From contig CAVTTN010000002.1 of assembly GCA_963737655.1 (NCBI GenBank), forward strand, positions 2,944,001-3,008,000: 64,000 nt of DNA. The letters are read 5' to 3'. A program made the translations under genes and the position numbers. This DNA is from an uncultured Planctomycetota bacterium (GTDB lineage: Bacteria; Planctomycetota; Planctomycetia; Isosphaerales; Isosphaeraceae). This document shows positions 1 to 64,000 of this stretch, piece by piece (position 1 is the stretch's first letter; every line of letters starts with the position of its first letter). The notes beneath the pieces were generated by a model that made no database searches, was not told the origin of the DNA, and saw only the letters and a list, made by a program, of their open reading frames with translations.

Positions 1-6
1 CTCTCG

Positions 7-970
<964 letters not shown>

Positions 971-986
971 GCGGAAAAGTGGCCGG

Positions 987-1070
987 GTGGCATGCTGACG
1001 TCCGCGTCAGCATGTCTTCGGCTTGGTTCCGACGTCTAAAAACATGCTTACGCGGACGTAAGCATGCCAC
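987..1070. repeat. REP-like inverted repeat pair, family A (GTGGCATGCT.ACG...), between convergent moxR and lgt
   Basis: gtggcatgctgacgtccgcgtcagcatgt ... acatgcttacgcggacgtaagcatgccac; related copies at 14485-14522 and 19345-19433. Confidence 0.85.
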
Positions 1071-1105
1071 ACGACCACGGTGATCCGGGACTCGCGGCCC
1101 TTGCG

Positions 1106-1963
1106 TCAAGCAACGGCCGAGGTCGCCGCTTCGGCCGGGGCGAGGGTGTCGATGAACCGGCCGGCTGGGCGGCTTCTCAGGTAGGCCCAGAAGGCCAGGC
1201 CCCCGGCGAAGATGCCGACGCTGATGGTTTGCGAGATCGTCATCCCGGCGAAGAACGAGCCTTCGTCGTCCCGGAGGATCTCGATCAGGAACCGGGTGAT
1301 CGGGTAGGTGACCATCAAGAGGGCCATGACCTCCCCGTCCTTCCTTCGGAACGGGTAGAAGGCCAGTAACAGGGCGAGCAGCAGGAAGCCGTCGAACGAG
1401 GAATAGAGCTGCGTGGGGTGGATCGGCAGCGATTTGGTGGCGGTCGCGGAGATCCAGCCCCGGTCGAACTGGTCGCCCCAGGGGATCGATTTGAAGGGGA
1501 ACCTGACGGCCCAGGGATACGCGCACTTGCCCCCGAAGCAGCAGCCGTTGAAGAAGCAGCCGAGGCGTCCGAACGCCACCCCCACGGCCAGCGCGGGCGC
1601 CACGACGTCCACCATCGGCAGGAACGGGAACGGCCTCATGAATCGGTAGAAGAGGAAGCCGGCGGCGCCCCCGAGGATGCTCCCATACAGGACGATCCCG
1701 CCTTTCCAGAAGGCGATGATGTCGCCGAGCGTCCTCATGTGCTCGTCGCCCCAGTATTCGATCACGAAGAACGCGCGGGCGCCGACCAGGCCGCCGAGGA
1801 TCAGCCAGAAGGCCAGGTCCCCGACCGTCTCCGGGTCCACCCCGCTGCGCCGGGCCTGCCTCGTGGCGATCGCCAGGGCGGACCACAGGGCCAAAACCAT
1901 CATCGCCCCGAAGCTGAAGACCTGCACCGAGGTCCCGGGGATCGTGAACAGGACGGACCTCAT
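1106..1963 (-). CDS. lgt: prolipoprotein diacylglyceryl transferase
   Basis: 'GLVGARAFFV', 'WKGGIVLYG', 'GRLGCFFNGCCFG', 'HPTQLY', 'RFLIEILR'; start taken at MRSVLF. Confidence 0.93.
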   Translation of the reverse strand: MRSVLFTIPGTSVQVFSFGAMMVLALWSALAIATRQARRSGVDPETVGDLAFWLILGGLVGARAFFVIEYWGDEHMRTLGDIIAFWKGGIVLYGSILGGAAGFLFYRFMRPFPFLPMVDVVAPALAVGVAFGRLGCFFNGCCFGGKCAYPWAVRFPFKSIPWGDQFDRGWISATATKSLPIHPTQLYSSFDGFLLLALLLAFYPFRRKDGEVMALLMVTYPITRFLIEILRDDEGSFFAGMTISQTISVGIFAGGLAFWAYLRSRPAGRFIDTLAPAEAATSAVA

Positions 1964-2014
1964 GGGCGGGTCTCGGAAGGCCGTTTGGGGGCGCGGGCGG
2001 GACCCGCGGACCAA

Positions 2015-2416
2015 TCACGCACCGGACCGGGCGGAAGCCGCCTGCCCGACCGGGACGTAATCGAGGGTTTCGACGATCCGGTTGCGGCTGTCGAGCGCGA
2101 CGACCCGGGGCTGGTGCCCCTCGACCTCGCTGGGGTCCATCATCGCGAAGGCCATGACGATCACGCGGTCGCCGACGGCGCCGATCCGGGCCATCGCGCC
2201 GTTGAGCTCGATCTGCCCCTCGCCGCGGATTCCGGGCAGGGCATACGTCTCGGCCCGCCCCCCGGTGGCGACGTTGCTCACCAGAATCGCCTCATACGGC
2301 AGGATGCCCACGGCGTCCATCAGGATCGGGTCGATCGTGAGGCTGCCGTGGTAATTCAGGTCGCTCCCCGAGACCGAGGCCAGGTGGAGCTTGCTCTTGA
2401 GGATCTTGACTTGCAT
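2015..2416 (-). CDS. panD: aspartate 1-decarboxylase
   Basis: 'KSKLH..V...DLNYHGSLTID' (G-S pyruvoyl cleavage site), 'ETYAL', 'LNGAMAR..GDRVIV'. Confidence 0.95.
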   Translation of the reverse strand: MQVKILKSKLHLASVSGSDLNYHGSLTIDPILMDAVGILPYEAILVSNVATGGRAETYALPGIRGEGQIELNGAMARIGAVGDRVIVMAFAMMDPSEVEGHQPRVVALDSRNRIVETLDYVPVGQAASARSGA

Positions 2417-3283
2417 TCAGGTCGGGTCCGGCAACTGGGCGTTATCGATCAATCGAGTCGTCCCGAACCGGACGGCCAGGAGGGCCACGGCCCTCCGCCC
2501 CGGTTCCAGGCGGTCCAGACGCTCCAGGGTCTCGGCGTCGGCGACCTCGGCGTAATCGATCCGGGCGTCCTCCTGGGATTCTATCCGGGAGCCCAAAATC
2601 TGTCGAACCCGGTCGGCCGATCGCTCGCCATTCCGGACCGCCTCGGCCGCCTCGCGCAACGCCGCGCTCAACACGCCGGCCGCCCGGCGATGCACCTCAT
2701 TCAAGTAGCGATTGCGGCTGCTCATGGCCAGGCCGTCGGCCTCCCGGACCGTCGGCACCGGGCGGATCGTCACCGGGACGTCCAGGTCGGCGACCATCTT
2801 GCGGATCACCTGGAGCTGCTGATAGTCCTTCTCGCCGAAGAACGCGAGATCGGGGCCGACGATCCCGAACAGCTTCAAGACGACCGTGGCCACGCCCCGG
2901 AAATGCCCCGGCCGGCTCGCCCCTTCGAGGGTCGTCGTCAGGCCGGAGACCTCGACGTAAGTCGAGAGCGGGCCGTGGGGATACATCTCCTCGACCGAAG
3001 GCGCGAAGACGATGTCCGCGCCGCCCTCTCCGCAAAGGAGGAGGTCGGCGTCGAGCGTCCGGGGGTAGCGGCCGAAGTCCTCGTGCGGGCCGAACTGCGA
3101 GGGGTTCACGAAGATCGAGGCCACGACGAAGCCGGACTCGGCCCGGGCCCGCTCGATCAGGCGGACGTGCCCGTCATGAAGCGCGCCCATCGTCGGGACG
3201 AATCCGACGCTCAGGCCCCGGGCCCGGGCCGACCGGACGGCCCGACGGACCTCGGCGATGGTGGCGAGCAGGGTTGGGGTCAC
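2417..3283 (-). CDS. panC: pantoate--beta-alanine ligase
   Basis: 'GFVPTMGALHDGH', 'SIFVNPSQF', 'RPGHFRGV', 'FGEKDYQQ', 'DGLAMSSRN', 'RLIDN'; GTG start at 3283 inferred. Confidence 0.96.
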   Translation of the reverse strand: MTPTLLATIAEVRRAVRSARARGLSVGFVPTMGALHDGHVRLIERARAESGFVVASIFVNPSQFGPHEDFGRYPRTLDADLLLCGEGGADIVFAPSVEEMYPHGPLSTYVEVSGLTTTLEGASRPGHFRGVATVVLKLFGIVGPDLAFFGEKDYQQLQVIRKMVADLDVPVTIRPVPTVREADGLAMSSRNRYLNEVHRRAAGVLSAALREAAEAVRNGERSADRVRQILGSRIESQEDARIDYAEVADAETLERLDRLEPGRRAVALLAVRFGTTRLIDNAQLPDPT

Positions 3284-3548
3284 ATTCGGCCTCCGATTCG
3301 CGAGGGATTCATTCGTCGGAGGGTGGCTCGGGATTGGCCGGGCGTTCCGTCCCCCGGGGTCGGTTCTCCTTTCCGGTCGGCCGGGGCCCGTCGCCGTTTC
3401 CTCGGCCGGACGAGAAGGAAATGGCCCCGGAACGTTCCCACTCCCCCGGCGACTTCCCTCGTACAATACGGTATCGTGCGGGTTCGGGGTCGCCCGGTCA
3501 AGGTCGGGAGGAGGGGCCGGATCGGCCCCGCCTGGGGGGTTCTCTCGG

Positions 3549-5252
3549 ATGGAACGACTCACCGAGGACCATCGCTCCTGCGACGAGGTCGAGACGCGTG
3601 CCGCGCTGATCGCCTCGGAGAAGCGGGCCCGGGCCCTGTTCGAGGGGATCGAGGACTCGGTCTTCGTCCACGACCTGGACGGCAAGATCCTCGACGCCAA
3701 CCCCGCCGCCAGCCGCCGGCTGGGCTACACCCGGGAAGAGTTCCTCAAGCTCAACACGCGGGACATCGACGCCCCGGAGTTCGCCCAGGGGTTCGAGGAC
3801 CGGCTCCACTCCCAGCTCTCCTGCGGCCACCTCCACTGCGAGGGCCGCCACCGGACCAAGGACGGCCGGGTCTTCCCCGTGGACATCAACACCTCGACGA
3901 TCCAGCTGGAAGACCGGCGCGTCGTCGTGGCCGTGATCCGCGACATCACCGAGCGCAAGGCCCTGGAGCAGGCCCGGATCGCCTTCGCCGAGGCGAGGGA
4001 GGCCCACGCCCGCGACATGGAAGAGCAGTCCGCGGCGCTGGCCCAGTCCGAGGAACGATACCGCAAGCTGACCGAGGGGCTGCTCGACGCCGTGGTCGTC
4101 GCCGATCCCGACTCGACGGTCACCCTCTACAACCCGGCCGCCGAACGGGCCTTCGGGTTCGAGCCCGCGGAGGTCCTGGGCCGCCCGCTGGCCGTCCTGC
4201 TGCCGGTGGCCGATCGCGGCGACTCGGCGCCGGACCTGGAAGGAGCCCTGCGGACCAATGCCCCGGAGGTCGTCGGCCGGACGTTCGAGCTCCTCGGACG
4301 GCGGAAGAACGGCGAGGTCTTCCCCCTGGAGATCTCGCTGAGCTCGGTCGAGACGGCCGAGGGCCTCCAGTTCGTCGGCTCGATCCGCGACCAGACCGAG
4401 CGGCAGAGGATGCGAGACCTGGTGACCCAGTCCGACCGCCTCGCCTCGATCGGCCTCCTGAGCGCGGGGGTGGCCCACGAGATCAATAACCCCCTGGCCT
4501 TCATCGCCAACAACCTGGCGGTCCTGGAGCGCGACCTCTCGGGCGTCCTGGAGATCGTCGCGGCGTATGAAGAGGCCGACGGGGCCCTGGAAACGGCCGC
4601 GCCCGAGGCGCTCCGCAAGGTCCGGGAGGCCCGCGAGGAGCTCGATTGGGACTACGTCCGGACCAACCTCGGCCGGATGCTGGGGCGGACCCGCGAAGGG
4701 GTCTCGCGGGTGGCGTCGATCGTCCAGACCCTCCGAGGGCTCGCCCGGACGGCCCCCCCGAAGCTGGAGCCGGCCTCCCTCGGCTCGATCCTCGCCGGCG
4801 CCCTGGAGCTGATCCAGGGCCGGGCCCGCCGATTGGGGATCGCCCTGACCGTGCCTTCGGGACCGGAGGCGGAGGAAAAAATCCTCTGCGTCCCCACCCA
4901 GATCAGCCAGGTCCTCCTGAACCTGATCGTCAACGCGGTCCAGGCGATCGAGGCGAAAGGGCCGGTCGAGGGGGATCGCATCGACCTCACCATCCGGCGA
5001 TCCGGCGGGTTCCGAGCGGTCGAGATCCGCGACACCGGCGGAGGGATCGACCCCGAGGCCGTCCCCCGCCTGTTCGACCCGTTCTTCACCACCAAGCCCG
5101 TCGGCGAGGGGACCGGGCTCGGCCTCTCCATCTCCCACGGGATCATCCAGGGCCACGGGGGGCGGATCGAGGTCGAAAATCGGCCTGGACAGGGCGCGAC
5201 ATTCCGGGTCTTGTTGCCCGATCGGCGGCCGTCCGGGGCTTCGGGTGCATGA
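3549..5252 (+). CDS. PAS-PAS sensor histidine kinase (cytoplasmic)
   Basis: two PAS/PAC domains, H-box 'GVAHEINNPL', 'QVLLNLIVNA', 'DTGGGI', 'FDPFFTTKPVGEGTGLGLSI'. Confidence 0.93.
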   Translation: MERLTEDHRSCDEVETRAALIASEKRARALFEGIEDSVFVHDLDGKILDANPAASRRLGYTREEFLKLNTRDIDAPEFAQGFEDRLHSQLSCGHLHCEGRHRTKDGRVFPVDINTSTIQLEDRRVVVAVIRDITERKALEQARIAFAEAREAHARDMEEQSAALAQSEERYRKLTEGLLDAVVVADPDSTVTLYNPAAERAFGFEPAEVLGRPLAVLLPVADRGDSAPDLEGALRTNAPEVVGRTFELLGRRKNGEVFPLEISLSSVETAEGLQFVGSIRDQTERQRMRDLVTQSDRLASIGLLSAGVAHEINNPLAFIANNLAVLERDLSGVLEIVAAYEEADGALETAAPEALRKVREAREELDWDYVRTNLGRMLGRTREGVSRVASIVQTLRGLARTAPPKLEPASLGSILAGALELIQGRARRLGIALTVPSGPEAEEKILCVPTQISQVLLNLIVNAVQAIEAKGPVEGDRIDLTIRRSGGFRAVEIRDTGGGIDPEAVPRLFDPFFTTKPVGEGTGLGLSISHGIIQGHGGRIEVENRPGQGATFRVLLPDRRPSGASGA

Positions 5253-5520
5253 AATGGATCTTCTTCTGTTCCGTTGAAAACCCTGGTGGGGATGAGACAT
5301 CCAGTAGGTCCGACTTCAGTCGGGCCTGCGGAAATCTCTCATTCGGTAGGCCCGACTGAAGTCGGACGGACTCGATCGACTGCTTTGAAGGGGTTTTCTA
5401 ATCCGGAACCCTCTTCTCTTTTCGCGAGCGAGGCGGAGCGGACGCCGGTTGGCTCGGAAGAAAGAGCCTATCTTCTCCCATCAAGTCTACGCGTGGAACC
5501 GGTGCATCCCATGCACCCGA
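5241..5520. repeat. nested REP-like element: outer family-B pair (5241-5260 / 5501-5520) enclosing a GTAG-type inner pair (~5304-5367)
   Basis: tcgggtgcatgaaatg ... ggtgcatcccatgcacccga; inner gtaggtccgacttcagtcgggcc ... ggcccgactgaagtcggac. Confidence 0.7.
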
Positions 5521-5524
5521 TGAG

Positions 5525-6031
5525 ATGAAACTCATGAGCGGACGCCACAAGCATTGCCTCCTCGTCGTGGACGACGAGCCCGACGTCTGCGATTCGGTGC
5601 ACGACCTCCTCCGCCGGGAATTCCGCGTCCTGAAGGCCCACGGGGCGAAGGAGGGATTCCGCCTGATGCAGGAGGAGGAGGTGCATATCATCATGACCGA
5701 CCAGAGGATGCCGCAGATCACCGGCGTCGAGCTCCTCGAATCGATCAAGACCCGCAACCCGATGGCCGTCCGCCTGCTGTTCACCGGCTACGCGGACCTG
5801 GAATCGATCGTCGCGGCGATCAACCAGGGGCATATCTACCAGTTCCTGAAGAAGCCCTGGCAGCCGGAGGAGCTGCTCCTGGCGGTGAGGACCGCCGCCA
5901 TCGAATACGACCGGATGGTGGCCGAGGCCGAGGAGGCCGACCGGCTCCGCGAGGAGGTCGGCGGCCTGAAGCTGAGGGTCTCGGCCCTGGAGGGGGAGGT
6001 CCGTCGCCTCGGCGGCCTTTTGCCCGAATGA
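5525..6031 (+). CDS. response regulator (receiver domain plus C-terminal coiled coil)
   Basis: 'LLVVDDE', 'IIMTDQRMP', 'LFTGYAD', 'FLKKPW'. Confidence 0.9.
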   Translation: MKLMSGRHKHCLLVVDDEPDVCDSVHDLLRREFRVLKAHGAKEGFRLMQEEEVHIIMTDQRMPQITGVELLESIKTRNPMAVRLLFTGYADLESIVAAINQGHIYQFLKKPWQPEELLLAVRTAAIEYDRMVAEAEEADRLREEVGGLKLRVSALEGEVRRLGGLLPE

Positions 6032-7319
6032 CCGCGACGATCGTCCCCCCCTCGCCGGCCCTCGCCCCGACGCGCCGCCACGGCCTCCTGATCGTGGACG
6101 ACGAGCGCGACGTCCTGGAGAGCCTCCGCCACCTGTTCCACCGCCGCTATCGCGTCTTCACGGCCGACAACGGCGCCGACGCGTTGAAGCTCGTCGATCG
6201 CGAGGACGTCCACGTCATCCTGTCCGACCAGAGGATGCCCGGGATGCCCGGCGACGTCTTCCTCGGCCGGGTCCGCCAGAGCCATCCGGACATCGTCCGC
6301 CTCCTGTTCACCGGCTACGCCGAGATCCAGACGGTGATCAGCGCCGTGAACCAGGGCGGGATCTTCCGCTACCTCCACAAGCCCTGGGACGCCGACGAGA
6401 TCCAGTCCGTGGTGGCCCAGGCGGCCGAGCAATTCGAGCTGTTGGCCGAGCGGCGGAGGCTCGTCGGCGAGCTCCAGGGCGCCAACGCCCGGTTGATCGA
6501 GGCCAACCGCGTCCTGGCCGAGAACGACCAGCTCAAGACCGCGTTCCTGGAAGTCGCCAGCCACGAATTCAACACGCCGATCACGGTCGTCCAGGGCCTC
6601 AGCGAGCTCCTGAAGCTGGTGAACCCCGACCGGGACGAGGCCGAGCGGCAGATCGTCGAGCAGATCGCCGACTCCGCCGGCCAGCTCGCCCGGCTCGTGG
6701 GGACCATGCTCAAGCTCCTCCGCGCCGGCGACTTCCGCAATCCGTTGCGGCTGGAGACGACGGACCTCGCCGCCCTGTTGCGGGAGGTGGCGGCCTCGGC
6801 CGGCCCGTTCGTGGCGGCCCGGCATCTGGAGTTCGTGGTCGATGTCGGCGAGTCGCTCGGGCCGTTCACGATCGACCGCGACAAGGTCCGCGACGCCGTG
6901 GTGAACCTGGTGTCCAACGCGATCAAGTTCACGCCCGACGGCGGCCTCGTGGCCCTGTCCGCCCGCCTGGTCGGGCCGGACCTGGCCGAGATCGAGGTCT
7001 CGGACCAGGGGATCGGCCTGGAGCCCGGGCCCTGGCGCGACTGTTCGAGCCATTCTTTACAGAATTCGATCCGGCCACGCATTCGACGGGCGACTTCGGG
7101 TTCCGCAAACGCGGCCTGGGCCTGGGCTTGAGCCTGGTCAAGCGGTTCATCGAGATGCACGGCGGCACCGTCCGGGCCGAGAGCGAACCGGACCGGGGGA
7201 CCCGGATTCTCGCCCTTCTGCCGCGATCTCCGCATCAAGGCGCGCCGGATGCCGTACAATTGCGGGAGGAGGGTCGTCCCCGTCTCGCCCCCGACGCGAC
7301 CCCGCCCGCTCCCTCGTGA
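6028..7319 (+). CDS. hybrid receiver-histidine kinase (frameshift near 7030)
   Basis: receiver 'LIVDDE...SDQRMP...KPW', H-box 'ASHEFNTP', 'NLVSNAIKFT', 'DQGIG'; 'LFEPFF...GLGLGLSLVK..IEMHGG' continues in the shifted frame. Confidence 0.88.
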
Positions 7320-7329
7320 GAGATCGCTG

Positions 7330-7689
7330 ATGCCGACCGCCCTGATCGTCGAGGACGAGCCCGACGCCAACCGCCTCCTGGCGATGATCGTCCAGCTCAA
7401 GGGGTTCACGACCCGCTCCGCCTTCACCGGCAGCGAGGCCCTGGCCCTGGTGGACGAGGACCCGCCGGACGTCGTCTTCCTCGACCTCATGCTCCCCGAT
7501 ACCAACGGCTTCGAGGTCTGCCGGACCATCAAGTCCCGACCCGAGACCTCCAAGGTCCCGGTCGTGATGGTCACCGCCCGCCTCGCCGAGGAGAACCGAG
7601 CCAAGTCCCTCCAGGTCGGCGCCGACGAGTTCATCCCCAAGCCCTACACGCCCAATCAGATCTTCGAGGCGCTGGCCGCCATCAAGTAG
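7330..7689 (+). CDS. single-domain response regulator
   Basis: 'LIVEDE', 'VFLDLMLPDTNGF', 'VMVTA', 'FIPKPY'. Confidence 0.9.
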   Translation: MPTALIVEDEPDANRLLAMIVQLKGFTTRSAFTGSEALALVDEDPPDVVFLDLMLPDTNGFEVCRTIKSRPETSKVPVVMVTARLAEENRAKSLQVGADEFIPKPYTPNQIFEALAAIK

Positions 7690-7772
7690 GGTGCATGAAA
7701 TGCACCAATCTGCATTGATCCTTTGTGTGTCGGCGCGGAGGCGTTGAAATCGGTGCATTTCATGCACCCTAC
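7686..7772. repeat. GTAG-type REP doublet (family B) between convergent genes
   Basis: gtagggtgcatgaaatgcacc (7686-7706) and its exact reverse complement (7752-7772); single copy also at ~18094-18114. Confidence 0.9.
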
Positions 7773-9201
7773 ACGGGATAGACCACCTGCAACGTCGCCT
7801 GAAGTGCCATCGTCCCCAGCCCTACGAGCAAGACGGTCAACCCGAGAGCCACTTTCCCCCCCCCGAGCCGCCCGATCCCGGCCCCGCTCGCGGCCAGCAA
7901 CCCCGGCAGGAACGGGAGCCAGAGCCGGGCCACCTCGCTCCGGTTCTTCCCGCTGACCTCCAGGATCAGGACGACTGCCGCGACCGCCACCGCCCCTCTC
8001 GGCCGGCCCGTCCCCGCCAGCCCCACGACCGCCCAGGCGAACGCGGGCAAGCCCATCGCCACCGCCAGCTCCAAAACGTTCGCCGCCAGCCACGGGAAAT
8101 AGCTCCTCGGGTGCTCGACGTAGAACCGCCCGTGGTTCCTCGCGTTCCACCACCAGATTTCAAACGGATTGGCCCGGGAGATCGCCCAGACGGCCAGGGT
8201 GATCCCGAGGAACCCGAGGCCCGTCGCCAGCAAGCCGACGACCCGCGAACGGATCGGCCCGGCTCGTCCGGCGATCACGATCCCGACGGCCAGCCCCACC
8301 GCCAGGAACGCCAGGGTCATCTGCATCCCGAGCCCCAGCGCGACCCCCGCCAGGAACGCCGGGATCGGCCGGCCTCGCGCCGCCAGCGCCAGGGCGAGCG
8401 TCGAAATCAAGGGGAACACGGTGTCGGCCGTCGGATGGAACAGGATCGCCGAGGGGACGACCGGCCAGATCGCGGCCGACGCCCACGCCGACCGGGCCGG
8501 CAGGCCGCTCCTCGCCAGGGCATACAGCGGCGCGACCACGGCCGAGCAGAGCAGAAGGCTGAGCGCCCCTGGAGCGCCAGGGCCGCGCGCTCGGCCCGGG
8601 GCTGGGGGCCGAGGAACACGCGGAACCCCCGGGCCACCTCGTCCGGGATGGACTCGTCCACCAGTTTCGCCGCGCCGGGGTTCGCCTCCATCGCCGAGAG
8701 CAGCCCCTTCGACACCAGGAACAGCCCCGGCGGATGCGTGCCGATGTGGAGGGCATCTTGCGTCCGGATCCACGACGGATAGTCCGCCCAGAACCGCCAG
8801 GGATCGGCCATCTCGCGGCGGGCGACCTCGTGATACCCGCTCGACCCGTGCATCCCCAGCGTGACCCATCGCGTGAGGCCCTGGCCCGTCGGAGCGGCCC
8901 ACGGGATCGCCACCTGAACGAACACCCCCGCCGCGACCAGCCCGCCCACCATTCCAATTTCGCGGCCTCGCGACGGGCCTTCGCCCATCATCCCCCAGCC
9001 CATCGCCACGAATCCGCAATACGCGACCAAGCCCACAAAAGCCAGCAAAACGCCCACCATCGGCGCAGGATCGCCCGAGGGCCGCGACCAGACCCATTCG
9101 CCCGGCACCCCCGCCGGCAGCCCACCCCACCGCAGCATGGCCAAGACCGCCGCCGAGGCCACCGCCCCCAGAATCAGCACCCCCAAGCATCGTCGGTTCA
9201 T
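7769..9201 (-). CDS. multi-pass membrane protein, probable GT-C (PMT/GT39-like) glycosyltransferase (frameshift near 8560)
   Basis: many hydrophobic segments, 'HIGTHPPG' and 'SEVARLWLPF' motifs; N-half in ORF 8407..10911 frame, C-half in ORF 7769..9364 frame. Confidence 0.6.
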
Positions 9202-9262
9202 GGCCGACCATCCTACCGCCAGGACCGCCCGAAAGGCAGTTCTCACCGCCCACTGCTTTCCA

Positions 9263-9384
9263 CCCACTGCCCACTGCCCACTGCCCACTGCCCACTGCTC
9301 GGTCCACTGCCCACTGCTCGGTCCACTGCCCACTGCTCGGTCCACTGCCCACTGCTCGGTCCACTGCCCACTGCTCGGTCCACT
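9263..9384. repeat. tandem repeat: (CCCACTG)x5 merging into (CCACTGCCCACTGCTCGGT)x5
   Basis: heptamers 9263-9297; perfect 19-mers 9285-9379; no spacers. Confidence 0.95.
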
Positions 9385-9456
9385 TCCCGGTTGCGAACGG
9401 CCGTCGGGGATGGTCTGATCGGCTCGGACCGCCGAACCGTTGTCGAGGGCCTCGCG

Positions 9457-10848
9457 ATGCACATCGAACCGCCCGCCCCCGCGTCCGCCGACGATGGCGG
9501 AGGCCCGTGGTATCGGGGCCTCACGCGCTACCATTACTTCGTCCTGATCGTCGCCGCCCTGGGCTGGCTGTTCGACACGATGGACCAGCAATTGTTCACC
9601 CTGGCGCGCACCCCCGCGCTCGCCGAGCTCTTGAAGAAGGCCGAGAGCGACCCGAAGCTCGGCGACTACGAGGGCCTGGCGACCATGATCTTCATGATCG
9701 GCTGGGCCTCCGGGGGGATCGTCTTCGGGATCATGGGCGACCGCGTCGGCCGGGCCCGGACCATGCTCCTGACCATCCTGATCTACTCCGTGTTCACCGG
9801 CCTGAGCGCCCTGTCGCAGGGCTTCCTCGACTTCGTCGCCTATCGCTTCCTGACCGGCCTGGGCGTCGGCGGCGAGTTCGCCGTCGGCGTCTCGCTCGTG
9901 GCCGAGGTCATGCCCGATCGCGCCCGGCCCCGCGCCCTGGGATGGGTCCAGGCCAGCTCCGCGCTGGGCAACATGATCGCCGGGGGCATCGGCATCGGCT
10001 TCGGCCTGTTCCTCAGCTCGAAGAACGTCGGCGGCGCGTGGCGAGGCATGTTCGTCGTCGGGATGCTCCCCGCCCTGCTGGTGATCTTCATCCGCAGGAG
10101 GCTGAAGGAGCCCGAACGGTGGGAAAAGACCGCCGCGACCGGCGACGAGCGCAAGCTCGGCTCGATCTCCGAGCTGTTCGGCGACCCCCGATGGCGCCGG
10201 AACACGATCGTGGGGATGCTCCTGGCGTTCTCGGGGGTCGTCGGCCTCTGGGGGATCGGCTTCTTCGCCCCGAGATTGATCCGCACCGTGTTCGACCAGA
10301 CGTTCAGGGACGAGGGCCTCCGCCTCGGCCTCGACGGCTCCGCCCTGGCCGAATACATCAAGGGCCGCAAGACCCTGTGGACCGGAATCACCTCGCTGAT
10401 CCAGAATTTCGGCGCCTTCTGGGGCGCGTACACCTTCAGCCGGATCACCCAGAGGACCGGCCGCAAGCCCGCGTTCGCCGTCTCGTTCGTCCTGGCGATG
10501 GGTTCCACGGCATTCACGTTCTGGTATCTGAGCAAATTCTCGGATATTTTCTGGATGATCCCGATCATGGGGTTCTGCCAGATGACGCTCTTCGGCGGCT
10601 ATGCGATCTACTTCCCCGAGCTCTTCCCGACGAGGCTGAGGAGCACGGGCACGTCGTTCTGCTACAACGTCGGCCGGCTGGTGGCGGCGGTCGGCCCGCT
10701 GGCGCTCGGGAAGCTGGAAAGCGTGGTGTATCAGGGCTACTCGCAGCCGCTGAGATACGCCGGGGTCACGATGTGCAGCGTCTTCCTGATCGGCCTGTGC
10801 GCCCTGCCGTTCGCCCCCGAGACCCGGGGCAAGCCGTTGCCGGAATGA
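9457..10848 (+). CDS. MFS transporter (sialate/organic-acid-like subfamily)
   Basis: 'GWLFDTMD', motif A 'GIMGDRVGRAR', 'RFLTGLGVGGEF', 'PELFPTRLRSTG', 'APETRGK'. Confidence 0.92.
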   Translation: MHIEPPAPASADDGGGPWYRGLTRYHYFVLIVAALGWLFDTMDQQLFTLARTPALAELLKKAESDPKLGDYEGLATMIFMIGWASGGIVFGIMGDRVGRARTMLLTILIYSVFTGLSALSQGFLDFVAYRFLTGLGVGGEFAVGVSLVAEVMPDRARPRALGWVQASSALGNMIAGGIGIGFGLFLSSKNVGGAWRGMFVVGMLPALLVIFIRRRLKEPERWEKTAATGDERKLGSISELFGDPRWRRNTIVGMLLAFSGVVGLWGIGFFAPRLIRTVFDQTFRDEGLRLGLDGSALAEYIKGRKTLWTGITSLIQNFGAFWGAYTFSRITQRTGRKPAFAVSFVLAMGSTAFTFWYLSKFSDIFWMIPIMGFCQMTLFGGYAIYFPELFPTRLRSTGTSFCYNVGRLVAAVGPLALGKLESVVYQGYSQPLRYAGVTMCSVFLIGLCALPFAPETRGKPLPE

Positions 10849-10850
10849 GG

Positions 10851-11020
10851 GGAGATTGAACCGCCAAGACGCTAAGAGCGCCAAGGGGAGAGGAGAGTGG
10901 AGAGAAAACACGAGATCTTTTTAAATGAATTCTCTTCTCTTCTCTTCTCTTCACTTCTCTTCTCTTCACTTCTCTCTCCTCCCTCCTTGGCGCTCCTGGC
11001 GTCTTGGCGGTTCAATCTCC
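10851..11020. repeat. MITE/REP-like inverted repeat (~36-bp arms) with a purine/pyrimidine-skewed core; probable bidirectional terminator
   Basis: ggagattgaaccgccaagacgctaagagcgccaagg ... ccttggcgctcctggcgtcttggcggttcaatctcc; (TCTCT)n at ~10930-10975. Confidence 0.85.
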
Positions 11021-11031
11021 TCCTCCCAAGC

Positions 11032-12795
11032 TCACCGATCGCCCGGGAGGGCCTTCAAGACCTCCTCGCGGAGCCGCTTCACCTCGGCGGGGTCGGCGGA
11101 GGCGCCCCGGCCGATCATCTCGGCCCACCGCGCGATCGCCTCGCGACGACGGGCCGGATCAAGCTCCCTGGCCCGGCGGCTCCCCGAGATCCTCAGCCCG
11201 TCCTTGCCGAATCCGACCTTGATCTCGAACGGGTTCGCATCGGCATGATACGACTCGTCGAGATTGGCGATGGCACGCATCGCGTTCGCATAGGTATAAA
11301 GGTGAGAAAGGAGCGTCGAGGAGGGACGAATCGTCCGGTTCAGCTCGTCCGCGACGGTGGCGGATGACCGACGATCGACGATCAGCCGATCCCCCGGCAG
11401 GATCTGGAGGTTCTTCGTCACGTCCCCACGATCGCGGATCGCCTCCAGGTCGATCGGATAAACTTTTGCCGACTTCTTGCCCCACGGCGGAGGGACCAGG
11501 CGGAGCGTCTTCGGGTCGGTGTCGGCCGAGAAGCCGCCGGCGTACTGGATCGCATCCAGGACTGTCTCCATCCCGGTGAACGGCAGGCGTCCCGGGGTCT
11601 GGAACTCGCCGAGGACGAGGTAGGTCCGGCTGTTGTAGGCCGCGACATCGACGAAGACCCGGTCGGATTCTTCCGGCGGGACCGAAATGAGGATTTCGGG
11701 GCCGATCCGACCCAATTCCCGCGACTTGGGGCCCCGACCCGCGTCCTCGTTCGGCGCCTCGGTTCGTGCGAGAAGCGCCGATCCCGAGAAGGCCGGGTCG
11801 CGGACCCGGACGGCCGGGGCCTTCACGGTCTTCGGCGTCCCGGTGGCGCCCCGGAAGGCCCGGGCCCGCCGGACCTCGTTCCCCGGCCCGGCCGCCAGGC
11901 GGACCCGGCCGGTGCGCTCCGCCGGAGTCGTCGTCGAGGCGCCCTTCGGCTCGGCCGCCCCTCGGGGACGGGTCGGAGGTTCGAGCAAGTCTTCATCCTT
12001 GGGGAGTCCGGGCAGTTCTGCCGGGGCCGGAGCGGGAGCCGGAGCCGGAGCAGGTACTGGGGCCGGGGCGGGAGCCGGCGACGGGGCCTCGTCGACCACC
12101 TGGGTGGCGATCAGCCCGAGCGCCTCGTCCGTCAAGAATTTCCGCAAGTGCAGAATCACTTTAATCTTGATTTGTTCCGGGCTCAGACCTCGGACGGGAA
12201 TATCTCCATAAAACCCGAGGGTGATCGTGCCGTCCGGCCGGACCAGGTGCTCTCCGGTGATCGCTCGTCCGGGCAAGGCTTCGAGCACCTCGACGTAGAT
12301 CAGGTCGGGCGGGTTGACGACCTGGGGGATGTCGAACATCGCCCCTTCGTGGGGCGGCGGGTCGTCGGGGACGTCCGGCGCCGGCAGGGGCCGGATCGAT
12401 TCCAGGGTCGGCAGCCACGCCGTGATCCGAGGACCGGGATCGAAGGCGACCTCGTCCGGCTGGCCGTTCTCGGGATTCTCCTGTTCTTTCAAAAGCTCTC
12501 GTACCGGGGGCGAGAAGGCACCGGCGGGACGGCCCGACGTCGGCGAGGCGGACGATTCGGCCTTATCGCTCGGTTGGGGCGATTCCGAGGGCTTGCCGCC
12601 CTCGATCTTGATCGTGACCGCCCCGCCCTTCGGGTCGGTGGTGATCTGGATCGTCGATTTCCCGTCCTCCGACGCCGAGACCGTCGCCTGAGGGGGCGTC
12701 CCCCGGGCCATCGGCGCGAGCGTCGCCCCGATCGCGACCAGGGCCGCCGCGCCCGCGACCCCAACCCCCGCCCGCCACGCCCAACGTCGCCCCAT
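11032..12795 (-). CDS. polysaccharide biosynthesis/export (Wza-like, Poly_export + SLBB) protein
   Basis: signal-like N-terminus; 'PPDLIYVEV..LPGRAITGEHLVRPDGTITLGFYGDIPVRGL'; 'YLVLGE..TPGRLPFTG.ETVLDAI..AGG'; 'NLQILPGDRLIV'. Confidence 0.85.
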   Translation of the reverse strand: MGRRWAWRAGVGVAGAAALVAIGATLAPMARGTPPQATVSASEDGKSTIQITTDPKGGAVTIKIEGGKPSESPQPSDKAESSASPTSGRPAGAFSPPVRELLKEQENPENGQPDEVAFDPGPRITAWLPTLESIRPLPAPDVPDDPPPHEGAMFDIPQVVNPPDLIYVEVLEALPGRAITGEHLVRPDGTITLGFYGDIPVRGLSPEQIKIKVILHLRKFLTDEALGLIATQVVDEAPSPAPAPAPVPAPAPAPAPAPAELPGLPKDEDLLEPPTRPRGAAEPKGASTTTPAERTGRVRLAAGPGNEVRRARAFRGATGTPKTVKAPAVRVRDPAFSGSALLARTEAPNEDAGRGPKSRELGRIGPEILISVPPEESDRVFVDVAAYNSRTYLVLGEFQTPGRLPFTGMETVLDAIQYAGGFSADTDPKTLRLVPPPWGKKSAKVYPIDLEAIRDRGDVTKNLQILPGDRLIVDRRSSATVADELNRTIRPSSTLLSHLYTYANAMRAIANLDESYHADANPFEIKVGFGKDGLRISGSRRARELDPARRREAIARWAEMIGRGASADPAEVKRLREEVLKALPGDR

Positions 12796-12981
12796 GAGAC
12801 CCTCCCACTTCGAGGACCGGGAACCCCGCATCGGATCGACGTCCATGAATCTAAGCGATCGTCCCGATCCCGTCAAACCAAAAGGGGCCGAAGCCCCCAG
12901 GTTGCCGGACCGTCGCGATTGGATCGCAATTCCGCCGAATTCCTCTCTTCATCCGCGACATGCCGTCGAAGTGAAGCCGAG

Positions 12982-13081
12982 GGCCTTCGGCGTCCGCAGA
13001 GGACGCAGAGGACGCAGATTGGTGAGTTTGAGTCATGTCTTTTATCTGCGTCCTCTGCGTTATCTGCGGACGCCGAAGGCC
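12982..13081. repeat. REP-like inverted repeat, family C (ACGCAGA units)
   Basis: ggccttcggcgtccgcagaggacgcagaggacgcagat ... atctgcgtcctctgcgttatctgcggacgccgaaggcc; related copy at 18179-18249, partial at ~15777-15825. Confidence 0.85.
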
Positions 13082-13210
13082 GTTCCCCAATTGCGGATCG
13101 TCCGAAAGTTGCTTAATTTGTCTTGAATCGGGAATCTTGAAAATTGATGAAATGAGCAGGTGTGCGTACTTCAAGTATTTGTCGAATTCGCATTATTTGA
13201 ATTCGGGAAG

Positions 13211-13252
13211 TTGACAACACTTTTCGCGAAATTGACAACACTTTTCGCGAAA
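13211..13252. repeat. perfect 21-bp tandem duplication in an AT-rich intergenic region
   Basis: TTGACAACACTTTTCGCGAAA x2. Confidence 0.9.
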
Positions 13253-13655
13253 AAATTGCGGATTCCCTGGAAAACAAGCGGTTTCCTCGTGGATCACCTG
13301 CGCCATTGTGCGTTTGTGTACTACTGGAGAGTGGTTGTGAATCTGCCGGAAAACCTGGCTTGGCAACAAGTTTCGACGAGAGATGCCCGAGGCCCAGAAG
13401 CGGCATCCGGGAGCGTTTCGCGACGGTTGCGCGCCGGGCCGAGACGGCCCGAATGTCATGACGTTGGCATGACACTGCGGCGCGGTTTGTGACACGGGGA
13501 TGTCGCCCGAAAAAAAACGAGCGATCGAAACGGCTCCCGGTCGCGATGATGATCGACGTGGCCCTCGGCGATGGCTGGGGGCGTCCTCGATCCTCGTTTC
13601 GGACTCCTCGACCGATGGCCGCCCCGCGCCTTCACCGAATCTGGACCAGGCCGGC

Positions 13656-14438
13656 TCAGAGCACCCTTGAGGCCGATTCGCGGTCCAGGTACAGCCTCGC
13701 GCCGGGGTGGGTGCGGAGGGCGGAGGCCGGGCACTGCTCGTTCATCGGGCCTCTCAGCGTCCGCTCGATGGCCTCGGCCTTCCTCGGGCCGGGGACGACG
13801 ACCGAGACGACCGGCGCCGAGAGCAGCGCCGGGATGGTGAGCGTCAACGCATGCGTGGGCACGTCCTCGATCCGGCCGAAACAGCCGTCGTGGACCTGCT
13901 GGAGCCGGCAAGCCTGGTCGAGCTTGACGGCCTTGACCCACAAGGGATCGGCGAAATCGGCGACCGGCGGGTCGTTGAAGGCGAGGTGCCCGTTCTCGCC
14001 GATCCCGGCGCAGACCAGGTCCGGCCTCGCCCCCCGGACGGTCATTTCATAAGCAAACGCCACGCTCGCCGCCTTCTCGGGCCGGTCGGCGGCGATCGGG
14101 CGGAGGCGTCTTTGCTCGATCCCGGCCGGGTCGAAGAGGTTTCGCTGCAAGTAGTTGCGGAACGAGGCGGGATGATCGGGCGGGAGGCCGAGGTATTCGT
14201 CCATGTGGAGGGCCACGATCCGCGACCAGTCCACCCGGCCGTCCTGAACGAGTTCGGCGAGGAACTCATCCTGGCTCGGCGCGGCGGCGAAGACCACTCG
14301 GGCCTCGCCGGATCGGGCCTGGAACTCCGAAATCTCCCGGGCCACGTCCCGGGCCGCCGCCCGGCCGAGGGCGGCCCGCGTCTCGAACACCGAGACGCTC
14401 AGGGAATCGACCGAAAACCGCGAGATCGGCTCGTCCAT
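13656..14438 (-). CDS. glucosamine-6-phosphate deaminase / 6-phosphogluconolactonase family protein
   Basis: 'FAAAPSQ', 'HMDEY.GL', 'GIGENGHLAFNDP', 'HALTLTIP', 'CPASALR.HP'. Confidence 0.88.
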   Translation of the reverse strand: MDEPISRFSVDSLSVSVFETRAALGRAAARDVAREISEFQARSGEARVVFAAAPSQDEFLAELVQDGRVDWSRIVALHMDEYLGLPPDHPASFRNYLQRNLFDPAGIEQRRLRPIAADRPEKAASVAFAYEMTVRGARPDLVCAGIGENGHLAFNDPPVADFADPLWVKAVKLDQACRLQQVHDGCFGRIEDVPTHALTLTIPALLSAPVVSVVVPGPRKAEAIERTLRGPMNEQCPASALRTHPGARLYLDRESASRVL

Positions 14439-14539
14439 AGGCCCCGAGGATGATCGCCCGGACCGGGCGAGTCAAGCGGCCTCTCCGGGTGGCATGCTCA
14501 CGACTTCGAGAGCCTGCCACCCCCCATCACTCGATCGCA

Positions 14540-14746
14540 TCAGGCCGATCGGGCCATCGCGGCGTCTCGGGGGCGGGTCTGGAGGTGTTCGCAGAGGCGG
14601 CGGCATTCGGTCAGGTCGACCATCAGGGCATCGGTCAAAAAGGACTGGCTCGGGCCTTCGGGTGCCCACTGGAGCTGCTCGTGGCACCGGCTCATGTGCT
14701 CGATCAGGTCCTTCATCCAGAGGAGGGTGGTCTGTCGATTCCTCAT
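14540..14746 (-). CDS. small hypothetical helical protein (68 aa, MRNRQTTLLWMKDLIEH...)
   Basis: GC-rich third codon positions and an amphipathic sequence in the tail of ORF 14540..15415; AT-richer putative promoter region upstream. Confidence 0.55.
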   Translation of the reverse strand: MRNRQTTLLWMKDLIEHMSRCHEQLQWAPEGPSQSFLTDALMVDLTECRRLCEHLQTRPRDAAMARSA

Positions 14747-15031
14747 CCGGTCGATCCCCATTCCATTGGGCAAGACGGGTGTGCTCGTGACGCGGAATAT
14801 GAGGGAAGCAAGGGGCGTGCCGGTCGGGTCAAGAGGCGGGGAATTCACGGCCCAAAGCCCCACGTCGTCGCGACTTGAGGCAAAATCGAAAAAAACCGAA
14901 CTCCCGGCCCGCCCCGCTCGGCTTGTAAGGCTTACAGCCCACAAGTCTTCCAGGTTTGCGGTCCTTCCTTTCCCCGGCCGCCGATCATAGACTGGAGCGA
15001 GGACCGGAGCGATGCGCGCGAGGGCGGACGG

Positions 15032-15807
15032 ATGGCCGAAACGGCGACGGCGACCGGATCGCGAGACGGCGGGGGCGGCCTCTGGGGCCTGCCTTCCACC
15101 GTGGCCCGCTGGATCTTCGGCCGTGGCGGCGAGACCTCGCGACCCCGGGCGGACTCCACCCCCCTGCCCCGGTTCCGCAACGTCTGCATCAGCCGGGAAG
15201 CCGGAGCGGGCGGCGGGACGATCGCCCGCCTCGTCGGAACTCGACTGGGCTGGAAGGTTTACGACCACGAGTTGCTGGAGGCCATCGCCCACGGGATGCA
15301 AATCCCGGCCGAGGAGGCGAGGCTCTACGATGAGCTCGCCCCCAGCCTCGTCCAGGACTGGCTGTTGCCCCTCCGCGAGGAGCATTATGCCCCCCAGGAA
15401 GCCTATCTTGACCACCTCGCCAAGCTCGTCGAGTCGATCGGCAAGGCGGGCGAGTCGATCCTGGTCGGCCGGGGCGCGGCGTACCTGCTCCCGCGCCGGA
15501 AATCCTCTCGGTGAGGATCGTGGCGCCCTTGAAGGAGCGGGCCCGCAAACTTTCGGAACGAATGGGCGTCTCGGTCCGCACGGCGAAGCGAGCGGCGATC
15601 GACCTCGACCGCCGCTCGGCCCGGTTCATCCGCACCCTCCACCGGGCCGATGTGAACGACATCCACCAGTACGACCTGGTCCTCGACAGCCACGCGCTGG
15701 GGCTGTCGATCGCCACCGAGCTGATCCTGAGGACCGTCGAGATGGGTCGGCCGAAGAAAGAGGCGTTTTCGGCCTCCGCAGATTGCGCAGAGTTCCAGAA
15801 TCCCTGA
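15032..15807 (+). CDS. cytidylate kinase-like family protein (frameshift near 15500; start uncertain)
   Basis: 'VCISREAGAGGGTIAR..G.RLGWKVYD.ELL', 'ILVGRGA', 'RIVAPL..R', 'YDLVLDS'. Confidence 0.8.
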
Positions 15808-15858
15808 TCCCCGAAAATCTGCGTATTCTGCCGACGCCGATGGTTCTTCGGGATTGGC

Positions 15859-16755
15859 TCAGGCCGGGACCTCGGACGGATCGACGGCCACGATGGTCAT
15901 CCCGTAGCGGTCGGCCAGGGCGACGACGTCGGCCTGGTCGATCACGATGGTCTTCCTCGCCTCGATGGCGAGGACCCGGGCCCCGGCCTTGTGGAGGTTC
16001 TCGATGGTGGTGGTGCCGATGGTGGGGACGTCGAACCTCATGTCCTGCTGGGGTTTCGCGACCTTGACGAGGGTCCAGCCGCCGCTCCGGCAGAGCCCTC
16101 CGGCCCGTTCGATGCAGCGGTCGGTCCCTTCGATGGCCTCGACGGCCAGGGCGGCGCTCTCCTTGACCGCCACGCTTTGCCCGACGTCGAGCCGGCCCAT
16201 CTCCTTGGCCAGGGTCCAGCCGAACTCGACGTCCTTCATCTCGGCCGCCGAGGGGCGGCGCCTGGTCAGGATTCCTCGGGTCACGAGCAGCTCCGGGCAA
16301 TAATCCAGGGCCGAACCGAACGTGATTCCGTCCCTCTCGAACTCGGCGATCACCCCCAGGAGGATCGAGTCGTCCCTCTTATCGCTCAGGCTGAGATACC
16401 ACATGCGAGCCATGCGGAAATCGGGCATGAGCTGGACGGCCCGCCAGGGGGTGTACATCACGCTCTTGGTCACCTTGCCGGCCATCACGACCCGCTCGGC
16501 GCCCATCCGGCGGAACGTGCGGATCATCTTCCCAAGTTTCGAGACGCCCACGGTTTCGAACGAATCGCAGAGCGAGCGGAGCTGCTCGCTCGCCTCATAC
16601 TTGACCCCCACGCACGCCACCGGCAGGCCCTGCCGCCTCGCCGCCTCGGCGAAGAGGATCGGGAACCGGCCGCTCCCGGCGAGGAGGCCGATCGGCGAGC
16701 GAGAGTTCGAGCGGTTCGAGGCCGATCGCGCAACCCGGGCCACCGTACTCATCAT
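15859..16755 (-). CDS. lpxI: UDP-2,3-diacylglucosamine diphosphatase LpxI family
   Basis: 'IGLLAGSGRFP', 'DVGQSV', 'AVEAIEGTD', 'KPQQDMRFDVPTIG'; downstream of lpxD. Confidence 0.92.
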   Translation of the reverse strand: MMSTVARVARSASNRSNSRSPIGLLAGSGRFPILFAEAARRQGLPVACVGVKYEASEQLRSLCDSFETVGVSKLGKMIRTFRRMGAERVVMAGKVTKSVMYTPWRAVQLMPDFRMARMWYLSLSDKRDDSILLGVIAEFERDGITFGSALDYCPELLVTRGILTRRRPSAAEMKDVEFGWTLAKEMGRLDVGQSVAVKESAALAVEAIEGTDRCIERAGGLCRSGGWTLVKVAKPQQDMRFDVPTIGTTTIENLHKAGARVLAIEARKTIVIDQADVVALADRYGMTIVAVDPSEVPA

Positions 16756-16809
16756 CGGAAATCCTTCGGGGAATGATCCGTCCATCCACCCGGGCGCACC
16801 GCCTTCGGA

Positions 16810-17880
16810 TTACTCGAAATCCGCCGGGGGATCGTGGGGGTGGGCGGTCAGTAAGGCGACCTGGGCGGCGAGCTCGCGCAATTGGCGATTGAATTCGGGC
16901 AATCTCGCGATCATCTGGAAGATGCGGCGTTGTTCGCGGATCGGGATGGCCGGCGAGCCCAGGAGCTGCTGACCCGAGGGGACGCTGCGATGGACCCCGG
17001 CCTGGGCCCCGACGATCACCTTGTCGCCGATCTCGGTATGGTCCTTGATCCCGGCCTGTCCGGCCATCACCACGTAATCCCCCGTCTTGCAGCTCCCGGC
17101 GATGCCGACCTGCCCGCAGAGGAGGTTGTGCTTGCCGATCCGGTTGTTGTGGCCGATCATCACGAGGTTATCGATCTTGGTGCCCTCGCCGATCACCGTG
17201 GCCTCGAACGTGCCCCGGTCGATCGAGCAATTCGAGCCGATCTCCACGTCGTCGCCGACCTCGACGTTGCCGGTCTGGGGGATCTTCTCGTGGCGGCCGT
17301 CGGCCAGGCGATAGCCGAAGCCGTCGGCGCCCAGGACGGTGCCGGAATGGACCTCGACGCGATCGCCCAGGACCACGCCGTCATAGAGGACGACGTTCGG
17401 ATGCAAGGTCACGCCCCGGCCGATCTTGCAGCGATCGCCGACCACCACCCCGGGCTTCAGCGTGGACCCCTCGCCGATTTCGGCCTCGTCCCCCACGTAG
17501 GCGAACGGATAAACCGCCACGCCCGGGCCGATCCGGGCGGTCGGCGCCACGAACGCCTGGGGATGGACGCCGGTCCATCGCGGCTTGTCCCCCCCCTTGA
17601 GCATGGTCCGGACCGCGACGAAGGCGGACCGGGGGTCGTCCACCTCGATCACCGGGAGTTCCTTCTCGCGGTCGGCCGTGAACCTCTTGAAGTGAGGGCC
17701 GACGATCGCCGCCGAGGCCGGAGAGGTCCGGAGCATCTTGGCGTAGCGTTCATCGTCGATGAACGTGATGTCCCCCGGTCCCGCCTCGGCCACCGGCCGG
17801 GCCGAGCGGATCGACACCGTCCCGTCGCCGACGAGCCGGCCGTGGACGAGGGCCGCGAGCTGTTCCACCGTGGCTGTCAC
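16810..17880 (-). CDS. lpxD: UDP-3-O-(3-hydroxyacyl)glucosamine N-acyltransferase
   Basis: hexapeptide repeats, 'GADGFGY', 'KIPQTGNV', 'IDRG', '[11 protein letters not shown]'. Confidence 0.95.
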
Positions 17881-18178
17881 GTGTCTCCCCTTTCTTCCCT
17901 GAAAGGAGCGATCCGGAGACCGACCGGTCGAGTGCGGGATCGCGGGCCCTCCGCCCTATCAGGCCGAGGGCTCGCCGCCCCCGGACCCGGAGGGGGATCG
18001 GCGGCGGATGGTACTCCGAAGCCTCGGGGCGGGCAAGGCGAGTCGCCGTCTCTTCCACTATCCGGCTTCTATCGGCTTTCGATCACCCTTTCCGTAGGGT
18101 GCATGAAATGCACCATCTTCGATTCGCTCATTCCCGGCCGAAATCTACGCTCTCCGCGATATGCTGGGGAAGAAACCC

Positions 18179-18249
18179 GAAACGCAGATTACGCAGATTG
18201 AAAAGAAACTGTTTGTATTAATCTGCGTAATCTGCGTAATCTGCGTTTC
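18179..18249. repeat. REP-like inverted repeat, family C
   Basis: gaaacgcagattacgcagatt ... aatctgcgtaatctgcgtaatctgcgtttc. Confidence 0.85.
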
Positions 18250-18296
18250 CGATGGATTCCAGACTTCTTCGCTAGAGCATGGGCTGCCCCTGCGTT

Positions 18297-19010
18297 TCAG
18301 GCACTGGACAGTCGCTTGGCCAATTCGTGGAGGTCCGGGAGGGCCTGGAGATCGGGGTCGGCCCGGCGGTCTCGGTCGATCAGGACGGCTCGGAGGCCAG
18401 CGCGGATCGGGCCGTTCCGATCGTTCTCGAGGTCGTCGCCTGCGCAGAGGACCTTTTCCGGGGGGAGGTTCAGGCGATCGCTCGCGGCCCGGTAGAAGTC
18501 GGGATGCGGCTTCCGTCGGCCGACTTCCGAGGAAATCACGATCGGAACGTCCAGCGAGGCGAACGCGGACAACCCATTCAGGACGTTTCGCAACCGGCCG
18601 TCGAAATTCGAGGCGATGGCGATCCGCAGCCCGGCTTGCTGGAACGCGAGGAGGGCGGGCTCGACGTCGGGGAAGGTGATCCAGGAGGCGGGGTCGCCGA
18701 AATGGTCCCAGAGTTCGGCGAAGGCCCGCCCGGGATCGGGCAGTTCGGGCAGGCAGTCGCGGACGATCCGCTGCCAGCGGCGGCGCTCGGTCGGTTCGTC
18801 GGTGAACAGGGGGCCCCGGGCCTCGTCGATCTCGTCGGTGCCGAAGCTGGTGCGGAATCGTCTTCGGATCACGGCGGGGTCGAGGTCGATACCCTGTCGG
18901 GAGGCGGCCCCGGCGTAGGCGACGGCCACCGAGGGCCGCGGATCGATTAACGTCCCCACGGCGTCGAGGACGATCCCCCCAATATCGGCGAATCGCGGAT
19001 CGTCGGCCAT
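18297..19010 (-). CDS. HAD-superfamily (IA) hydrolase
   Basis: 'VLDAVGTL', 'ASNFD.RL', 'SSEVGRRKP', 'GDDLEND'. Confidence 0.88.
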   Translation of the reverse strand: MADDPRFADIGGIVLDAVGTLIDPRPSVAVAYAGAASRQGIDLDPAVIRRRFRTSFGTDEIDEARGPLFTDEPTERRRWQRIVRDCLPELPDPGRAFAELWDHFGDPASWITFPDVEPALLAFQQAGLRIAIASNFDGRLRNVLNGLSAFASLDVPIVISSEVGRRKPHPDFYRAASDRLNLPPEKVLCAGDDLENDRNGPIRAGLRAVLIDRDRRADPDLQALPDLHELAKRLSSA

Positions 19011-19344
19011 GGTCGCCCCGATAGTTTGGATCAGAAGCGTCGGTCGCGGACGGCGTCCCGAGGAAAACGGCGCGAGGCGGGAACCCCTCGGCTCATTGTG
19101 GGCCTAGGGTTCCCTTCGGGAAGGAGTCCCTGGCCCGAGACCGGGCCGATTCTCGACTCCCGATCCGGAGAACCATCCGATGTCCCCCAACCGCCCGCAG
19201 CCACCGTCGCCCCGACCGTCCGGACCGACCGCCGCCGCCCTGAGCCGCGCCCTGGACCGTCGCCACTCCCTGGACGCCCAGCAGAAGCTCCACCAGACCC
19301 AGAAGCCCGCGCCTCCGCCGACGAAACCACCCGGGAATTAGGGG

Positions 19345-19433
19345 CCGGGTGGCATGCTCACGTCTTCGTAAGCATGTCTTCGGTTCGAGACTGACCGAAG
19401 ACATGCTTACGAAGACGTGAGCATGCCACCCGG
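19345..19433. repeat. REP-like near-perfect long hairpin, family A, downstream of tsaD
   Basis: ccgggtggcatgctcacgtcttcgtaagcatgtcttcggt ... accgaagacatgcttacgaagacgtgagcatgccacccgg. Confidence 0.9.
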
Positions 19434-19446
19434 GCAGGCATGACGT

Positions 19447-20493
19447 CTAGGGCGAACCCGAGCGACCCGGCCGGACCAGGCCGGCGCCGACGTCCTCGTC
19501 GAGCCCGGCGACCTGGCCGGCCTGGAGCTTGACGAACGCCACCCCGGCCATCGCGGCGTTGTCGGTGCAGAGGCTCAGGGGCGGGATGAACAGCTCGACT
19601 CGTTCCTCGGCCGCCATCGCCGAAATCGCCTGGCGGAATCGCCCGTTGGCCGCGACTCCTCCGCCGATCCCGAGCCGAGCGAGGCCCGTCGAGCGGATCG
19701 CCTGCCGGGCCTTGCCCACCAGGACATCCACGACCGCCTCCTGGAAGCTCGCCGCCAGGTCCGCGACGAGACAGGGCGACGGCGGATCGATGTTCCCTCG
19801 GCCGTCCTGGCCTCGCAGCGCGTACAACACGGCGGTTTTCAGTCCCGAGAAGCTGAAGGCAAGGCGGTCGTCACGGAGGAAAGCCCGGGGGAACGCGAAC
19901 GCCTTCGGGTTGCCGTTCTTGGCGGTGGCCTCGATGAACGGGCCTCCGGGATAGCCCAGGCCCAGGAGGCTGGCCACCTTGTCGAACGCCTCCCCGGCCG
20001 CGTCGTCGATCGTCCCGCCCAGAAGCTCGGCCCGGATCGGCCCGAGACATCGAAACAGGCTGGTATGGCCCCCCGAGACCACCAGGCCGACGCACGGATA
20101 GACCTCCCGCTCGGGATAGGCGAGCTGGCAGGCATAAAGATGCCCTTCCAGGTGATCGACGGCCACGAGCGGGACGTCCAGGGCCAGGGCGAGGGTCTTG
20201 GCGGCGGTCAGGCCGACGACCAGGGCGCCGACCAGCCCCGGACGGGTCGCCACGGCGACCGCCCCGAGGTCCCCCAGGCCGATCCCGGCCTGCTTCAGGG
20301 CCTCGTCGATGGTCGGCAGGAGGTTCTGGACGTGGGCCCGGGCGGCGATCTCGGGGACGACCCCGCCGAACCGCCGATGGAGGGCGATCTGCGAGGCCAC
20401 CACGCTGCTGAGGACCCTCGGCACGCCGTCTCCGCCGTCGAGGACGGCCGCCCCGGTCTCGTCGCACGTCGTTTCCAGGGCAAGCAGGAGCAT
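19447..20493 (-). CDS. tsaD: tRNA N6-adenosine threonylcarbamoyltransferase
   Basis: 'LETTCDET', 'GGVVPEIAARAH', 'HLEGH', 'VSGGHT', 'DDAAGEAFDK', 'FSFSGLKT', 'GGVAAN', 'TDNAAM'. Confidence 0.96.
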   Translation of the reverse strand: MLLLALETTCDETGAAVLDGGDGVPRVLSSVVASQIALHRRFGGVVPEIAARAHVQNLLPTIDEALKQAGIGLGDLGAVAVATRPGLVGALVVGLTAAKTLALALDVPLVAVDHLEGHLYACQLAYPEREVYPCVGLVVSGGHTSLFRCLGPIRAELLGGTIDDAAGEAFDKVASLLGLGYPGGPFIEATAKNGNPKAFAFPRAFLRDDRLAFSFSGLKTAVLYALRGQDGRGNIDPPSPCLVADLAASFQEAVVDVLVGKARQAIRSTGLARLGIGGGVAANGRFRQAISAMAAEERVELFIPPLSLCTDNAAMAGVAFVKLQAGQVAGLDEDVGAGLVRPGRSGSP

Positions 20494-20591
20494 CGGGACC
20501 GCCCGGGACGATGGACGAGGGACGATCGCCCCGAGCCTCGCGAACCGAATCGCGGGGCGCGGGGCGATCGCGGGGCCTCGACGCCTCGATG

Positions 20592-21934
20592 TTACTTACC
20601 GTCGGGCTTGATCTTCGACCGGACGAGGTCCATCGCCTTGTCCAGTTGCTTGTCGAGCAGGGGCTTCTCGGGCTTGCCGTCCTTGACCTTCGGCGGGTTC
20701 CGGCTGGAGATCATGTCGCGGTTGCGCCGGGCCTCGTACAGGTCGTCCTGCTCGTCGACGGTCAACTTGACCTCGAAGCCGGGGTCGGGCTTCACGCCCC
20801 AGTCGTCGGAATCCTTGGAACTGCGGAACTTGTGGATATTCTTGCCCGAGGGCGCCAGTAGGTGGCCACCGTGAGCTTCATCACGCTGTCGCCGTCGCCG
20901 AGGTGGACGATGTGCTGGACCGACCCCTTCCCGTAGCTCCTCCGGCCGACGATCGTGGCCCTCTTGTGGTCCTGCAACGCGGAGGCGAGGATCTCCGAGG
21001 CGCTGGCCGAGTTCTGATTGACCAAAACGGCCATCGGCAACACGTCGTCCCCCTTGCCGTCCTCGGCGTCGTAGATCCCGCCCTTCTCGGCGTCGTACAT
21101 CTTCTCGCCCGAGTTCCGGCCCTTGGTGCTGACGATCTTGCCCGATTCCAGGAACATGTCGGAGATCTCGACCGCGGCGCTCAGCAGCCCTCCGGGATTG
21201 TTGCGGAGGTCCAGGACCAGCCCCTTCATCCCCTGGGCCTTGAGTTCGTCCAGCGCCTTGCGGAGGTCCTCGGGCGTGTCCTGATAGAACCCGTTGATGC
21301 GGACGTAGCCGATCTTCTTGTCCTTGTCGAACAGGTAATCCCAGGAGTCGTCGGGCTTGCGGGAGTCGGCCAGGATGCTGGGGATCTCGATCAACTGCCT
21401 CTGGATGGCGAGGGTCTCGGTCTTCTCGCCCCCGGGATGGAGGACGGTCAGCTTCACGTTGGTCCCCGGGCGGCCCTGGAGCGCCTCGACGGCCTTATCG
21501 CGGTTCCAGCCCTCGGTGGACTGGCCATCGACTTCCAGGACGACGTCTCCGGCCATCGCGCCGGCCGCGTAGGCGGGCCCGCCGACGAGGGGGGCGAGGA
21601 TCTTCAGGCGGTTGCTCTCCGGGTCGATCACCACCGAGACGCCGATCCCGCTGAAGCTCTCGCCGATGTCCTTCTGGAACTGCTTCCACTCGTTCTCGTT
21701 GAAGTAGATCGAGTGCTCGTCGAGGTTCTGGAGCATCCCCCGGAGGGCGTTCTCCAGGAGTTCCTTGCGGGAGACGGGCCGGACGTAGCTGGCTTCGACC
21801 TGCTCGACGGCATCGACGAACGTGCCGTAGAGCTCCATCATCTCGTCGCGGGGCTTGGCCCCCTGGGTGTTCTTCCAGCAGATCAGGGAGATCACCGCGA
21901 CGGACAGGACCGCGATCAGGTTGCGGCGAGGCAT
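20592..21934 (-). CDS. S41-family carboxy-terminal processing protease with PDZ domain (frameshift near 20850)
   Basis: 'GIGV', 'LDLRNNPGGLL', 'SASASEI', 'SYGKGSVQ', 'KLTVATY'; C-terminus 'GVKPD...DKQLDKA' in shifted frame. Confidence 0.9.
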
Positions 21935-22037
21935 GGACGCCCTCCCAGGGCCGAGGCTCTCGATCCATGATGGCGAAGGGGCGGGACGCGCCAGGGCCGG
22001 TCCGACCGGGCCAATCCCGCCCTTCTCTCCAATCACT

Positions 22038-22661
22038 CTAGCCCACCCGGGCCTCGACGGACAAGGCGCCCGCGGCGTCAATCAAGGCCGAGGCCCCCCC
22101 GTCGGGGCGGGGAACGATCGCCTCGGCGCCGGCTTCCGGGACGGGCCCGGTCACCGGCCCCGATTTCCGCGCGATCCAACCCACGACCGCGGAGACGAGC
22201 ATCAGGGGCCCCGACAGGACGACGGCCATGAATATGGGATCAATGACGAAACGAACCAGGGGTTTCTCTGCATCGGCCGGGACTCGGACGAGGCCCGACC
22301 ATTTCAGGAGCCACAGGGAGGGACGGCTTACCACGCGGAAATAGGCGAGCAGGGAACTCGGGGAAATGGTCCAGAGAGCCAAGACCAGGACCAACCCGGA
22401 GATCGCACTCAGGGCGAAGGCGACCGCTCCCCGGGCCCTCGTCACGCCGACCGGGCCCCGTCGTGCGGCCCAGCAGAGGGCGAGGATCGCGGAGTTCCCA
22501 ATCGGCAGAAGGCCCGCGGTGATATTCCCCTCGAAATACGCCTCCATGGACTCCGATGAGGCAGCAATCCGGGAGTAGGCCCACCGGAACGCGAACAGGT
22601 TGACGGCAACAAACGCCACGAATCCGAGCAGAGACGCAATCGAGACCCGAACTCGTGGCAC
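22038..22661 (-). CDS. hypothetical membrane protein (about 4 TM segments)
   Basis: hydrophobic segments; N-terminus 'RVSIASLLGFVAFVA'. Confidence 0.55.
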   Translation of the reverse strand: MPRVRVSIASLLGFVAFVAVNLFAFRWAYSRIAASSESMEAYFEGNITAGLLPIGNSAILALCWAARRGPVGVTRARGAVAFALSAISGLVLVLALWTISPSSLLAYFRVVSRPSLWLLKWSGLVRVPADAEKPLVRFVIDPIFMAVVLSGPLMLVSAVVGWIARKSGPVTGPVPEAGAEAIVPRPDGGASALIDAAGALSVEARVG

Positions 22662-22764
22662 GGCATCCCTCCCGGGACGGGATTCTCGGTCCCAAATGGC
22701 GGGTCTCAAGAGCCGAGAAACCGTCTGCTGAGGTACATGTTTCGGGGGTCAGAAGGCGGTTTTT

Positions 22765-22834
22765 GTAGGGTCCGCTCTCGCGGACCTCTTCGATTTCCCT
22801 TCGTCGCGAAGAGGTCCGCAAGTGCGGACCCTCC
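22765..22834. repeat. GTAG-type REP doublet
   Basis: gtagggtccgctctcgcggacctcttcg ... cgaagaggtccgcaagtgcggaccct. Confidence 0.75.
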
Positions 22835-22885
22835 AAAAACCCCGATTCGAGGCGCAAAACACGTCCCTTACGAGGGGGAAAGCCC

Positions 22886-24193
22886 TCAAGCCTCCGGTCG
22901 CGAGAACACCCGACGGGGGTTCTCCAGGAGGATGAACCGGGCCACGTCCAGCGCCTTGTCCTCGGACCAACCGTCCTCGGCCATCCTCCTCGCCAGGGCC
23001 GAGGCGAGCACCTTGCGGTACATCGCGTACTTGGGCCGGACGAATTCGAGCTTGTAGGCGTCCGAGTAATAGCCGATCGGCTTGGTCTTGGGCAGCGCCT
23101 GGAGCCTGGCTCGGACGTCCCCCGCGATGTACTCCGGGACGTTCGAATACCACCAGTGCCCCATCGGCACCACATTCGGGAAGATCCAGGAATAGGCCAC
23201 GAGCTCGGCCGAGGCATCCGGCGAGAGCGTCGAGACCGGGAACGTCACGCCCGAAAAGTGGGTAAACAGCGCGGCATAATCCTTCAGGCTGACCCGGCGG
23301 TCGAACAGATCCCGCCCCCCGGCCACCCCGGGCGGATAGAGATTGCGGATCGGGCCGATCATGAGATCGAACGGGAGGTGATGGTCGTCGCAAAGCTCGG
23401 CGATCGTCCAGAAGACGAATCGGCGGACCTCCTCGACCTCGTCGGGTCGGGCGTCCATCCCATGAATCGCCCGGCGGACGGGCGTGACGGCCCGCTTCGG
23501 CGCCCCGGCCAGGGGGACGAAGTCGGGGGGCAGGCTGACCGCGCAGGCCCGGGCCCCGTTCTTCACGAAGAACTCGACGATCGCCCCCAGGGCCAGGCGG
23601 AGGCTCGCCAGGTCCTGGACGTCCACGTTCGTGGCCTCCCGAAGCCTCTGGACGGTCCTCGGATCGTGGAGCTTCAGGACGAGGTCATCGGTCCGCAAGC
23701 AGGGGACGTATTTCGAGCGGTCCCAGCCTTCCAACGGGTCATCGAACTCATTGGTCAGGAAGACCGCTTCGAGGTTCGTCTCCTCCCAGACCTTGCGGTC
23801 CCACGCCGAGGGGTCGGCCGAGCGGTCGGCCCGGCGGAGGAGGTCGTCGATGGTCCGAGGGGTGATCGCGTCGTGGGGGAAGCCGTGGAAGGTCTGGGCG
23901 ATTTCGAGAAGCCAGGCATACTGGGCCGTGTTGTCGATCCGGTCGAGATACTCGGCCAGGTGGCGGACCTTCACCTCGGGCGCCACGTCGGGGCCGACCA
24001 GGGCGGCGGGCATCCCCGCCGAGTGGGCGAGCTCGGTATAGTAGTGGTAGCCGAGGACCTCATCGAGGCCGCGAGACGCCGGGCGCAACGGGTCGATGTG
24101 GGAGTGGGGGTCGAAGATCGGCCACCTCGCCATCTCGGCGACGAGGGCGGCGGCCCGAGGGTCCGAGGCGGGATGAGTCGAGGTCATGGCCAT
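22886..24193 (-). CDS. amidohydrolase-fold protein, glucuronate isomerase-like
   Basis: 'IFDPHSH', 'LGYHYY.EL', 'LTNEFDD', 'GHWWY', 'YYSDAYKLEF'. Confidence 0.75.
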   Translation of the reverse strand: MAMTSTHPASDPRAAALVAEMARWPIFDPHSHIDPLRPASRGLDEVLGYHYYTELAHSAGMPAALVGPDVAPEVKVRHLAEYLDRIDNTAQYAWLLEIAQTFHGFPHDAITPRTIDDLLRRADRSADPSAWDRKVWEETNLEAVFLTNEFDDPLEGWDRSKYVPCLRTDDLVLKLHDPRTVQRLREATNVDVQDLASLRLALGAIVEFFVKNGARACAVSLPPDFVPLAGAPKRAVTPVRRAIHGMDARPDEVEEVRRFVFWTIAELCDDHHLPFDLMIGPIRNLYPPGVAGGRDLFDRRVSLKDYAALFTHFSGVTFPVSTLSPDASAELVAYSWIFPNVVPMGHWWYSNVPEYIAGDVRARLQALPKTKPIGYYSDAYKLEFVRPKYAMYRKVLASALARRMAEDGWSEDKALDVARFILLENPRRVFSRPEA

Positions 24194-24310
24194 GACGCGG
24201 TCCGAATCGGTCCGGCGAGGGGATCACTCGCGAGCCACCCTAGCGGCCCTCCCGCCAACTCGCAAGGGCCGCGGAGCCCCGCCCGGCCGCGACCCGGAGG
24301 GCCCCGGCCG

Positions 24311-25042
24311 ATGAACATCGTCGTGACCGGAGGAGGGACGATCGCCCCGATCGACGACGTGCGACGGATCACCAACGCCTCGACCGGCCGGTTCTCCGCC
24401 GAGATCACCGAGGCCTGCCTCGACCGGGGGGCCACGGTCTGGCACGTCCACGCCCCCACCGCCCTCCTCCCCTTCGATCGGTCGGCCCGGGTCGACCTGA
24501 ACGCCGATCCGGCGAACGAGGCCGAACGAATTCACGCCCTCCGCGACCGTTTCGCCGCCTCCCGGGGCCGCCTCCACCTCGTCCCCCTGGCCGAAGGGAC
24601 CGTCGCCGACTACGCCCGGACCCTGCTCGCCGTCTTCCGGGAGGCCCCGATCGACGTCGCCTTCCTCGCGATGGCCGTCTCCGACTTCGAGCCGGAGCCG
24701 ATCGCCGGCAAGATCCGATCCGACTCCGAGGACCGGGTCCTCCGGCTCCGACCGACCCCCAAGATCATCCGATCGGTCCGCGACTGGGCCCCGTCGCTGT
24801 TCCTCGTCGGCTTCAAGCTGCTCTCGGGAAGCTCGACGGAGGACCTGATCGAACGGGCCGAGGCGTCGGGCCGCGAAAACCGGGCCGACCTGACCGTCGC
24901 GAATGATTTCCGCACCGTCCGCGACGGCCGGCACACGATCCACCTCGTCCGCCCCGGCCATCCGGTCGAGACCCTGGGCCCCGATCCTCATCCCGCCGAG
25001 GGCCTCGTCGATCGGGCCCTGGCCTGGGCGGCGGCCCGATGA
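24311..25042 (+). CDS. phosphopantothenate--cysteine ligase domain (stand-alone CoaB-like)
   Basis: 'VVTGGGTIAPIDDVRRITNASTG', 'AMAVSDF', 'PTPKII', 'LVGFKL', 'VANDF'. Confidence 0.85.
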   Translation: MNIVVTGGGTIAPIDDVRRITNASTGRFSAEITEACLDRGATVWHVHAPTALLPFDRSARVDLNADPANEAERIHALRDRFAASRGRLHLVPLAEGTVADYARTLLAVFREAPIDVAFLAMAVSDFEPEPIAGKIRSDSEDRVLRLRPTPKIIRSVRDWAPSLFLVGFKLLSGSSTEDLIERAEASGRENRADLTVANDFRTVRDGRHTIHLVRPGHPVETLGPDPHPAEGLVDRALAWAAAR

Positions 25043-26220
25043 TCGAACCCCCCGACGATCGTCCCCGGGTGTATTATCCCGAGCTCGACGGCCTCCGATT
25101 CGTCGCATTCCTCCTGGTTTTCGTGTTCCACGGGGGAATCCCCCAGCTTGCCCCGGCGATCGACTCGGCCGCGGGGCTGATCCGAGGGCGCGGCCTGCCC
25201 TCGCCCGGCCCCACGATCGGCCGGACCGTCGTCGCCAACGGCTGGATCGGTGTCCAGTTTTTTTTCGTCCTGTCCGGCTTCCTCATCACCACCCTGTTGC
25301 TCCGCGAGGAGGACCGATATGGCCGGATCTCGCTCAAAGCCTTCTGGGCCCGGCGAATCCTGAGGATCTGGCCCCTCTATTACCTGACCGTGGGCCTGAC
25401 CTTCTTCGTCCTCCCGGCGATCGAGGGGACGTTCGGGAGTCTCGACCGTCGACAGGTCCTCCCGTTCCTCCTGTTCGCCGGCAACTGGTCGATGGGTCTC
25501 CTCGGACCGCCGCCCCGGGACGAGATTACGGTGCTTTGGAGCGTTTGCGTCGAGGAACAGTTCTATTTGTTCTGTCCCCTGCTCGTGACCTGGGTCGCCC
25601 CCCGGTTTCGGATGGGTGTTGTCGGGGTTTTGATGGGACTGGGCATTCTGGGTCGTTGGTTCGAGGCCCGCGCGCTGGTCGCCGGGAAAATCACCCCCCT
25701 GCTCTTCCAGTTCAGCACGATTACCCATCTTGACACGCTCCTGGCGGGCGTGATGCTCGCGCTGGTGTGGCCTCGAAGGCCGAGGAACGGGCGGCGATCG
25801 GCGATCGTCCTCCAAGTCCTGGCAATCTCGGCATTCCTGGCAATTCTGGCTACGCCGGGGCTGGCGAGGGGCTCGTTGTTCCATCTCTCGGCCGACTATT
25901 GCGGGATCGCCCTGGCCTCGGCGGCGATCGTGGCCTCGGCGGCGACCGGCCGGGGCCCGATGGCGGGCGTCCTCCGCTACTCTCGCCTTGTGTGGCTCGG
26001 CACGATCAGTTATGGCCTGTACATGCTCCACGAGGTCGCGCTCAGGCTCCAGAAACGAAGCTTCGAGGCGATCGGCTGGTTCCCGAACCAGGAGCACCTG
26101 GGGCCGATCGCCGCGTTCGTCCTCACCGTCCTCCTGGCATCAGCTTCCTATTATGTCGTGGAACGGCCGTTTCTTCGACTCAAGAAGGCATTCACACGCG
26201 TCCCGTCGCGGCCCGTGTGA
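25039..26220 (+). CDS. acyltransferase family 3 (OafA-like) membrane O-acyltransferase
   Basis: 'LDGLRFVA...VFH', 'GVQFFFVLSGFLIT', 'RRILRIWPLYY', 'WSVCVEEQFY', 'ISYGLYMLH', 'SYYVVERP'. Confidence 0.92.
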   Translation: MIEPPDDRPRVYYPELDGLRFVAFLLVFVFHGGIPQLAPAIDSAAGLIRGRGLPSPGPTIGRTVVANGWIGVQFFFVLSGFLITTLLLREEDRYGRISLKAFWARRILRIWPLYYLTVGLTFFVLPAIEGTFGSLDRRQVLPFLLFAGNWSMGLLGPPPRDEITVLWSVCVEEQFYLFCPLLVTWVAPRFRMGVVGVLMGLGILGRWFEARALVAGKITPLLFQFSTITHLDTLLAGVMLALVWPRRPRNGRRSAIVLQVLAISAFLAILATPGLARGSLFHLSADYCGIALASAAIVASAATGRGPMAGVLRYSRLVWLGTISYGLYMLHEVALRLQKRSFEAIGWFPNQEHLGPIAAFVLTVLLASASYYVVERPFLRLKKAFTRVPSRPV

Positions 26221-26247
26221 GGTCGGGGATGTCCAGGAGGCCCGCCG

Positions 26248-27727
26248 ATGCCGCTCCGATCCGTTCGGTTTCGAGTCGCGGCGATTCTCGGAGCCACGCT
26301 GGTGGCCGGCCCGGTCCGCGCCGACCTGGTCTTCTTCGTCGAGGGCACGAAGGGGCAGATGCCGGCCTCGCTGACGGCCGACCGCATCCGGATCGAGACG
26401 CCCGAAGGCCCGCGAGACTACCCCCGATCCGACCTCCTCAAGCACGTCCCCGGGTTCTGCCCCGAGCGGGAATGGCTCGAAAAGAAGTCCGAGGCGCTCA
26501 AGGGTAAGGTTCAGGTCCGTCTGGAGGCCGCGTCCTGGGCGATTGGCCACGGCCTGGTCGCCGAGGCCGAATCGATGTACCGGGCGGCCCGCGAGGCCGA
26601 CCCAACCAATCCCACGGCGAATCGGCTCGGATCTCTCGTCGATCGCCTCGAAGCCGACAGCCCCGACCCGGACCTCGCCCCGATCCGCCGAGGGTTCCCG
26701 GCCGACGTCCGGATCGCCCGAGGCCCCCACGTCCTGCTCTTCCACCAGCATTCGGACCGTGAGGCGCAGGGGCGGGTGGATTTGCTCGAAAAAGTCTACA
26801 AAAGCTTCTTTTACGCGTTTGCTGAGCTGGGGATCGACCTGGAACCGCCCCGCGACCGCCTGCCCTCGATCTGGTTCGCGCGGAAAGACGACTACCTGGC
26901 GGCCCTGAACGAGCAGGGGGCGACGGCGTTCCTCACGACTCGGGGCTTTCACAGCCCAACCCGCGGCCTGGTCCTGGCTTACGACTGCCGGAGCGACCCG
27001 AAACGGATCGAGGCCCAGGACGTCCTCCGCCGGAATCGGGCCGAGCTGGACCGGCTCGCCGCCCAGATCCAGGCGATGCCCAGGGGAGGCCGAATCCGGC
27101 TCGGGCTCAACGGCCAGCCTCCCCGGCCGCTTGGCCGAGACGAGGCCAGGCGAGACCTCGACGCGATGCTCCGCCGGCTCGACCGCCAATCGCTCTTCAT
27201 GGCGATTGAGGCCCGAGAGATCGACGGGGCGGTGGCGGCCCACGAGACCGTCCACCAGCTCGTGGCCCGCTCCGGCCTCTCGCCCCGGGCCGACGCCTTC
27301 CCCACCTGGCTGAACGAGGGCCTGGCGATGCAATTCGAGTCGTTCCGAGGAGGGACGTGGGCCGGTCCCGAGGCCCCCTGCGGCTTTCGGCTCCGCGACT
27401 TCCGGGTCATCCAACCGGAGCCCCGGCTCGCCCCGATCCTCAGCGACGACGGCCTGAACCGAGGCTACCGCCAGGACGCCTACGCGAGGGCCTGGTCGCT
27501 CGTCTACGTCCTCCGATCGCAGGCGCCGCAAACCTTCGTCGCCCTGCTCGACCACCTCCGGAACCCGGGGTCCACCCGCGGCCAAACGCCCCAGGAACGG
27601 GCCAGAAACGCCCTCCTCGACGATTTCGACGGAGGGGCTCGACGCCCTGGAGGCCCGATGGAAGCAAGCCCTCCAGGCGCTAGACGACCCCCTCGCCACC
27701 CGGCTTCCCCCGCCGCATCGGGATTGA
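26248..27727 (+). CDS. secreted DUF1570-like putative zinc peptidase (probable frameshift near 27635)
   Basis: signal peptide, 'AHETVHQL', 'PTWLNEGLAMQFE', 'YARAWSLVY'; shifted frame gives 'LDALEARWKQAL...RD*' ending 27727. Confidence 0.7.
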
Positions 27728-27751
27728 CAGCGGGCCTGGCTTCGGTATGAT
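27724..27751 (+). promoter_or_regulatory. sigma-70-type promoter for tRNA-Pro
   Basis: TTGACA-16 nt-TATGAT, 19 nt upstream of the tRNA. Confidence 0.75.
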
Positions 27752-27770
27752 GCGAAAGACGAAGGCTGAT

Positions 27771-27850
<80 letters not shown>

Positions 27851-27967
27851 CGCAAGTCACCCGCCAAACACGAGTTAGGTATACCTGCCGACGGTCGGCA
27901 GAGCGGCCTGGAGGTCCGTGAGGAGTAGTACCGGTACTACTTCGGGCCCGGGATAGGTGCTCTGCCC

Positions 27968-28651
27968 ATGCCCCCCGCCACCATCCGCATCCCCAAGTAC
28001 CGCCATGACAAGCCCAAGGACCTGGCCGTCGTCCGCATCGCCGGCCGCGACCACTCCCTGGGCAAGTACGGCTCCGACGCCAGCCGCGAGAATTACCGGC
28101 GGCTGGTCGCCCCGTCCCTGGCGACCCCCGACGCCCCGGCGGCCGACCCCTCCGGCCGGACCGTCGACTAGCTGCTCGTGGCCTGCTGGGACCGCCACGT
28201 CGTCCCGTACTACGTCAACGACGGCCGCCCCACCCCCGAGCGCGACAACATCCGCCAGGCCCTCCGCCTCCTGCGGCGGCTCCACGGCCCGGCCCCGGCC
28301 CGCGAGTTTGGCCCCCAGGCCCTGAAGCTCGTGCGGGCCGAGATGGTCTGCGCCGGCCGCTGCTGGACCCTCGTCAACAAGGACGTCAACCGGGTCCGCG
28401 CCCTGTTCCGCTGGGCGGCCGAGGAGGAACTCTACCCCGGCGGGGCGTACCAGGCCCTCCGGGCGGTCCAGGCATTGGCCCGGGGCCGGTCCGACGCCAG
28501 GGAGCGGCCGCCGGTCGGCCCGGTGGACCCGGCGGTCGTCGAGGCCACGCTGCCGGGGCTGACGGCGCCGGTGGTGGCGATGGTCCGGCTCCAGCTCCTG
28601 ACCAGGGCCCGGCCCGGCGAGGTCGCGGCGATCCGGCCCCGGGAGGTCGAC
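27968..28651 (+). pseudogene. tyrosine recombinase/integrase remnant
   Basis: 'IPKYR..K..DLAVV.I.GRD..LG.YGS', 'FGPQALK.VR', 'LFRWA', first catalytic-Arg box 'LQLLTRARPGEV..IRP'; in-frame TAG at 28169; truncated before the HxxR and Tyr motifs. Confidence 0.85.
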
Positions 28652-28951
28652 CTCCAGCAGCCACGGCGTCGCCAGCGCCGGCGCCGCCCACATCCGCGCC
28701 GCCCGGCCCGGGTCCTCCATCCGCGACCGCTGCCACTGCCAGCCGCCGCCCTTGAGCACCTTGAACGACTGATCGACCCACGCCCGCCAGCCGTACCACG
28801 CCGCGTCGGCGGCCCCGGGCGCCAGGTCGGTCAGGACCAGCCACGGCCCCTCGTGCCCCGGCTCCCACCGCGTCATCAGCGTGCAGTCCAGCCGCGCCGC
28901 GGCCCGGCGGTAGGCCTGGAGGCGGCCGCGTTGCGGCACTTCATGGTCCAC
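28652..28951 (-). pseudogene. IS4-like DDE transposase C-terminal fragment fused to the integrase remnant
   Basis: 'PWLVLTDL....A..WYGWRAWVDQSFK.LK.GGWQW..SR' resembles the Y-x2-R-x3-E-x6-K region. Confidence 0.65.
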
Positions 28952-29107
28952 CCGCTCCAGGCCCTGGCCCCAGGAACGTACCGAAGAGAGACTGCGACGG
29001 CCCGGGGATCAGTTCCATAGATCCTTGACAAGGTGATGAAAGAAGAACGAGAATGCGACCTCGGATGGCTCTGGCTCGGCCCCAGGGATCCTGAAAGGAG
29101 CGTTCCG

Positions 29108-29715
29108 ATGGCGGGGTGCCCCGAGGATGCGGCACGATCCCTCGACGCGGCCCTGGCCGGCTCGCTCGATGCTCTGGGCGAGACCCTGGAGGGTTGCCGG
29201 TTCTATCTCCTGGCCGTGGCGGAGCGCGACCTCGACCTGGACCTCCGCGCCAAGGGGGGGGCGTCGGACCTGGTCCAGGAGACCTTCCTGGAAGCCCAGC
29301 GTGACTTCGCTCAGTTCGGCGGTAAGACCCCGGACGAGCTCCTGATCTGGCTCAGGCGGCTCCTGAAGAACAACATGGCGAACTTCCTCCGCCACTACCG
29401 GGGTACGGCGAAGCGGAGGTCCGCCAGGGAGGTCCAGCCCGGGGGCGACGCCTCGGCCGGGGGCCTGGCGGCCCGGGTGGCCGACGGCGCCCGAGCCCCA
29501 GCCAGGTCCTGATGGAAGAGGAGACGAACGATGAGCTGAGGCGGGCGATCGACGCCCTGCCCGCCGACCAGGGGCGGATCCTCCTCCTCCGCTACATCGA
29601 GGGCCGCTCGTTCGAGGAGATCGCCGCGGCGATGGGGCGGACCCCGAACGCGGCGAGGAAGCTCTGGGGGAGGGCCGTCGAGAGCCTCCAGGGCGTCCTG
29701 GACGGGCCGCGATGA
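29108..29715 (+). CDS. ECF sigma-70 factor, planctomycete kinase-associated type (frameshift near 29490)
   Basis: 'YLLAVA....LRAK..ASDLVQETFLEA.RDF..F.G', 'WLRRLL.NN', 'KR...REV'; shifted frame 'PSPSQVL', sigma4 'LP..GR.LLLRY.EG.SFEEIA..MGR...AARKLW.RAV'. Confidence 0.88.
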
Positions 29716-32599
29716 GCGACCCGACCGATCCCTCGGCCGATGGGGATCGCCTGTTCGACCTGATGGCCGAATTCGATGAGGCCCTGGTCGCCGGGGCCGA
29801 GACGCCGGAAGCCGGACTGCTCGGGCCCGGCGCCGACCCCGAGCTCCTGTCCCGCCTGGCCGGGAGGATGGCCTCGCTGAGGCGGCTCCACTCGCTCCGC
29901 GCGGACGCCCGGGGGCCGGCCCCGGGGCCCGGCCCGGCACCGCGGACGTTCGGCCGGTTCTCGATCCTCCGCGAGCTCGGCCGTGGGGGCTGCGGGGTCG
30001 TGTTCCTGGCGAACGACCCCAGCCTTCGCCGCGAGGTCGCGCTGAAGGTCCCGAACCCGGAGGCGTTCACCAGCGACTCGCTCCGCCGACGGTTCCAGCG
30101 CAAGGCGCAGGCCGCGGCGGCCCTGGACCATCCGAACATCATCGCGGTCTTCGAGTGCGGAGAGGTCGGCCCGGTCCCCTACATCACCTCGGCCTTCTGC
30201 CCGGGGCCGAACCTCTCGGTCTGGGCGAGCTCTCGGGCCGGCCCGATCCCGGCCCGGCAGGCGGCGGAGATCGTCCTGAGCCTGGCCGGCGCGATCCGCC
30301 ACGCGCATTCGCGGGGGGTCCTCCACCGCGACCTGAAGCCGAGCAACGTGTTGATGGTCCCCCCCGACGGGGACGCCTCGCCGTCGCCGGGAGGCGAGGT
30401 GGCCGATTCCCCCCGGCTGACCGACTTCGGCCTGGCCAGCGTGTTCCGGGCGGAGGGGGCGGGGACGGCCGTCGAGGCCGGGGCGACCAACCTGACGAAA
30501 TCCGGGATGATCTTCGGGACCCCGGCCTACATGACCCCGGAGCAGGCCGACGGCCGGGTCGGGGCGATCGGCCCGGCGACGGACGTCTACGGCCTGGGGA
30601 CGATCCTGTACGAGCTCCTGACGGGCCGGGCCCCGTTCGTCTCCGAGTCCTCGCTAGAGACGCTCCAGCAAGTCCTCCGCGACGAGCCGGTCCCGCCCCG
30701 ACGGCTCCGCCCGAGGCTCTCCCGGACCCTGGAGACGATCTGCCTGAAGTGCCTGGAGAAGGACCCGAGGCGCCGCTACTCGACGGCCGCCGGGCTCGCC
30801 GAGGACCTCGCCCGCTACCTCGACGGTCGGCCGATCGCGGCGAGGCCGACGGGCCTCCTCGAGCGCGCCTGGCGATGGTCCCGCCGCGAGCCGAAGGTCG
30901 CGAGCCTGCTGGCCCTGGTCGTCCTGGCCACGGTCGCGGGATTCGCCGGGGTCTCCTGGCAATGGAGGAGGGCCCAGGGGCAGACGGTCCTCGCCCGGGC
31001 CCAGAGGGATGCCGCCGAGTTCCAGAGGACCCGCGCGGAGAGCCACTTCCGCAAGGCCCGCCTGGTCGTCGATCGGCTGACCAGCCTCTCCGACGAGATG
31101 CGCTATCAGCCCCGAATGGAGAAGACCCGCCGATCCCTCCTCGAGGAGGTCTCACAGTTCTACCAGGAATTCCTGGTCGAGAAGAGCGACGACCCCGGGG
31201 TCCGGCTCGACGCGGCGTGGAACTGCCTCCGTCTTGCCGAGATCTACGCGTGGCTGGGGCGATGGGACCAGGGCAAGGAGGCGATCCAACGCGCCGACGG
31301 CCTGCTCGCGAGCCTCGAGGCCGAGGACCCCGACCGGGCCGAGTACCTCGACGTCCGGGTCACCTACTTCTGGCACCTCAGCGGCTACTACCGCGGCCAC
31401 GACCTCCATCGCGAGGCGCTGAGGGACTACGACGAGGGGATCGCCTACGCCCGCCGCCTGATCGGCGCCCCTCCGGCGCCCCCGGGGGTCGCGTTCCGGA
31501 TGGCGAACCTCCTGGTCAATCGGGCCCTGTCCCGGAAGATCCTCGGGATGAGAAAGGAGGCGGAGCAGGATTATCTCGCCGCGATCGAGATCCAGAACGA
31601 GGCGATCCGGGTCCCGGACGCGAGCCCCGGGCGCCGGGCGCCCTCTCCTGGTGGTCCGAGCTGGCCCTGAGCACGGACGATTACGGGTTCCTGCTCTGGG
31701 AGGACGGGCGCCGAGCGGAGGCGGAGGTGGCCTGTCGGCGGGCCCTGGGCATCCGCCGGGAACTGCTCAAGAAGAGGCCCCAGTACGCCTCCCACAGCTT
31801 TTTCCTGGCGAGGAGCCTGGTCCGCCTCTCGGTGATCCAGAGGGGGAACGGCCAGAGGGACGCGGGCGAGGCGAGCCTCCGAGAGGTGATCGGGATCCTC
31901 CGATCGGTCCTCGCCGAGAGCCCCGATTACCGGGCCGTCCGCGAGCTCCTGGCCGATGCCTGGGCGGACCTCGCCTCTCTCCTGGACGACCTGGGACGAT
32001 ACCGGGAGGCGGCCGACGCGTTCCGCAGCAGCGCCGAGACCCGGGCCGCCCTGGCTCCGGTCGCCACCGACCCCGCCCGTCTCCACCGGGAGATCGGCCG
32101 CCGATGGTCCGATTCGGCCGAGGAGCTGACCAGGGCCGGGCTCGCCAAGGAGGCGCTGGCCGCCCACGACCGGGCGCTCAAGGAGGCGCCGGACGAACCC
32201 TACCCCCAGAACACGGCCGCCTGGTTCCTCGTGACCTCGCCGGACCCGACCGTCCTCGATCCGCCCCGGGCGGTGGCCCTCGCGCGCGCGGCCGTGCGCA
32301 CGGAGCCCGGGTCGGGGAACTACTGGAACACGCTGGGCGTCGCCCTCTACCGCGACGGGGCGCTCGCCGAGGCCCGCACGTCCCTGGAGAAGGCGATGGC
32401 GCTCAAGGGGGGCGGGGGCGCCTATGACTGGTACTTCCTCGCGATGATCCGCTGGAAGATGGGCGAGCCGGGACCGGCCCGCGACCTGTACGACCGAGCC
32501 TCGCGGGCACCCCTCCCGAATCATCCTCCCACCGACGCCGAGCTCCGCCGGTTCCGCGCCGAGGCCGAGGCCCTGATGAGCATACCGCCCGCCCCCTGA
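29712..32599 (+). CDS. Hanks-type Ser/Thr protein kinase with TM segment and TPR domain (frameshift near 31640)
   Basis: 'LGRGGCGVV', 'VALK', 'HRDLKPSN', 'TDFGLA', 'GTPAYMTPEQ', 'TDVYGLG'; TM 'VASLLALVVLATVAGFAGV'; TPR 'NTAAWFL', 'YWNTLGVALYR'; start overlaps the sigma stop (ATGA). Confidence 0.9.
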
Positions 32600-33013
32600 T
32601 CGCCCGTCGCCGGCGATTTCCGGGAATCCCGAGGCCGCCACGACGCGCCGGCCGGGTTTCCGTGCTTAGGGGTTCAGACGCCCTCCGTGCGGAGGGCCAC
32701 CCGGGCCAGGGGGCGGCCGATCGGGTGGGTCGGGTCGGTCCAGCACCGGCCCGACCCTCCGTCCGAGATCGCCCCTCGGCCCGAGTGTCGAGACGCTCGC
32801 CGACCGCCGCGTCCGTTCCCCCCGACCGCCCGCCAACAGACTCGACATCCTCTCCCGGAGGGCCGCGGACCCCGCGCGGCCCGGGGACCCGTCGATTGAT
32901 TGCCGGACCCTCGCGACTCCCCGAGCCGCGGCGAGGCCCCTCGGCGCCTCCGGGCCCGAGGGGGCCGCGCCCCGGCGCGATTCCACCACCCTGGACGAGA
33001 TGGGACCACCCCG

Positions 33014-36000
33014 ATGAGCCGCCACAAGGATTCCGATCCCCGCCGGGCAGAGAAGAATCGTCGCCGGATTGCCGCCCCGAAGAGCCGTCGATTCGCCGGC
33101 CTCGGCATCGAGGCCCTGGAGAGCCGGACGCTCCTGGCCGTCACCTCGCAGCTCAGCAACGGACTTCTCGACATCGCGCTGGGTGCGGCCGGGGACTCGG
33201 TTTCGGTCTCGGTCGCCAGTAACACCGTCGACGTCTTCGACGGGAGCTCCCACGCCTCGTTCCCGGTCTCGCCCGTGGCGGGCCTGACGATCCACGGGAT
33301 CGGCGCGACGAACCAGACGGCGGCGCTCCATTCCTCGATGGTCCTCTCGCTGCCCCTGCTCGTCTCGGGGTTGAGCAGCACCGCGATCGACGGCTCGTAC
33401 CAGTCCCCGACGATCACCCTGAAATCGGCCGAGATCCACATCAACGGCGGCCTGCTCTCGACCCGGGCCGTTGCCCCCGGAGGCGACCCCGCCCTCGCCC
33501 CGTCGATCGGGAATTCGGGCAATCTCCTCCTGGCCGGGACCCTGATCGACGTCACCCCGGGGAGCAAGCTACTGGCGAACGCGGACGGCGGATTCCTGGC
33601 GGGCCAGCTCCGGCTCAAGACGTCCGACTCGCAGACCGGCGAGAACGTGAAGGCTAGCGCTTCGATCGGCGTGAAGGGGGCGATCCTCCGGGGCGGAGAC
33701 ATCGCCCTCGATGCCACGTCGGCCCTGATCGCCACGGCCTCGAAGCCGCTCGACACCGCCAAGGCGAACCTCGCGAACCTGGACGTCTCCTCGACCGCGA
33801 CGGTCCAGGTCGCCGGCGCGACCGAGGTGACCGGCTCGGGATCGGTCACGATCTCCGCCCTTTCCACGGCCGCGACGACCGCGTCGGCGCTCGCGATGTC
33901 GGCGAGCACCGACACCACGGCCGACGCGGCGGTGGCGAAGACGAACGTCGTGAGCACGGCGATCGCCCACGTGGCCGGGACGTCCGTGGTCTCGGCGGGA
34001 GGGGCGCTGACCGTCTCGGCCACGAACGACACGAACGCCGCGACGACTGCCGACGGGTCGCTGTCGGGCGTGAAGGCCGGCGGGGCGAGCGTGGCCATCG
34101 CCTCGGTGACCGCCGACACCGAGGCGTTCGCCGATGGATCGGCCGGCCTCTCGGCCTCTCACGTCGCCGTCACGGCCGACTCCAAGGCCGTGGCCGTGAC
34201 GACGGCCAGGGCCACCGCGGCCGCCGTGACCCAGAATACCGCGGCGACCCAGGGGATGCTGGCCCAGGACGGGGCGAAGTCCAGTGCGGGGGCGATCAAC
34301 CTCGCCGCCTCGCTCGGCGTGACGACCTTCAACGACAAGACGCTCGCCTACCTCGCGACCTCGGCCCCGGTGACGTCCGCCGGCGACCTCCAGGTCCGGT
34401 CGTCGGCCGTCGCCTCCTCCACCGCCAGGGCCGACGCCGGCTCCGCGGCACCGACGGGCAAGCCCTCGGGCGAGGGCGTGGCCGTCGCGGTGAACCATGC
34501 GGGCTCCCAGAATCGGGCCTCGATCGGGGGGACCGGCCAGGTCGCGGCCCAGGGCCTGAGCGTGAGCGCCACGACGCCCGCCGGGTCCCAGAACCTCCTC
34601 GACGCCGAGGCCACCTCGGGCCTCAGCAAGAAGGATTCCACGCTCGAAGGCGCCGCCGCCTTCAACATCGGGTCGCTCGCCGACGAGGCGTTCCTCGCCA
34701 ACGGCTCCGCCGTGAACGCCAACGCGGGAGACGTCCAGATCAAGGCCGGCGGCGACCTGGGGAGCAACGTTTCGGCCATCCCGGCCCCGGGCGCGAACCC
34801 CGGCGGGATCGCCAAGGGGATCGGCGCCTCGCTCGCGGTGAACATCGTCTCGGACCTGACCCGGGCCGAGGTCGAGGACGGTGCGATCCTCAAGGGGGCG
34901 AACAACCTGACGCTCGCCTCGAACGCCCATGAGGCCCTGAGGACCGCGGCGACCGCGGGCGGGGACCCGACCGCCGCTGGCACCTCGTTCGGGGGCTTCT
35001 CGGCCGCGGCCGGGATCTCCGTCCTGAACGCCAGCACGAAGGCCCGGATCGGCGCGTCGCCGGCCGGGAACGCCCCCCTCCAGCTCGGCGGGAGCCTGTC
35101 GGCCGACGCCACCCACGCGGCCGAAGCCGTCGACGCCGTCGGCGGGGCGATCGCCGGGGCCGGGGTGCTCGGGGCCGCCCTGGCCCTGGACATCCTCTCG
35201 GCCCGGACCACCGCGACGACCGACCGCGACCTGAATGTCGGCGGGGACGCCAGCTTCACCACCCACGCGACCCTCGGGAGCGACGCCCAGGCGCAGGCCT
35301 CGGCCCGAGGGGGGCGGGCCCAGTCGGCGAACACCCCGGCCAATGCCGTCGACAAGGAGGCGGCCTCCCAGATCGCCGCCGCCGACGCCCAGTCCCCGGG
35401 CTCGACCAGCGGCGCCACCGCCCCGAAGGCCAGCACCGACTCCGGCGGGATGACCGTCGCCGCGGCCGTCGCCCTGAACCTGATCGCCCATTCGGAGTCC
35501 CTGGCGAGCGTCCCCTCCGGCCGGGCCGTCACCGTAGGCGGCGCCCTGACGGTCGCCTCCGCGAACGACACGGACGGCCACGCCCGGGCCGACGGCAGCA
35601 CGACCACGACGAACGCCACCGGGGTCGGCGTCGGGATCGCAATCAACGCGGACACCGACGACCTCGACCGCGCCCTGATCGGCGCGGGGGCGAAGGTCAT
35701 TGCCAAGGGGCTGACTGTCTCCGCGGGGATGGGCAACTCGGGGGACGGCACGAACACGCTCGGGGCCGACAGCTCCTCCGGGGGCGGGGCGAAGCAGGTC
35801 GGCGTGGCCGGGTCGCTCGCGATCAACGTGGCGAGGACGACGACCGAGGCCGTCGTCGATTCCGGGGCCCAGGTCGCGCTCACCGGCGGCAACGCCTCGA
35901 TCTCGGCCTCCTCGAAGACCTCGGCCCCCGTGAGCGCCGGGTCGAGCAAGGACCTCGGCACGGGCAAGGACAAGGGGATCGGCGTCTCCGCGGCGTTCAA

Positions 36001-39000
36001 CATCGTCGAGGACGACACCCGGGGCGAGGTCGTCGACACCGCGAACCTCACCGGCGCGAAGGGGGTCGCGATCGCGGCCGGCTCGCGCGACGACCTGGAG
36101 ACCACGGCCGAGACCGGCGCGAATCGACCGGGGGGACGGCCGTGGCCGCCTCCGTCGCCGTGGCGGCCCTGAATGCGACGACGACGGCCCGCCTCGGCTC
36201 CGGGCCCGGGCTACCGGCCTCCGGGGACGTGTCGATCCGGGCCGACCACGTCGACACGGCCACCGACGCCGCCGGGGGCACCGGCAAGGGGGCCACGAAG
36301 GCCATCGGCGTCTCGGTCGGGTTGACCTATGTGAACGATAACACCACCGCGACCACCGATCGCGACGTCTTCGCCCCGACCGGGGCCGTGACGATCGCGG
36401 CGCACAACGCCTCGGCCAGCGACACCCGGGCGACCGCCAGCGAGACCGGAGCGATGGACAAGGCGGCCGGGGGGGCCGACAACGGCGCCACCCAGCAGGG
36501 CATGGCGGAGAAGGCCGCCCTCGACCAGAAGGCGGCCGACTCGAACGTGCAGGGGACCGCCGCCGGGGCGGCCGTGCCCGACCCGAAGACCTCCAACGGC
36601 CAGTCGATCGCCGTGGCGGGGGCCCTGGCCCTGGACCTGGTCTACGGGTCGCACGCCTCCGCCTCCGTGCCCGACGGCCGGAAGATCCAGGCCGGGGGCG
36701 GGCTGACGATCGACGCCCAGGGCGACACGGATGCGTATTCGAAGGCCGACGGCGCCGCCAAGGGAGACGCGGCGACGGGAGTCGGCGTGGCCGTGGCCTT
36801 GACCATCGCCCCCGACGTCCTGACCTCGGCGACGATCGGCAAGGACGCCTCGATCACCGCCGACGGCGTGACCGTCTCGGCCGGGATGTCCGGCCAGAAC
36901 GACGGCACGAACGTCGTCGGGGCCGACGCGATCTCGGGCGCCTCGGCCTCCGAGAAGGCCGGGGCGGGCGCCCTGGGGCTGGTCGTATTCCTCCCCCAGA
37001 CGACGGCCACGATCGCCGCCGGGAAGCCCCTGGACGCCGGGGGCGGGAACCTGACCCTCTCCGCGGCCGAGGCCACGAAGAGCACGGCCTCTGCCGTGCC
37101 GGCCCCCGGGCCCGTCCAGGGCACGTCGCTCGGCGTAGGCCTTTCGTTTGCGTTCAACATCGTCGAGCCCACGACCCTCGCCGAGCTCGGCGACGGCGTG
37201 ACCGTCGAACCGAACAGCGTGAAGGACGCCTCGATCTCCGCCTCGTCGACCGATTCGCTGACGACGGTCGCCTCGGCCGGGGCGGCGGCCGAGGGAGGTT
37301 CCGACGGCGGAGGGACCGGCATCGCCGCCTCGGTCGCTGCCAGCGAGCTGAACGCCGACACCCGGGCCCGGATCGGCGCCGGGACCCCGCTGAAGACCAC
37401 CGGTGCCGTCTCGGTCGGCGCGACCCACAAGGATGCGATCACCGCCGACGTCGGCGCGATGAGCACCGGCACCGGGACCGCCGTGGGCGTGTCGATCGGC
37501 CTGAACATCGAGACCGAATCGACCCGGGCCACGACCGATCGCGACCTCGACGCCAGCGGAGCGGTGACCTTCAACGCGCAGGGCGTGACGGCGAGCGACG
37601 TGACCTCCCGGGCCAGCGGGGTCGGCGGCCAGGACAAGGCGCCGGGCGGATCGTCCACCGGTGCGAAGGACGAGGCGGACGCCTCCAAGAACACCCTGGA
37701 CCTGAACGCCAAGGCCGCGTCGCCCAAGGCGAAGGGCGTGGGCGCGAACGCCACGATCCCCGACGCCAGGAACGGCGACGGCAAGAGCGTGGCGGTCGCC
37801 GGGGCCCTGGCGATCGACCTCCCCGTCTCCGTCGACGTCGAGGCCACGATCCCCGATGGCCGGTCGATCTCGGCCGGGGGCCCGCTGGAGCTCGCCGCCC
37901 TGGGAGACGTCGACGCCCACACCAGCGCCGATGGCACGGCCGTGGGACAGGCGAGCACCGGGGTCGGCGTGGCCGTGGCCCTGACGATCCTGCCGAGCGT
38001 GACCACCACCGCCACCATCGGCAAGAATGCGACGATCCACGCGCCGGGGTCGCGCTGACCGCGGGGATGGCGAGCGACAACGACCAGACGAACGTGATCG
38101 GCGCCGACGCCACCTCCGGGGCCTCGGCCACGGACAAGGCCGGCTCCGGCGCGTTCGCGCTGGACATCTTCCTCGCCGGGACCACCGCGACGGTCGGCCT
38201 GGGGACGGCGATCGACGCCGGGGCCGGAAACCTCGCCCTGTCGGCCGACGAGGCGACGAGGAGCACGGTCAACGCCCTGCCCGCGATCTCCAAGGGCCTC
38301 CCCGGCCAGCCCGAGGCCCGCACGGTCCTGGGCGTGGGGATCGCCGTGGCGCTGAACATCGTCGAGACCGACACCCGCGCCGAACTCCTCCCCGCCGTGC
38401 ACGTCGTGAACGCCCAGAATCCGGCCCTCGCCGGGGCCCATGACGTCTCCCTGAAGGCCGATTCGAAGGACGATTTGAAGACGACGGCGACGGCCGGCGC
38501 CTCGGTCCCGAACCCGTCGGACGACGGCGAGGGGATCGGCGCGGAGGCCGCCATCAGCATCCTGCTCGCGACGACCGACGCCAGCATCGCCCCGGGCGGC
38601 GCCCTGATCGCGGGCCACGACGTCTCCGTGGTCGCCGATCATGCCGACACGAACGTGACGACCGGCGACGGCTTCGGCCAGTCCGGCGGGACGGCGATCG
38701 GGATCGCCATCGGCTTCACCTACGTCGATTCCGAGACCACGGCGACCGTGGGCGAGGGCCTCACGGCCGAGAACGACGTCCTGATCGGCGCCCAGAACGC
38801 GACGGCCAGCGACACCATTTCGAGGGCCAGCACCGCCGGGGGCAAGGCGGGAGGGGGGAACCAGCCCGTCGATTCGCCCGACCAGGCCGCGATCAAGCAG
38901 AGGGACCTCGGCGATTCGTACGCGACCGGCAGCGGCGGCAAGGCCACGGGCCCGACGTCGAACCCGAAGGCCAGCACCTCCAGCGGGAGCGTTGCCGTGG

Positions 39001-42000
39001 CCGGGGCCCTCTCCGTCGAGATCGTCGGGGCCTCCAAGGCGCTCGCCACCACGGCCGACGGCCTGACGATCGTCGCCGGGGGGTCGTTGACGCTGGCCGC
39101 GGGCAACGACACCGACGCCCATGCCGGGGCTGTGGGCAGCACGACCGGCGACGCCACCAAGGGCGTCGGCGTGGGGATCGCCCTGAGTATCGCCCCGACG
39201 GTCTTGACGACAGCCGCCCTCGGCGCGGACTCCAAGGTCCACGCGAAGGGGATCACGATCGCGGCCGGGATGTCCGGGGCGAACGACTCGACGAACCGGG
39301 TCGGGGCCGACGCTTCCTCGGGCGCCTCGGCCTCGGACAAGGCCGGCGCGGGGGCGTTGGGCCTCAGCCTCTTCTTCGAGGACGTCGAGGCGACCCCGGG
39401 CCAGGGCTCGCAGGTCGACGCGATGGGCGGCCCCGTCTCGATCCTCGCCACGAGCAACACCGTCGCGTCGGCCTCGGCCATCCCGGCGAAGAAGGGGGTC
39501 GGCGGCAAGACCACCGGCGTGGGCGTCTCGATCGCCATCGAAGGGGTGGAGGACACGACCTCGGCCCGGGTCCCCGACACCACGACGATCACGGACGCGG
39601 GCGGCCTCTTCGTGATCGCCGCGTCCCACGACGACGCCTCGACGACGTCCGAGGCCGGGGCCTCGGCCCCGGGCGGGAACGCCGGGGCGGGCGGGGGATC
39701 GTTCACGGTCGTCCTGGCCGACACGACGGCCCGGGTCGGGACCGGGGCGGACCTCACCGTCGCAGGCGACGTCCTGATCGGGGCCGGCCACTCCGGCGAC
39801 TCCTCGGCGACCGTGGACTCCGACGCCAAGGGGGCCGACACGGTCGTCGGCGCCTCCCTCGCCGTGAATTATGAGGACATCAGCACCACCGCCGACTTCC
39901 ACCGGAACATGACGGCCGGCCTCTCATTCTCGATCGACGCCCACACCCAATCCGCCGGCGTTTCGGGCGCGAAGGCGGCGGCCTCGGGCGCCCAGGGGAG
40001 CGACCAGAACACGCCCCCGAACGGCGTGGACCAGCAGGCGGCCTCCCAGAGGAGCTACGTCAACGGCCAGATCACCGACAACGGCGGCCAGGGCGCCAGC
40101 ACGAACGACAATACCTCGGCGAAGACCTCCGGCGGGGGGATCAGCGTCGCGGCGGCCGTCGCCATCGAGATCGCCCACGTCCACTCGACCGCGACGATCC
40201 CCGACGGCCTGACCGTCCACGCAGACGGCGGGCCCCTGACCGTAAGCGCCTGCGACGACGCCGGCAGCACCGCCTCGGCCGACGGGACCGAGGCCGGCAA
40301 GAGCAACAAGACGGGCATCGGCGCGGCCGTCGCCATCAACTTCGTGGACACCTCGGCGCTGGCCGAGATCGGCGACGACACCATCGCGTCGAAAGGCCTG
40401 GTCGTCGAGGCCACGCAGGGCCTCGGGCCTCACCTGGAAACGATCTCGGCCTCGGCCGTCTCCGGGGCGGGGGCGAAGAATACCGGGATCGCCGGCGCCG
40501 TGGCGCTGAACCTGGTCCTCACCGAGTCCCACGACGCCCGAATCGACGGCGGGGCGAAGATCGATGCGGGGGGCGGACCGGTCGCGATCGTGGCGGGCGC
40601 GGCCACCCTGGACATCGCCAGCGCGACCGCCGCCGACGGCGGGATGGTCCCGGCGAACACCGGCATCGGCGCCTCGGTCGCCGTGAACGTCGTCTTGAAA
40701 GACGTCCGCGCCGAGGTCCAGGACGGCGCCTCTCTGATCCACGCCGGGACGTTTCTGCTGGATGCGGAGTCGGGCGACGGGCTCATCACGTTCGCGAAGA
40801 ACGGGGCGCAGGGGAGCACGGCCGTCGGCATCAGCGCGGGGGTGACATATATCAAGAACGACACGGTCGCGAGGGTCGGCACCGGCCCGGCCCTGGACGC
40901 CTCGGGCGACGCGATCATCCACGCGAACATCCAGGACCACGCCCTGACCACCACCGACTCGGCCGCGGCCGGGGACGAGACGGCCGTCGGCCTGTCGATC
41001 GCCGTGGGGATCGTCCGCACTTCGGCCGACGCCTCGCTGAACCGCAACCTCTCGGCCGGGGGCCAGTTCAGCCTGACGACCGACGACGCCACCAGCAGCG
41101 ACGTGACCTCGACGGCCAGCGCCACCGGGATGTCCACCGGCACGGAGAATTCCGACGAACAGTCGAAGGACCAGTTCAGCTTCGTCGACCTGCTCTCGAA
41201 TCAGAACGAATCGGGGAATTCGCCCTCGGTGAAGGACCAGGAGGACTCGGCCAACGGCCAGTCCACGGGCCAGACGGGCATGCAGAGCAAGGACCAGGTC
41301 GGCGTGGCGGCGACGATCGCGGTGAACGTCGAACTCGTCCACATGGCCGCCTCGGTGGCCGACGGCCTGACCGTCACCGCCGCCGGCCCCGTGACCATCG
41401 CCACGAATTCCGACGTGGATGGGTCGGCCTCCGCCCTGGGGGTGGCCCTGCAGCTCTCGGCGCAGGAGTCGAAGGACACGACCGTGGCGGCGGCCGTGGC
41501 CGTGGACGTGGTGCTCCTCGACGACACGGCGAGCGTCGGCGCGGGGGACGCGATCCAGGGGCACGGGATCACCGTGGCCGCCCGGACCGCCACCCCCTCG
41601 ACGACCGACGACTACCGAGCGATGGCCCTCTCCGGCGCGGGCGGGACGGGAGACTCCGGGGCGGGGTCGGCGAGCCTGAACGTGCTCGACCTCGTCACGA
41701 CGGCGAGCGTCGGGACCGGCGCGGCCCTCAATTCGACCGGGACGATCGACGTCCTGGCCCAGAGCCCGGTCCGCCTCGAGGACGGCGCGGGCGGTGCGGC
41801 CCTGGGCAAGGGCAAGGGCGTGGGCCTCGCCATCGCGGTGAACATCGTGAGCCATCACACGACCTCGGCGACGATCGGTGACGGCTCGACCATTGATGCT
41901 GTCGGGGCGCTGACGGTCGCGGCCTCCGCATCGCTGACCCCGGTCGCCGGCGCCCTGCCGGGCGACCTGACCAGCGCCGCCATCGGCGCCGCCGGGTCCC

Positions 42001-45000
42001 AGGACACCGCCGTTGGCGGCTCGATCCTCGTGGACGTCGTTTTCGAGACGACCCATGCCGAGATCGGCGCCGGGTCCCTCGTGAACGGGACCGCCGCCGG
42101 GCTGCTCGACCAGTCGGTGATCGTCACGGCGACCGACGCCGTGACGCTCCACGACGCGGCCGGAGGGCTCGGCATCAGCACCGGCGGCGACGGCGTCGGC
42201 GCGGGCCTGCTCGTCTCGGTCCTGACCGCCGACACGGCCGCGAAGATCGACGACGGCGTGACGGTGAAGGCCGGCGGCGACGTCGTCGTCCGGGCCTCCG
42301 AGGCCGAGGACTTGCTCGAAATTGCGGTGGCCGGCGCGATCGGCGACGGCGACGCGGTCGCGGTGACCGTCGCGGTCTTCGTCCCCCTGATCACCACCCA
42401 GGCCGGCCTCGGCGCGTCCGACCACGTGACCGCAGGAGGCAACGTGATCGTCGGAGCCGATCACGACTTCACCGCCTTCCTCGTGGGCGGGACGCTGGCC
42501 GTCGGCGGGGGATCGGCGAGCTTCGGCGCGGAGGTCGCGACGATCGTCCTGATCGATCAGACGGACGCCTCGATCGGCCACGACGCCTCGGTGGTCTCGC
42601 ACGGCCGGACCCCCGCGATTGACGTCCCCACCGGGGCGGAGGACGCGAACGGCCAGGCCATCACCGAGCCGGTCGACGGCGTGGCCGTCACGGCGACGAC
42701 TCGCCATCACGTCCAGACCTTCGCGATCGGCGGGGCCATCAGCGGAAGCGGCGCGGCCATCAGCGGGTCGGCGGCCGTGAACGTCGATCAGGACACGACG
42801 CTCGCCCACATCGACCACGGCGCGACCGTCCTGGCGGCCGACAACAAGCCCGGGACCGGCCCCTCGGTCGTCGTCCTGGCGTCGGACACGCTGGTCCAGG
42901 TGAGCGCCGGCGGGGCCCTGGCCGGCGGCGACAGCGAGGGCGTAGGCATCGGCGTGGACGTGGGGGTGATCGCGAAGCAAACGGAGGCCTCGATCGACGC
43001 CCTCGGCGTCGGTGCCGACTCGAACGTGATCGTCCGGGCGAACTCGTCGGAGGACTTCACGTCCGTGAGCGCCACCCTCGCCGCGGCCGGCGAGGCGGCG
43101 ATCGGCGGGGCGGCCGGGGTCTACGTGGTGAACGACAGGACGCGGGCCTTCATCGGCTCGGCCGGCAACGACGGCCCGCACCTGGTCGAGGCCCGGGGGA
43201 ACGTGATGGTCGCGGCCCGCGAGTCGCTCGGCCTGGTCATGCTCGCCGGCAGCATCACTGCCGCGCCGAGCGCCGCCGTGGGGGTCGGCGCCGGGGTCCC
43301 GATCATCAACAAGACGACCGAGGCGTTCATCGGCGAGGGGTCGACGGTCGTGGGCCTCGGCCTGGGCGGGACGATCGATGCCGACACCGGCGAGTTCGGC
43401 CAGGTCCTCGGGGCATACAGCCCGGTCTTCGGCGCCACCGGGCCGAGCAGCCAGAGCGGTCGGCCGATCTACGAGGACTCGAATCACAACAAGACGATGC
43501 TCCCGCAAAACGGGGCGGTGAACCACAGCGCCGACTCCGTCCCGCTCACGCAGGCGATGCGGGGGGTCGCCGTGACCGCCACCAACAAGGACAAGATCGA
43601 CACGATCGGGGTGAACGCCGGGGCCTCCGGGTCGGTCGCGGTGAACGTGACCGGGGTAGTGAACATCCTCACGAACGTGACGACCGCCCACGTCGATGCC
43701 GGGGCGACGATCAACTCGAACAACCCGGGCGCGGCGGCCGACCAGTCGGTGAGGGTCGCCGCGGGGGACGCCTTCTCGCAGATGGCCGCGGCGGCGGGCC
43801 TGGCCGCCTCGGGATCGGTCGCCGTGACGGCCGCCGCCACGGTCCTGATCGCGAACGAGACCACCCTGGCCACCGTCGCCGACGGCGCCCACCTCTGGGC
43901 GAAGGGCGACATCAACGTCGAGGCCCACGCCTCCGAGGAGCTCCTGACCGTCGCCGCCACGCTCGCCGTCTCCGGGACCGCCAGCGTGGGCGGGGCGGTC
44001 TCCGTCGTGGTCCTGAACGACGTGACCCGCGCCTCCCTCGGCGACAAGGCGACGACCGACCCGGCCGGCGCCACCGCCGACGCCGGGGGGAACGTCGTGG
44101 TCGCCGCCTCCGACGACACCGACTCCCTGACCGTCGCCGGAGGGGTCTCCGTCGGCGGCGACGCCGGCGTCGGCGCGGCCGTCGCCGTCACGATCTTCAA
44201 CAAGGACACCCGCGCGTTCGTCGGCGACCATGCGACGGTCAACGCCTCGGCGAGCTCCTCGCCGATCGACGGCGTCGTCGACGGCACGATCAAGGACGAC
44301 GGCACCTTCGAGGCCCTCCCGGGCTTCCGGGGGCTGGCCGTCCAGGCGACATCCAGCGAGACCGTCCTCCAGGTCGGCGCCGAGGCCGCCGCCGGCTTCT
44401 ACCTGGGACTGGGCGGGGGCGTCACGATCGAGCTGTTCAATTCCAACACGAACGCCTACATCGGCCGGGACGCCCACATCAACCCGGGCACCTCGGGGGC
44501 CTCGCAGGGCCAGTCCGTGAACGTGGCGGCGGCGAACCGCGTGAAGGATTTCTCGCTCGGCGGCGGGATCGGGGTCGGTGTCGTTGGGATTGGCGGGGGC
44601 GTGGATGTCGGCGTCCTCCGCAACAACACGTCGGGATTCATCGACGCCGGGACGGACGTGCACGCGAACGGGGACATCCACGTCTACGGCCTCTCCAGCG
44701 AGGACATCACCACCTTCGCCATCAGCGGGGCGGGCGGCCTGGGCGCGGTCTCGGGGTCGGTCTCGGTCTGGTCGATCGGCTCGGCCTTCCAGTCGAGCTA
44801 CTCCGACGATGGGCAGTCGGCCGACGGCCTCGACTCCAGCAATCAGAGCCCGGGCCAGACGTCGTCGAACCTGAAGAACACGACGTCGCAGAGCATGGCG
44901 ATGACCGGCAAGTTCACGTCGGCGACCGACTCATTCCTGGACCCGGCGAACAACCCCGCGCTGGCCCCGGCGAAGGGAGTGGGCACGGCCCATTCGATGA

Positions 45001-48000
45001 GCAACTCGTCGATCGCGAGCAACTCCGGGGGGGACGAGGCGGGCGAGGCGATCGGGGCGACCCTCTTCACCGCGGGCACGTCGGCCCAGGTCCGCGACGG
45101 CGCGTTCCTGAAGGCCGGGGGGGACGTCGGCGTCCACGCGATTGACCACCTGGTCGTCACGGCGAACGTCGGCAACATCTCCGGCGGCTTCGTCGCCGTG
45201 GGCGCCTCGGTCGCGATCGTGAACATCCACAGCCATGTCGAGGCGACGATCGGGAAGGACGTGGAGATCGACGCGCAGGGGGACGTCTCGGTCACCGGCC
45301 TTCTCGTGAAGGACCACGTCGGCTTCACGATCCTCGCCGGCTCCGTAGGCGTGGCGGCCCTCGGGGCGCAGGTGGTCCTGGTCCACGACGACAGCACCCA
45401 GGACGCCTCGATCGGCGAGGACTCGACGATCATCGACGCCGCGAGCGTCCTGGTCGACGCCGCCGCGAACCGGGACGTCGATGGCACGACGCTCGACGCC
45501 AAGATCGGCGGCCTGGCCGTCGGCGTGACCTACGTGGACATCTCTTTGACGGGCTCGACGGCCGCCTCGATCGGCGACGGCGTCCACATCGGCGGCGCGA
45601 ACGGGCGGAGTCCGGTGGGGGACGTCTCGGTCCTGGCCGTCGGGATCAACACCGCGAAGGACGACGCCTTCGCCGTGACGGCCGGGGCGATCAGCGGGGC
45701 CGGGCAGCACGTCTCGGAGGGCATCACGCCGAGCGTCTCGGCGACCGTCGGGAGCGGGGTCGACATCGAAGTCGGCGGCTCGATCCTCGTCGACGCGGTC
45801 TCGTCCGGGGACGCATCGGCCCACCTGTTCAACGCGACCATCGGCGTGATCGCCGTGACCGTGATGACGTCCGACGTCACGGTCTCGCCGACGGTCGTGG
45901 CGGCGGTCGGCCCGGCCACCCTGCTCCAGGCCGGCGGCTCGATCGACGTGGCCGGCTCGCACGACTTCGGCCCGAACGGGGCGCTGACGTCCCTCGGGGC
46001 CCACGCGATGAGCCAGGCCCCGGGCGGCGGCGGGATCACCGGCACAGGCGTCGCCCCCCAGGCGATCGCCGACGCCACGGTCGTCGCCTCGGTCGCCGAC
46101 GGGACGGCCCTCAAGGCCGGCGATCGGGTCTCGGTGACGTCCTCGCTCTCGAACAATGCCGACGCCCAGAGCGATTCGGCGTCGCTCGGGGCCCTGGGCG
46201 TGGGCGTGAGCCTCGCCACCGCCGAGGCCGACGGCTCCTCGACCGCCCGGCTCGATGGCGACGTCCTCCAGGCGGGCGACGTCCGGGTCGTGTCGCTCGG
46301 GTCGAACCACGCGGACGCCGAGGCCACCGCCGTGGGGGCCTCCGGGGTGATGTCGGCCGAGGGGGCGTCCGCCTCCGCCGACGCCTCGCCCGTCCTCCTG
46401 GCGAGGATCGGCGGCGGGCCCGGCGGATCGATCGTCCACGCGGGAGGGGACGTCCAGGTCTCGTCCGCGTCCGCGTCCCACGCCTCGGCGGTCGGGCATT
46501 CCGTCGCCATCGGCGGCCTGTTCTCGCTGGGCCTGGTCGCCAGCGACGCGAAGGTCGATCCGAAGGTCTCCGCCACGGTCGGCGGGGGATCCACGATCAC
46601 CACGCCGGGCGGCTCGATCGACGTCTCGGCGTCGCACGACTCGGGCCCGGGGCCCTGGCCAGGGCGTCCGCCCCGGGGGGCGGCCTGGCGGGCTTCAACG
46701 GGGCCTCCCCCACGGCCGACGCCTCGGCGATCGTCACGGCGAGCGTGGCCGAGGGGGCGACCCTGGACGCCGGCGGGGACGTCGCGATCACCGCCACTTC
46801 AAATAACGAGGCGACCACCGTGGCCTCGTCGTTCACCATCGGGATCGTCTCCTCGTTCGGCACGTCGGTGGCCACCGCCACGGCGGACGGGCAGACCTCG
46901 GCCCTCCTCGACGGCGACGTGACCGGGGGCCTGGACCTGGCCGTCCTCGCCTCGGGGACGAACGTCGCGGGGACGAACGCCGAGGCCGTCGGCGGCGGGC
47001 TCGTCGCGGGCAACGGGGCGATCAGCACCGCGACGGCGGCCCCCGTGAACCTCGCGAGGATCGGCGACGACTCGGCCCCGTCCCATGTCTCCGTCCTGGT
47101 CGACGTGACCCTCGGGGCCTCGTCGATCGCGACCGCCGAGAGCCACGGGGTGGCCGTGACCGGCGCCCTGGCGATCGGGATCGGCGTGGTCCTGTCGACC
47201 GCGACGACCACGCCCACGACCACGTCCTCCGTCGGGGCGTTCTCCTCCATCGACGCGATGCGAGGCTCGATCGACGTCTTCGCCCATCACAACATCGACG
47301 ATCGCCCCGGGGCCGTGGCCACGGCGCAGGCCCCCGGGTTCAGCGGGGCGGCCTCGGCGAACGGGGCGGTCCCGACGGCGACCAGCACGGCGACCACCCG
47401 CTCCCTCGTGGCCCATCGCTCGAAGCTCTCGGCCGGGCGGGACGTCACGATCGACTCGGTCGCCACCGGGGGCGCCTCGTCCACGGCCGACGCCCTCTCG
47501 GGCGCGTTCGGTGTGGCCTTCGGCGCCTCGATCGTCCACGCCACCTCCAACGGGACGACCCGGACGATCATGGACGGCCTGATCACCGATGCGCAGGACG
47601 TCACGATCGGCGCCGAGGCCACCGATGCCGTCGTCGCCGACGGCGCCTCGGCTTCGTTCGGGGTGCTCGCCGGGCTCTCGGGCGTCCTGGTCGACGCGAC
47701 CCTCCTACCGACGACGGTCGCCCGTGTGGGCGATTCCTCCGCGTCGGGGGCGATCGTCGCCGAGAAGGACGTCCTGGTCCGGGCGACTGCGCTCGACACC
47801 TCGAAGGCGACGGCCCACGCCGAGGCCGGCGGGGCGCTCGGGTTCGGGCTGGCCTCGGCCACCGCGACGGCCTCGCCCGAGGTGGGCGCGGTCCTCGGCG
47901 ATGGCTCCTCGATCGGCACCCTCGGCTCGATCACCATCGTCGCGGACCTGGATCTCCCCCACGTCGGCGAGACCGCAGGGGCCTCCGCCCAGTCGCCCGG

Positions 48001-51000
48001 CGCCGGCCTGGTCTCAGGCGACGGCGCCCTGGCCGATGCCGAGGCAAAGCCGCACGTGTACGCCCTGGCCGACACGCTCTCGACCCTGACCGCGGGGTCG
48101 GAGGTCAGCGTGATCGGGAGGTCGAGGACGCTCAGCGACGCCTCCACCGACGCCGTCTCGTTCGGCCTCGCCGCGATCGGGGCGGCCGTGGCCTCCGCCG
48201 AATCGAGCGCCCAGACCTCGGCCTCCGCGCTGGGGAAGACCGTGGATGGCGGGTCCCTGCTCGTCTCCTCGGCGGGACGGGACGTCTCCTCCTCGACCGC
48301 CCAGGCCACGACCGGCGGGTTCCTGCTCTCGCTCGACGGGGCGGCGGCGAAGGCGATCGTGAACCCGTCCTCGACGGCGACCCTGGGCGCCGACGACGGG
48401 TCCTCGACGGCCATTCTGAACGGTCCCGCCTCCGTGACGGCCCACGAGACGGCCTCCGCCGACGCGAAGGGCGGCAGCTCCTCGCTGGGCGGGTTTGCGG
48501 CCGTGGGCCTGGTCTCGACCCATGCGGACGTGACCCCGACGATCGACGCCGGGCTCGGCTCGGGGACGACCTTGAAGACCACGGGGGGCGACGTCGTCGT
48601 CTCCGCGACCTTCGACGACGGGGCCGGCGGGTCGACCGCTTCGGCCGACGGGACGACGCTCAGCGGGGGGATCAGCGCGATCAGCACGGCCGCCGAGGCG
48701 ACGGTCGCCCCGGTCGTGACGGCCCACGGCGGTCCCGGGGCGACGGTGAACGCGGGAGGGGCCGTCACGTTCCTGGCGGACTCGAAGGAGGACGCCTCCG
48801 CCAGGTCCGGCGAGCTGGCCGGCTCGCTCTTCCTGGCCGTCGGCGGCTCGGGCGCCACGACGACCCTGGGCGGATCGACGAAGGCGAGCGCCGACGGACT
48901 GGCCGAGCTGCTCGCCGCGGGCCCCCTGGAGGTCCGGGCGAATGACGCCGGGTCCGCGAACAGCCATGCGACGGCCCTCGGCGGCGGGCTATTCGTCGGC
49001 GCCTCGGGGGCCTCCGCCTCCGCCACCACCAACCGCCAGGTCGGGGCCGTCCTCGGGGCGTTCCTGGTCCTCGCCGACTCGGTGGGCATCGATGCGTCGG
49101 CCGACGACAGGGCCATGACTCTGGCCGACGGAGTGGCCGTTGGCGGCCTCGGCGCGGTCGGGACGTCCGCCGCCACCTCGATCGCGAACACGACCGTCCT
49201 AGCCTCGCTCGATGACGACACCTCGATCGACACCCCCGGCGTCCTCCTCGTCGACGCGACCGGCGCGAACGAGGCGGACGGCACCGCCAACACCAGCGCG
49301 GGCGGGTCCGTCGGCGTCGACGCGACCCACGTCGCCCTGATCGGGACGATCGACGTCCGCGCCAACCTCGGCAAGGGAAGCTTCGTCCACGCCCTGGAGA
49401 TCGGCGTGGCGGCGGACTCGACCAACGACGCGAACGGGTTCGCCGACGGCCAGGCCGGCGGGCTCGTCGGGGCGGGATCGCAGAAGACATTCGCCGACCT
49501 CTACGACACCACGGTGGCCGACGTGGGCGACGCGACGAAGGCCGACCCGACCTTCCTTCAGGGCACCTTCGGGATCGCGATCACGGCCCACGGCAAGAGC
49601 GACGGGATCGCCGACACCGTCGGCGGCAACGGCGGGCTCCTCGGGTCGGGCGGCGGGGCGCAGGGCGAGTTCCTGATCCACTCGCCGACGGTCACGGCCC
49701 GGGTCGGGGACGAGGCCCACCTCGTCACCCTGGGCGACCTGACCATGACGGCCTCCGACGACCTCACCCCCTACGCCCACACCGACCAGCACGGCGCGGG
49801 AGGGATCTCGACCCAGGAGGCCTCCTCCGACGCCGAGGTCCTCGGCGAGGCCCTGCTCGTCGAGATCGGCCGGGACGTGGAGGCGGACGTCCAGTCGCTC
49901 TTCGCCCAGGCCCGGCAGGCGGACGTGGACGTGATCGCCTATGCGATCTCCGACGTCCCGGTCGCGGCCGCCGGGTTCAGCCATGCGTACGCGACGGCCA
50001 ATGCCTACACCTCGTCCACCGTCCACATCGCGGCCGGGGTGACGATCGACGCCACGTCCGGCGTGATCCTCGACGCCTCGGGACCCAACAACACCTTCAC
50101 CAGCGCGTATGCCGAGGCCGACGTGGTCGGCATCCCGATCCCCGTGGCCTCGGCGGAGGCCACGAGCGAGAAGCACAGCACGGACTGCGTGATCGTCGAT
50201 GCCTCGGCCACGATCACCACCCCGACGCTCGACATCAACGCCGGGGCCAGCCCGCCGCTCGGCCCGGATGACGGCTATTCCAAGGGGACCCACACGAACG
50301 TCGATGGCGTGAAGAGCGACGGGACGACCGGGCCGGGCTCGCAGACGAATTTCGCCTGCGTGGACCTGAACGCCGACCTCTTCTTCGACCCCGCCTCGTC
50401 CCACACCCTCCTGCTCGGGTCGCAGGGCCTGATCGCCGACTCCACCGGCCTCCTGATCGAGGACGGGGACGGCCTGAAGTCCATCGGGGACACGCTCACC
50501 GGCCCGTTCACCGTCCACACGCAGAAGAGCAAGAAGTCCGGCGGGACGCTGAAGGTCCACGCCACCGACGGCCAGACGATGGGGCATTCGACGATCCACT
50601 ACAACCCGTTCGGCAGCCTGGAGCTGCTCAACGGCACCTTCTTCCCGATGACCATCACCGGCCTGGACACCTTCGATAACACGCCGACCGACATCGTCCA
50701 CGAGGGCGACCCCTCGATGCTGGATTGGACTTACGACCTCGTCTCCCGGCCCGCACCCACCACGGTGACCATCGACAGCTTCGACCCGGGGAACATCATC
50801 CTCGCCGGGCCGATCGTGGCCCCGACGGCCGACGTCTCGATCTCGGTGGGCCACGGGGACCTCGTCGTCTCCCCGCCCGCGACCTCGGGCGCGCCGGACC
50901 CGACGATCCTGGCCAGGTCGCTCTCGATCGACGTCCCGTCCGGGGCGATCGGCGACGCCACCCGTCGCCTGGGCGTCGAGTTCGCCGCCGACGCGAGCGG

Positions 51001-52681
51001 CACCTCGGGCTTCGGCCACGTCTCCGCGGATCGCGGGGCTTTCCTCAACACGACGTTCGGCGCGGTCGCCGGTCCGGCGGACTTCTCGATCGGCGACATC
51101 CACTCGGCCTCGGGTCCGGTGGACGTGGCGATCGGCGACGGCGAGGCCGGCACCGCTCTCACCCCGACGGATGCGAGGTGGCATGTCGGAGCGATCGACT
51201 CCGGCACGTCCGACGTCACGCTCCGATTCGGCCAGGACCGGAGCCTGGAGAACGACGTGATCCTGGAAGGAGCGATCCGGGCCCCCCTGGGCCATGTGAC
51301 GGTCCAGACGGCGAACGGCGAGATCACGTCGTCGGGTCCCGGCCAGGTGATCGGCGCCCTCGGGATCGCCCTGGACGGGTCGGCCATCGGGACCCACGAG
51401 TCGCCGATCCTGATCGACATGACCCCTCCCGCGACCGACCCGACCGGCGGCCCGGCGCCCTCCGGGGTCCTCGACGGCCTCGCGGGGGACCGAGGCGGGT
51501 TCTTCGCCCGATCGATCGGCGGGCCGATCCGGGTCGGCGACATCCAGGCCCCCCGCGCCGGGGACGTCGAGCTGACGAGCACCGACACCCCGGAGCCGGG
51601 CGACGACATCACGCTGGCCACGAGCCTGGGCCGGATCTCCGCCCCCCACGGGAACGTCGTCCTCGACGCCGGGGATGATTTCTTCCTCGCCGACGGCGAC
51701 TCGATCCAGGCGCTGGGCGACGTGACCATCCGGGGCGACGTCGGCGATGCCGACCCCGGAGTCGGCTCGATCATGGAGATCGACGGCGACATCGCCGGCG
51801 CCACGCTCCTGGTCTTCGGGGGGGCGGACGGCGATTCCGTGGCCCTCCGGAAGCTCGCGGCCGGCCTCTCCGCGACGATCGCGACCGGCGAGGGGGACGA
51901 CTCGATCTTCGTCGGGTCGATGGCCACGGCCACGCCCGACGCCCCGGGCCGTCCGGTGTCCGTGAAGAACGGCGGCGACCTCCAGAGCATCCTCGGGTCG
52001 CTGACGGTCGACGCCGGGCCCGCCACGTGGGCCGCGGGCGGACACGATCGCCTGGTCCTGGAGGCCGACGGCGACCGCCAGGGCAGACAGGTCTCGATCG
52101 ACGGCCGGACGGTCGCCGGGCTGACCGGCGGACGCCTCCCCGATCGGGGCGGGCCGGGCTACGGCTTCAACCCGATCACTTATCTGAATATCGAGGCCCT
52201 GGATATCCTGCTGGGAAAGGGCGATGATACGATTGACCTGACGGCGATCGACCCCGAGACGGCGACCACGATCGACGGCGGCGATGGCGACGACCTGTTC
52301 CGGGTCGGAGCCATCGGCTCGACCGATGCGACGGTGCCCTCTCCGGTCCTCCTGGGCGGTCCGGGCTCGAACACGATCCAGGGGCCCGACTCGAACAACG
52401 CCTGGAGGATCATCGGGGTCGATGGCGGTGTGGTCGCCGGCCCGAACGCCTTCTCCTTCGGCTCGATCGGGAGCCTGAAGGGCGGCCGGCTCGACGACGT
52501 CTTCGCCTTCGACGACGGGGCGACGCTGGACGGCTCGATCGACGGCGGGGCCGGCACCAACGCCCTGGACTATTCCCTGTACACGACCCCGGTCGAGGTC
52601 GACCTGGCGGCCGGGACGGCGACCGGCGTCGCCGGCGGGGTGGCGAACATCACGTCGGTGGTCTACCCGAAGAAGAAATGA
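33014..52681 (+). CDS. giant secreted beta-rich repeat protein (adhesin/haemagglutinin-like, C-terminal RTX-like repeats), ~6,500 aa; frameshifts near 36130, 38045 and 46650
   Basis: basic leader then 'IEALESRTLLA' export motif; continuous Ala/Gly/Ser/Thr/Val-rich sequence across ORFs 32900..36172, 36142..38058, 38067..46922, 46745..52681; 'IDGGDGDDLF' and 'IDGGAGTNALDYS' at the C-terminus. Confidence 0.85.
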
Positions 52682-52782
52682 ACATCCCCCGGATGCCGTC
52701 GGGTTGGCCCGACGGCATCCGGGACGAGCAGCGTCCCCCGTGCCCAGACCCGGCTCCTCGCCCATCCAGGAAGGGAAATCTC

Positions 52783-53619
52783 ATGCCTCTGGCAATCGAC
52801 CGACGGCCCGTGCGCCTCGCCCTCCTCGCCATCGCAGCGACCCTCGGCGGGGCGGCGAGGGCCGACACGATCGACGTGGCGGTGCTCTACGCGGACGTCG
52901 ACTTCCCCGCGGGGAATAACTCGGTGGAGGGCCTCCAGGCGAAACTCCTGGCCACCGGCCTCTTCGGCAATGTCGACCTGATCTCGGTCAGCGACCCGGG
53001 CAGCACGCCCTCGCTCGCGACCCTGAATCACTACGCCTCGGTCCTCTCCTACACGAACTACCCGCTCGACGACCCGACGGCGCTGGGCGACGTCCTGGCC
53101 GATTACGCCGATGGGGGCCGGGGGGTCGTCCTGGCGGCCTACGGCCTGGGGGACGCCTCGGTCCCGTTCGGGTCCACCGGGTTCGCGGGCCGGATCACGA
53201 CGCCCGGCTACTCCCCTCTGGTCGTCTCGGGGGACCTCTCGGACCTCGACGGCGCCCTGACGGCCCTGGTCCCGGGCGACCCGGTCTTCGCCGGGGTCGA
53301 TCTGGCGGGGCTGACGTACTACCACGACGCCTCGTTCGGCATGCCCGCGCTCGACGCCGGGGCGACCCTCCTCGCGACCGACGGTTCCGGCGTGAACCTA
53401 CTCGCCCGGAGCGCCAGCGGCCGGGTGATCGGGCTGAACCTGTTCCCCGGCACCGACCCGGCCGGGAACAACGACGCCTTCTATGCCCTCCTGGGCAACA
53501 CCCTGAAGGACGTGGCGCCGGTCCAGGCCGTGCCCGAGCCGGCGTCCCTCACTCTGATCGGCCTGGGCGCCGCAGGCCTACTCGCCCGTGCCCCGATCCG
53601 CCGGCGGCGGCCTGTCTGA
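52783..53619 (+). CDS. PEP-CTERM sorting-domain protein
   Basis: signal peptide ending 'AARA'; C-terminal 'AVPEPASLTLIGLGAAGLLARAPIRRRR'. Confidence 0.9.
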   Translation: MPLAIDRRPVRLALLAIAATLGGAARADTIDVAVLYADVDFPAGNNSVEGLQAKLLATGLFGNVDLISVSDPGSTPSLATLNHYASVLSYTNYPLDDPTALGDVLADYADGGRGVVLAAYGLGDASVPFGSTGFAGRITTPGYSPLVVSGDLSDLDGALTALVPGDPVFAGVDLAGLTYYHDASFGMPALDAGATLLATDGSGVNLLARSASGRVIGLNLFPGTDPAGNNDAFYALLGNTLKDVAPVQAVPEPASLTLIGLGAAGLLARAPIRRRRPV

Positions 53620-54109
53620 AGCCAAGGAGGTCCCCCCGGGCCGGTTCGGTGCGGGGTGTCCCCGGCCGAGAAGAGGGACGCCCCCGGAAATCATGAGACC
53701 CCGTTCTCCGCCTGGGGTTCCTCCGAAGGATTTCAAGGGCCCGCGTCCCCTGGGGACGCGAGCCCTTTCCTGTTGGCGGCGTGCGGCCTGGGGCCGGGCG
53801 GGATCGGGTTTTACAGCCCCTCCGGTTCACGAGACCCAACCAACGCGGTGCGGCCGACCGCCACCGCCCCCGTCCTCCTCCCCGTCCCGACCGGTCCGGG
53901 CCGGGAAAGGGGGATGGAGGACGGCCGGAGGCCGCGCCGTGCTGGCGGATCTCAGGCGCCCGAGGGGACCGTCCAACTGCATCGATTTTCATAAATTTAA
54001 TATGAAATAAAATTTTAACTATGCTTGCAAGCATTACATGATCTTGATCCGATCGTGAATCTCCCGGGAGTGACGTAACCGGGCGTCCCCCCAAGGATCG
54101 AGCCGCCGG

Positions 54110-54900
54110 GCCGTCGCCAGGGCCCCGCCCAGTCCGATGCCCGGCTCCCGTCCGAGGAGGTCGGAGCGGTTTCGGAGCACGTCGCCGAGGGCCGCGGCAT
54201 CCGCCAGACCGGCCGGCTCCACCGGCTCGCCCTTAATATCGTCAACAGGTACGGCCGGATCGCAGGCGGGCACGCCCGAGCCACCCTTGACGAACTCGCG
54301 GCGCCTCCCCCCGACGACCGAGGTCCACTCCGATGAGGAGCGAACCCTAGTCGCCAAGAAGAAGGAGGCTGACTGCGACCGCACCGACCCGGCCGACGAC
54401 CACAAGGGAGATAACTGGGACCACGTCGGCTCGGGCACGGAGCACAAGCTGGTCGTCGCCGTCGTGCCGGGGGCGAGGGCCGTCGAGGACCTCGTCGCCG
54501 ACTTCCGCCACCGGACCGGGGGCCGGGTCAGGGGCCCGATGACCAGCGACGACCATCCGCCCAAAAGACGGCGGCCCTCCGCGCCGACAGCGAGACGGTC
54601 ACGCCGCCCCGAACCGGGGGCCGGTGTGGCCCAAGGCCCCGTACCAGGCCGTGCCGTCGGGCCTGACGTTACGCGACGGTGGCCGAGCGGCGTGAGAAGG
54701 GCCAGGTGGTCGAGGCCGGCACGCCGGAGGTCTTCGGGACCGTGGCGGCGGTGCTCCTGGCCTTGGGGGTGTCGATGGTGAGCCGGGCGGTCGTCGCGGC
54801 GGTCGTGGAGCGGGAGGACGGGACGGCCCGGCACCGCGACGCGTAAGGCCGGAGGGCCTCTCGGTTCTCGAAGGGCTGGCGCCATCACCAGGCGGTCACC
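54110..54900 (+). pseudogene. degenerate IS1-like transposase (planctomycete type), truncated at the IS5 boundary
   Basis: fragments 'DARLPSEEV..V.EHVAEG.GIRQTGR', 'EVHSDE...VAKK...D..DPADDHKGD.WDHV...EHKLVVAVVPGAR', 'RFSK.WR.H.A.T' in shifting frames with stops. Confidence 0.65.
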
Positions 54901-54903
54901 TAA

Positions 54904-55847
54904 GAAACTATCTCAGAACCCAAGGCCATTCGGCTTCGTAACTTGAGGTGTAGAGGTCACCTCAGGAGAAGCAGCCGTGGGACGGACGAAGCGTCAGATC
55001 AAGCCTCTGGAGACCATCTGGGAGGTCCCCGACCGCCTCTGGCGGAGGATCGAGCCGATCCTCCTGGAGGACGCCCCTCCGCCGCCCAAGGAGCACGGCG
55101 GCCGGCCCCGCATCGACTTCCGGGCCGCCTTCAACGGGATCATCTTCCGCCTCCGCAGCGGATGCCAGTGGAACCGGTTGCCCAAAGAGTTCGGCGACGA
55201 CAGCTCGGTGCACCGATGGTTCCAGCGGTGGTGCAGGAACGGCGTCTTCGAGAAGGTGTGGGCCGTGCTGGTCGGGGAGTGTGAGGAGCTCGGGGCGGTC
55301 CAGTGGAAGTGGCAGGCGGCCGACGGGATGCTGGGCAAGGCCCGGTTCGGGGGGGGAAAAGACGGGCAAGAACCCCACCGATCGGGGCAAGAAGGGGACC
55401 AAGAAGAGCGTGCTGGTCGATCAGGACGGCGGCCCGCTGGGGGCGACGATCGCCGGGGCCAACGTCCCCGATTGCAAGCTGCTGGATGAGACGATCGAGG
55501 CCGTGGTGGTCGATCGGCCCGATCCCGAAAAGGTCGAGCAGAACCTCTGCCTGGACGCCGGGTACGACAACCCGAGTGGGCGTGCGGCGGTCGAGAAGCA
55601 TGGCTACGTCGGCCACATCCGCCCGGTGTACGAGGACCGGCGGCCGAAGAGGAGGCGGGGTCGTCGCAAGGCCCGCCGCTGGGTCGTCGAGCGGACGCTG
55701 TCCTGGCTGTCGAGGTGCCGGGCGTTGTTGGTCCGCTACGACAAGCATGCGGAGAACTACCTGGGCCTGCTCCAGTTGGCCTGTGGCCTGCTCTGGTATC
55801 GCAGGCTTCACAGACTCAAGGCTGCATGACGGTTCTGAGATAATTTC
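54904..55847 (+). mobile_element. IS5-family insertion sequence
   Basis: 17-bp TIRs GAAACTATCTCAGAACC / GGTTCTGAGATAATTTC, TAA on both flanks. Confidence 0.9.
54977..55829 (+). CDS. IS5-family transposase, two ORFs joined at a G8A4 run (55349-55360)
   Basis: 'GIIFRLRSGCQW..LP..FG..S.VHRWFQRW', 'NPTDRGKKGTK', 'LDAGYD', 'RWVVERT.SWL'. Confidence 0.9.
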
Positions 55848-55850
55848 TAA

Positions 55851-56233
55851 GTTCGCACGACTCCCGCCACGCCTTGCGAATCTCGGAACCGGCCTTTTCT
55901 AGCACAGCCTCAGTTAGTGGTGTTTTCCCACTTCACGAGGTCTTCGATGATTTTGAACAGCCGGGCGAGATTCTTGGTCCAGTGACCCTTCGCATGAATG
56001 TTGGGCTCGACGCCGGAGTTCTGACAGCGCCACAGATCCTCGGGATCGTGGACGAGTTGGGCGAAGATGACAGCCCTAGCCGTAGCCACCGGAGGTTGCG
56101 CCCACCATTTATGAAAAGAGGTCGGATATCCTCCTGGTGCTTTTCGCTTCCTGCGAGCGCATTCTTCGTTTATGGAGTCGAGGGGCAGGGCGACCTCGAT
56201 GAGCTTCTTGGGGGAGATCACGCCGTCGGTCAT
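55851..56233 (-). pseudogene. DUF1156 (adenine methyltransferase-associated) N-terminal fragment, cut by IS5
   Basis: '[13 protein letters not shown]....R', '[20 protein letters not shown]', 'LF.IIE.LVKWENT'; shifted frame 'EAVLEKAGSEIRKAWRESCEL' runs to the IS end. Confidence 0.8.
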
Positions 56234-59200
56234 GCTGTGTCCCCCGCCCGCTGGCGCAGGTCGGCGATCGAGTAGTTCACGCTGGCCGCGCCCGAGTCGG
56301 GCTCGCGCCCGAACGGGTTCCGAAGGTAGTGCGGGCCGTCGGTCGAGTCGTCGGGCCCCACGAAGACGACGGCGAGGACGAACTTGTCCCCCTGGTTGAT
56401 GACCGCGTAGAGGCTCTCGTTGCGGGTGACCGTGACCGTGGTCGCTCCCCTCACCCGGCCCTTGACCTCGATGTGCCGGGCGTCCGGCTGGACCCCTCCG
56501 GCGGCCGGCGGGTACGACGAGAGGTCCCAACCGCATTTGTCGGCCGAGACGTCGACGACGCGGTGCCCCCTGGCCTGCTCGGCCCGGACGACGGCCCGCA
56601 TGACGAGGGCCTCGATCCGCTTGCGGGCCTCGGCGTCGGCGGCCGACAGGGCGGGTCCCTCCCCGCGGAGCTCGCGGAGCCGCCCGGCCGGCACCACCAG
56701 CGCCCCGCCGACCACCGCCGGCGTGCCGTTCTGGACGTGCCTCATCGCCCCCAGCTCCTTCCTGCGGGCGTCGAGCCGGGCCTGGAGGTCGTTGAGCGTG
56801 CGACCGGCGTTGTCGAGGTTCAGCTGCACGTCCTTGCCGGCCTTCGTGTCCTCGCCGAGCCGGACCCAGCGGTCGGACCAGAAGTTGATCTCCTTGGTCA
56901 GCCGGTCGTGGACGGCGGCGAGCGTCTTCTCGACGTGCTCGACCCGGCGCCCGGAGACCTCCCGGAAGTGGTCCGGGACGAGCTTCGCGGCGGCCAGGGC
57001 GACCGCCTCCCGCTCCAGGTCGGCGCCGATCCACGGGGCGTCGAGCAGGTCGGCCACCAGGGGCCGGCCGGCGGCCGGGAGCGGCTCCAGGTCGAGGTGG
57101 GGCGCCCGGCCGGCGAACGAGGTCGAGCCGTCGGGCTCCACGCGGACGAACTGCATCCGCCGGGACAAAACGGTGTCGTCGCCGGACCGGACCTCGTGGG
57201 TGAGCAGGAGAAGGAGCCAGGGGCGGCCCGAGTCGTCGGCCGGGTCGACGAGGACCGCGCCCCGGCGGAGGAGGTTGGCGTTGGCCTCCAGAATCGTGTC
57301 GGTCACGGCCATCATCAGGGGATGGCCGGGGTGGATGAGCACGGCGCGGGCCGCCCCAGGGCGGTCGGGCGGCTGGAGGGCGTCCTTGGTGAAGGCGACC
57401 CGCTCGTATCGCCGGAGGACCGGCTCTTGCTCGCGGCGGTTGCGGCCGGTGAGTCGGCGGTCGCGTTCGCGGATCGCCGCCGGGACGTGGGTGACCTCGT
57501 ACCGCTCGGCCTCGCGCCGCTGTGCCGAGCCGCCGAGGCTTTCGAACGCCCTGAGGAAGAACGAGCGGACGAAGTAGGGCTGCAAGCGGCGGGCCTCGGC
57601 CCGCTCCATCTCCTCCTTCACGCGGAACAGGCGGTCGCCGCTCATCGTCTCCTGGGCCAGGGCGTTGCGGTTCAGCAGGGCCCGCAGGTGGTCGTGGTCG
57701 AAGGCATGGTCGATCCGGGTCGTCAGGCGGGCGCGGACCTCGGGGCGGTCGCCGTAGCGGATCGCCTCCAGGCGTATCTCCTTGAGGCTCCGGCTCTCGA
57801 AGACGTCGCCCAGGACGTTGAAGACGCGGCCCTTGAAGGCCTCGCACTCGACCTGGATCTTCTCCAGGAGGCGGTGGAAGACCTCGCCCCCGCGGGTCTC
57901 CTTGGCCACGAGATTCCAGAGGTGTCAGACCTCGGTCTGGCCGATCCGGTGGATCCGCCCGAATGGCTGCTCCAGCCGGTTGGGGTTCCTGGGGAGGTCG
58001 TAGTTGACCATCAGGTGGGCACACTGGAGGTTCACGCCCTCGCCGGCGGCGTCGGTGGCGACGAGGACCTTGACGCCCGGGTCGGAGCGGAACAGCGCCT
58101 GGGCCCGCTTTCGCTCGTCGGCCTGGGTGCCGCCGTGGATGGCGACGATGGCCTCCTCGGAGCCGAGGACGCCGGGGATCTTGGCCCGGAGGTAGTTGAG
58201 CGTATCGCGGTGCTCGGTGAAGAGGATGAGCTTCCGGCGGAGGCCGGCCTCGTCGCGCCTCTCCGGGTCGTCCTGGAGGAGCCTGGACAGCTCCTCCCAC
58301 TTGCGGTCCTGGCCCGAGGCGACGACGAGCCGGGCCTGCTGCTCCAGCCCCTGGAGGAGGCCGATCTCGGACTCCAGCTCGGAGATCGTCCGTGCCGCCG
58401 TGGCCCGGTCCACCAGGCCCTCTTCCAGGGCCTCCTGCTCGCCCGCGTTCAGGTCGTCGTCGTCCTCGGGGACGTCGTCGAGGACCTCGGCCAGGGCCCG
58501 GCCCCCCGGTCGCCGAGCCTCTCCTCGCGGAGCCTGTGCGAGAGCCGCTCGCGGCGGCGGCGGAGCGACTGGTAGATGTGGAGGCCAGCCGACGCTGGAG
58601 CGTGGTCAGGGCGAAGCCGACCCAACCGCGGCGCCGGCCGTCGAGCGCGTCGGCCTTGCCCATCTCGGTCCGGACGTAGTTCGTCACCGCCTCGTAAAGA
58701 GCGGCCTCGGCGTCCGAGAGGACGTAGTTGACGGTGTAGGCGCGGCGCTCGGGGAAAAGCGGGGTGCCGTCGAACTTGACCAGCTCCTCCTTCACCATCC
58801 GCCGCATGAGGTCGGAGGCGTCGACCTTGTGGACGCCGTCGCGGAACTTGCCGAAGAAGCGGTCGGAGTCCAGGAGCGAGAGGAAGAGCCGGAAGTCCTC
58901 CTCCTTGCCGTGGTGGGCGTGGCGGTCATCAGAAGGAGGTGGCGGGTGTCCCGGCCGAGCCGCTCGGCGAAGCGATACCGGCCGGTCGTCTCCAGCTTCA
59001 AGCCGTAGAAGTGGGCCGCGAGCTTGTGGGCCTCGTCGAAGACGACGAGGTCCCACCCGGCGGCGCAGAGCTTCGCCTGGAGGTCCTCGTTGCGGGCCAT
59101 GTGGTCGAGCCGGACGATGAGCTGGCGGTGGTCCTCGAACGGGTTGCCGCCTGGGGAGGCCTGCTCCGGGCCCGGGGAATAGCCGCGGAACTCCAGCCCG

Positions 59201-59724
59201 AACTTCTCGAACAGCTCGTCCCGCCACTGCTCGACCAGGCCGCCCGGGGCCACGATCAGGACGCGTCGGGCGTCGGCCCGCAGGACGAGCTCGCGGATGT
59301 AGCGCCCGACCATGATCGTCTTGCCGGCGCCGGGGTCGTCGGCCAGGACGTAGCGGAGGGGCTGGCGGGGGAGCATGGACTCGTAGACGGCCGTGATCTG
59401 GTAGGGCAGCGGCTCGACGTTCGAGGTATGGACGGCCATCATCGGGTCGAAGAGGAAGGCCAGGTCGATCCGCCTGGCCTCGCACGTGAGCTGGAACGCG
59501 GCGCCGTCGCCGTCGAAAGACCACGGGCGCCCCTCGGTCGCCAGGGCGAGCGAGGCCTCGTCGGCCGGGACGAGCATGCGGCCCTTCACGGGCACGTCGG
59601 GCGTCGAGTAGATGACCCGGACGGCCTCGGGGCCGATCGGCAGGACGGCGACGAGCGTGGCGACCACGTCGGGTTCCAGCCTGACGACCGACTGGCCCGG
59701 CTTCAGATCGGCGAGTGCAAGCAT
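56230..59724 (-). pseudogene. SNF2-family helicase with C-terminal DUF3883 (PD-D/ExK-like) domain, degenerate
   Basis: '[12 protein letters not shown]', 'FDEAHK', 'MTATP', '[12 protein letters not shown]', '[21 protein letters not shown]', 'GWDLSS....RHIEVKGR'; several frameshifts and an in-frame TGA at 57925-57927. Confidence 0.88.
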
Positions 59725-60066
59725 GATCGATCCCGGGCCCGAGCCGCCGGAAGGGCGTCGCGCCCCCGGGTCCCCCGTCGACGGCGCGAGGGGCGGCGTT
59801 CGGATCGGGGGATGCTTCGCACACTGGGGACGGCCCGGACAGATCCGACGCCCCCCTCGGGGCCCGATCATCACGGACTCTCCGGCCGGTCGCCCGTCCG
59901 CGACCCGGGCCAACGCGGGGGTACTACGCGGGTACTATCGATCGGCCCGCGGTAACGAAAAAGACCGAGAGGGGACGATCGCGGATGAGAGGTATTGGAG
60001 CGCCGGCCCGTTCGTGATAAAGTCCGAGTGCCCAAGGACATCCAGGCATCTCGTCGGGCGGTGCTG

Positions 60067-60116
60067 GCACGCTTCGGGTCCGTGAAGTCGGAGGTTCAAA
60101 TTCTCTCGCTCCGACT
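60067..60116 (+). repeat. attR: duplicated 3' part of tRNA-Pro
   Basis: gcacgcttcgggtccgtgaagtcggaggttcaaattctctcgctccgact matches tRNA 27798-27847 at 46/50. Confidence 0.92.
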
Positions 60117-60167
60117 ATTTCTCTCACATCCTTGTTTTGTGGCTCGTTTTGGGTCTTACCTGCTTAA

Positions 60168-61486
60168 GGATCGCCAATTTGATAACTTCCCGATTCGCCG
60201 TCCGCATCGTATAACCGTAGCCAGGACAATCATGACCTCGCACCGGACGCCCGGCTATGACCTACAGCCCCGAGATCGAGCATTCCATGCGGATGTTCCA
60301 TACCTCACTCTCGGAGAAGGATCGCAGGCGATATGCGGCGATCGAGGCCGCCAAGCTTGGGCATGGGGGAACGGAGTATATTTCCAACCTCTTGGGCTGC
60401 GACCCAAAGACGATCCGCCAGGGCAAAGAAGACCTGGCTCGACTCCCCGACGGGCTCGACGACCGGATCCGTAAAAAAGGGGCGGGCCGAAGCCGTGCAT
60501 AGGCAACATCCCGCTGCTGGAGGAGAACTTCCTCCGGGTACTCCAGGATCACACGGCGGGCGACCCCATGCGGCGGGAAGTCCGGTGGACCGACTTGACC
60601 TATGAACAAATCGCCGGCCACTTGGCCGAGGCCGGCACGCCGGTCAGCGTGCCGGTGGTCAAGCAACTGCTCAAGAAGCACGGCTACGTGACCCGCAAGG
60701 CCCAGAAAGCCAAGGCGATGGGCGGGCACCCCGATCGCAACCAGCAGTTCGAGAACATCGCCCGGCTGAAGCGGGAATATCTCGGGTCGGGCAATCCCGT
60801 CGTGAGCATGGACACCAAGAAGAAGGAGCTGATCGGCGACTTCTACCGTGCCGGGCACCTCCTGACACGGGAGATCATCAAGGTGTTCGACCATGACTTC
60901 CCCAGCTTCGCCGCGGGCGTGGTCATCCCGCACGGGTTGTACGACGTGAAACACAACGACGGTCATGTGAACCTGGGGACCAGCCACGACACCGGCGAGT
61001 TCGCCTGCGAGAGCATCGAGCGATGGTGGCGGGGGAAGGGTCAGGCCCTCTACCCTGGTGCGACCTCGATCCTCCTGCTGTGCGACGGCGGCGGCAGCAA
61101 CAGCGCCAGCCAATACCTCTTCAAGGAGGACCTGCAGAAGCTGGTGGATCGCCTGGGGATCGAGATCCGAGTGGCCCACTACCCGCCCTACTGCTCGAAG
61201 TACAACCCGATCGAGCATCGACTGTTCCCGCACCTGAGCCGAGCGTGCCAGGGTGTGATCTTCGAGAGCGTGGAGTTGGTGAAGGAGTTGATGGAGAAGG
61301 CGAGTACGAGCACGGGGTTGCGGGTGACGGTGGACATCCTGGACAAGATCTACCAGACGGGGCGGAAGTATGCGGAGGGATTCAAGCAGAACATGAAGAT
61401 CGAGTTCGACGAGATCCTGCCGAAGTGGAATTACAGGGCCGTCCCGAGCGGGGCATGAGCTCGGGAAGTTACCAAATCGACGATCC
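60168..61486 (+). mobile_element. ISAzo13-family insertion sequence
   Basis: imperfect ~26-bp TIRs ggatcgccaatttgataacttcccga / tcgggaagttaccaaatcgacgatcc; TAA on both flanks. Confidence 0.88.
60257..61458 (+). CDS. ISAzo13-family transposase (-1 frameshift at A6G4, 60473-60482)
   Basis: 'SEKDRRRYAA.EA..LG.GG', 'AGDPM..V.WT', 'DRN.QFENI', 'SMDTKKKELIG', 'DHDF', 'CDGGGSN', 'HYPPYCSKYNPIEHRLF', 'KWNY'. Confidence 0.92.
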
Positions 61487-61775
61487 TAAATCGCAAAGTT
61501 GAATTCTTGGTATGATAGCCCAACTCGTCACAAGGTCTTTCGCCGTAATAAGTTGAAGAATTCAAACCCTGTCGCCCGCTTCGGTCAGGCGAACCGGGCC
61601 GGAATTTTTTCTGGACGGTTTGTCGAATTTCGGCCCGGCCGTTCGACTCGATAGTGAACGCTGGGAGCTCGGCCCGCCCGAAGACCGTTGCGGGTGAAGT
61701 CATGCCGCGGTGTTTGGTTGGTGAAGGCGGCATCATGAGCCACCGTGCGGGAAACCTCTGCGGAGGTCTCGGGGA

Positions 61776-62360
61776 ATGGGAAAGCTCGTCTTCGGAATGA
61801 TGCAGTCCCTCGACGGCTACGTCGCCGGCGTCGCGGGCGGGCCTGGATCGGACGGCTACGTCGCTGGCCTCGCGAGCGGCCTGGAATTGCCGCCGCCCGG
61901 TGTTTTGCTCCATCGTCATTTCAACGATCACGTCCGTGGGCTGGCCGGCAGTTTGAGCGGTCGTCGTATGTACGATGTGATGCGTTACTGGGACGAGGAT
62001 CAGCCGGACTGGGACGCGGACGAACACGACTTCGCGGCGTTGTGGCGGGCACTGCCGAAATGGGTCGTTTCCCGATCGCTGAAGTCGGTTGGCCCGAATG
62101 CGACGCTCGTGGCCGGCGACCTCGAGGCGTTCGTGCGCCGGCTGAAGGCGGAAATCGAGGGCGAAATCGACGTCGCCGGGCCCGAACTCGCGGGGTGCCT
62201 CACCGACCTCGGTCTGATCGACGAGTATCGGCTCTACTTCCGCCCGTTTGTGCTCGGCCGAGGCAAGCCGTATTTCGCCGGTGCCAGGCCGCCTCTCCGT
62301 CTGATCGCCGCGGAACCCGTCGGCGAGGATGCGGTCAGGCTGACATACGTCCCTACTTGA
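61776..62360 (+). CDS. dihydrofolate reductase / RibD C-terminal family protein
   Basis: 'MMQSLDGYV', 'GRRMY', 'PKWVVSRSL', 'GP.LA..L...GLIDEYRLY..P.VLG.GKPYF'. Confidence 0.88.
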   Translation: MGKLVFGMMQSLDGYVAGVAGGPGSDGYVAGLASGLELPPPGVLLHRHFNDHVRGLAGSLSGRRMYDVMRYWDEDQPDWDADEHDFAALWRALPKWVVSRSLKSVGPNATLVAGDLEAFVRRLKAEIEGEIDVAGPELAGCLTDLGLIDEYRLYFRPFVLGRGKPYFAGARPPLRLIAAEPVGEDAVRLTYVPT

Positions 62361-62655
62361 TCACTTTCTCCCGCCGGCCCAGTGCGCTCGGCCTCGCCGC
62401 CAATCGGGTGATCCACCTCGACGGTTCTGGAAGAATTGCTCGAACCCTCCGTTTGGTACAGTGATCGCCGCCAGGGACCATTCAGGTCGATTGGCTGTTT
62501 TCGAGTTGCCGCCACGGCCATGATCCCCGGATGCGAGTGCCAGCGACAACAAGAGCCGTCTTGTCGTCCTGGATTTCTCTAAAACCCGCCAGATCCTGGA
62601 CTTAGGATACCTGCCCGCGTCGGGCGGAGCGTTCCAGAACCGCTCGCAATCCCGC

Positions 62656-62782
62656 TAGGGCGGTTCTCGGTCGCATTGCGAACGACGGTTTTCGTAGGGC
62701 AGGCCTCGGCCTGCCGAGACCCGCGCAGACGGCAGGCCGAGGCCTGCCCTACGGGGACGCAATCTAATCGAGAATCGCTCTA
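62656..62782. repeat. MITE-like element with imperfect outer TIRs enclosing a GTAG-REP doublet
   Basis: outer tagggcggttctcg..attgcg / cgcaat..cgagaatcgctcta; inner gtagggcaggcctcggcctgcc / ggcaggccgaggcctgccctac. Confidence 0.75.
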
Positions 62783-63364
62783 TTTACCGGGTAGGGGCGA
62801 CCGGGGACGGGGTGATTGCCCGCGGGTCGCACCGCTCGCGTCGGGGCCCGGGCAAGCCGCCGGACCTCGTTCGCCTCGGCAGGGGCGACCGTGGGACTCG
62901 GTGAGCGGCGAGTGGCCCGTTGGGTCCAGGATCTCCCGATCGGCCTCCGTTGCGCCGTGCCTTCGCGGAGAGGCCGCCCCGGGCTGCGTCGGCGTGGCCT
63001 GGCCGAGCCTTCTCGCGGGGGCGGGGATCGCCTTGCGACATCGACTCGGCTCGTGTAACGTGGGTTGCCGCAAGCGCCTTAGGTCGGCGAAGCACGCTTC
63101 GAAGTGCCGATCGGATCTCAAGATTCCATTTCGAGGAACCGATCCCTGGCTCGCTCGGTGAGCCGGTGAAGATCCGGGCTTCGGCCGGGCCGAAACGTGC
63201 GATCCGAGCGAACAGGCCGCGAAAAGCGCGCGAAGTCCCCGTGAATGCCTTCGCGACGAACACCCGCCTCAGTTTCGGTTCAGGATTCCCCCCCTCCGAT
63301 TCCATCTCCTCGCATTCCTGGGCGGGGACGACCCGCCTCGGCGTGACCCTGGGTTTCCACCGGC

Positions 63365-64000
63365 ATGAGCTCCGTCCACTCCGACCTGAACTTGCTCTTC
63401 GGCGTCCTGGCGCTCCAGATGGAGTTCGTGAGCCGCGACCAACTGGTTTCGGCCATGAACCTCTGGGTGCTCGACAAGGCGAAGTCGCTGGGCCAGATCA
63501 TGAGGGAGCAGGGCGTCCTGGTCGATTCCCGGCTGTCGATGATGGAAACCCTGGTCTCGGAGTACCTCCGCAGCCACGACGACGACCCCGAGCAGTCCCT
63601 GGCCGCGATGGGCGCCTCGGAGACCGTGGTCCAAGCCCTGGCGAGCCTCGGTGATGCCGAGGTCGCGGCCTCGATCGGCCGGCTCGGGCGGAGCCGGGCC
63701 GAGACCGAGCCGGAAGACGGGGCGACGCAGAGCTACCGGTCGGTGATCGACCAACGGCCCTTCGGCCGGTTCCGGCTGCTCCGATTTCACGACCGGGGCG
63801 GGCTGGGCGAGGTCTTCGTGGCGAGGGACGACGAGGTGGGTCGCGAGGTCGCGCTCAAGCAGATCCGCCCGGATCATGCCGACGACCCTCCGGGGCGCTC
63901 CCGGTTCCTCCTGGAGGCGGAGATCACCGGGGGCCTGGAGCATCCCGGGATCGTCCCGGTCTACGGGATCGGCATCCAGGAGGATGGCCGCCCGTTCTAC
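63365..64000 (+). CDS. Ser/Thr protein kinase, N-terminal part (runs off the window; absent from the ORF track)
   Basis: 'MSSVHSDLNLLFGVLALQMEFVSRDQL...', 'RFRLLRFHDRGGLGEVFVARD.EVGREVALKQI', 'RFLLEAEITGGLEHPGIVPVYG'. Confidence 0.9.
   Translation, partial: MSSVHSDLNLLFGVLALQMEFVSRDQLVSAMNLWVLDKAKSLGQIMREQGVLVDSRLSMMETLVSEYLRSHDDDPEQSLAAMGASETVVQALASLGDAEVAASIGRLGRSRAETEPEDGATQSYRSVIDQRPFGRFRLLRFHDRGGLGEVFVARDDEVGREVALKQIRPDHADDPPGRSRFLLEAEITGGLEHPGIVPVYGIGIQEDGRPFY

Follow-up and report, generated by a model that had tools for sequence, protein, structure and literature searches.

A predicted kinase-controlled ECF sigma factor with a candidate dedicated promoter before a giant surface-protein gene in a planctomycete genomic island

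Analysis of a 64,000-nucleotide stretch of a planctomycete genome (the window, from contig CAVTTN010000002.1 of the genome that we designate G000; all coordinates are window positions) suggests that a membrane Ser/Thr kinase activates an ECF sigma factor by phosphorylation and that this sigma factor transcribes the genes for a giant secreted protein and for the accompanying PEP-CTERM protein from a predicted promoter that has no second copy in the genome, the unit having arisen from two separate cassettes. We assign this reading a probability of about 0.6. Comparisons were made within a set of 121 genomes of the family, including G000, which are given G-numbers.

The genes for the sigma factor, the kinase, the giant and the PEP-CTERM protein follow each other on the + strand and occupy 75.8% of an island, in agreement with the original prediction of four co-oriented genes making up some 75% of a tRNA-integrated element. 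The island extends from a tRNA-Pro(CGG) gene (27771..27846, + strand), whose 3' half forms the left att site, to a degenerate copy of that half (right att site, approximately 60067..60117, + strand), which is identical at 41 of 44 positions and is the sole other copy in the genome. This duplication of the tRNA 3' end identifies the element as tRNA-integrated, and the site is an integration hot spot, occupied by other DNA in G001, G002 and G011. Next to the tRNA lies a decayed gene (27968..28650, + strand) that, from its sequence features, we take to be an integrase; it contains an in-frame stop and a shift, is truncated by an IS-like fragment, has no match in Pfam and resembles three paralogous stretches elsewhere in G000. 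The island thus lacks the intact integrase of a still mobile element. Its remainder comprises IS pieces, an IS4/5-type transposase in two frames (DUF4096 and DDE; 54977..55829, + strand) and a broken gene for a SNF2/ResIII helicase with a NOV_C domain, together with the start of the next gene, interrupted by an IS (55910..59720, − strand), so that everything outside the four genes is indeed decayed or IS DNA. Horizontal acquisition is supported by the att sites, the integrase remnant and the patchy occurrence of the genes, but not by base composition: the GC content of the island is not low (72.1% versus 68.7% for the genome), which had been overlooked, and low GC was rejected as evidence of transfer.

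The sigma gene (29108..29715, + strand) encodes a protein of 202 aa, with one shift around position 29495, and overlaps the kinase gene by an ATGA; as had been noted before, no anti-sigma gene is visible in the island. Its best family is TIGR02984 (Sig-70_plancto1), with scores below the cut-off of 183.75 bits both for the intact ortholog of G003 (169.3) and for the two halves in the window (87.7 and 64.4). The sigma2.2 motif is GASD, in which Ser53 occupies the position of the phospho-Thr of ECF43 sigmas, in line with the Ser/Thr that phosphorylation-activated ECFs have at the phospho-position. Within G000, a kinase adjoins all 13 TIGR02984-like paralogs, and motif position 3 is Ser in eight of the nine that could be parsed; for comparison, unpaired ECFs have DAED-like motifs and ECF43-type ECFs have QATA. 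By analogy, the pair looks like a phosphorylation-controlled ECF with its kinase. As to its group, which had been left for classification, the protein is not an ECF43, given its GASD motif and that TIGR02999 is not among the matches listed; TIGR02984 is the best family, but its cut-off is not reached, and the pair would be ECF59-like, a membership judged from gene context and group descriptions. GASD retains one Asp, and according to PMC8999054, ECF groups whose motif is still partly acidic may differ from EcfP in how they work, which counts against an EcfP-like working.

The neighbouring gene (29712..32599, + strand) encodes a Hanks-type Ser/Thr kinase of approximately 962 aa, once read through a shift around position 31630, with a kinase domain, a single TM helix predicted at aa 396-414, and C-terminal TPRs. 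The Gly loop, VAxK, HRD and DFG motifs of active kinases are present. However, the alphaC Glu, at about residue 130 and present in the G003 kinase, is replaced by Lys, a change that had escaped the original prediction and that, among 111 parsed homologs (Glu in 109, Asp in one), is unique to the window kinase; it may have disabled the switch, or it may reflect a miscalled base. No intact near-identical copy of the kinase appears among the 120 matches listed in a protein search.

Motifs in front of both halves of the unit bear on how it might be expressed. Upstream of the sigma gene, where a motif search had been proposed, lies a sigma-70-like promoter, TTGACA-18-GAGAAT (29025..29054, + strand; one found, versus 0.1 ± 0.3 in shuffles), and the orthologous operon of G003 is preceded by TTGACA-17-GATGAT. 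The interval between the kinase and giant genes (32600-33013) had likewise been proposed for a search for an ECF promoter, and it contains the bipartite element CACGAC-N12-TTTCCGTGCTTA (32639..32668, + strand), 345 nt before the giant ATG. It belongs to a 29-nt element with 25 identical positions (E 0.001, in one of 10 pairwise upstream comparisons) common to the upstream regions of the G000 giant and of a LESR/RTX gene of G003, which adjoins the orthologous sigma-kinase pair. The element is absent upstream of the G003 and G454 giants, and no promoter-like element common to the upstream regions of the G000, G003 and G454 giants exceeded shuffles (five each). The consensus of the bipartite element is CRCGRC-N12-TTTCCGNGCTTA, with CRCGRC as −35 box and TTTCC directly preceding the −10 box. 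Of the 121 family genomes, G000 and G003 alone contain the full pattern, once each, and these two matches are circular, since it was from these genomes that the −10 part had initially been derived. Independent instances come from metagenomic loci of the same sigma subclade, 7 of 80 of which contain TTTCCGNGCTTA: in five, the motif lies on the strand of the sigma match and ends 12-31 nt upstream of it, and in the other two it faces a divergent gene, for a LESR-type protein (L181) or a protein with a twin-arginine leader (L161). A relaxed pattern added three further loci, just before the sigma gene, the reversed control pattern matched in 0 of the 80, and the metagenomic motif loci give a −35 consensus, CGCGGC, with unchanged spacing to the −10 part. 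The exact motif is lacking from 73 of the 80 loci, many of which are short contigs; likewise, no copy was found in 20 family loci of the next-closest sigmas. Loci L142-L147 were covered in part. The distance to the ATG, 345 nt versus 128 nt in G003 and about 50 nt in L181, counts against the assignment. Other matches to the −10 part alone, in G000, G003, G454 and G002, have no −35 box, and those in G000 and G454 overlap ORFs, and were attributed to chance; the pattern GACGC-N16-18-SCTTA was rejected as too loose. In all, the sequence comparisons support that the giant carries the predicted cognate promoter of the window sigma subclade, which makes this single giant gene the likely target switched on by the pair.

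The giant gene (33014..52681, + strand) would encode about 6,550 aa, comprising an Arg-rich leader with a LESRTLLA motif, super-repeats of approximately 388 aa (LktA_tand_53) and an RTX-like C-terminal region, and it is colinear with intact orthologs of 6,573-7,720 aa. Family NF012206 (cut-off 50 bits) matches the largest piece with 131 bits in 12 stretches, and the two halves of the G003 ortholog with 44.9 and 33.5 bits. The LESRTLLA motif is conserved, and the giant was not among the four matches to Planc_extracel (PF07595, cut-off 25.5 bits) at E<=0.01, with 150 of 216 candidates scored. Leukotoxin LktA and two-partner secretion systems are defined by a TPS secretion domain and an adjacent transporter gene. 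Searches of Pfam and NCBIfam returned the repeat family only, with neither a two-partner secretion nor a toxin domain, there is no transporter gene in the island, and an identity as leukotoxin was rejected, as nothing but the repeat family matches. A predicted model of the repeat unit had no Foldseek match at E<=0.001, and its best VIA-align match was an FHA secretion domain (Z 9.7, rmsd 2.6, 132 aligned), which indicates a beta-solenoid arrangement only; the giant is thus predicted to be an LktA-repeat beta-solenoid. In a sample of the phylum, an internal piece of the giant matched one of 400 other genomes, weakly, and alignment of its N-terminus yielded no confirmed locus in metagenome contigs and, in genome contigs, G003 alone.

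Behind it, the PEP-CTERM gene (52783..53619, + strand) encodes a protein of 278 aa with a signal-peptide-like N-terminus and a VPEP sorting motif; a 17-bp stem-loop between both genes (52687..52724) is terminator-like on the − strand only. The protein matches PF07589 with 25.9 bits (cut-off 20.7) and G000 has an exosortase (PF09721, 216.5 bits), so that both parts of a PEP-CTERM/exosortase system are present. The cargo domain, which has no Pfam family, no conserved Cys and only unnamed or DUF clusters in the ESM Atlas, is predicted to adopt a ThuA/class-I GATase-like fold (2gk3: Z 19.5, rmsd 2.8, 204 aligned).

The four genes contain five frameshifts, around positions 29495 in the sigma gene, 31630 in the kinase gene and 36131, 38045 and 46650 in the giant gene, all of them a single missing base at a G/C run. 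A background of such shifts exists in G000, whose completeness is 87.7% despite only three contigs: 13 of 49 ordinary genes matched to G003 (65.7 kb) are shifted, 11 by a missing and two by an extra base, leaving out a fourteenth event that is not borne by G000. This predicts 3.4-4.8 shifts in 24 kb, compared with the five observed. The error rate is uneven, because none of 21 genes matched to G001 (27.4 kb) is shifted. An independent check covers the sigma gene, for which the Logan short-read protein P0142 is an intact 202-aa sequence identical to both window halves, and the four shifts in the kinase and giant genes rest on the match with the background; a sequencing-run search with window positions 29100-39000 listed no run. 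The frameshifts are thus probably assembly errors, and the claim that the four genes show only single-base shifts of the kind seen in core genes is borne out by their number and direction and by P0142. These data also bear on the reading in which the wiring holds but the module is in decay, with an inactive kinase, some real shifts and a giant that is silent in an immobilised island. The Lys at the alphaC position, the decayed integrase, the degenerate att copy, the broken neighbours and the unevenness of the errors point that way, but the sigma gene is intact in the short-read contig, the shifts fit the background, the promoter element is preserved and the giant shows no in-frame stop in 6,553 codons, with a GC3 of about 0.95 throughout; we consider decay unlikely, if the most plausible of the alternatives.

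The genes are conserved as two pairs rather than as a foursome. The PEP-CTERM partner occurs in 3 of the 121 genomes, each time directly behind the giant, so that the two travel as a fixed pair, and the three closest copies of this pair each adjoin a different ECF-kinase pair, that of G454 having an ECF43-type sigma. Both pairs exist in G003, on different contigs and with other neighbours. None of the 120 other family genomes links all four genes, nor did any of 13 fetched loci of kinase homologs contain an LktA giant. The original prediction of a four-gene mobile module, which relied on a conserved linkage of this sigma-kinase clade with giant secreted proteins, therefore fails in its strict form. 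Could the four genes nevertheless be one ancestral unit, acquired and kept together and later split in G003? Both pairs are found in G000 and G003 and not in G001 or G002, with similar divergence (66-69% DNA identity), IS and mobile-type genes flank the G003 giant, and next to the same tRNA G011 likewise has an ECF, a kinase and a giant, in this order. However, G011 has a sigma and a kinase of another class, the promoter copy of G003 precedes a different secreted gene, and, with the G454 pair and the absence of a second complete set, this makes common descent of the four genes rather improbable.

Still less probable is that the adjacency is incidental, with pairs and secreted giants piling up in variable regions and the element not serving as promoter of the giant. 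ECF-kinase pairs number at least 32 in G000, which has about 120 kinase loci; 9 of the 85 ORFs with a LESR motif, whatever their kind, have a pair nearby, and 13 of 24 loci with LktA giants have no adjoining one. In the other 11, an ECF and kinase directly adjoin the giant (or giant and PEP-CTERM gene), in eight arrangements, although the 24 loci are kin, picked from best matches, and four share one arrangement; as a baseline, 84 of 4,441 G000 ORF starts (1.9%) have such a pair no more than 2.5 kb away. Against chance, moreover, neighbours are mostly immediate rather than scattered, the element is unique in the genome and its motif precedes the sigma's own start in independent loci. Assembly from two exchangeable cassettes, one with sigma, kinase and promoter and the other with giant and PEP-CTERM genes, is thus the likely origin of the unit.

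Under this two-cassette reading, the sigma-kinase operon would likely be constitutive, from its sigma-70-like promoter, and the periplasmic TPR region, by analogy with PknS, would sense an envelope cue. The kinase would then phosphorylate Ser53 of the GASD motif, a reaction modelled on EcfP and EcfK, providing the negative charge needed for binding core RNA polymerase, and the sigma factor would start transcription at the conserved CACGAC-N12-TTTCCGTGCTTA element. The product would be a long beta-solenoid filament, as structure prediction suggests, accompanied by an exosortase-anchored partner and with a likely role in adhesion or matrix. The proposal that the kinase activates the ECF to express the giant thus gains from the predicted promoter and the position of the phospho-site, and loses from the alphaC Lys. 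More tentatively, and with some doubt, planctomycetes might use portable one-target phospho-switches, in which an ECF, its receptor kinase and the sigma's own promoter move together and capture any giant or secreted surface gene landing behind the promoter. If so, the dozens of pairs per genome would form a recombinable code that assigns one giant filament to one envelope signal, the filament here being of the LktA-repeat type and having an exosortase-anchored partner of its own.

Predictions of kinase-linked ECF groups in planctomycetes go back more than a decade. The window pair resembles ECF59s2 and ECF217, planctomycete ECFs with no anti-sigma, a longer linker and a kinase at +1 that has one TM helix and sometimes TPRs (PMC7826278), and the kinase at +1, the lack of a visible anti-sigma gene, the longer linker, the single TM helix and the TPRs all recur here. 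The context of ECF217s1 already includes a Planc_extracel protein and a TPR (PMC7826278, Casas-Pastor et al. 2021). For ECF59, the group descriptions in that source mention 'a conserved TC in -35', whereas ECF217 is given without any conserved motif, and they name neither a characterised member nor a full promoter; the window locus differs in its predicted full bipartite promoter and single target, and in an LktA-repeat giant and a PEP-CTERM gene, neither of which is in those descriptions. In the literature located, no paper dealt with this promoter or with an LktA giant under ECF-kinase control, and Jogler 2012 and Wiegand 2020 may cover such contexts. The ECF43 pairs EcfP/PknT of Vibrio parahaemolyticus and EcfK/PknS of Xanthomonas citri likewise have a kinase-TM-TPR receptor adjoining the ECF and a Ser/Thr replacing the acidic residue at sigma2.2 position 3 (PMC8999054, PMC13147305), but they have QTTA or STTA instead of GASD, a family (TIGR02999) unlisted for the window sigma, and, as far as those sources describe, outputs of polymyxin resistance or T6SS instead of one giant surface protein, as predicted here. 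The giant shares repeat family, size, a predicted laminated beta structure and an LExRxLL-type leader with LktA-like filamentous proteins (NF012206, 'leukotoxin LktA family filamentous adhesin'), such as Cag_665 of Chlorobium chlorochromatii, whose leader reads LEPRxLL (bioRxiv 10.64898/2026.03.19.712371); it differs in that no TPS domain, transporter gene or toxin domain could be detected, and it has ~388-aa super-repeats in variable copy number and a fixed PEP-CTERM partner. That partner has the C-terminal VPEP motif, above the Pfam cut-off, and the genomic exosortase of the PEP-CTERM system outlined in PMC1569441, and departs from it in a cargo that, within a single clade, is coupled to a giant gene. 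Together, these comparisons suggest that the parts are of known kinds and that the variant lies in an ECF59-like pair with a predicted promoter, a single target and cassette exchange. The locus offers a concrete testable set, with a candidate phospho-site, a predicted promoter that independent loci support and one target operon, and suggests a way in which costly 20-kb surface genes, by cassette exchange, gain dedicated control and are re-wired.

The four co-oriented genes on the + strand, encoding the ECF sigma factor (29108-29715), the kinase (29712-32599), the giant LktA-repeat secreted protein (33014-52681) and its PEP-CTERM partner (52783-53619), are arranged as in the original prediction, with an ATGA overlap and no anti-sigma gene, and occupy 75.8% of the island, close to the 75% then estimated. 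The remainder is indeed degraded: its integrase has decayed, its SNF2/NOV_C gene is broken, and IS pieces make up the rest. The borders of the island are tRNA-Pro(CGG) and, near 60067-60117, a degenerate copy of the att site; the source genome (G000; 7.63 Mb, 3 contigs, 87.7% complete) shares the upstream flank and the tRNA with G001 and G002, of the same genus, which carry other DNA beyond the tRNA. Its family matches (TIGR02984-like sigmas, LESR leaders) and the names given to homologs suggest a planctomycete, probably of the Isosphaeraceae. With a GC content of 72.1% in the island and 68.7% in the genome, base composition offers no hint that the island is foreign. Just within both ends (27925-27942 and 59921-59940), short palindromes that resemble each other (GTAGTAC/GTACTAC) are possibly integrase arm sites. 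Immediately beyond the right att site is an ISAzo13-family transposase gene (PF07592; 60262-61458); a RibD-like gene comes next, and another kinase gene begins behind it. Elsewhere on this contig, an ORF at about 2806500-2808000 (L235:3-1502) ends in a region that we take to be Hint-like.

The giant protein has about 6,550 aa, an Arg-rich LESRTLLA leader, NF012206 LktA-type repeats and super-repeats of ~388 aa, whose copy number differs among orthologs of 6,573-7,720 aa. One repeat unit is predicted to form an all-beta solenoid (pLDDT 81.7) with weak structural likeness to FHA, SufD and EtpA (Z 9-10); neither a toxin nor a TPS domain was detected in the giant. Giant genes are common in Isosphaeraceae, according to PMC5352709, and we found related giants in 24 of the 120 other family genomes. 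The PEP-CTERM protein scores above the PF07589 cut-off, and the genome contains an exosortase; its model (pLDDT 92.2) is similar to ThuA/GATase-like proteins (Z 19.5), without a conserved Cys. It occurs in 3 of 121 family genomes, each time directly behind a giant, and partner P0115 and giant P0003, from Logan contigs equal in length, are probably a fourth case. The ThuA-like domain is also combined with PF18203 tails or preceded by a PF02368 domain (P0120, P0121, P0125, P0127, P0128, P0131), which makes it a mobile surface domain without a Pfam family. Other giant loci include one where the giant start recurs, nearly identical, after 6.1 kb (G465:C2, L095:12714-20000), reflecting a recent tandem duplication or a truncated copy; a giant gene interrupted by a recombinase/transposase-like insertion (G455:C4, L129:8781-12220); and large ORFs that by sequence look resemble non-ribosomal peptide synthetases, behind a giant-PEP pair (G454:C13, L073:3779-17916).

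Conservation of the four-gene unit, as originally proposed, did not hold up, with the same order in none of the 120 other family genomes searched. G003 carries on contig C118 an intact 7,240-aa giant and PEP gene, preceded by IS and LigD-like genes and followed by a truncated kinase and a different ECF, and on C135 orthologs of the sigma-kinase pair (69% DNA identity), convergent with a 289-aa LESR/RTX gene (LESR being the leader type of the giant). An ancestral four-gene unit could have been split in G003, which we consider quite unlikely: the neighbours of the G454 giant-PEP pair are a TIGR02999 sigma and a TPR kinase in divergent orientation. There was no LktA giant at any of 13 kinase-homolog loci and, among further homolog matches judged by coordinates, only that in G459:C4 was near a giant, from which another LESR gene separates it. 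We instead favour, with a probability of about 0.6, a phospho-switched sigma-kinase pair that would drive giant and partner from a unique promoter, the whole unit having been assembled from two exchangeable cassettes.

An ECF-kinase pair was the immediate neighbour at 11 of 24 giant loci (20 picked from the family giant matches, plus G000, G003, G011 and G305). The pair lies upstream in 9 and downstream in 2, and 8 arrangements occur; because the loci are related, four of them have one arrangement in common and some contigs stop early, we claim no statistic. As background, 1.9% of ORF starts in G000 are near such a pair, as are 9 of 85 ORFs with the LESR motif, of which one is probably spurious. 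With about 120 kinase loci, at least 32 ECF-kinase pairs and a kinase adjoining all 13 TIGR02984-like sigmas of G000, the pair itself is ordinary, and gene adjacency at this locus might be incidental, which we regard as very improbable. The G011:C21 locus (L026:4243-12900) has the order and tRNA of the window with different regulators: tRNA-Pro(CGG), a 3.2-kb mini-island, then a co-oriented ECF43-type (TIGR02999-type) sigma, another kinase and an LktA-type giant. In G468:C32 (L089:16184-16897, L109:2084-4144), a giant is preceded by an ECF43-type sigma and kinase in divergent orientation and is itself immediately followed by an unrelated PEP-CTERM gene, so that the four-part layout is built from different parts. 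Another LESR giant of G000 (C2:799886, - strand; 5,297+ aa open frame) begins at a distance of 374 nt from an ECF-kinase pair in divergent orientation, and other LESR genes adjoin such pairs at positions 1183818, 4654409, 4664485, 6239954, 6722580 and 7157697.

Five shifts, each a base missing at a G/C run, break sigma, kinase and giant. Among ordinary genes of G000, 13 of 49 G003-matched orthologs (65.7 kb) are shifted, mostly in the same direction, and 0 of 21 G001-matched ones (27.4 kb); 3.4-4.8 shifts are thus expected in the four-gene stretch, a number that the five agree with, and their type matches that in core genes, as had been claimed. The sigma shift is an artefact, since an intact sigma of 202 aa, the Logan protein P0142, is identical to it on either side of the break. 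We infer the same for the four in kinase and giant, as the 6,553 codons contain no in-frame stop, GC3 stays near 0.95 and intact orthologs are colinear. In this assembly the kinase has Lys in place of the alphaC Glu, which 109 of the 111 parsed homologs (from 120) carry; this goes against kinase activity. A module with the same wiring that is now decaying would accommodate this residue; alongside the background of shifts, we deem it unlikely.

The best family of the sigma is TIGR02984, with a score under its cut-off, and its sigma2.2 motif is GASD. Ser53 occupies the position of the phospho-Thr of EcfP (PMC8999054) and EcfK (PMC13147305), and Ser is found there in 8 of 9 parsable TIGR02984-like paralogs. 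The kinase has TPRs and one predicted TM helix, in agreement with ECF59s2 as described in the supplement of PMC7826278. A sigma-70-like promoter is predicted upstream of the sigma-kinase operon in both G000 and G003.

The ECF promoter motif sought in 32600-33013 has a candidate at 32641-32669, the one strong match in upstream-region comparisons (25/29 nt, with the sequence preceding the LESR/RTX gene of G003). Since the G003 copy and the kinase are on opposite strands, with about 1 kb between the copy and the kinase stop, the copy is not just kinase-flanking DNA that has been conserved. Among 80 metagenomic loci from the subclade of this sigma, taken as an independent set, TTTCCGNGCTTA occurred in 7, in 5 just upstream of the sigma's own start, as is expected for an autoregulated ECF, and in 2 facing a divergent gene, both encoding a secretion-type leader. 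A relaxed pattern added 3 loci before the sigma and 1 match within a coding region; the reversed control had 0 matches in the 80 loci. The metagenomic -35 box is CGCGGC, 12-13 nt from TTTCC, and that of the window CACGAC, at 12 nt. In eight loci (L160, L166, L167, L176, L179, L185, L186, L231), no more than about 12-13 nt separate the end of the predicted -10 box from the sigma ATG, suggesting very short leaders. The full pattern has one copy each in G000 and G003 and none in the 119 other family genomes (3 control matches); being single in G000, it predicts a regulon of giant and partner alone. In the favoured model, sigma and kinase would be made constitutively, a signal would reach the periplasmic TPRs, Ser53 would be phosphorylated and transcription would start at the predicted promoter, leading to display of a putatively adhesive beta-solenoid filament with the exosortase-anchored partner.

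The phylum has many kinase-TM-TPR proteins (PMC11032199), and ECF217s1 has been reported next to a Planc_extracel protein (PMC7826278). What this locus contributes is the predicted promoter with its single target, the constant pairing of giant and PEP gene, and evidence for regulator exchange, on which we found no paper in an incomplete coverage of the literature. By analogy, the pair would work like EcfP/PknT and EcfK/PknS, yet its sigma is not ECF43; on the features testable here, it agrees with ECF59s2 or ECF217.
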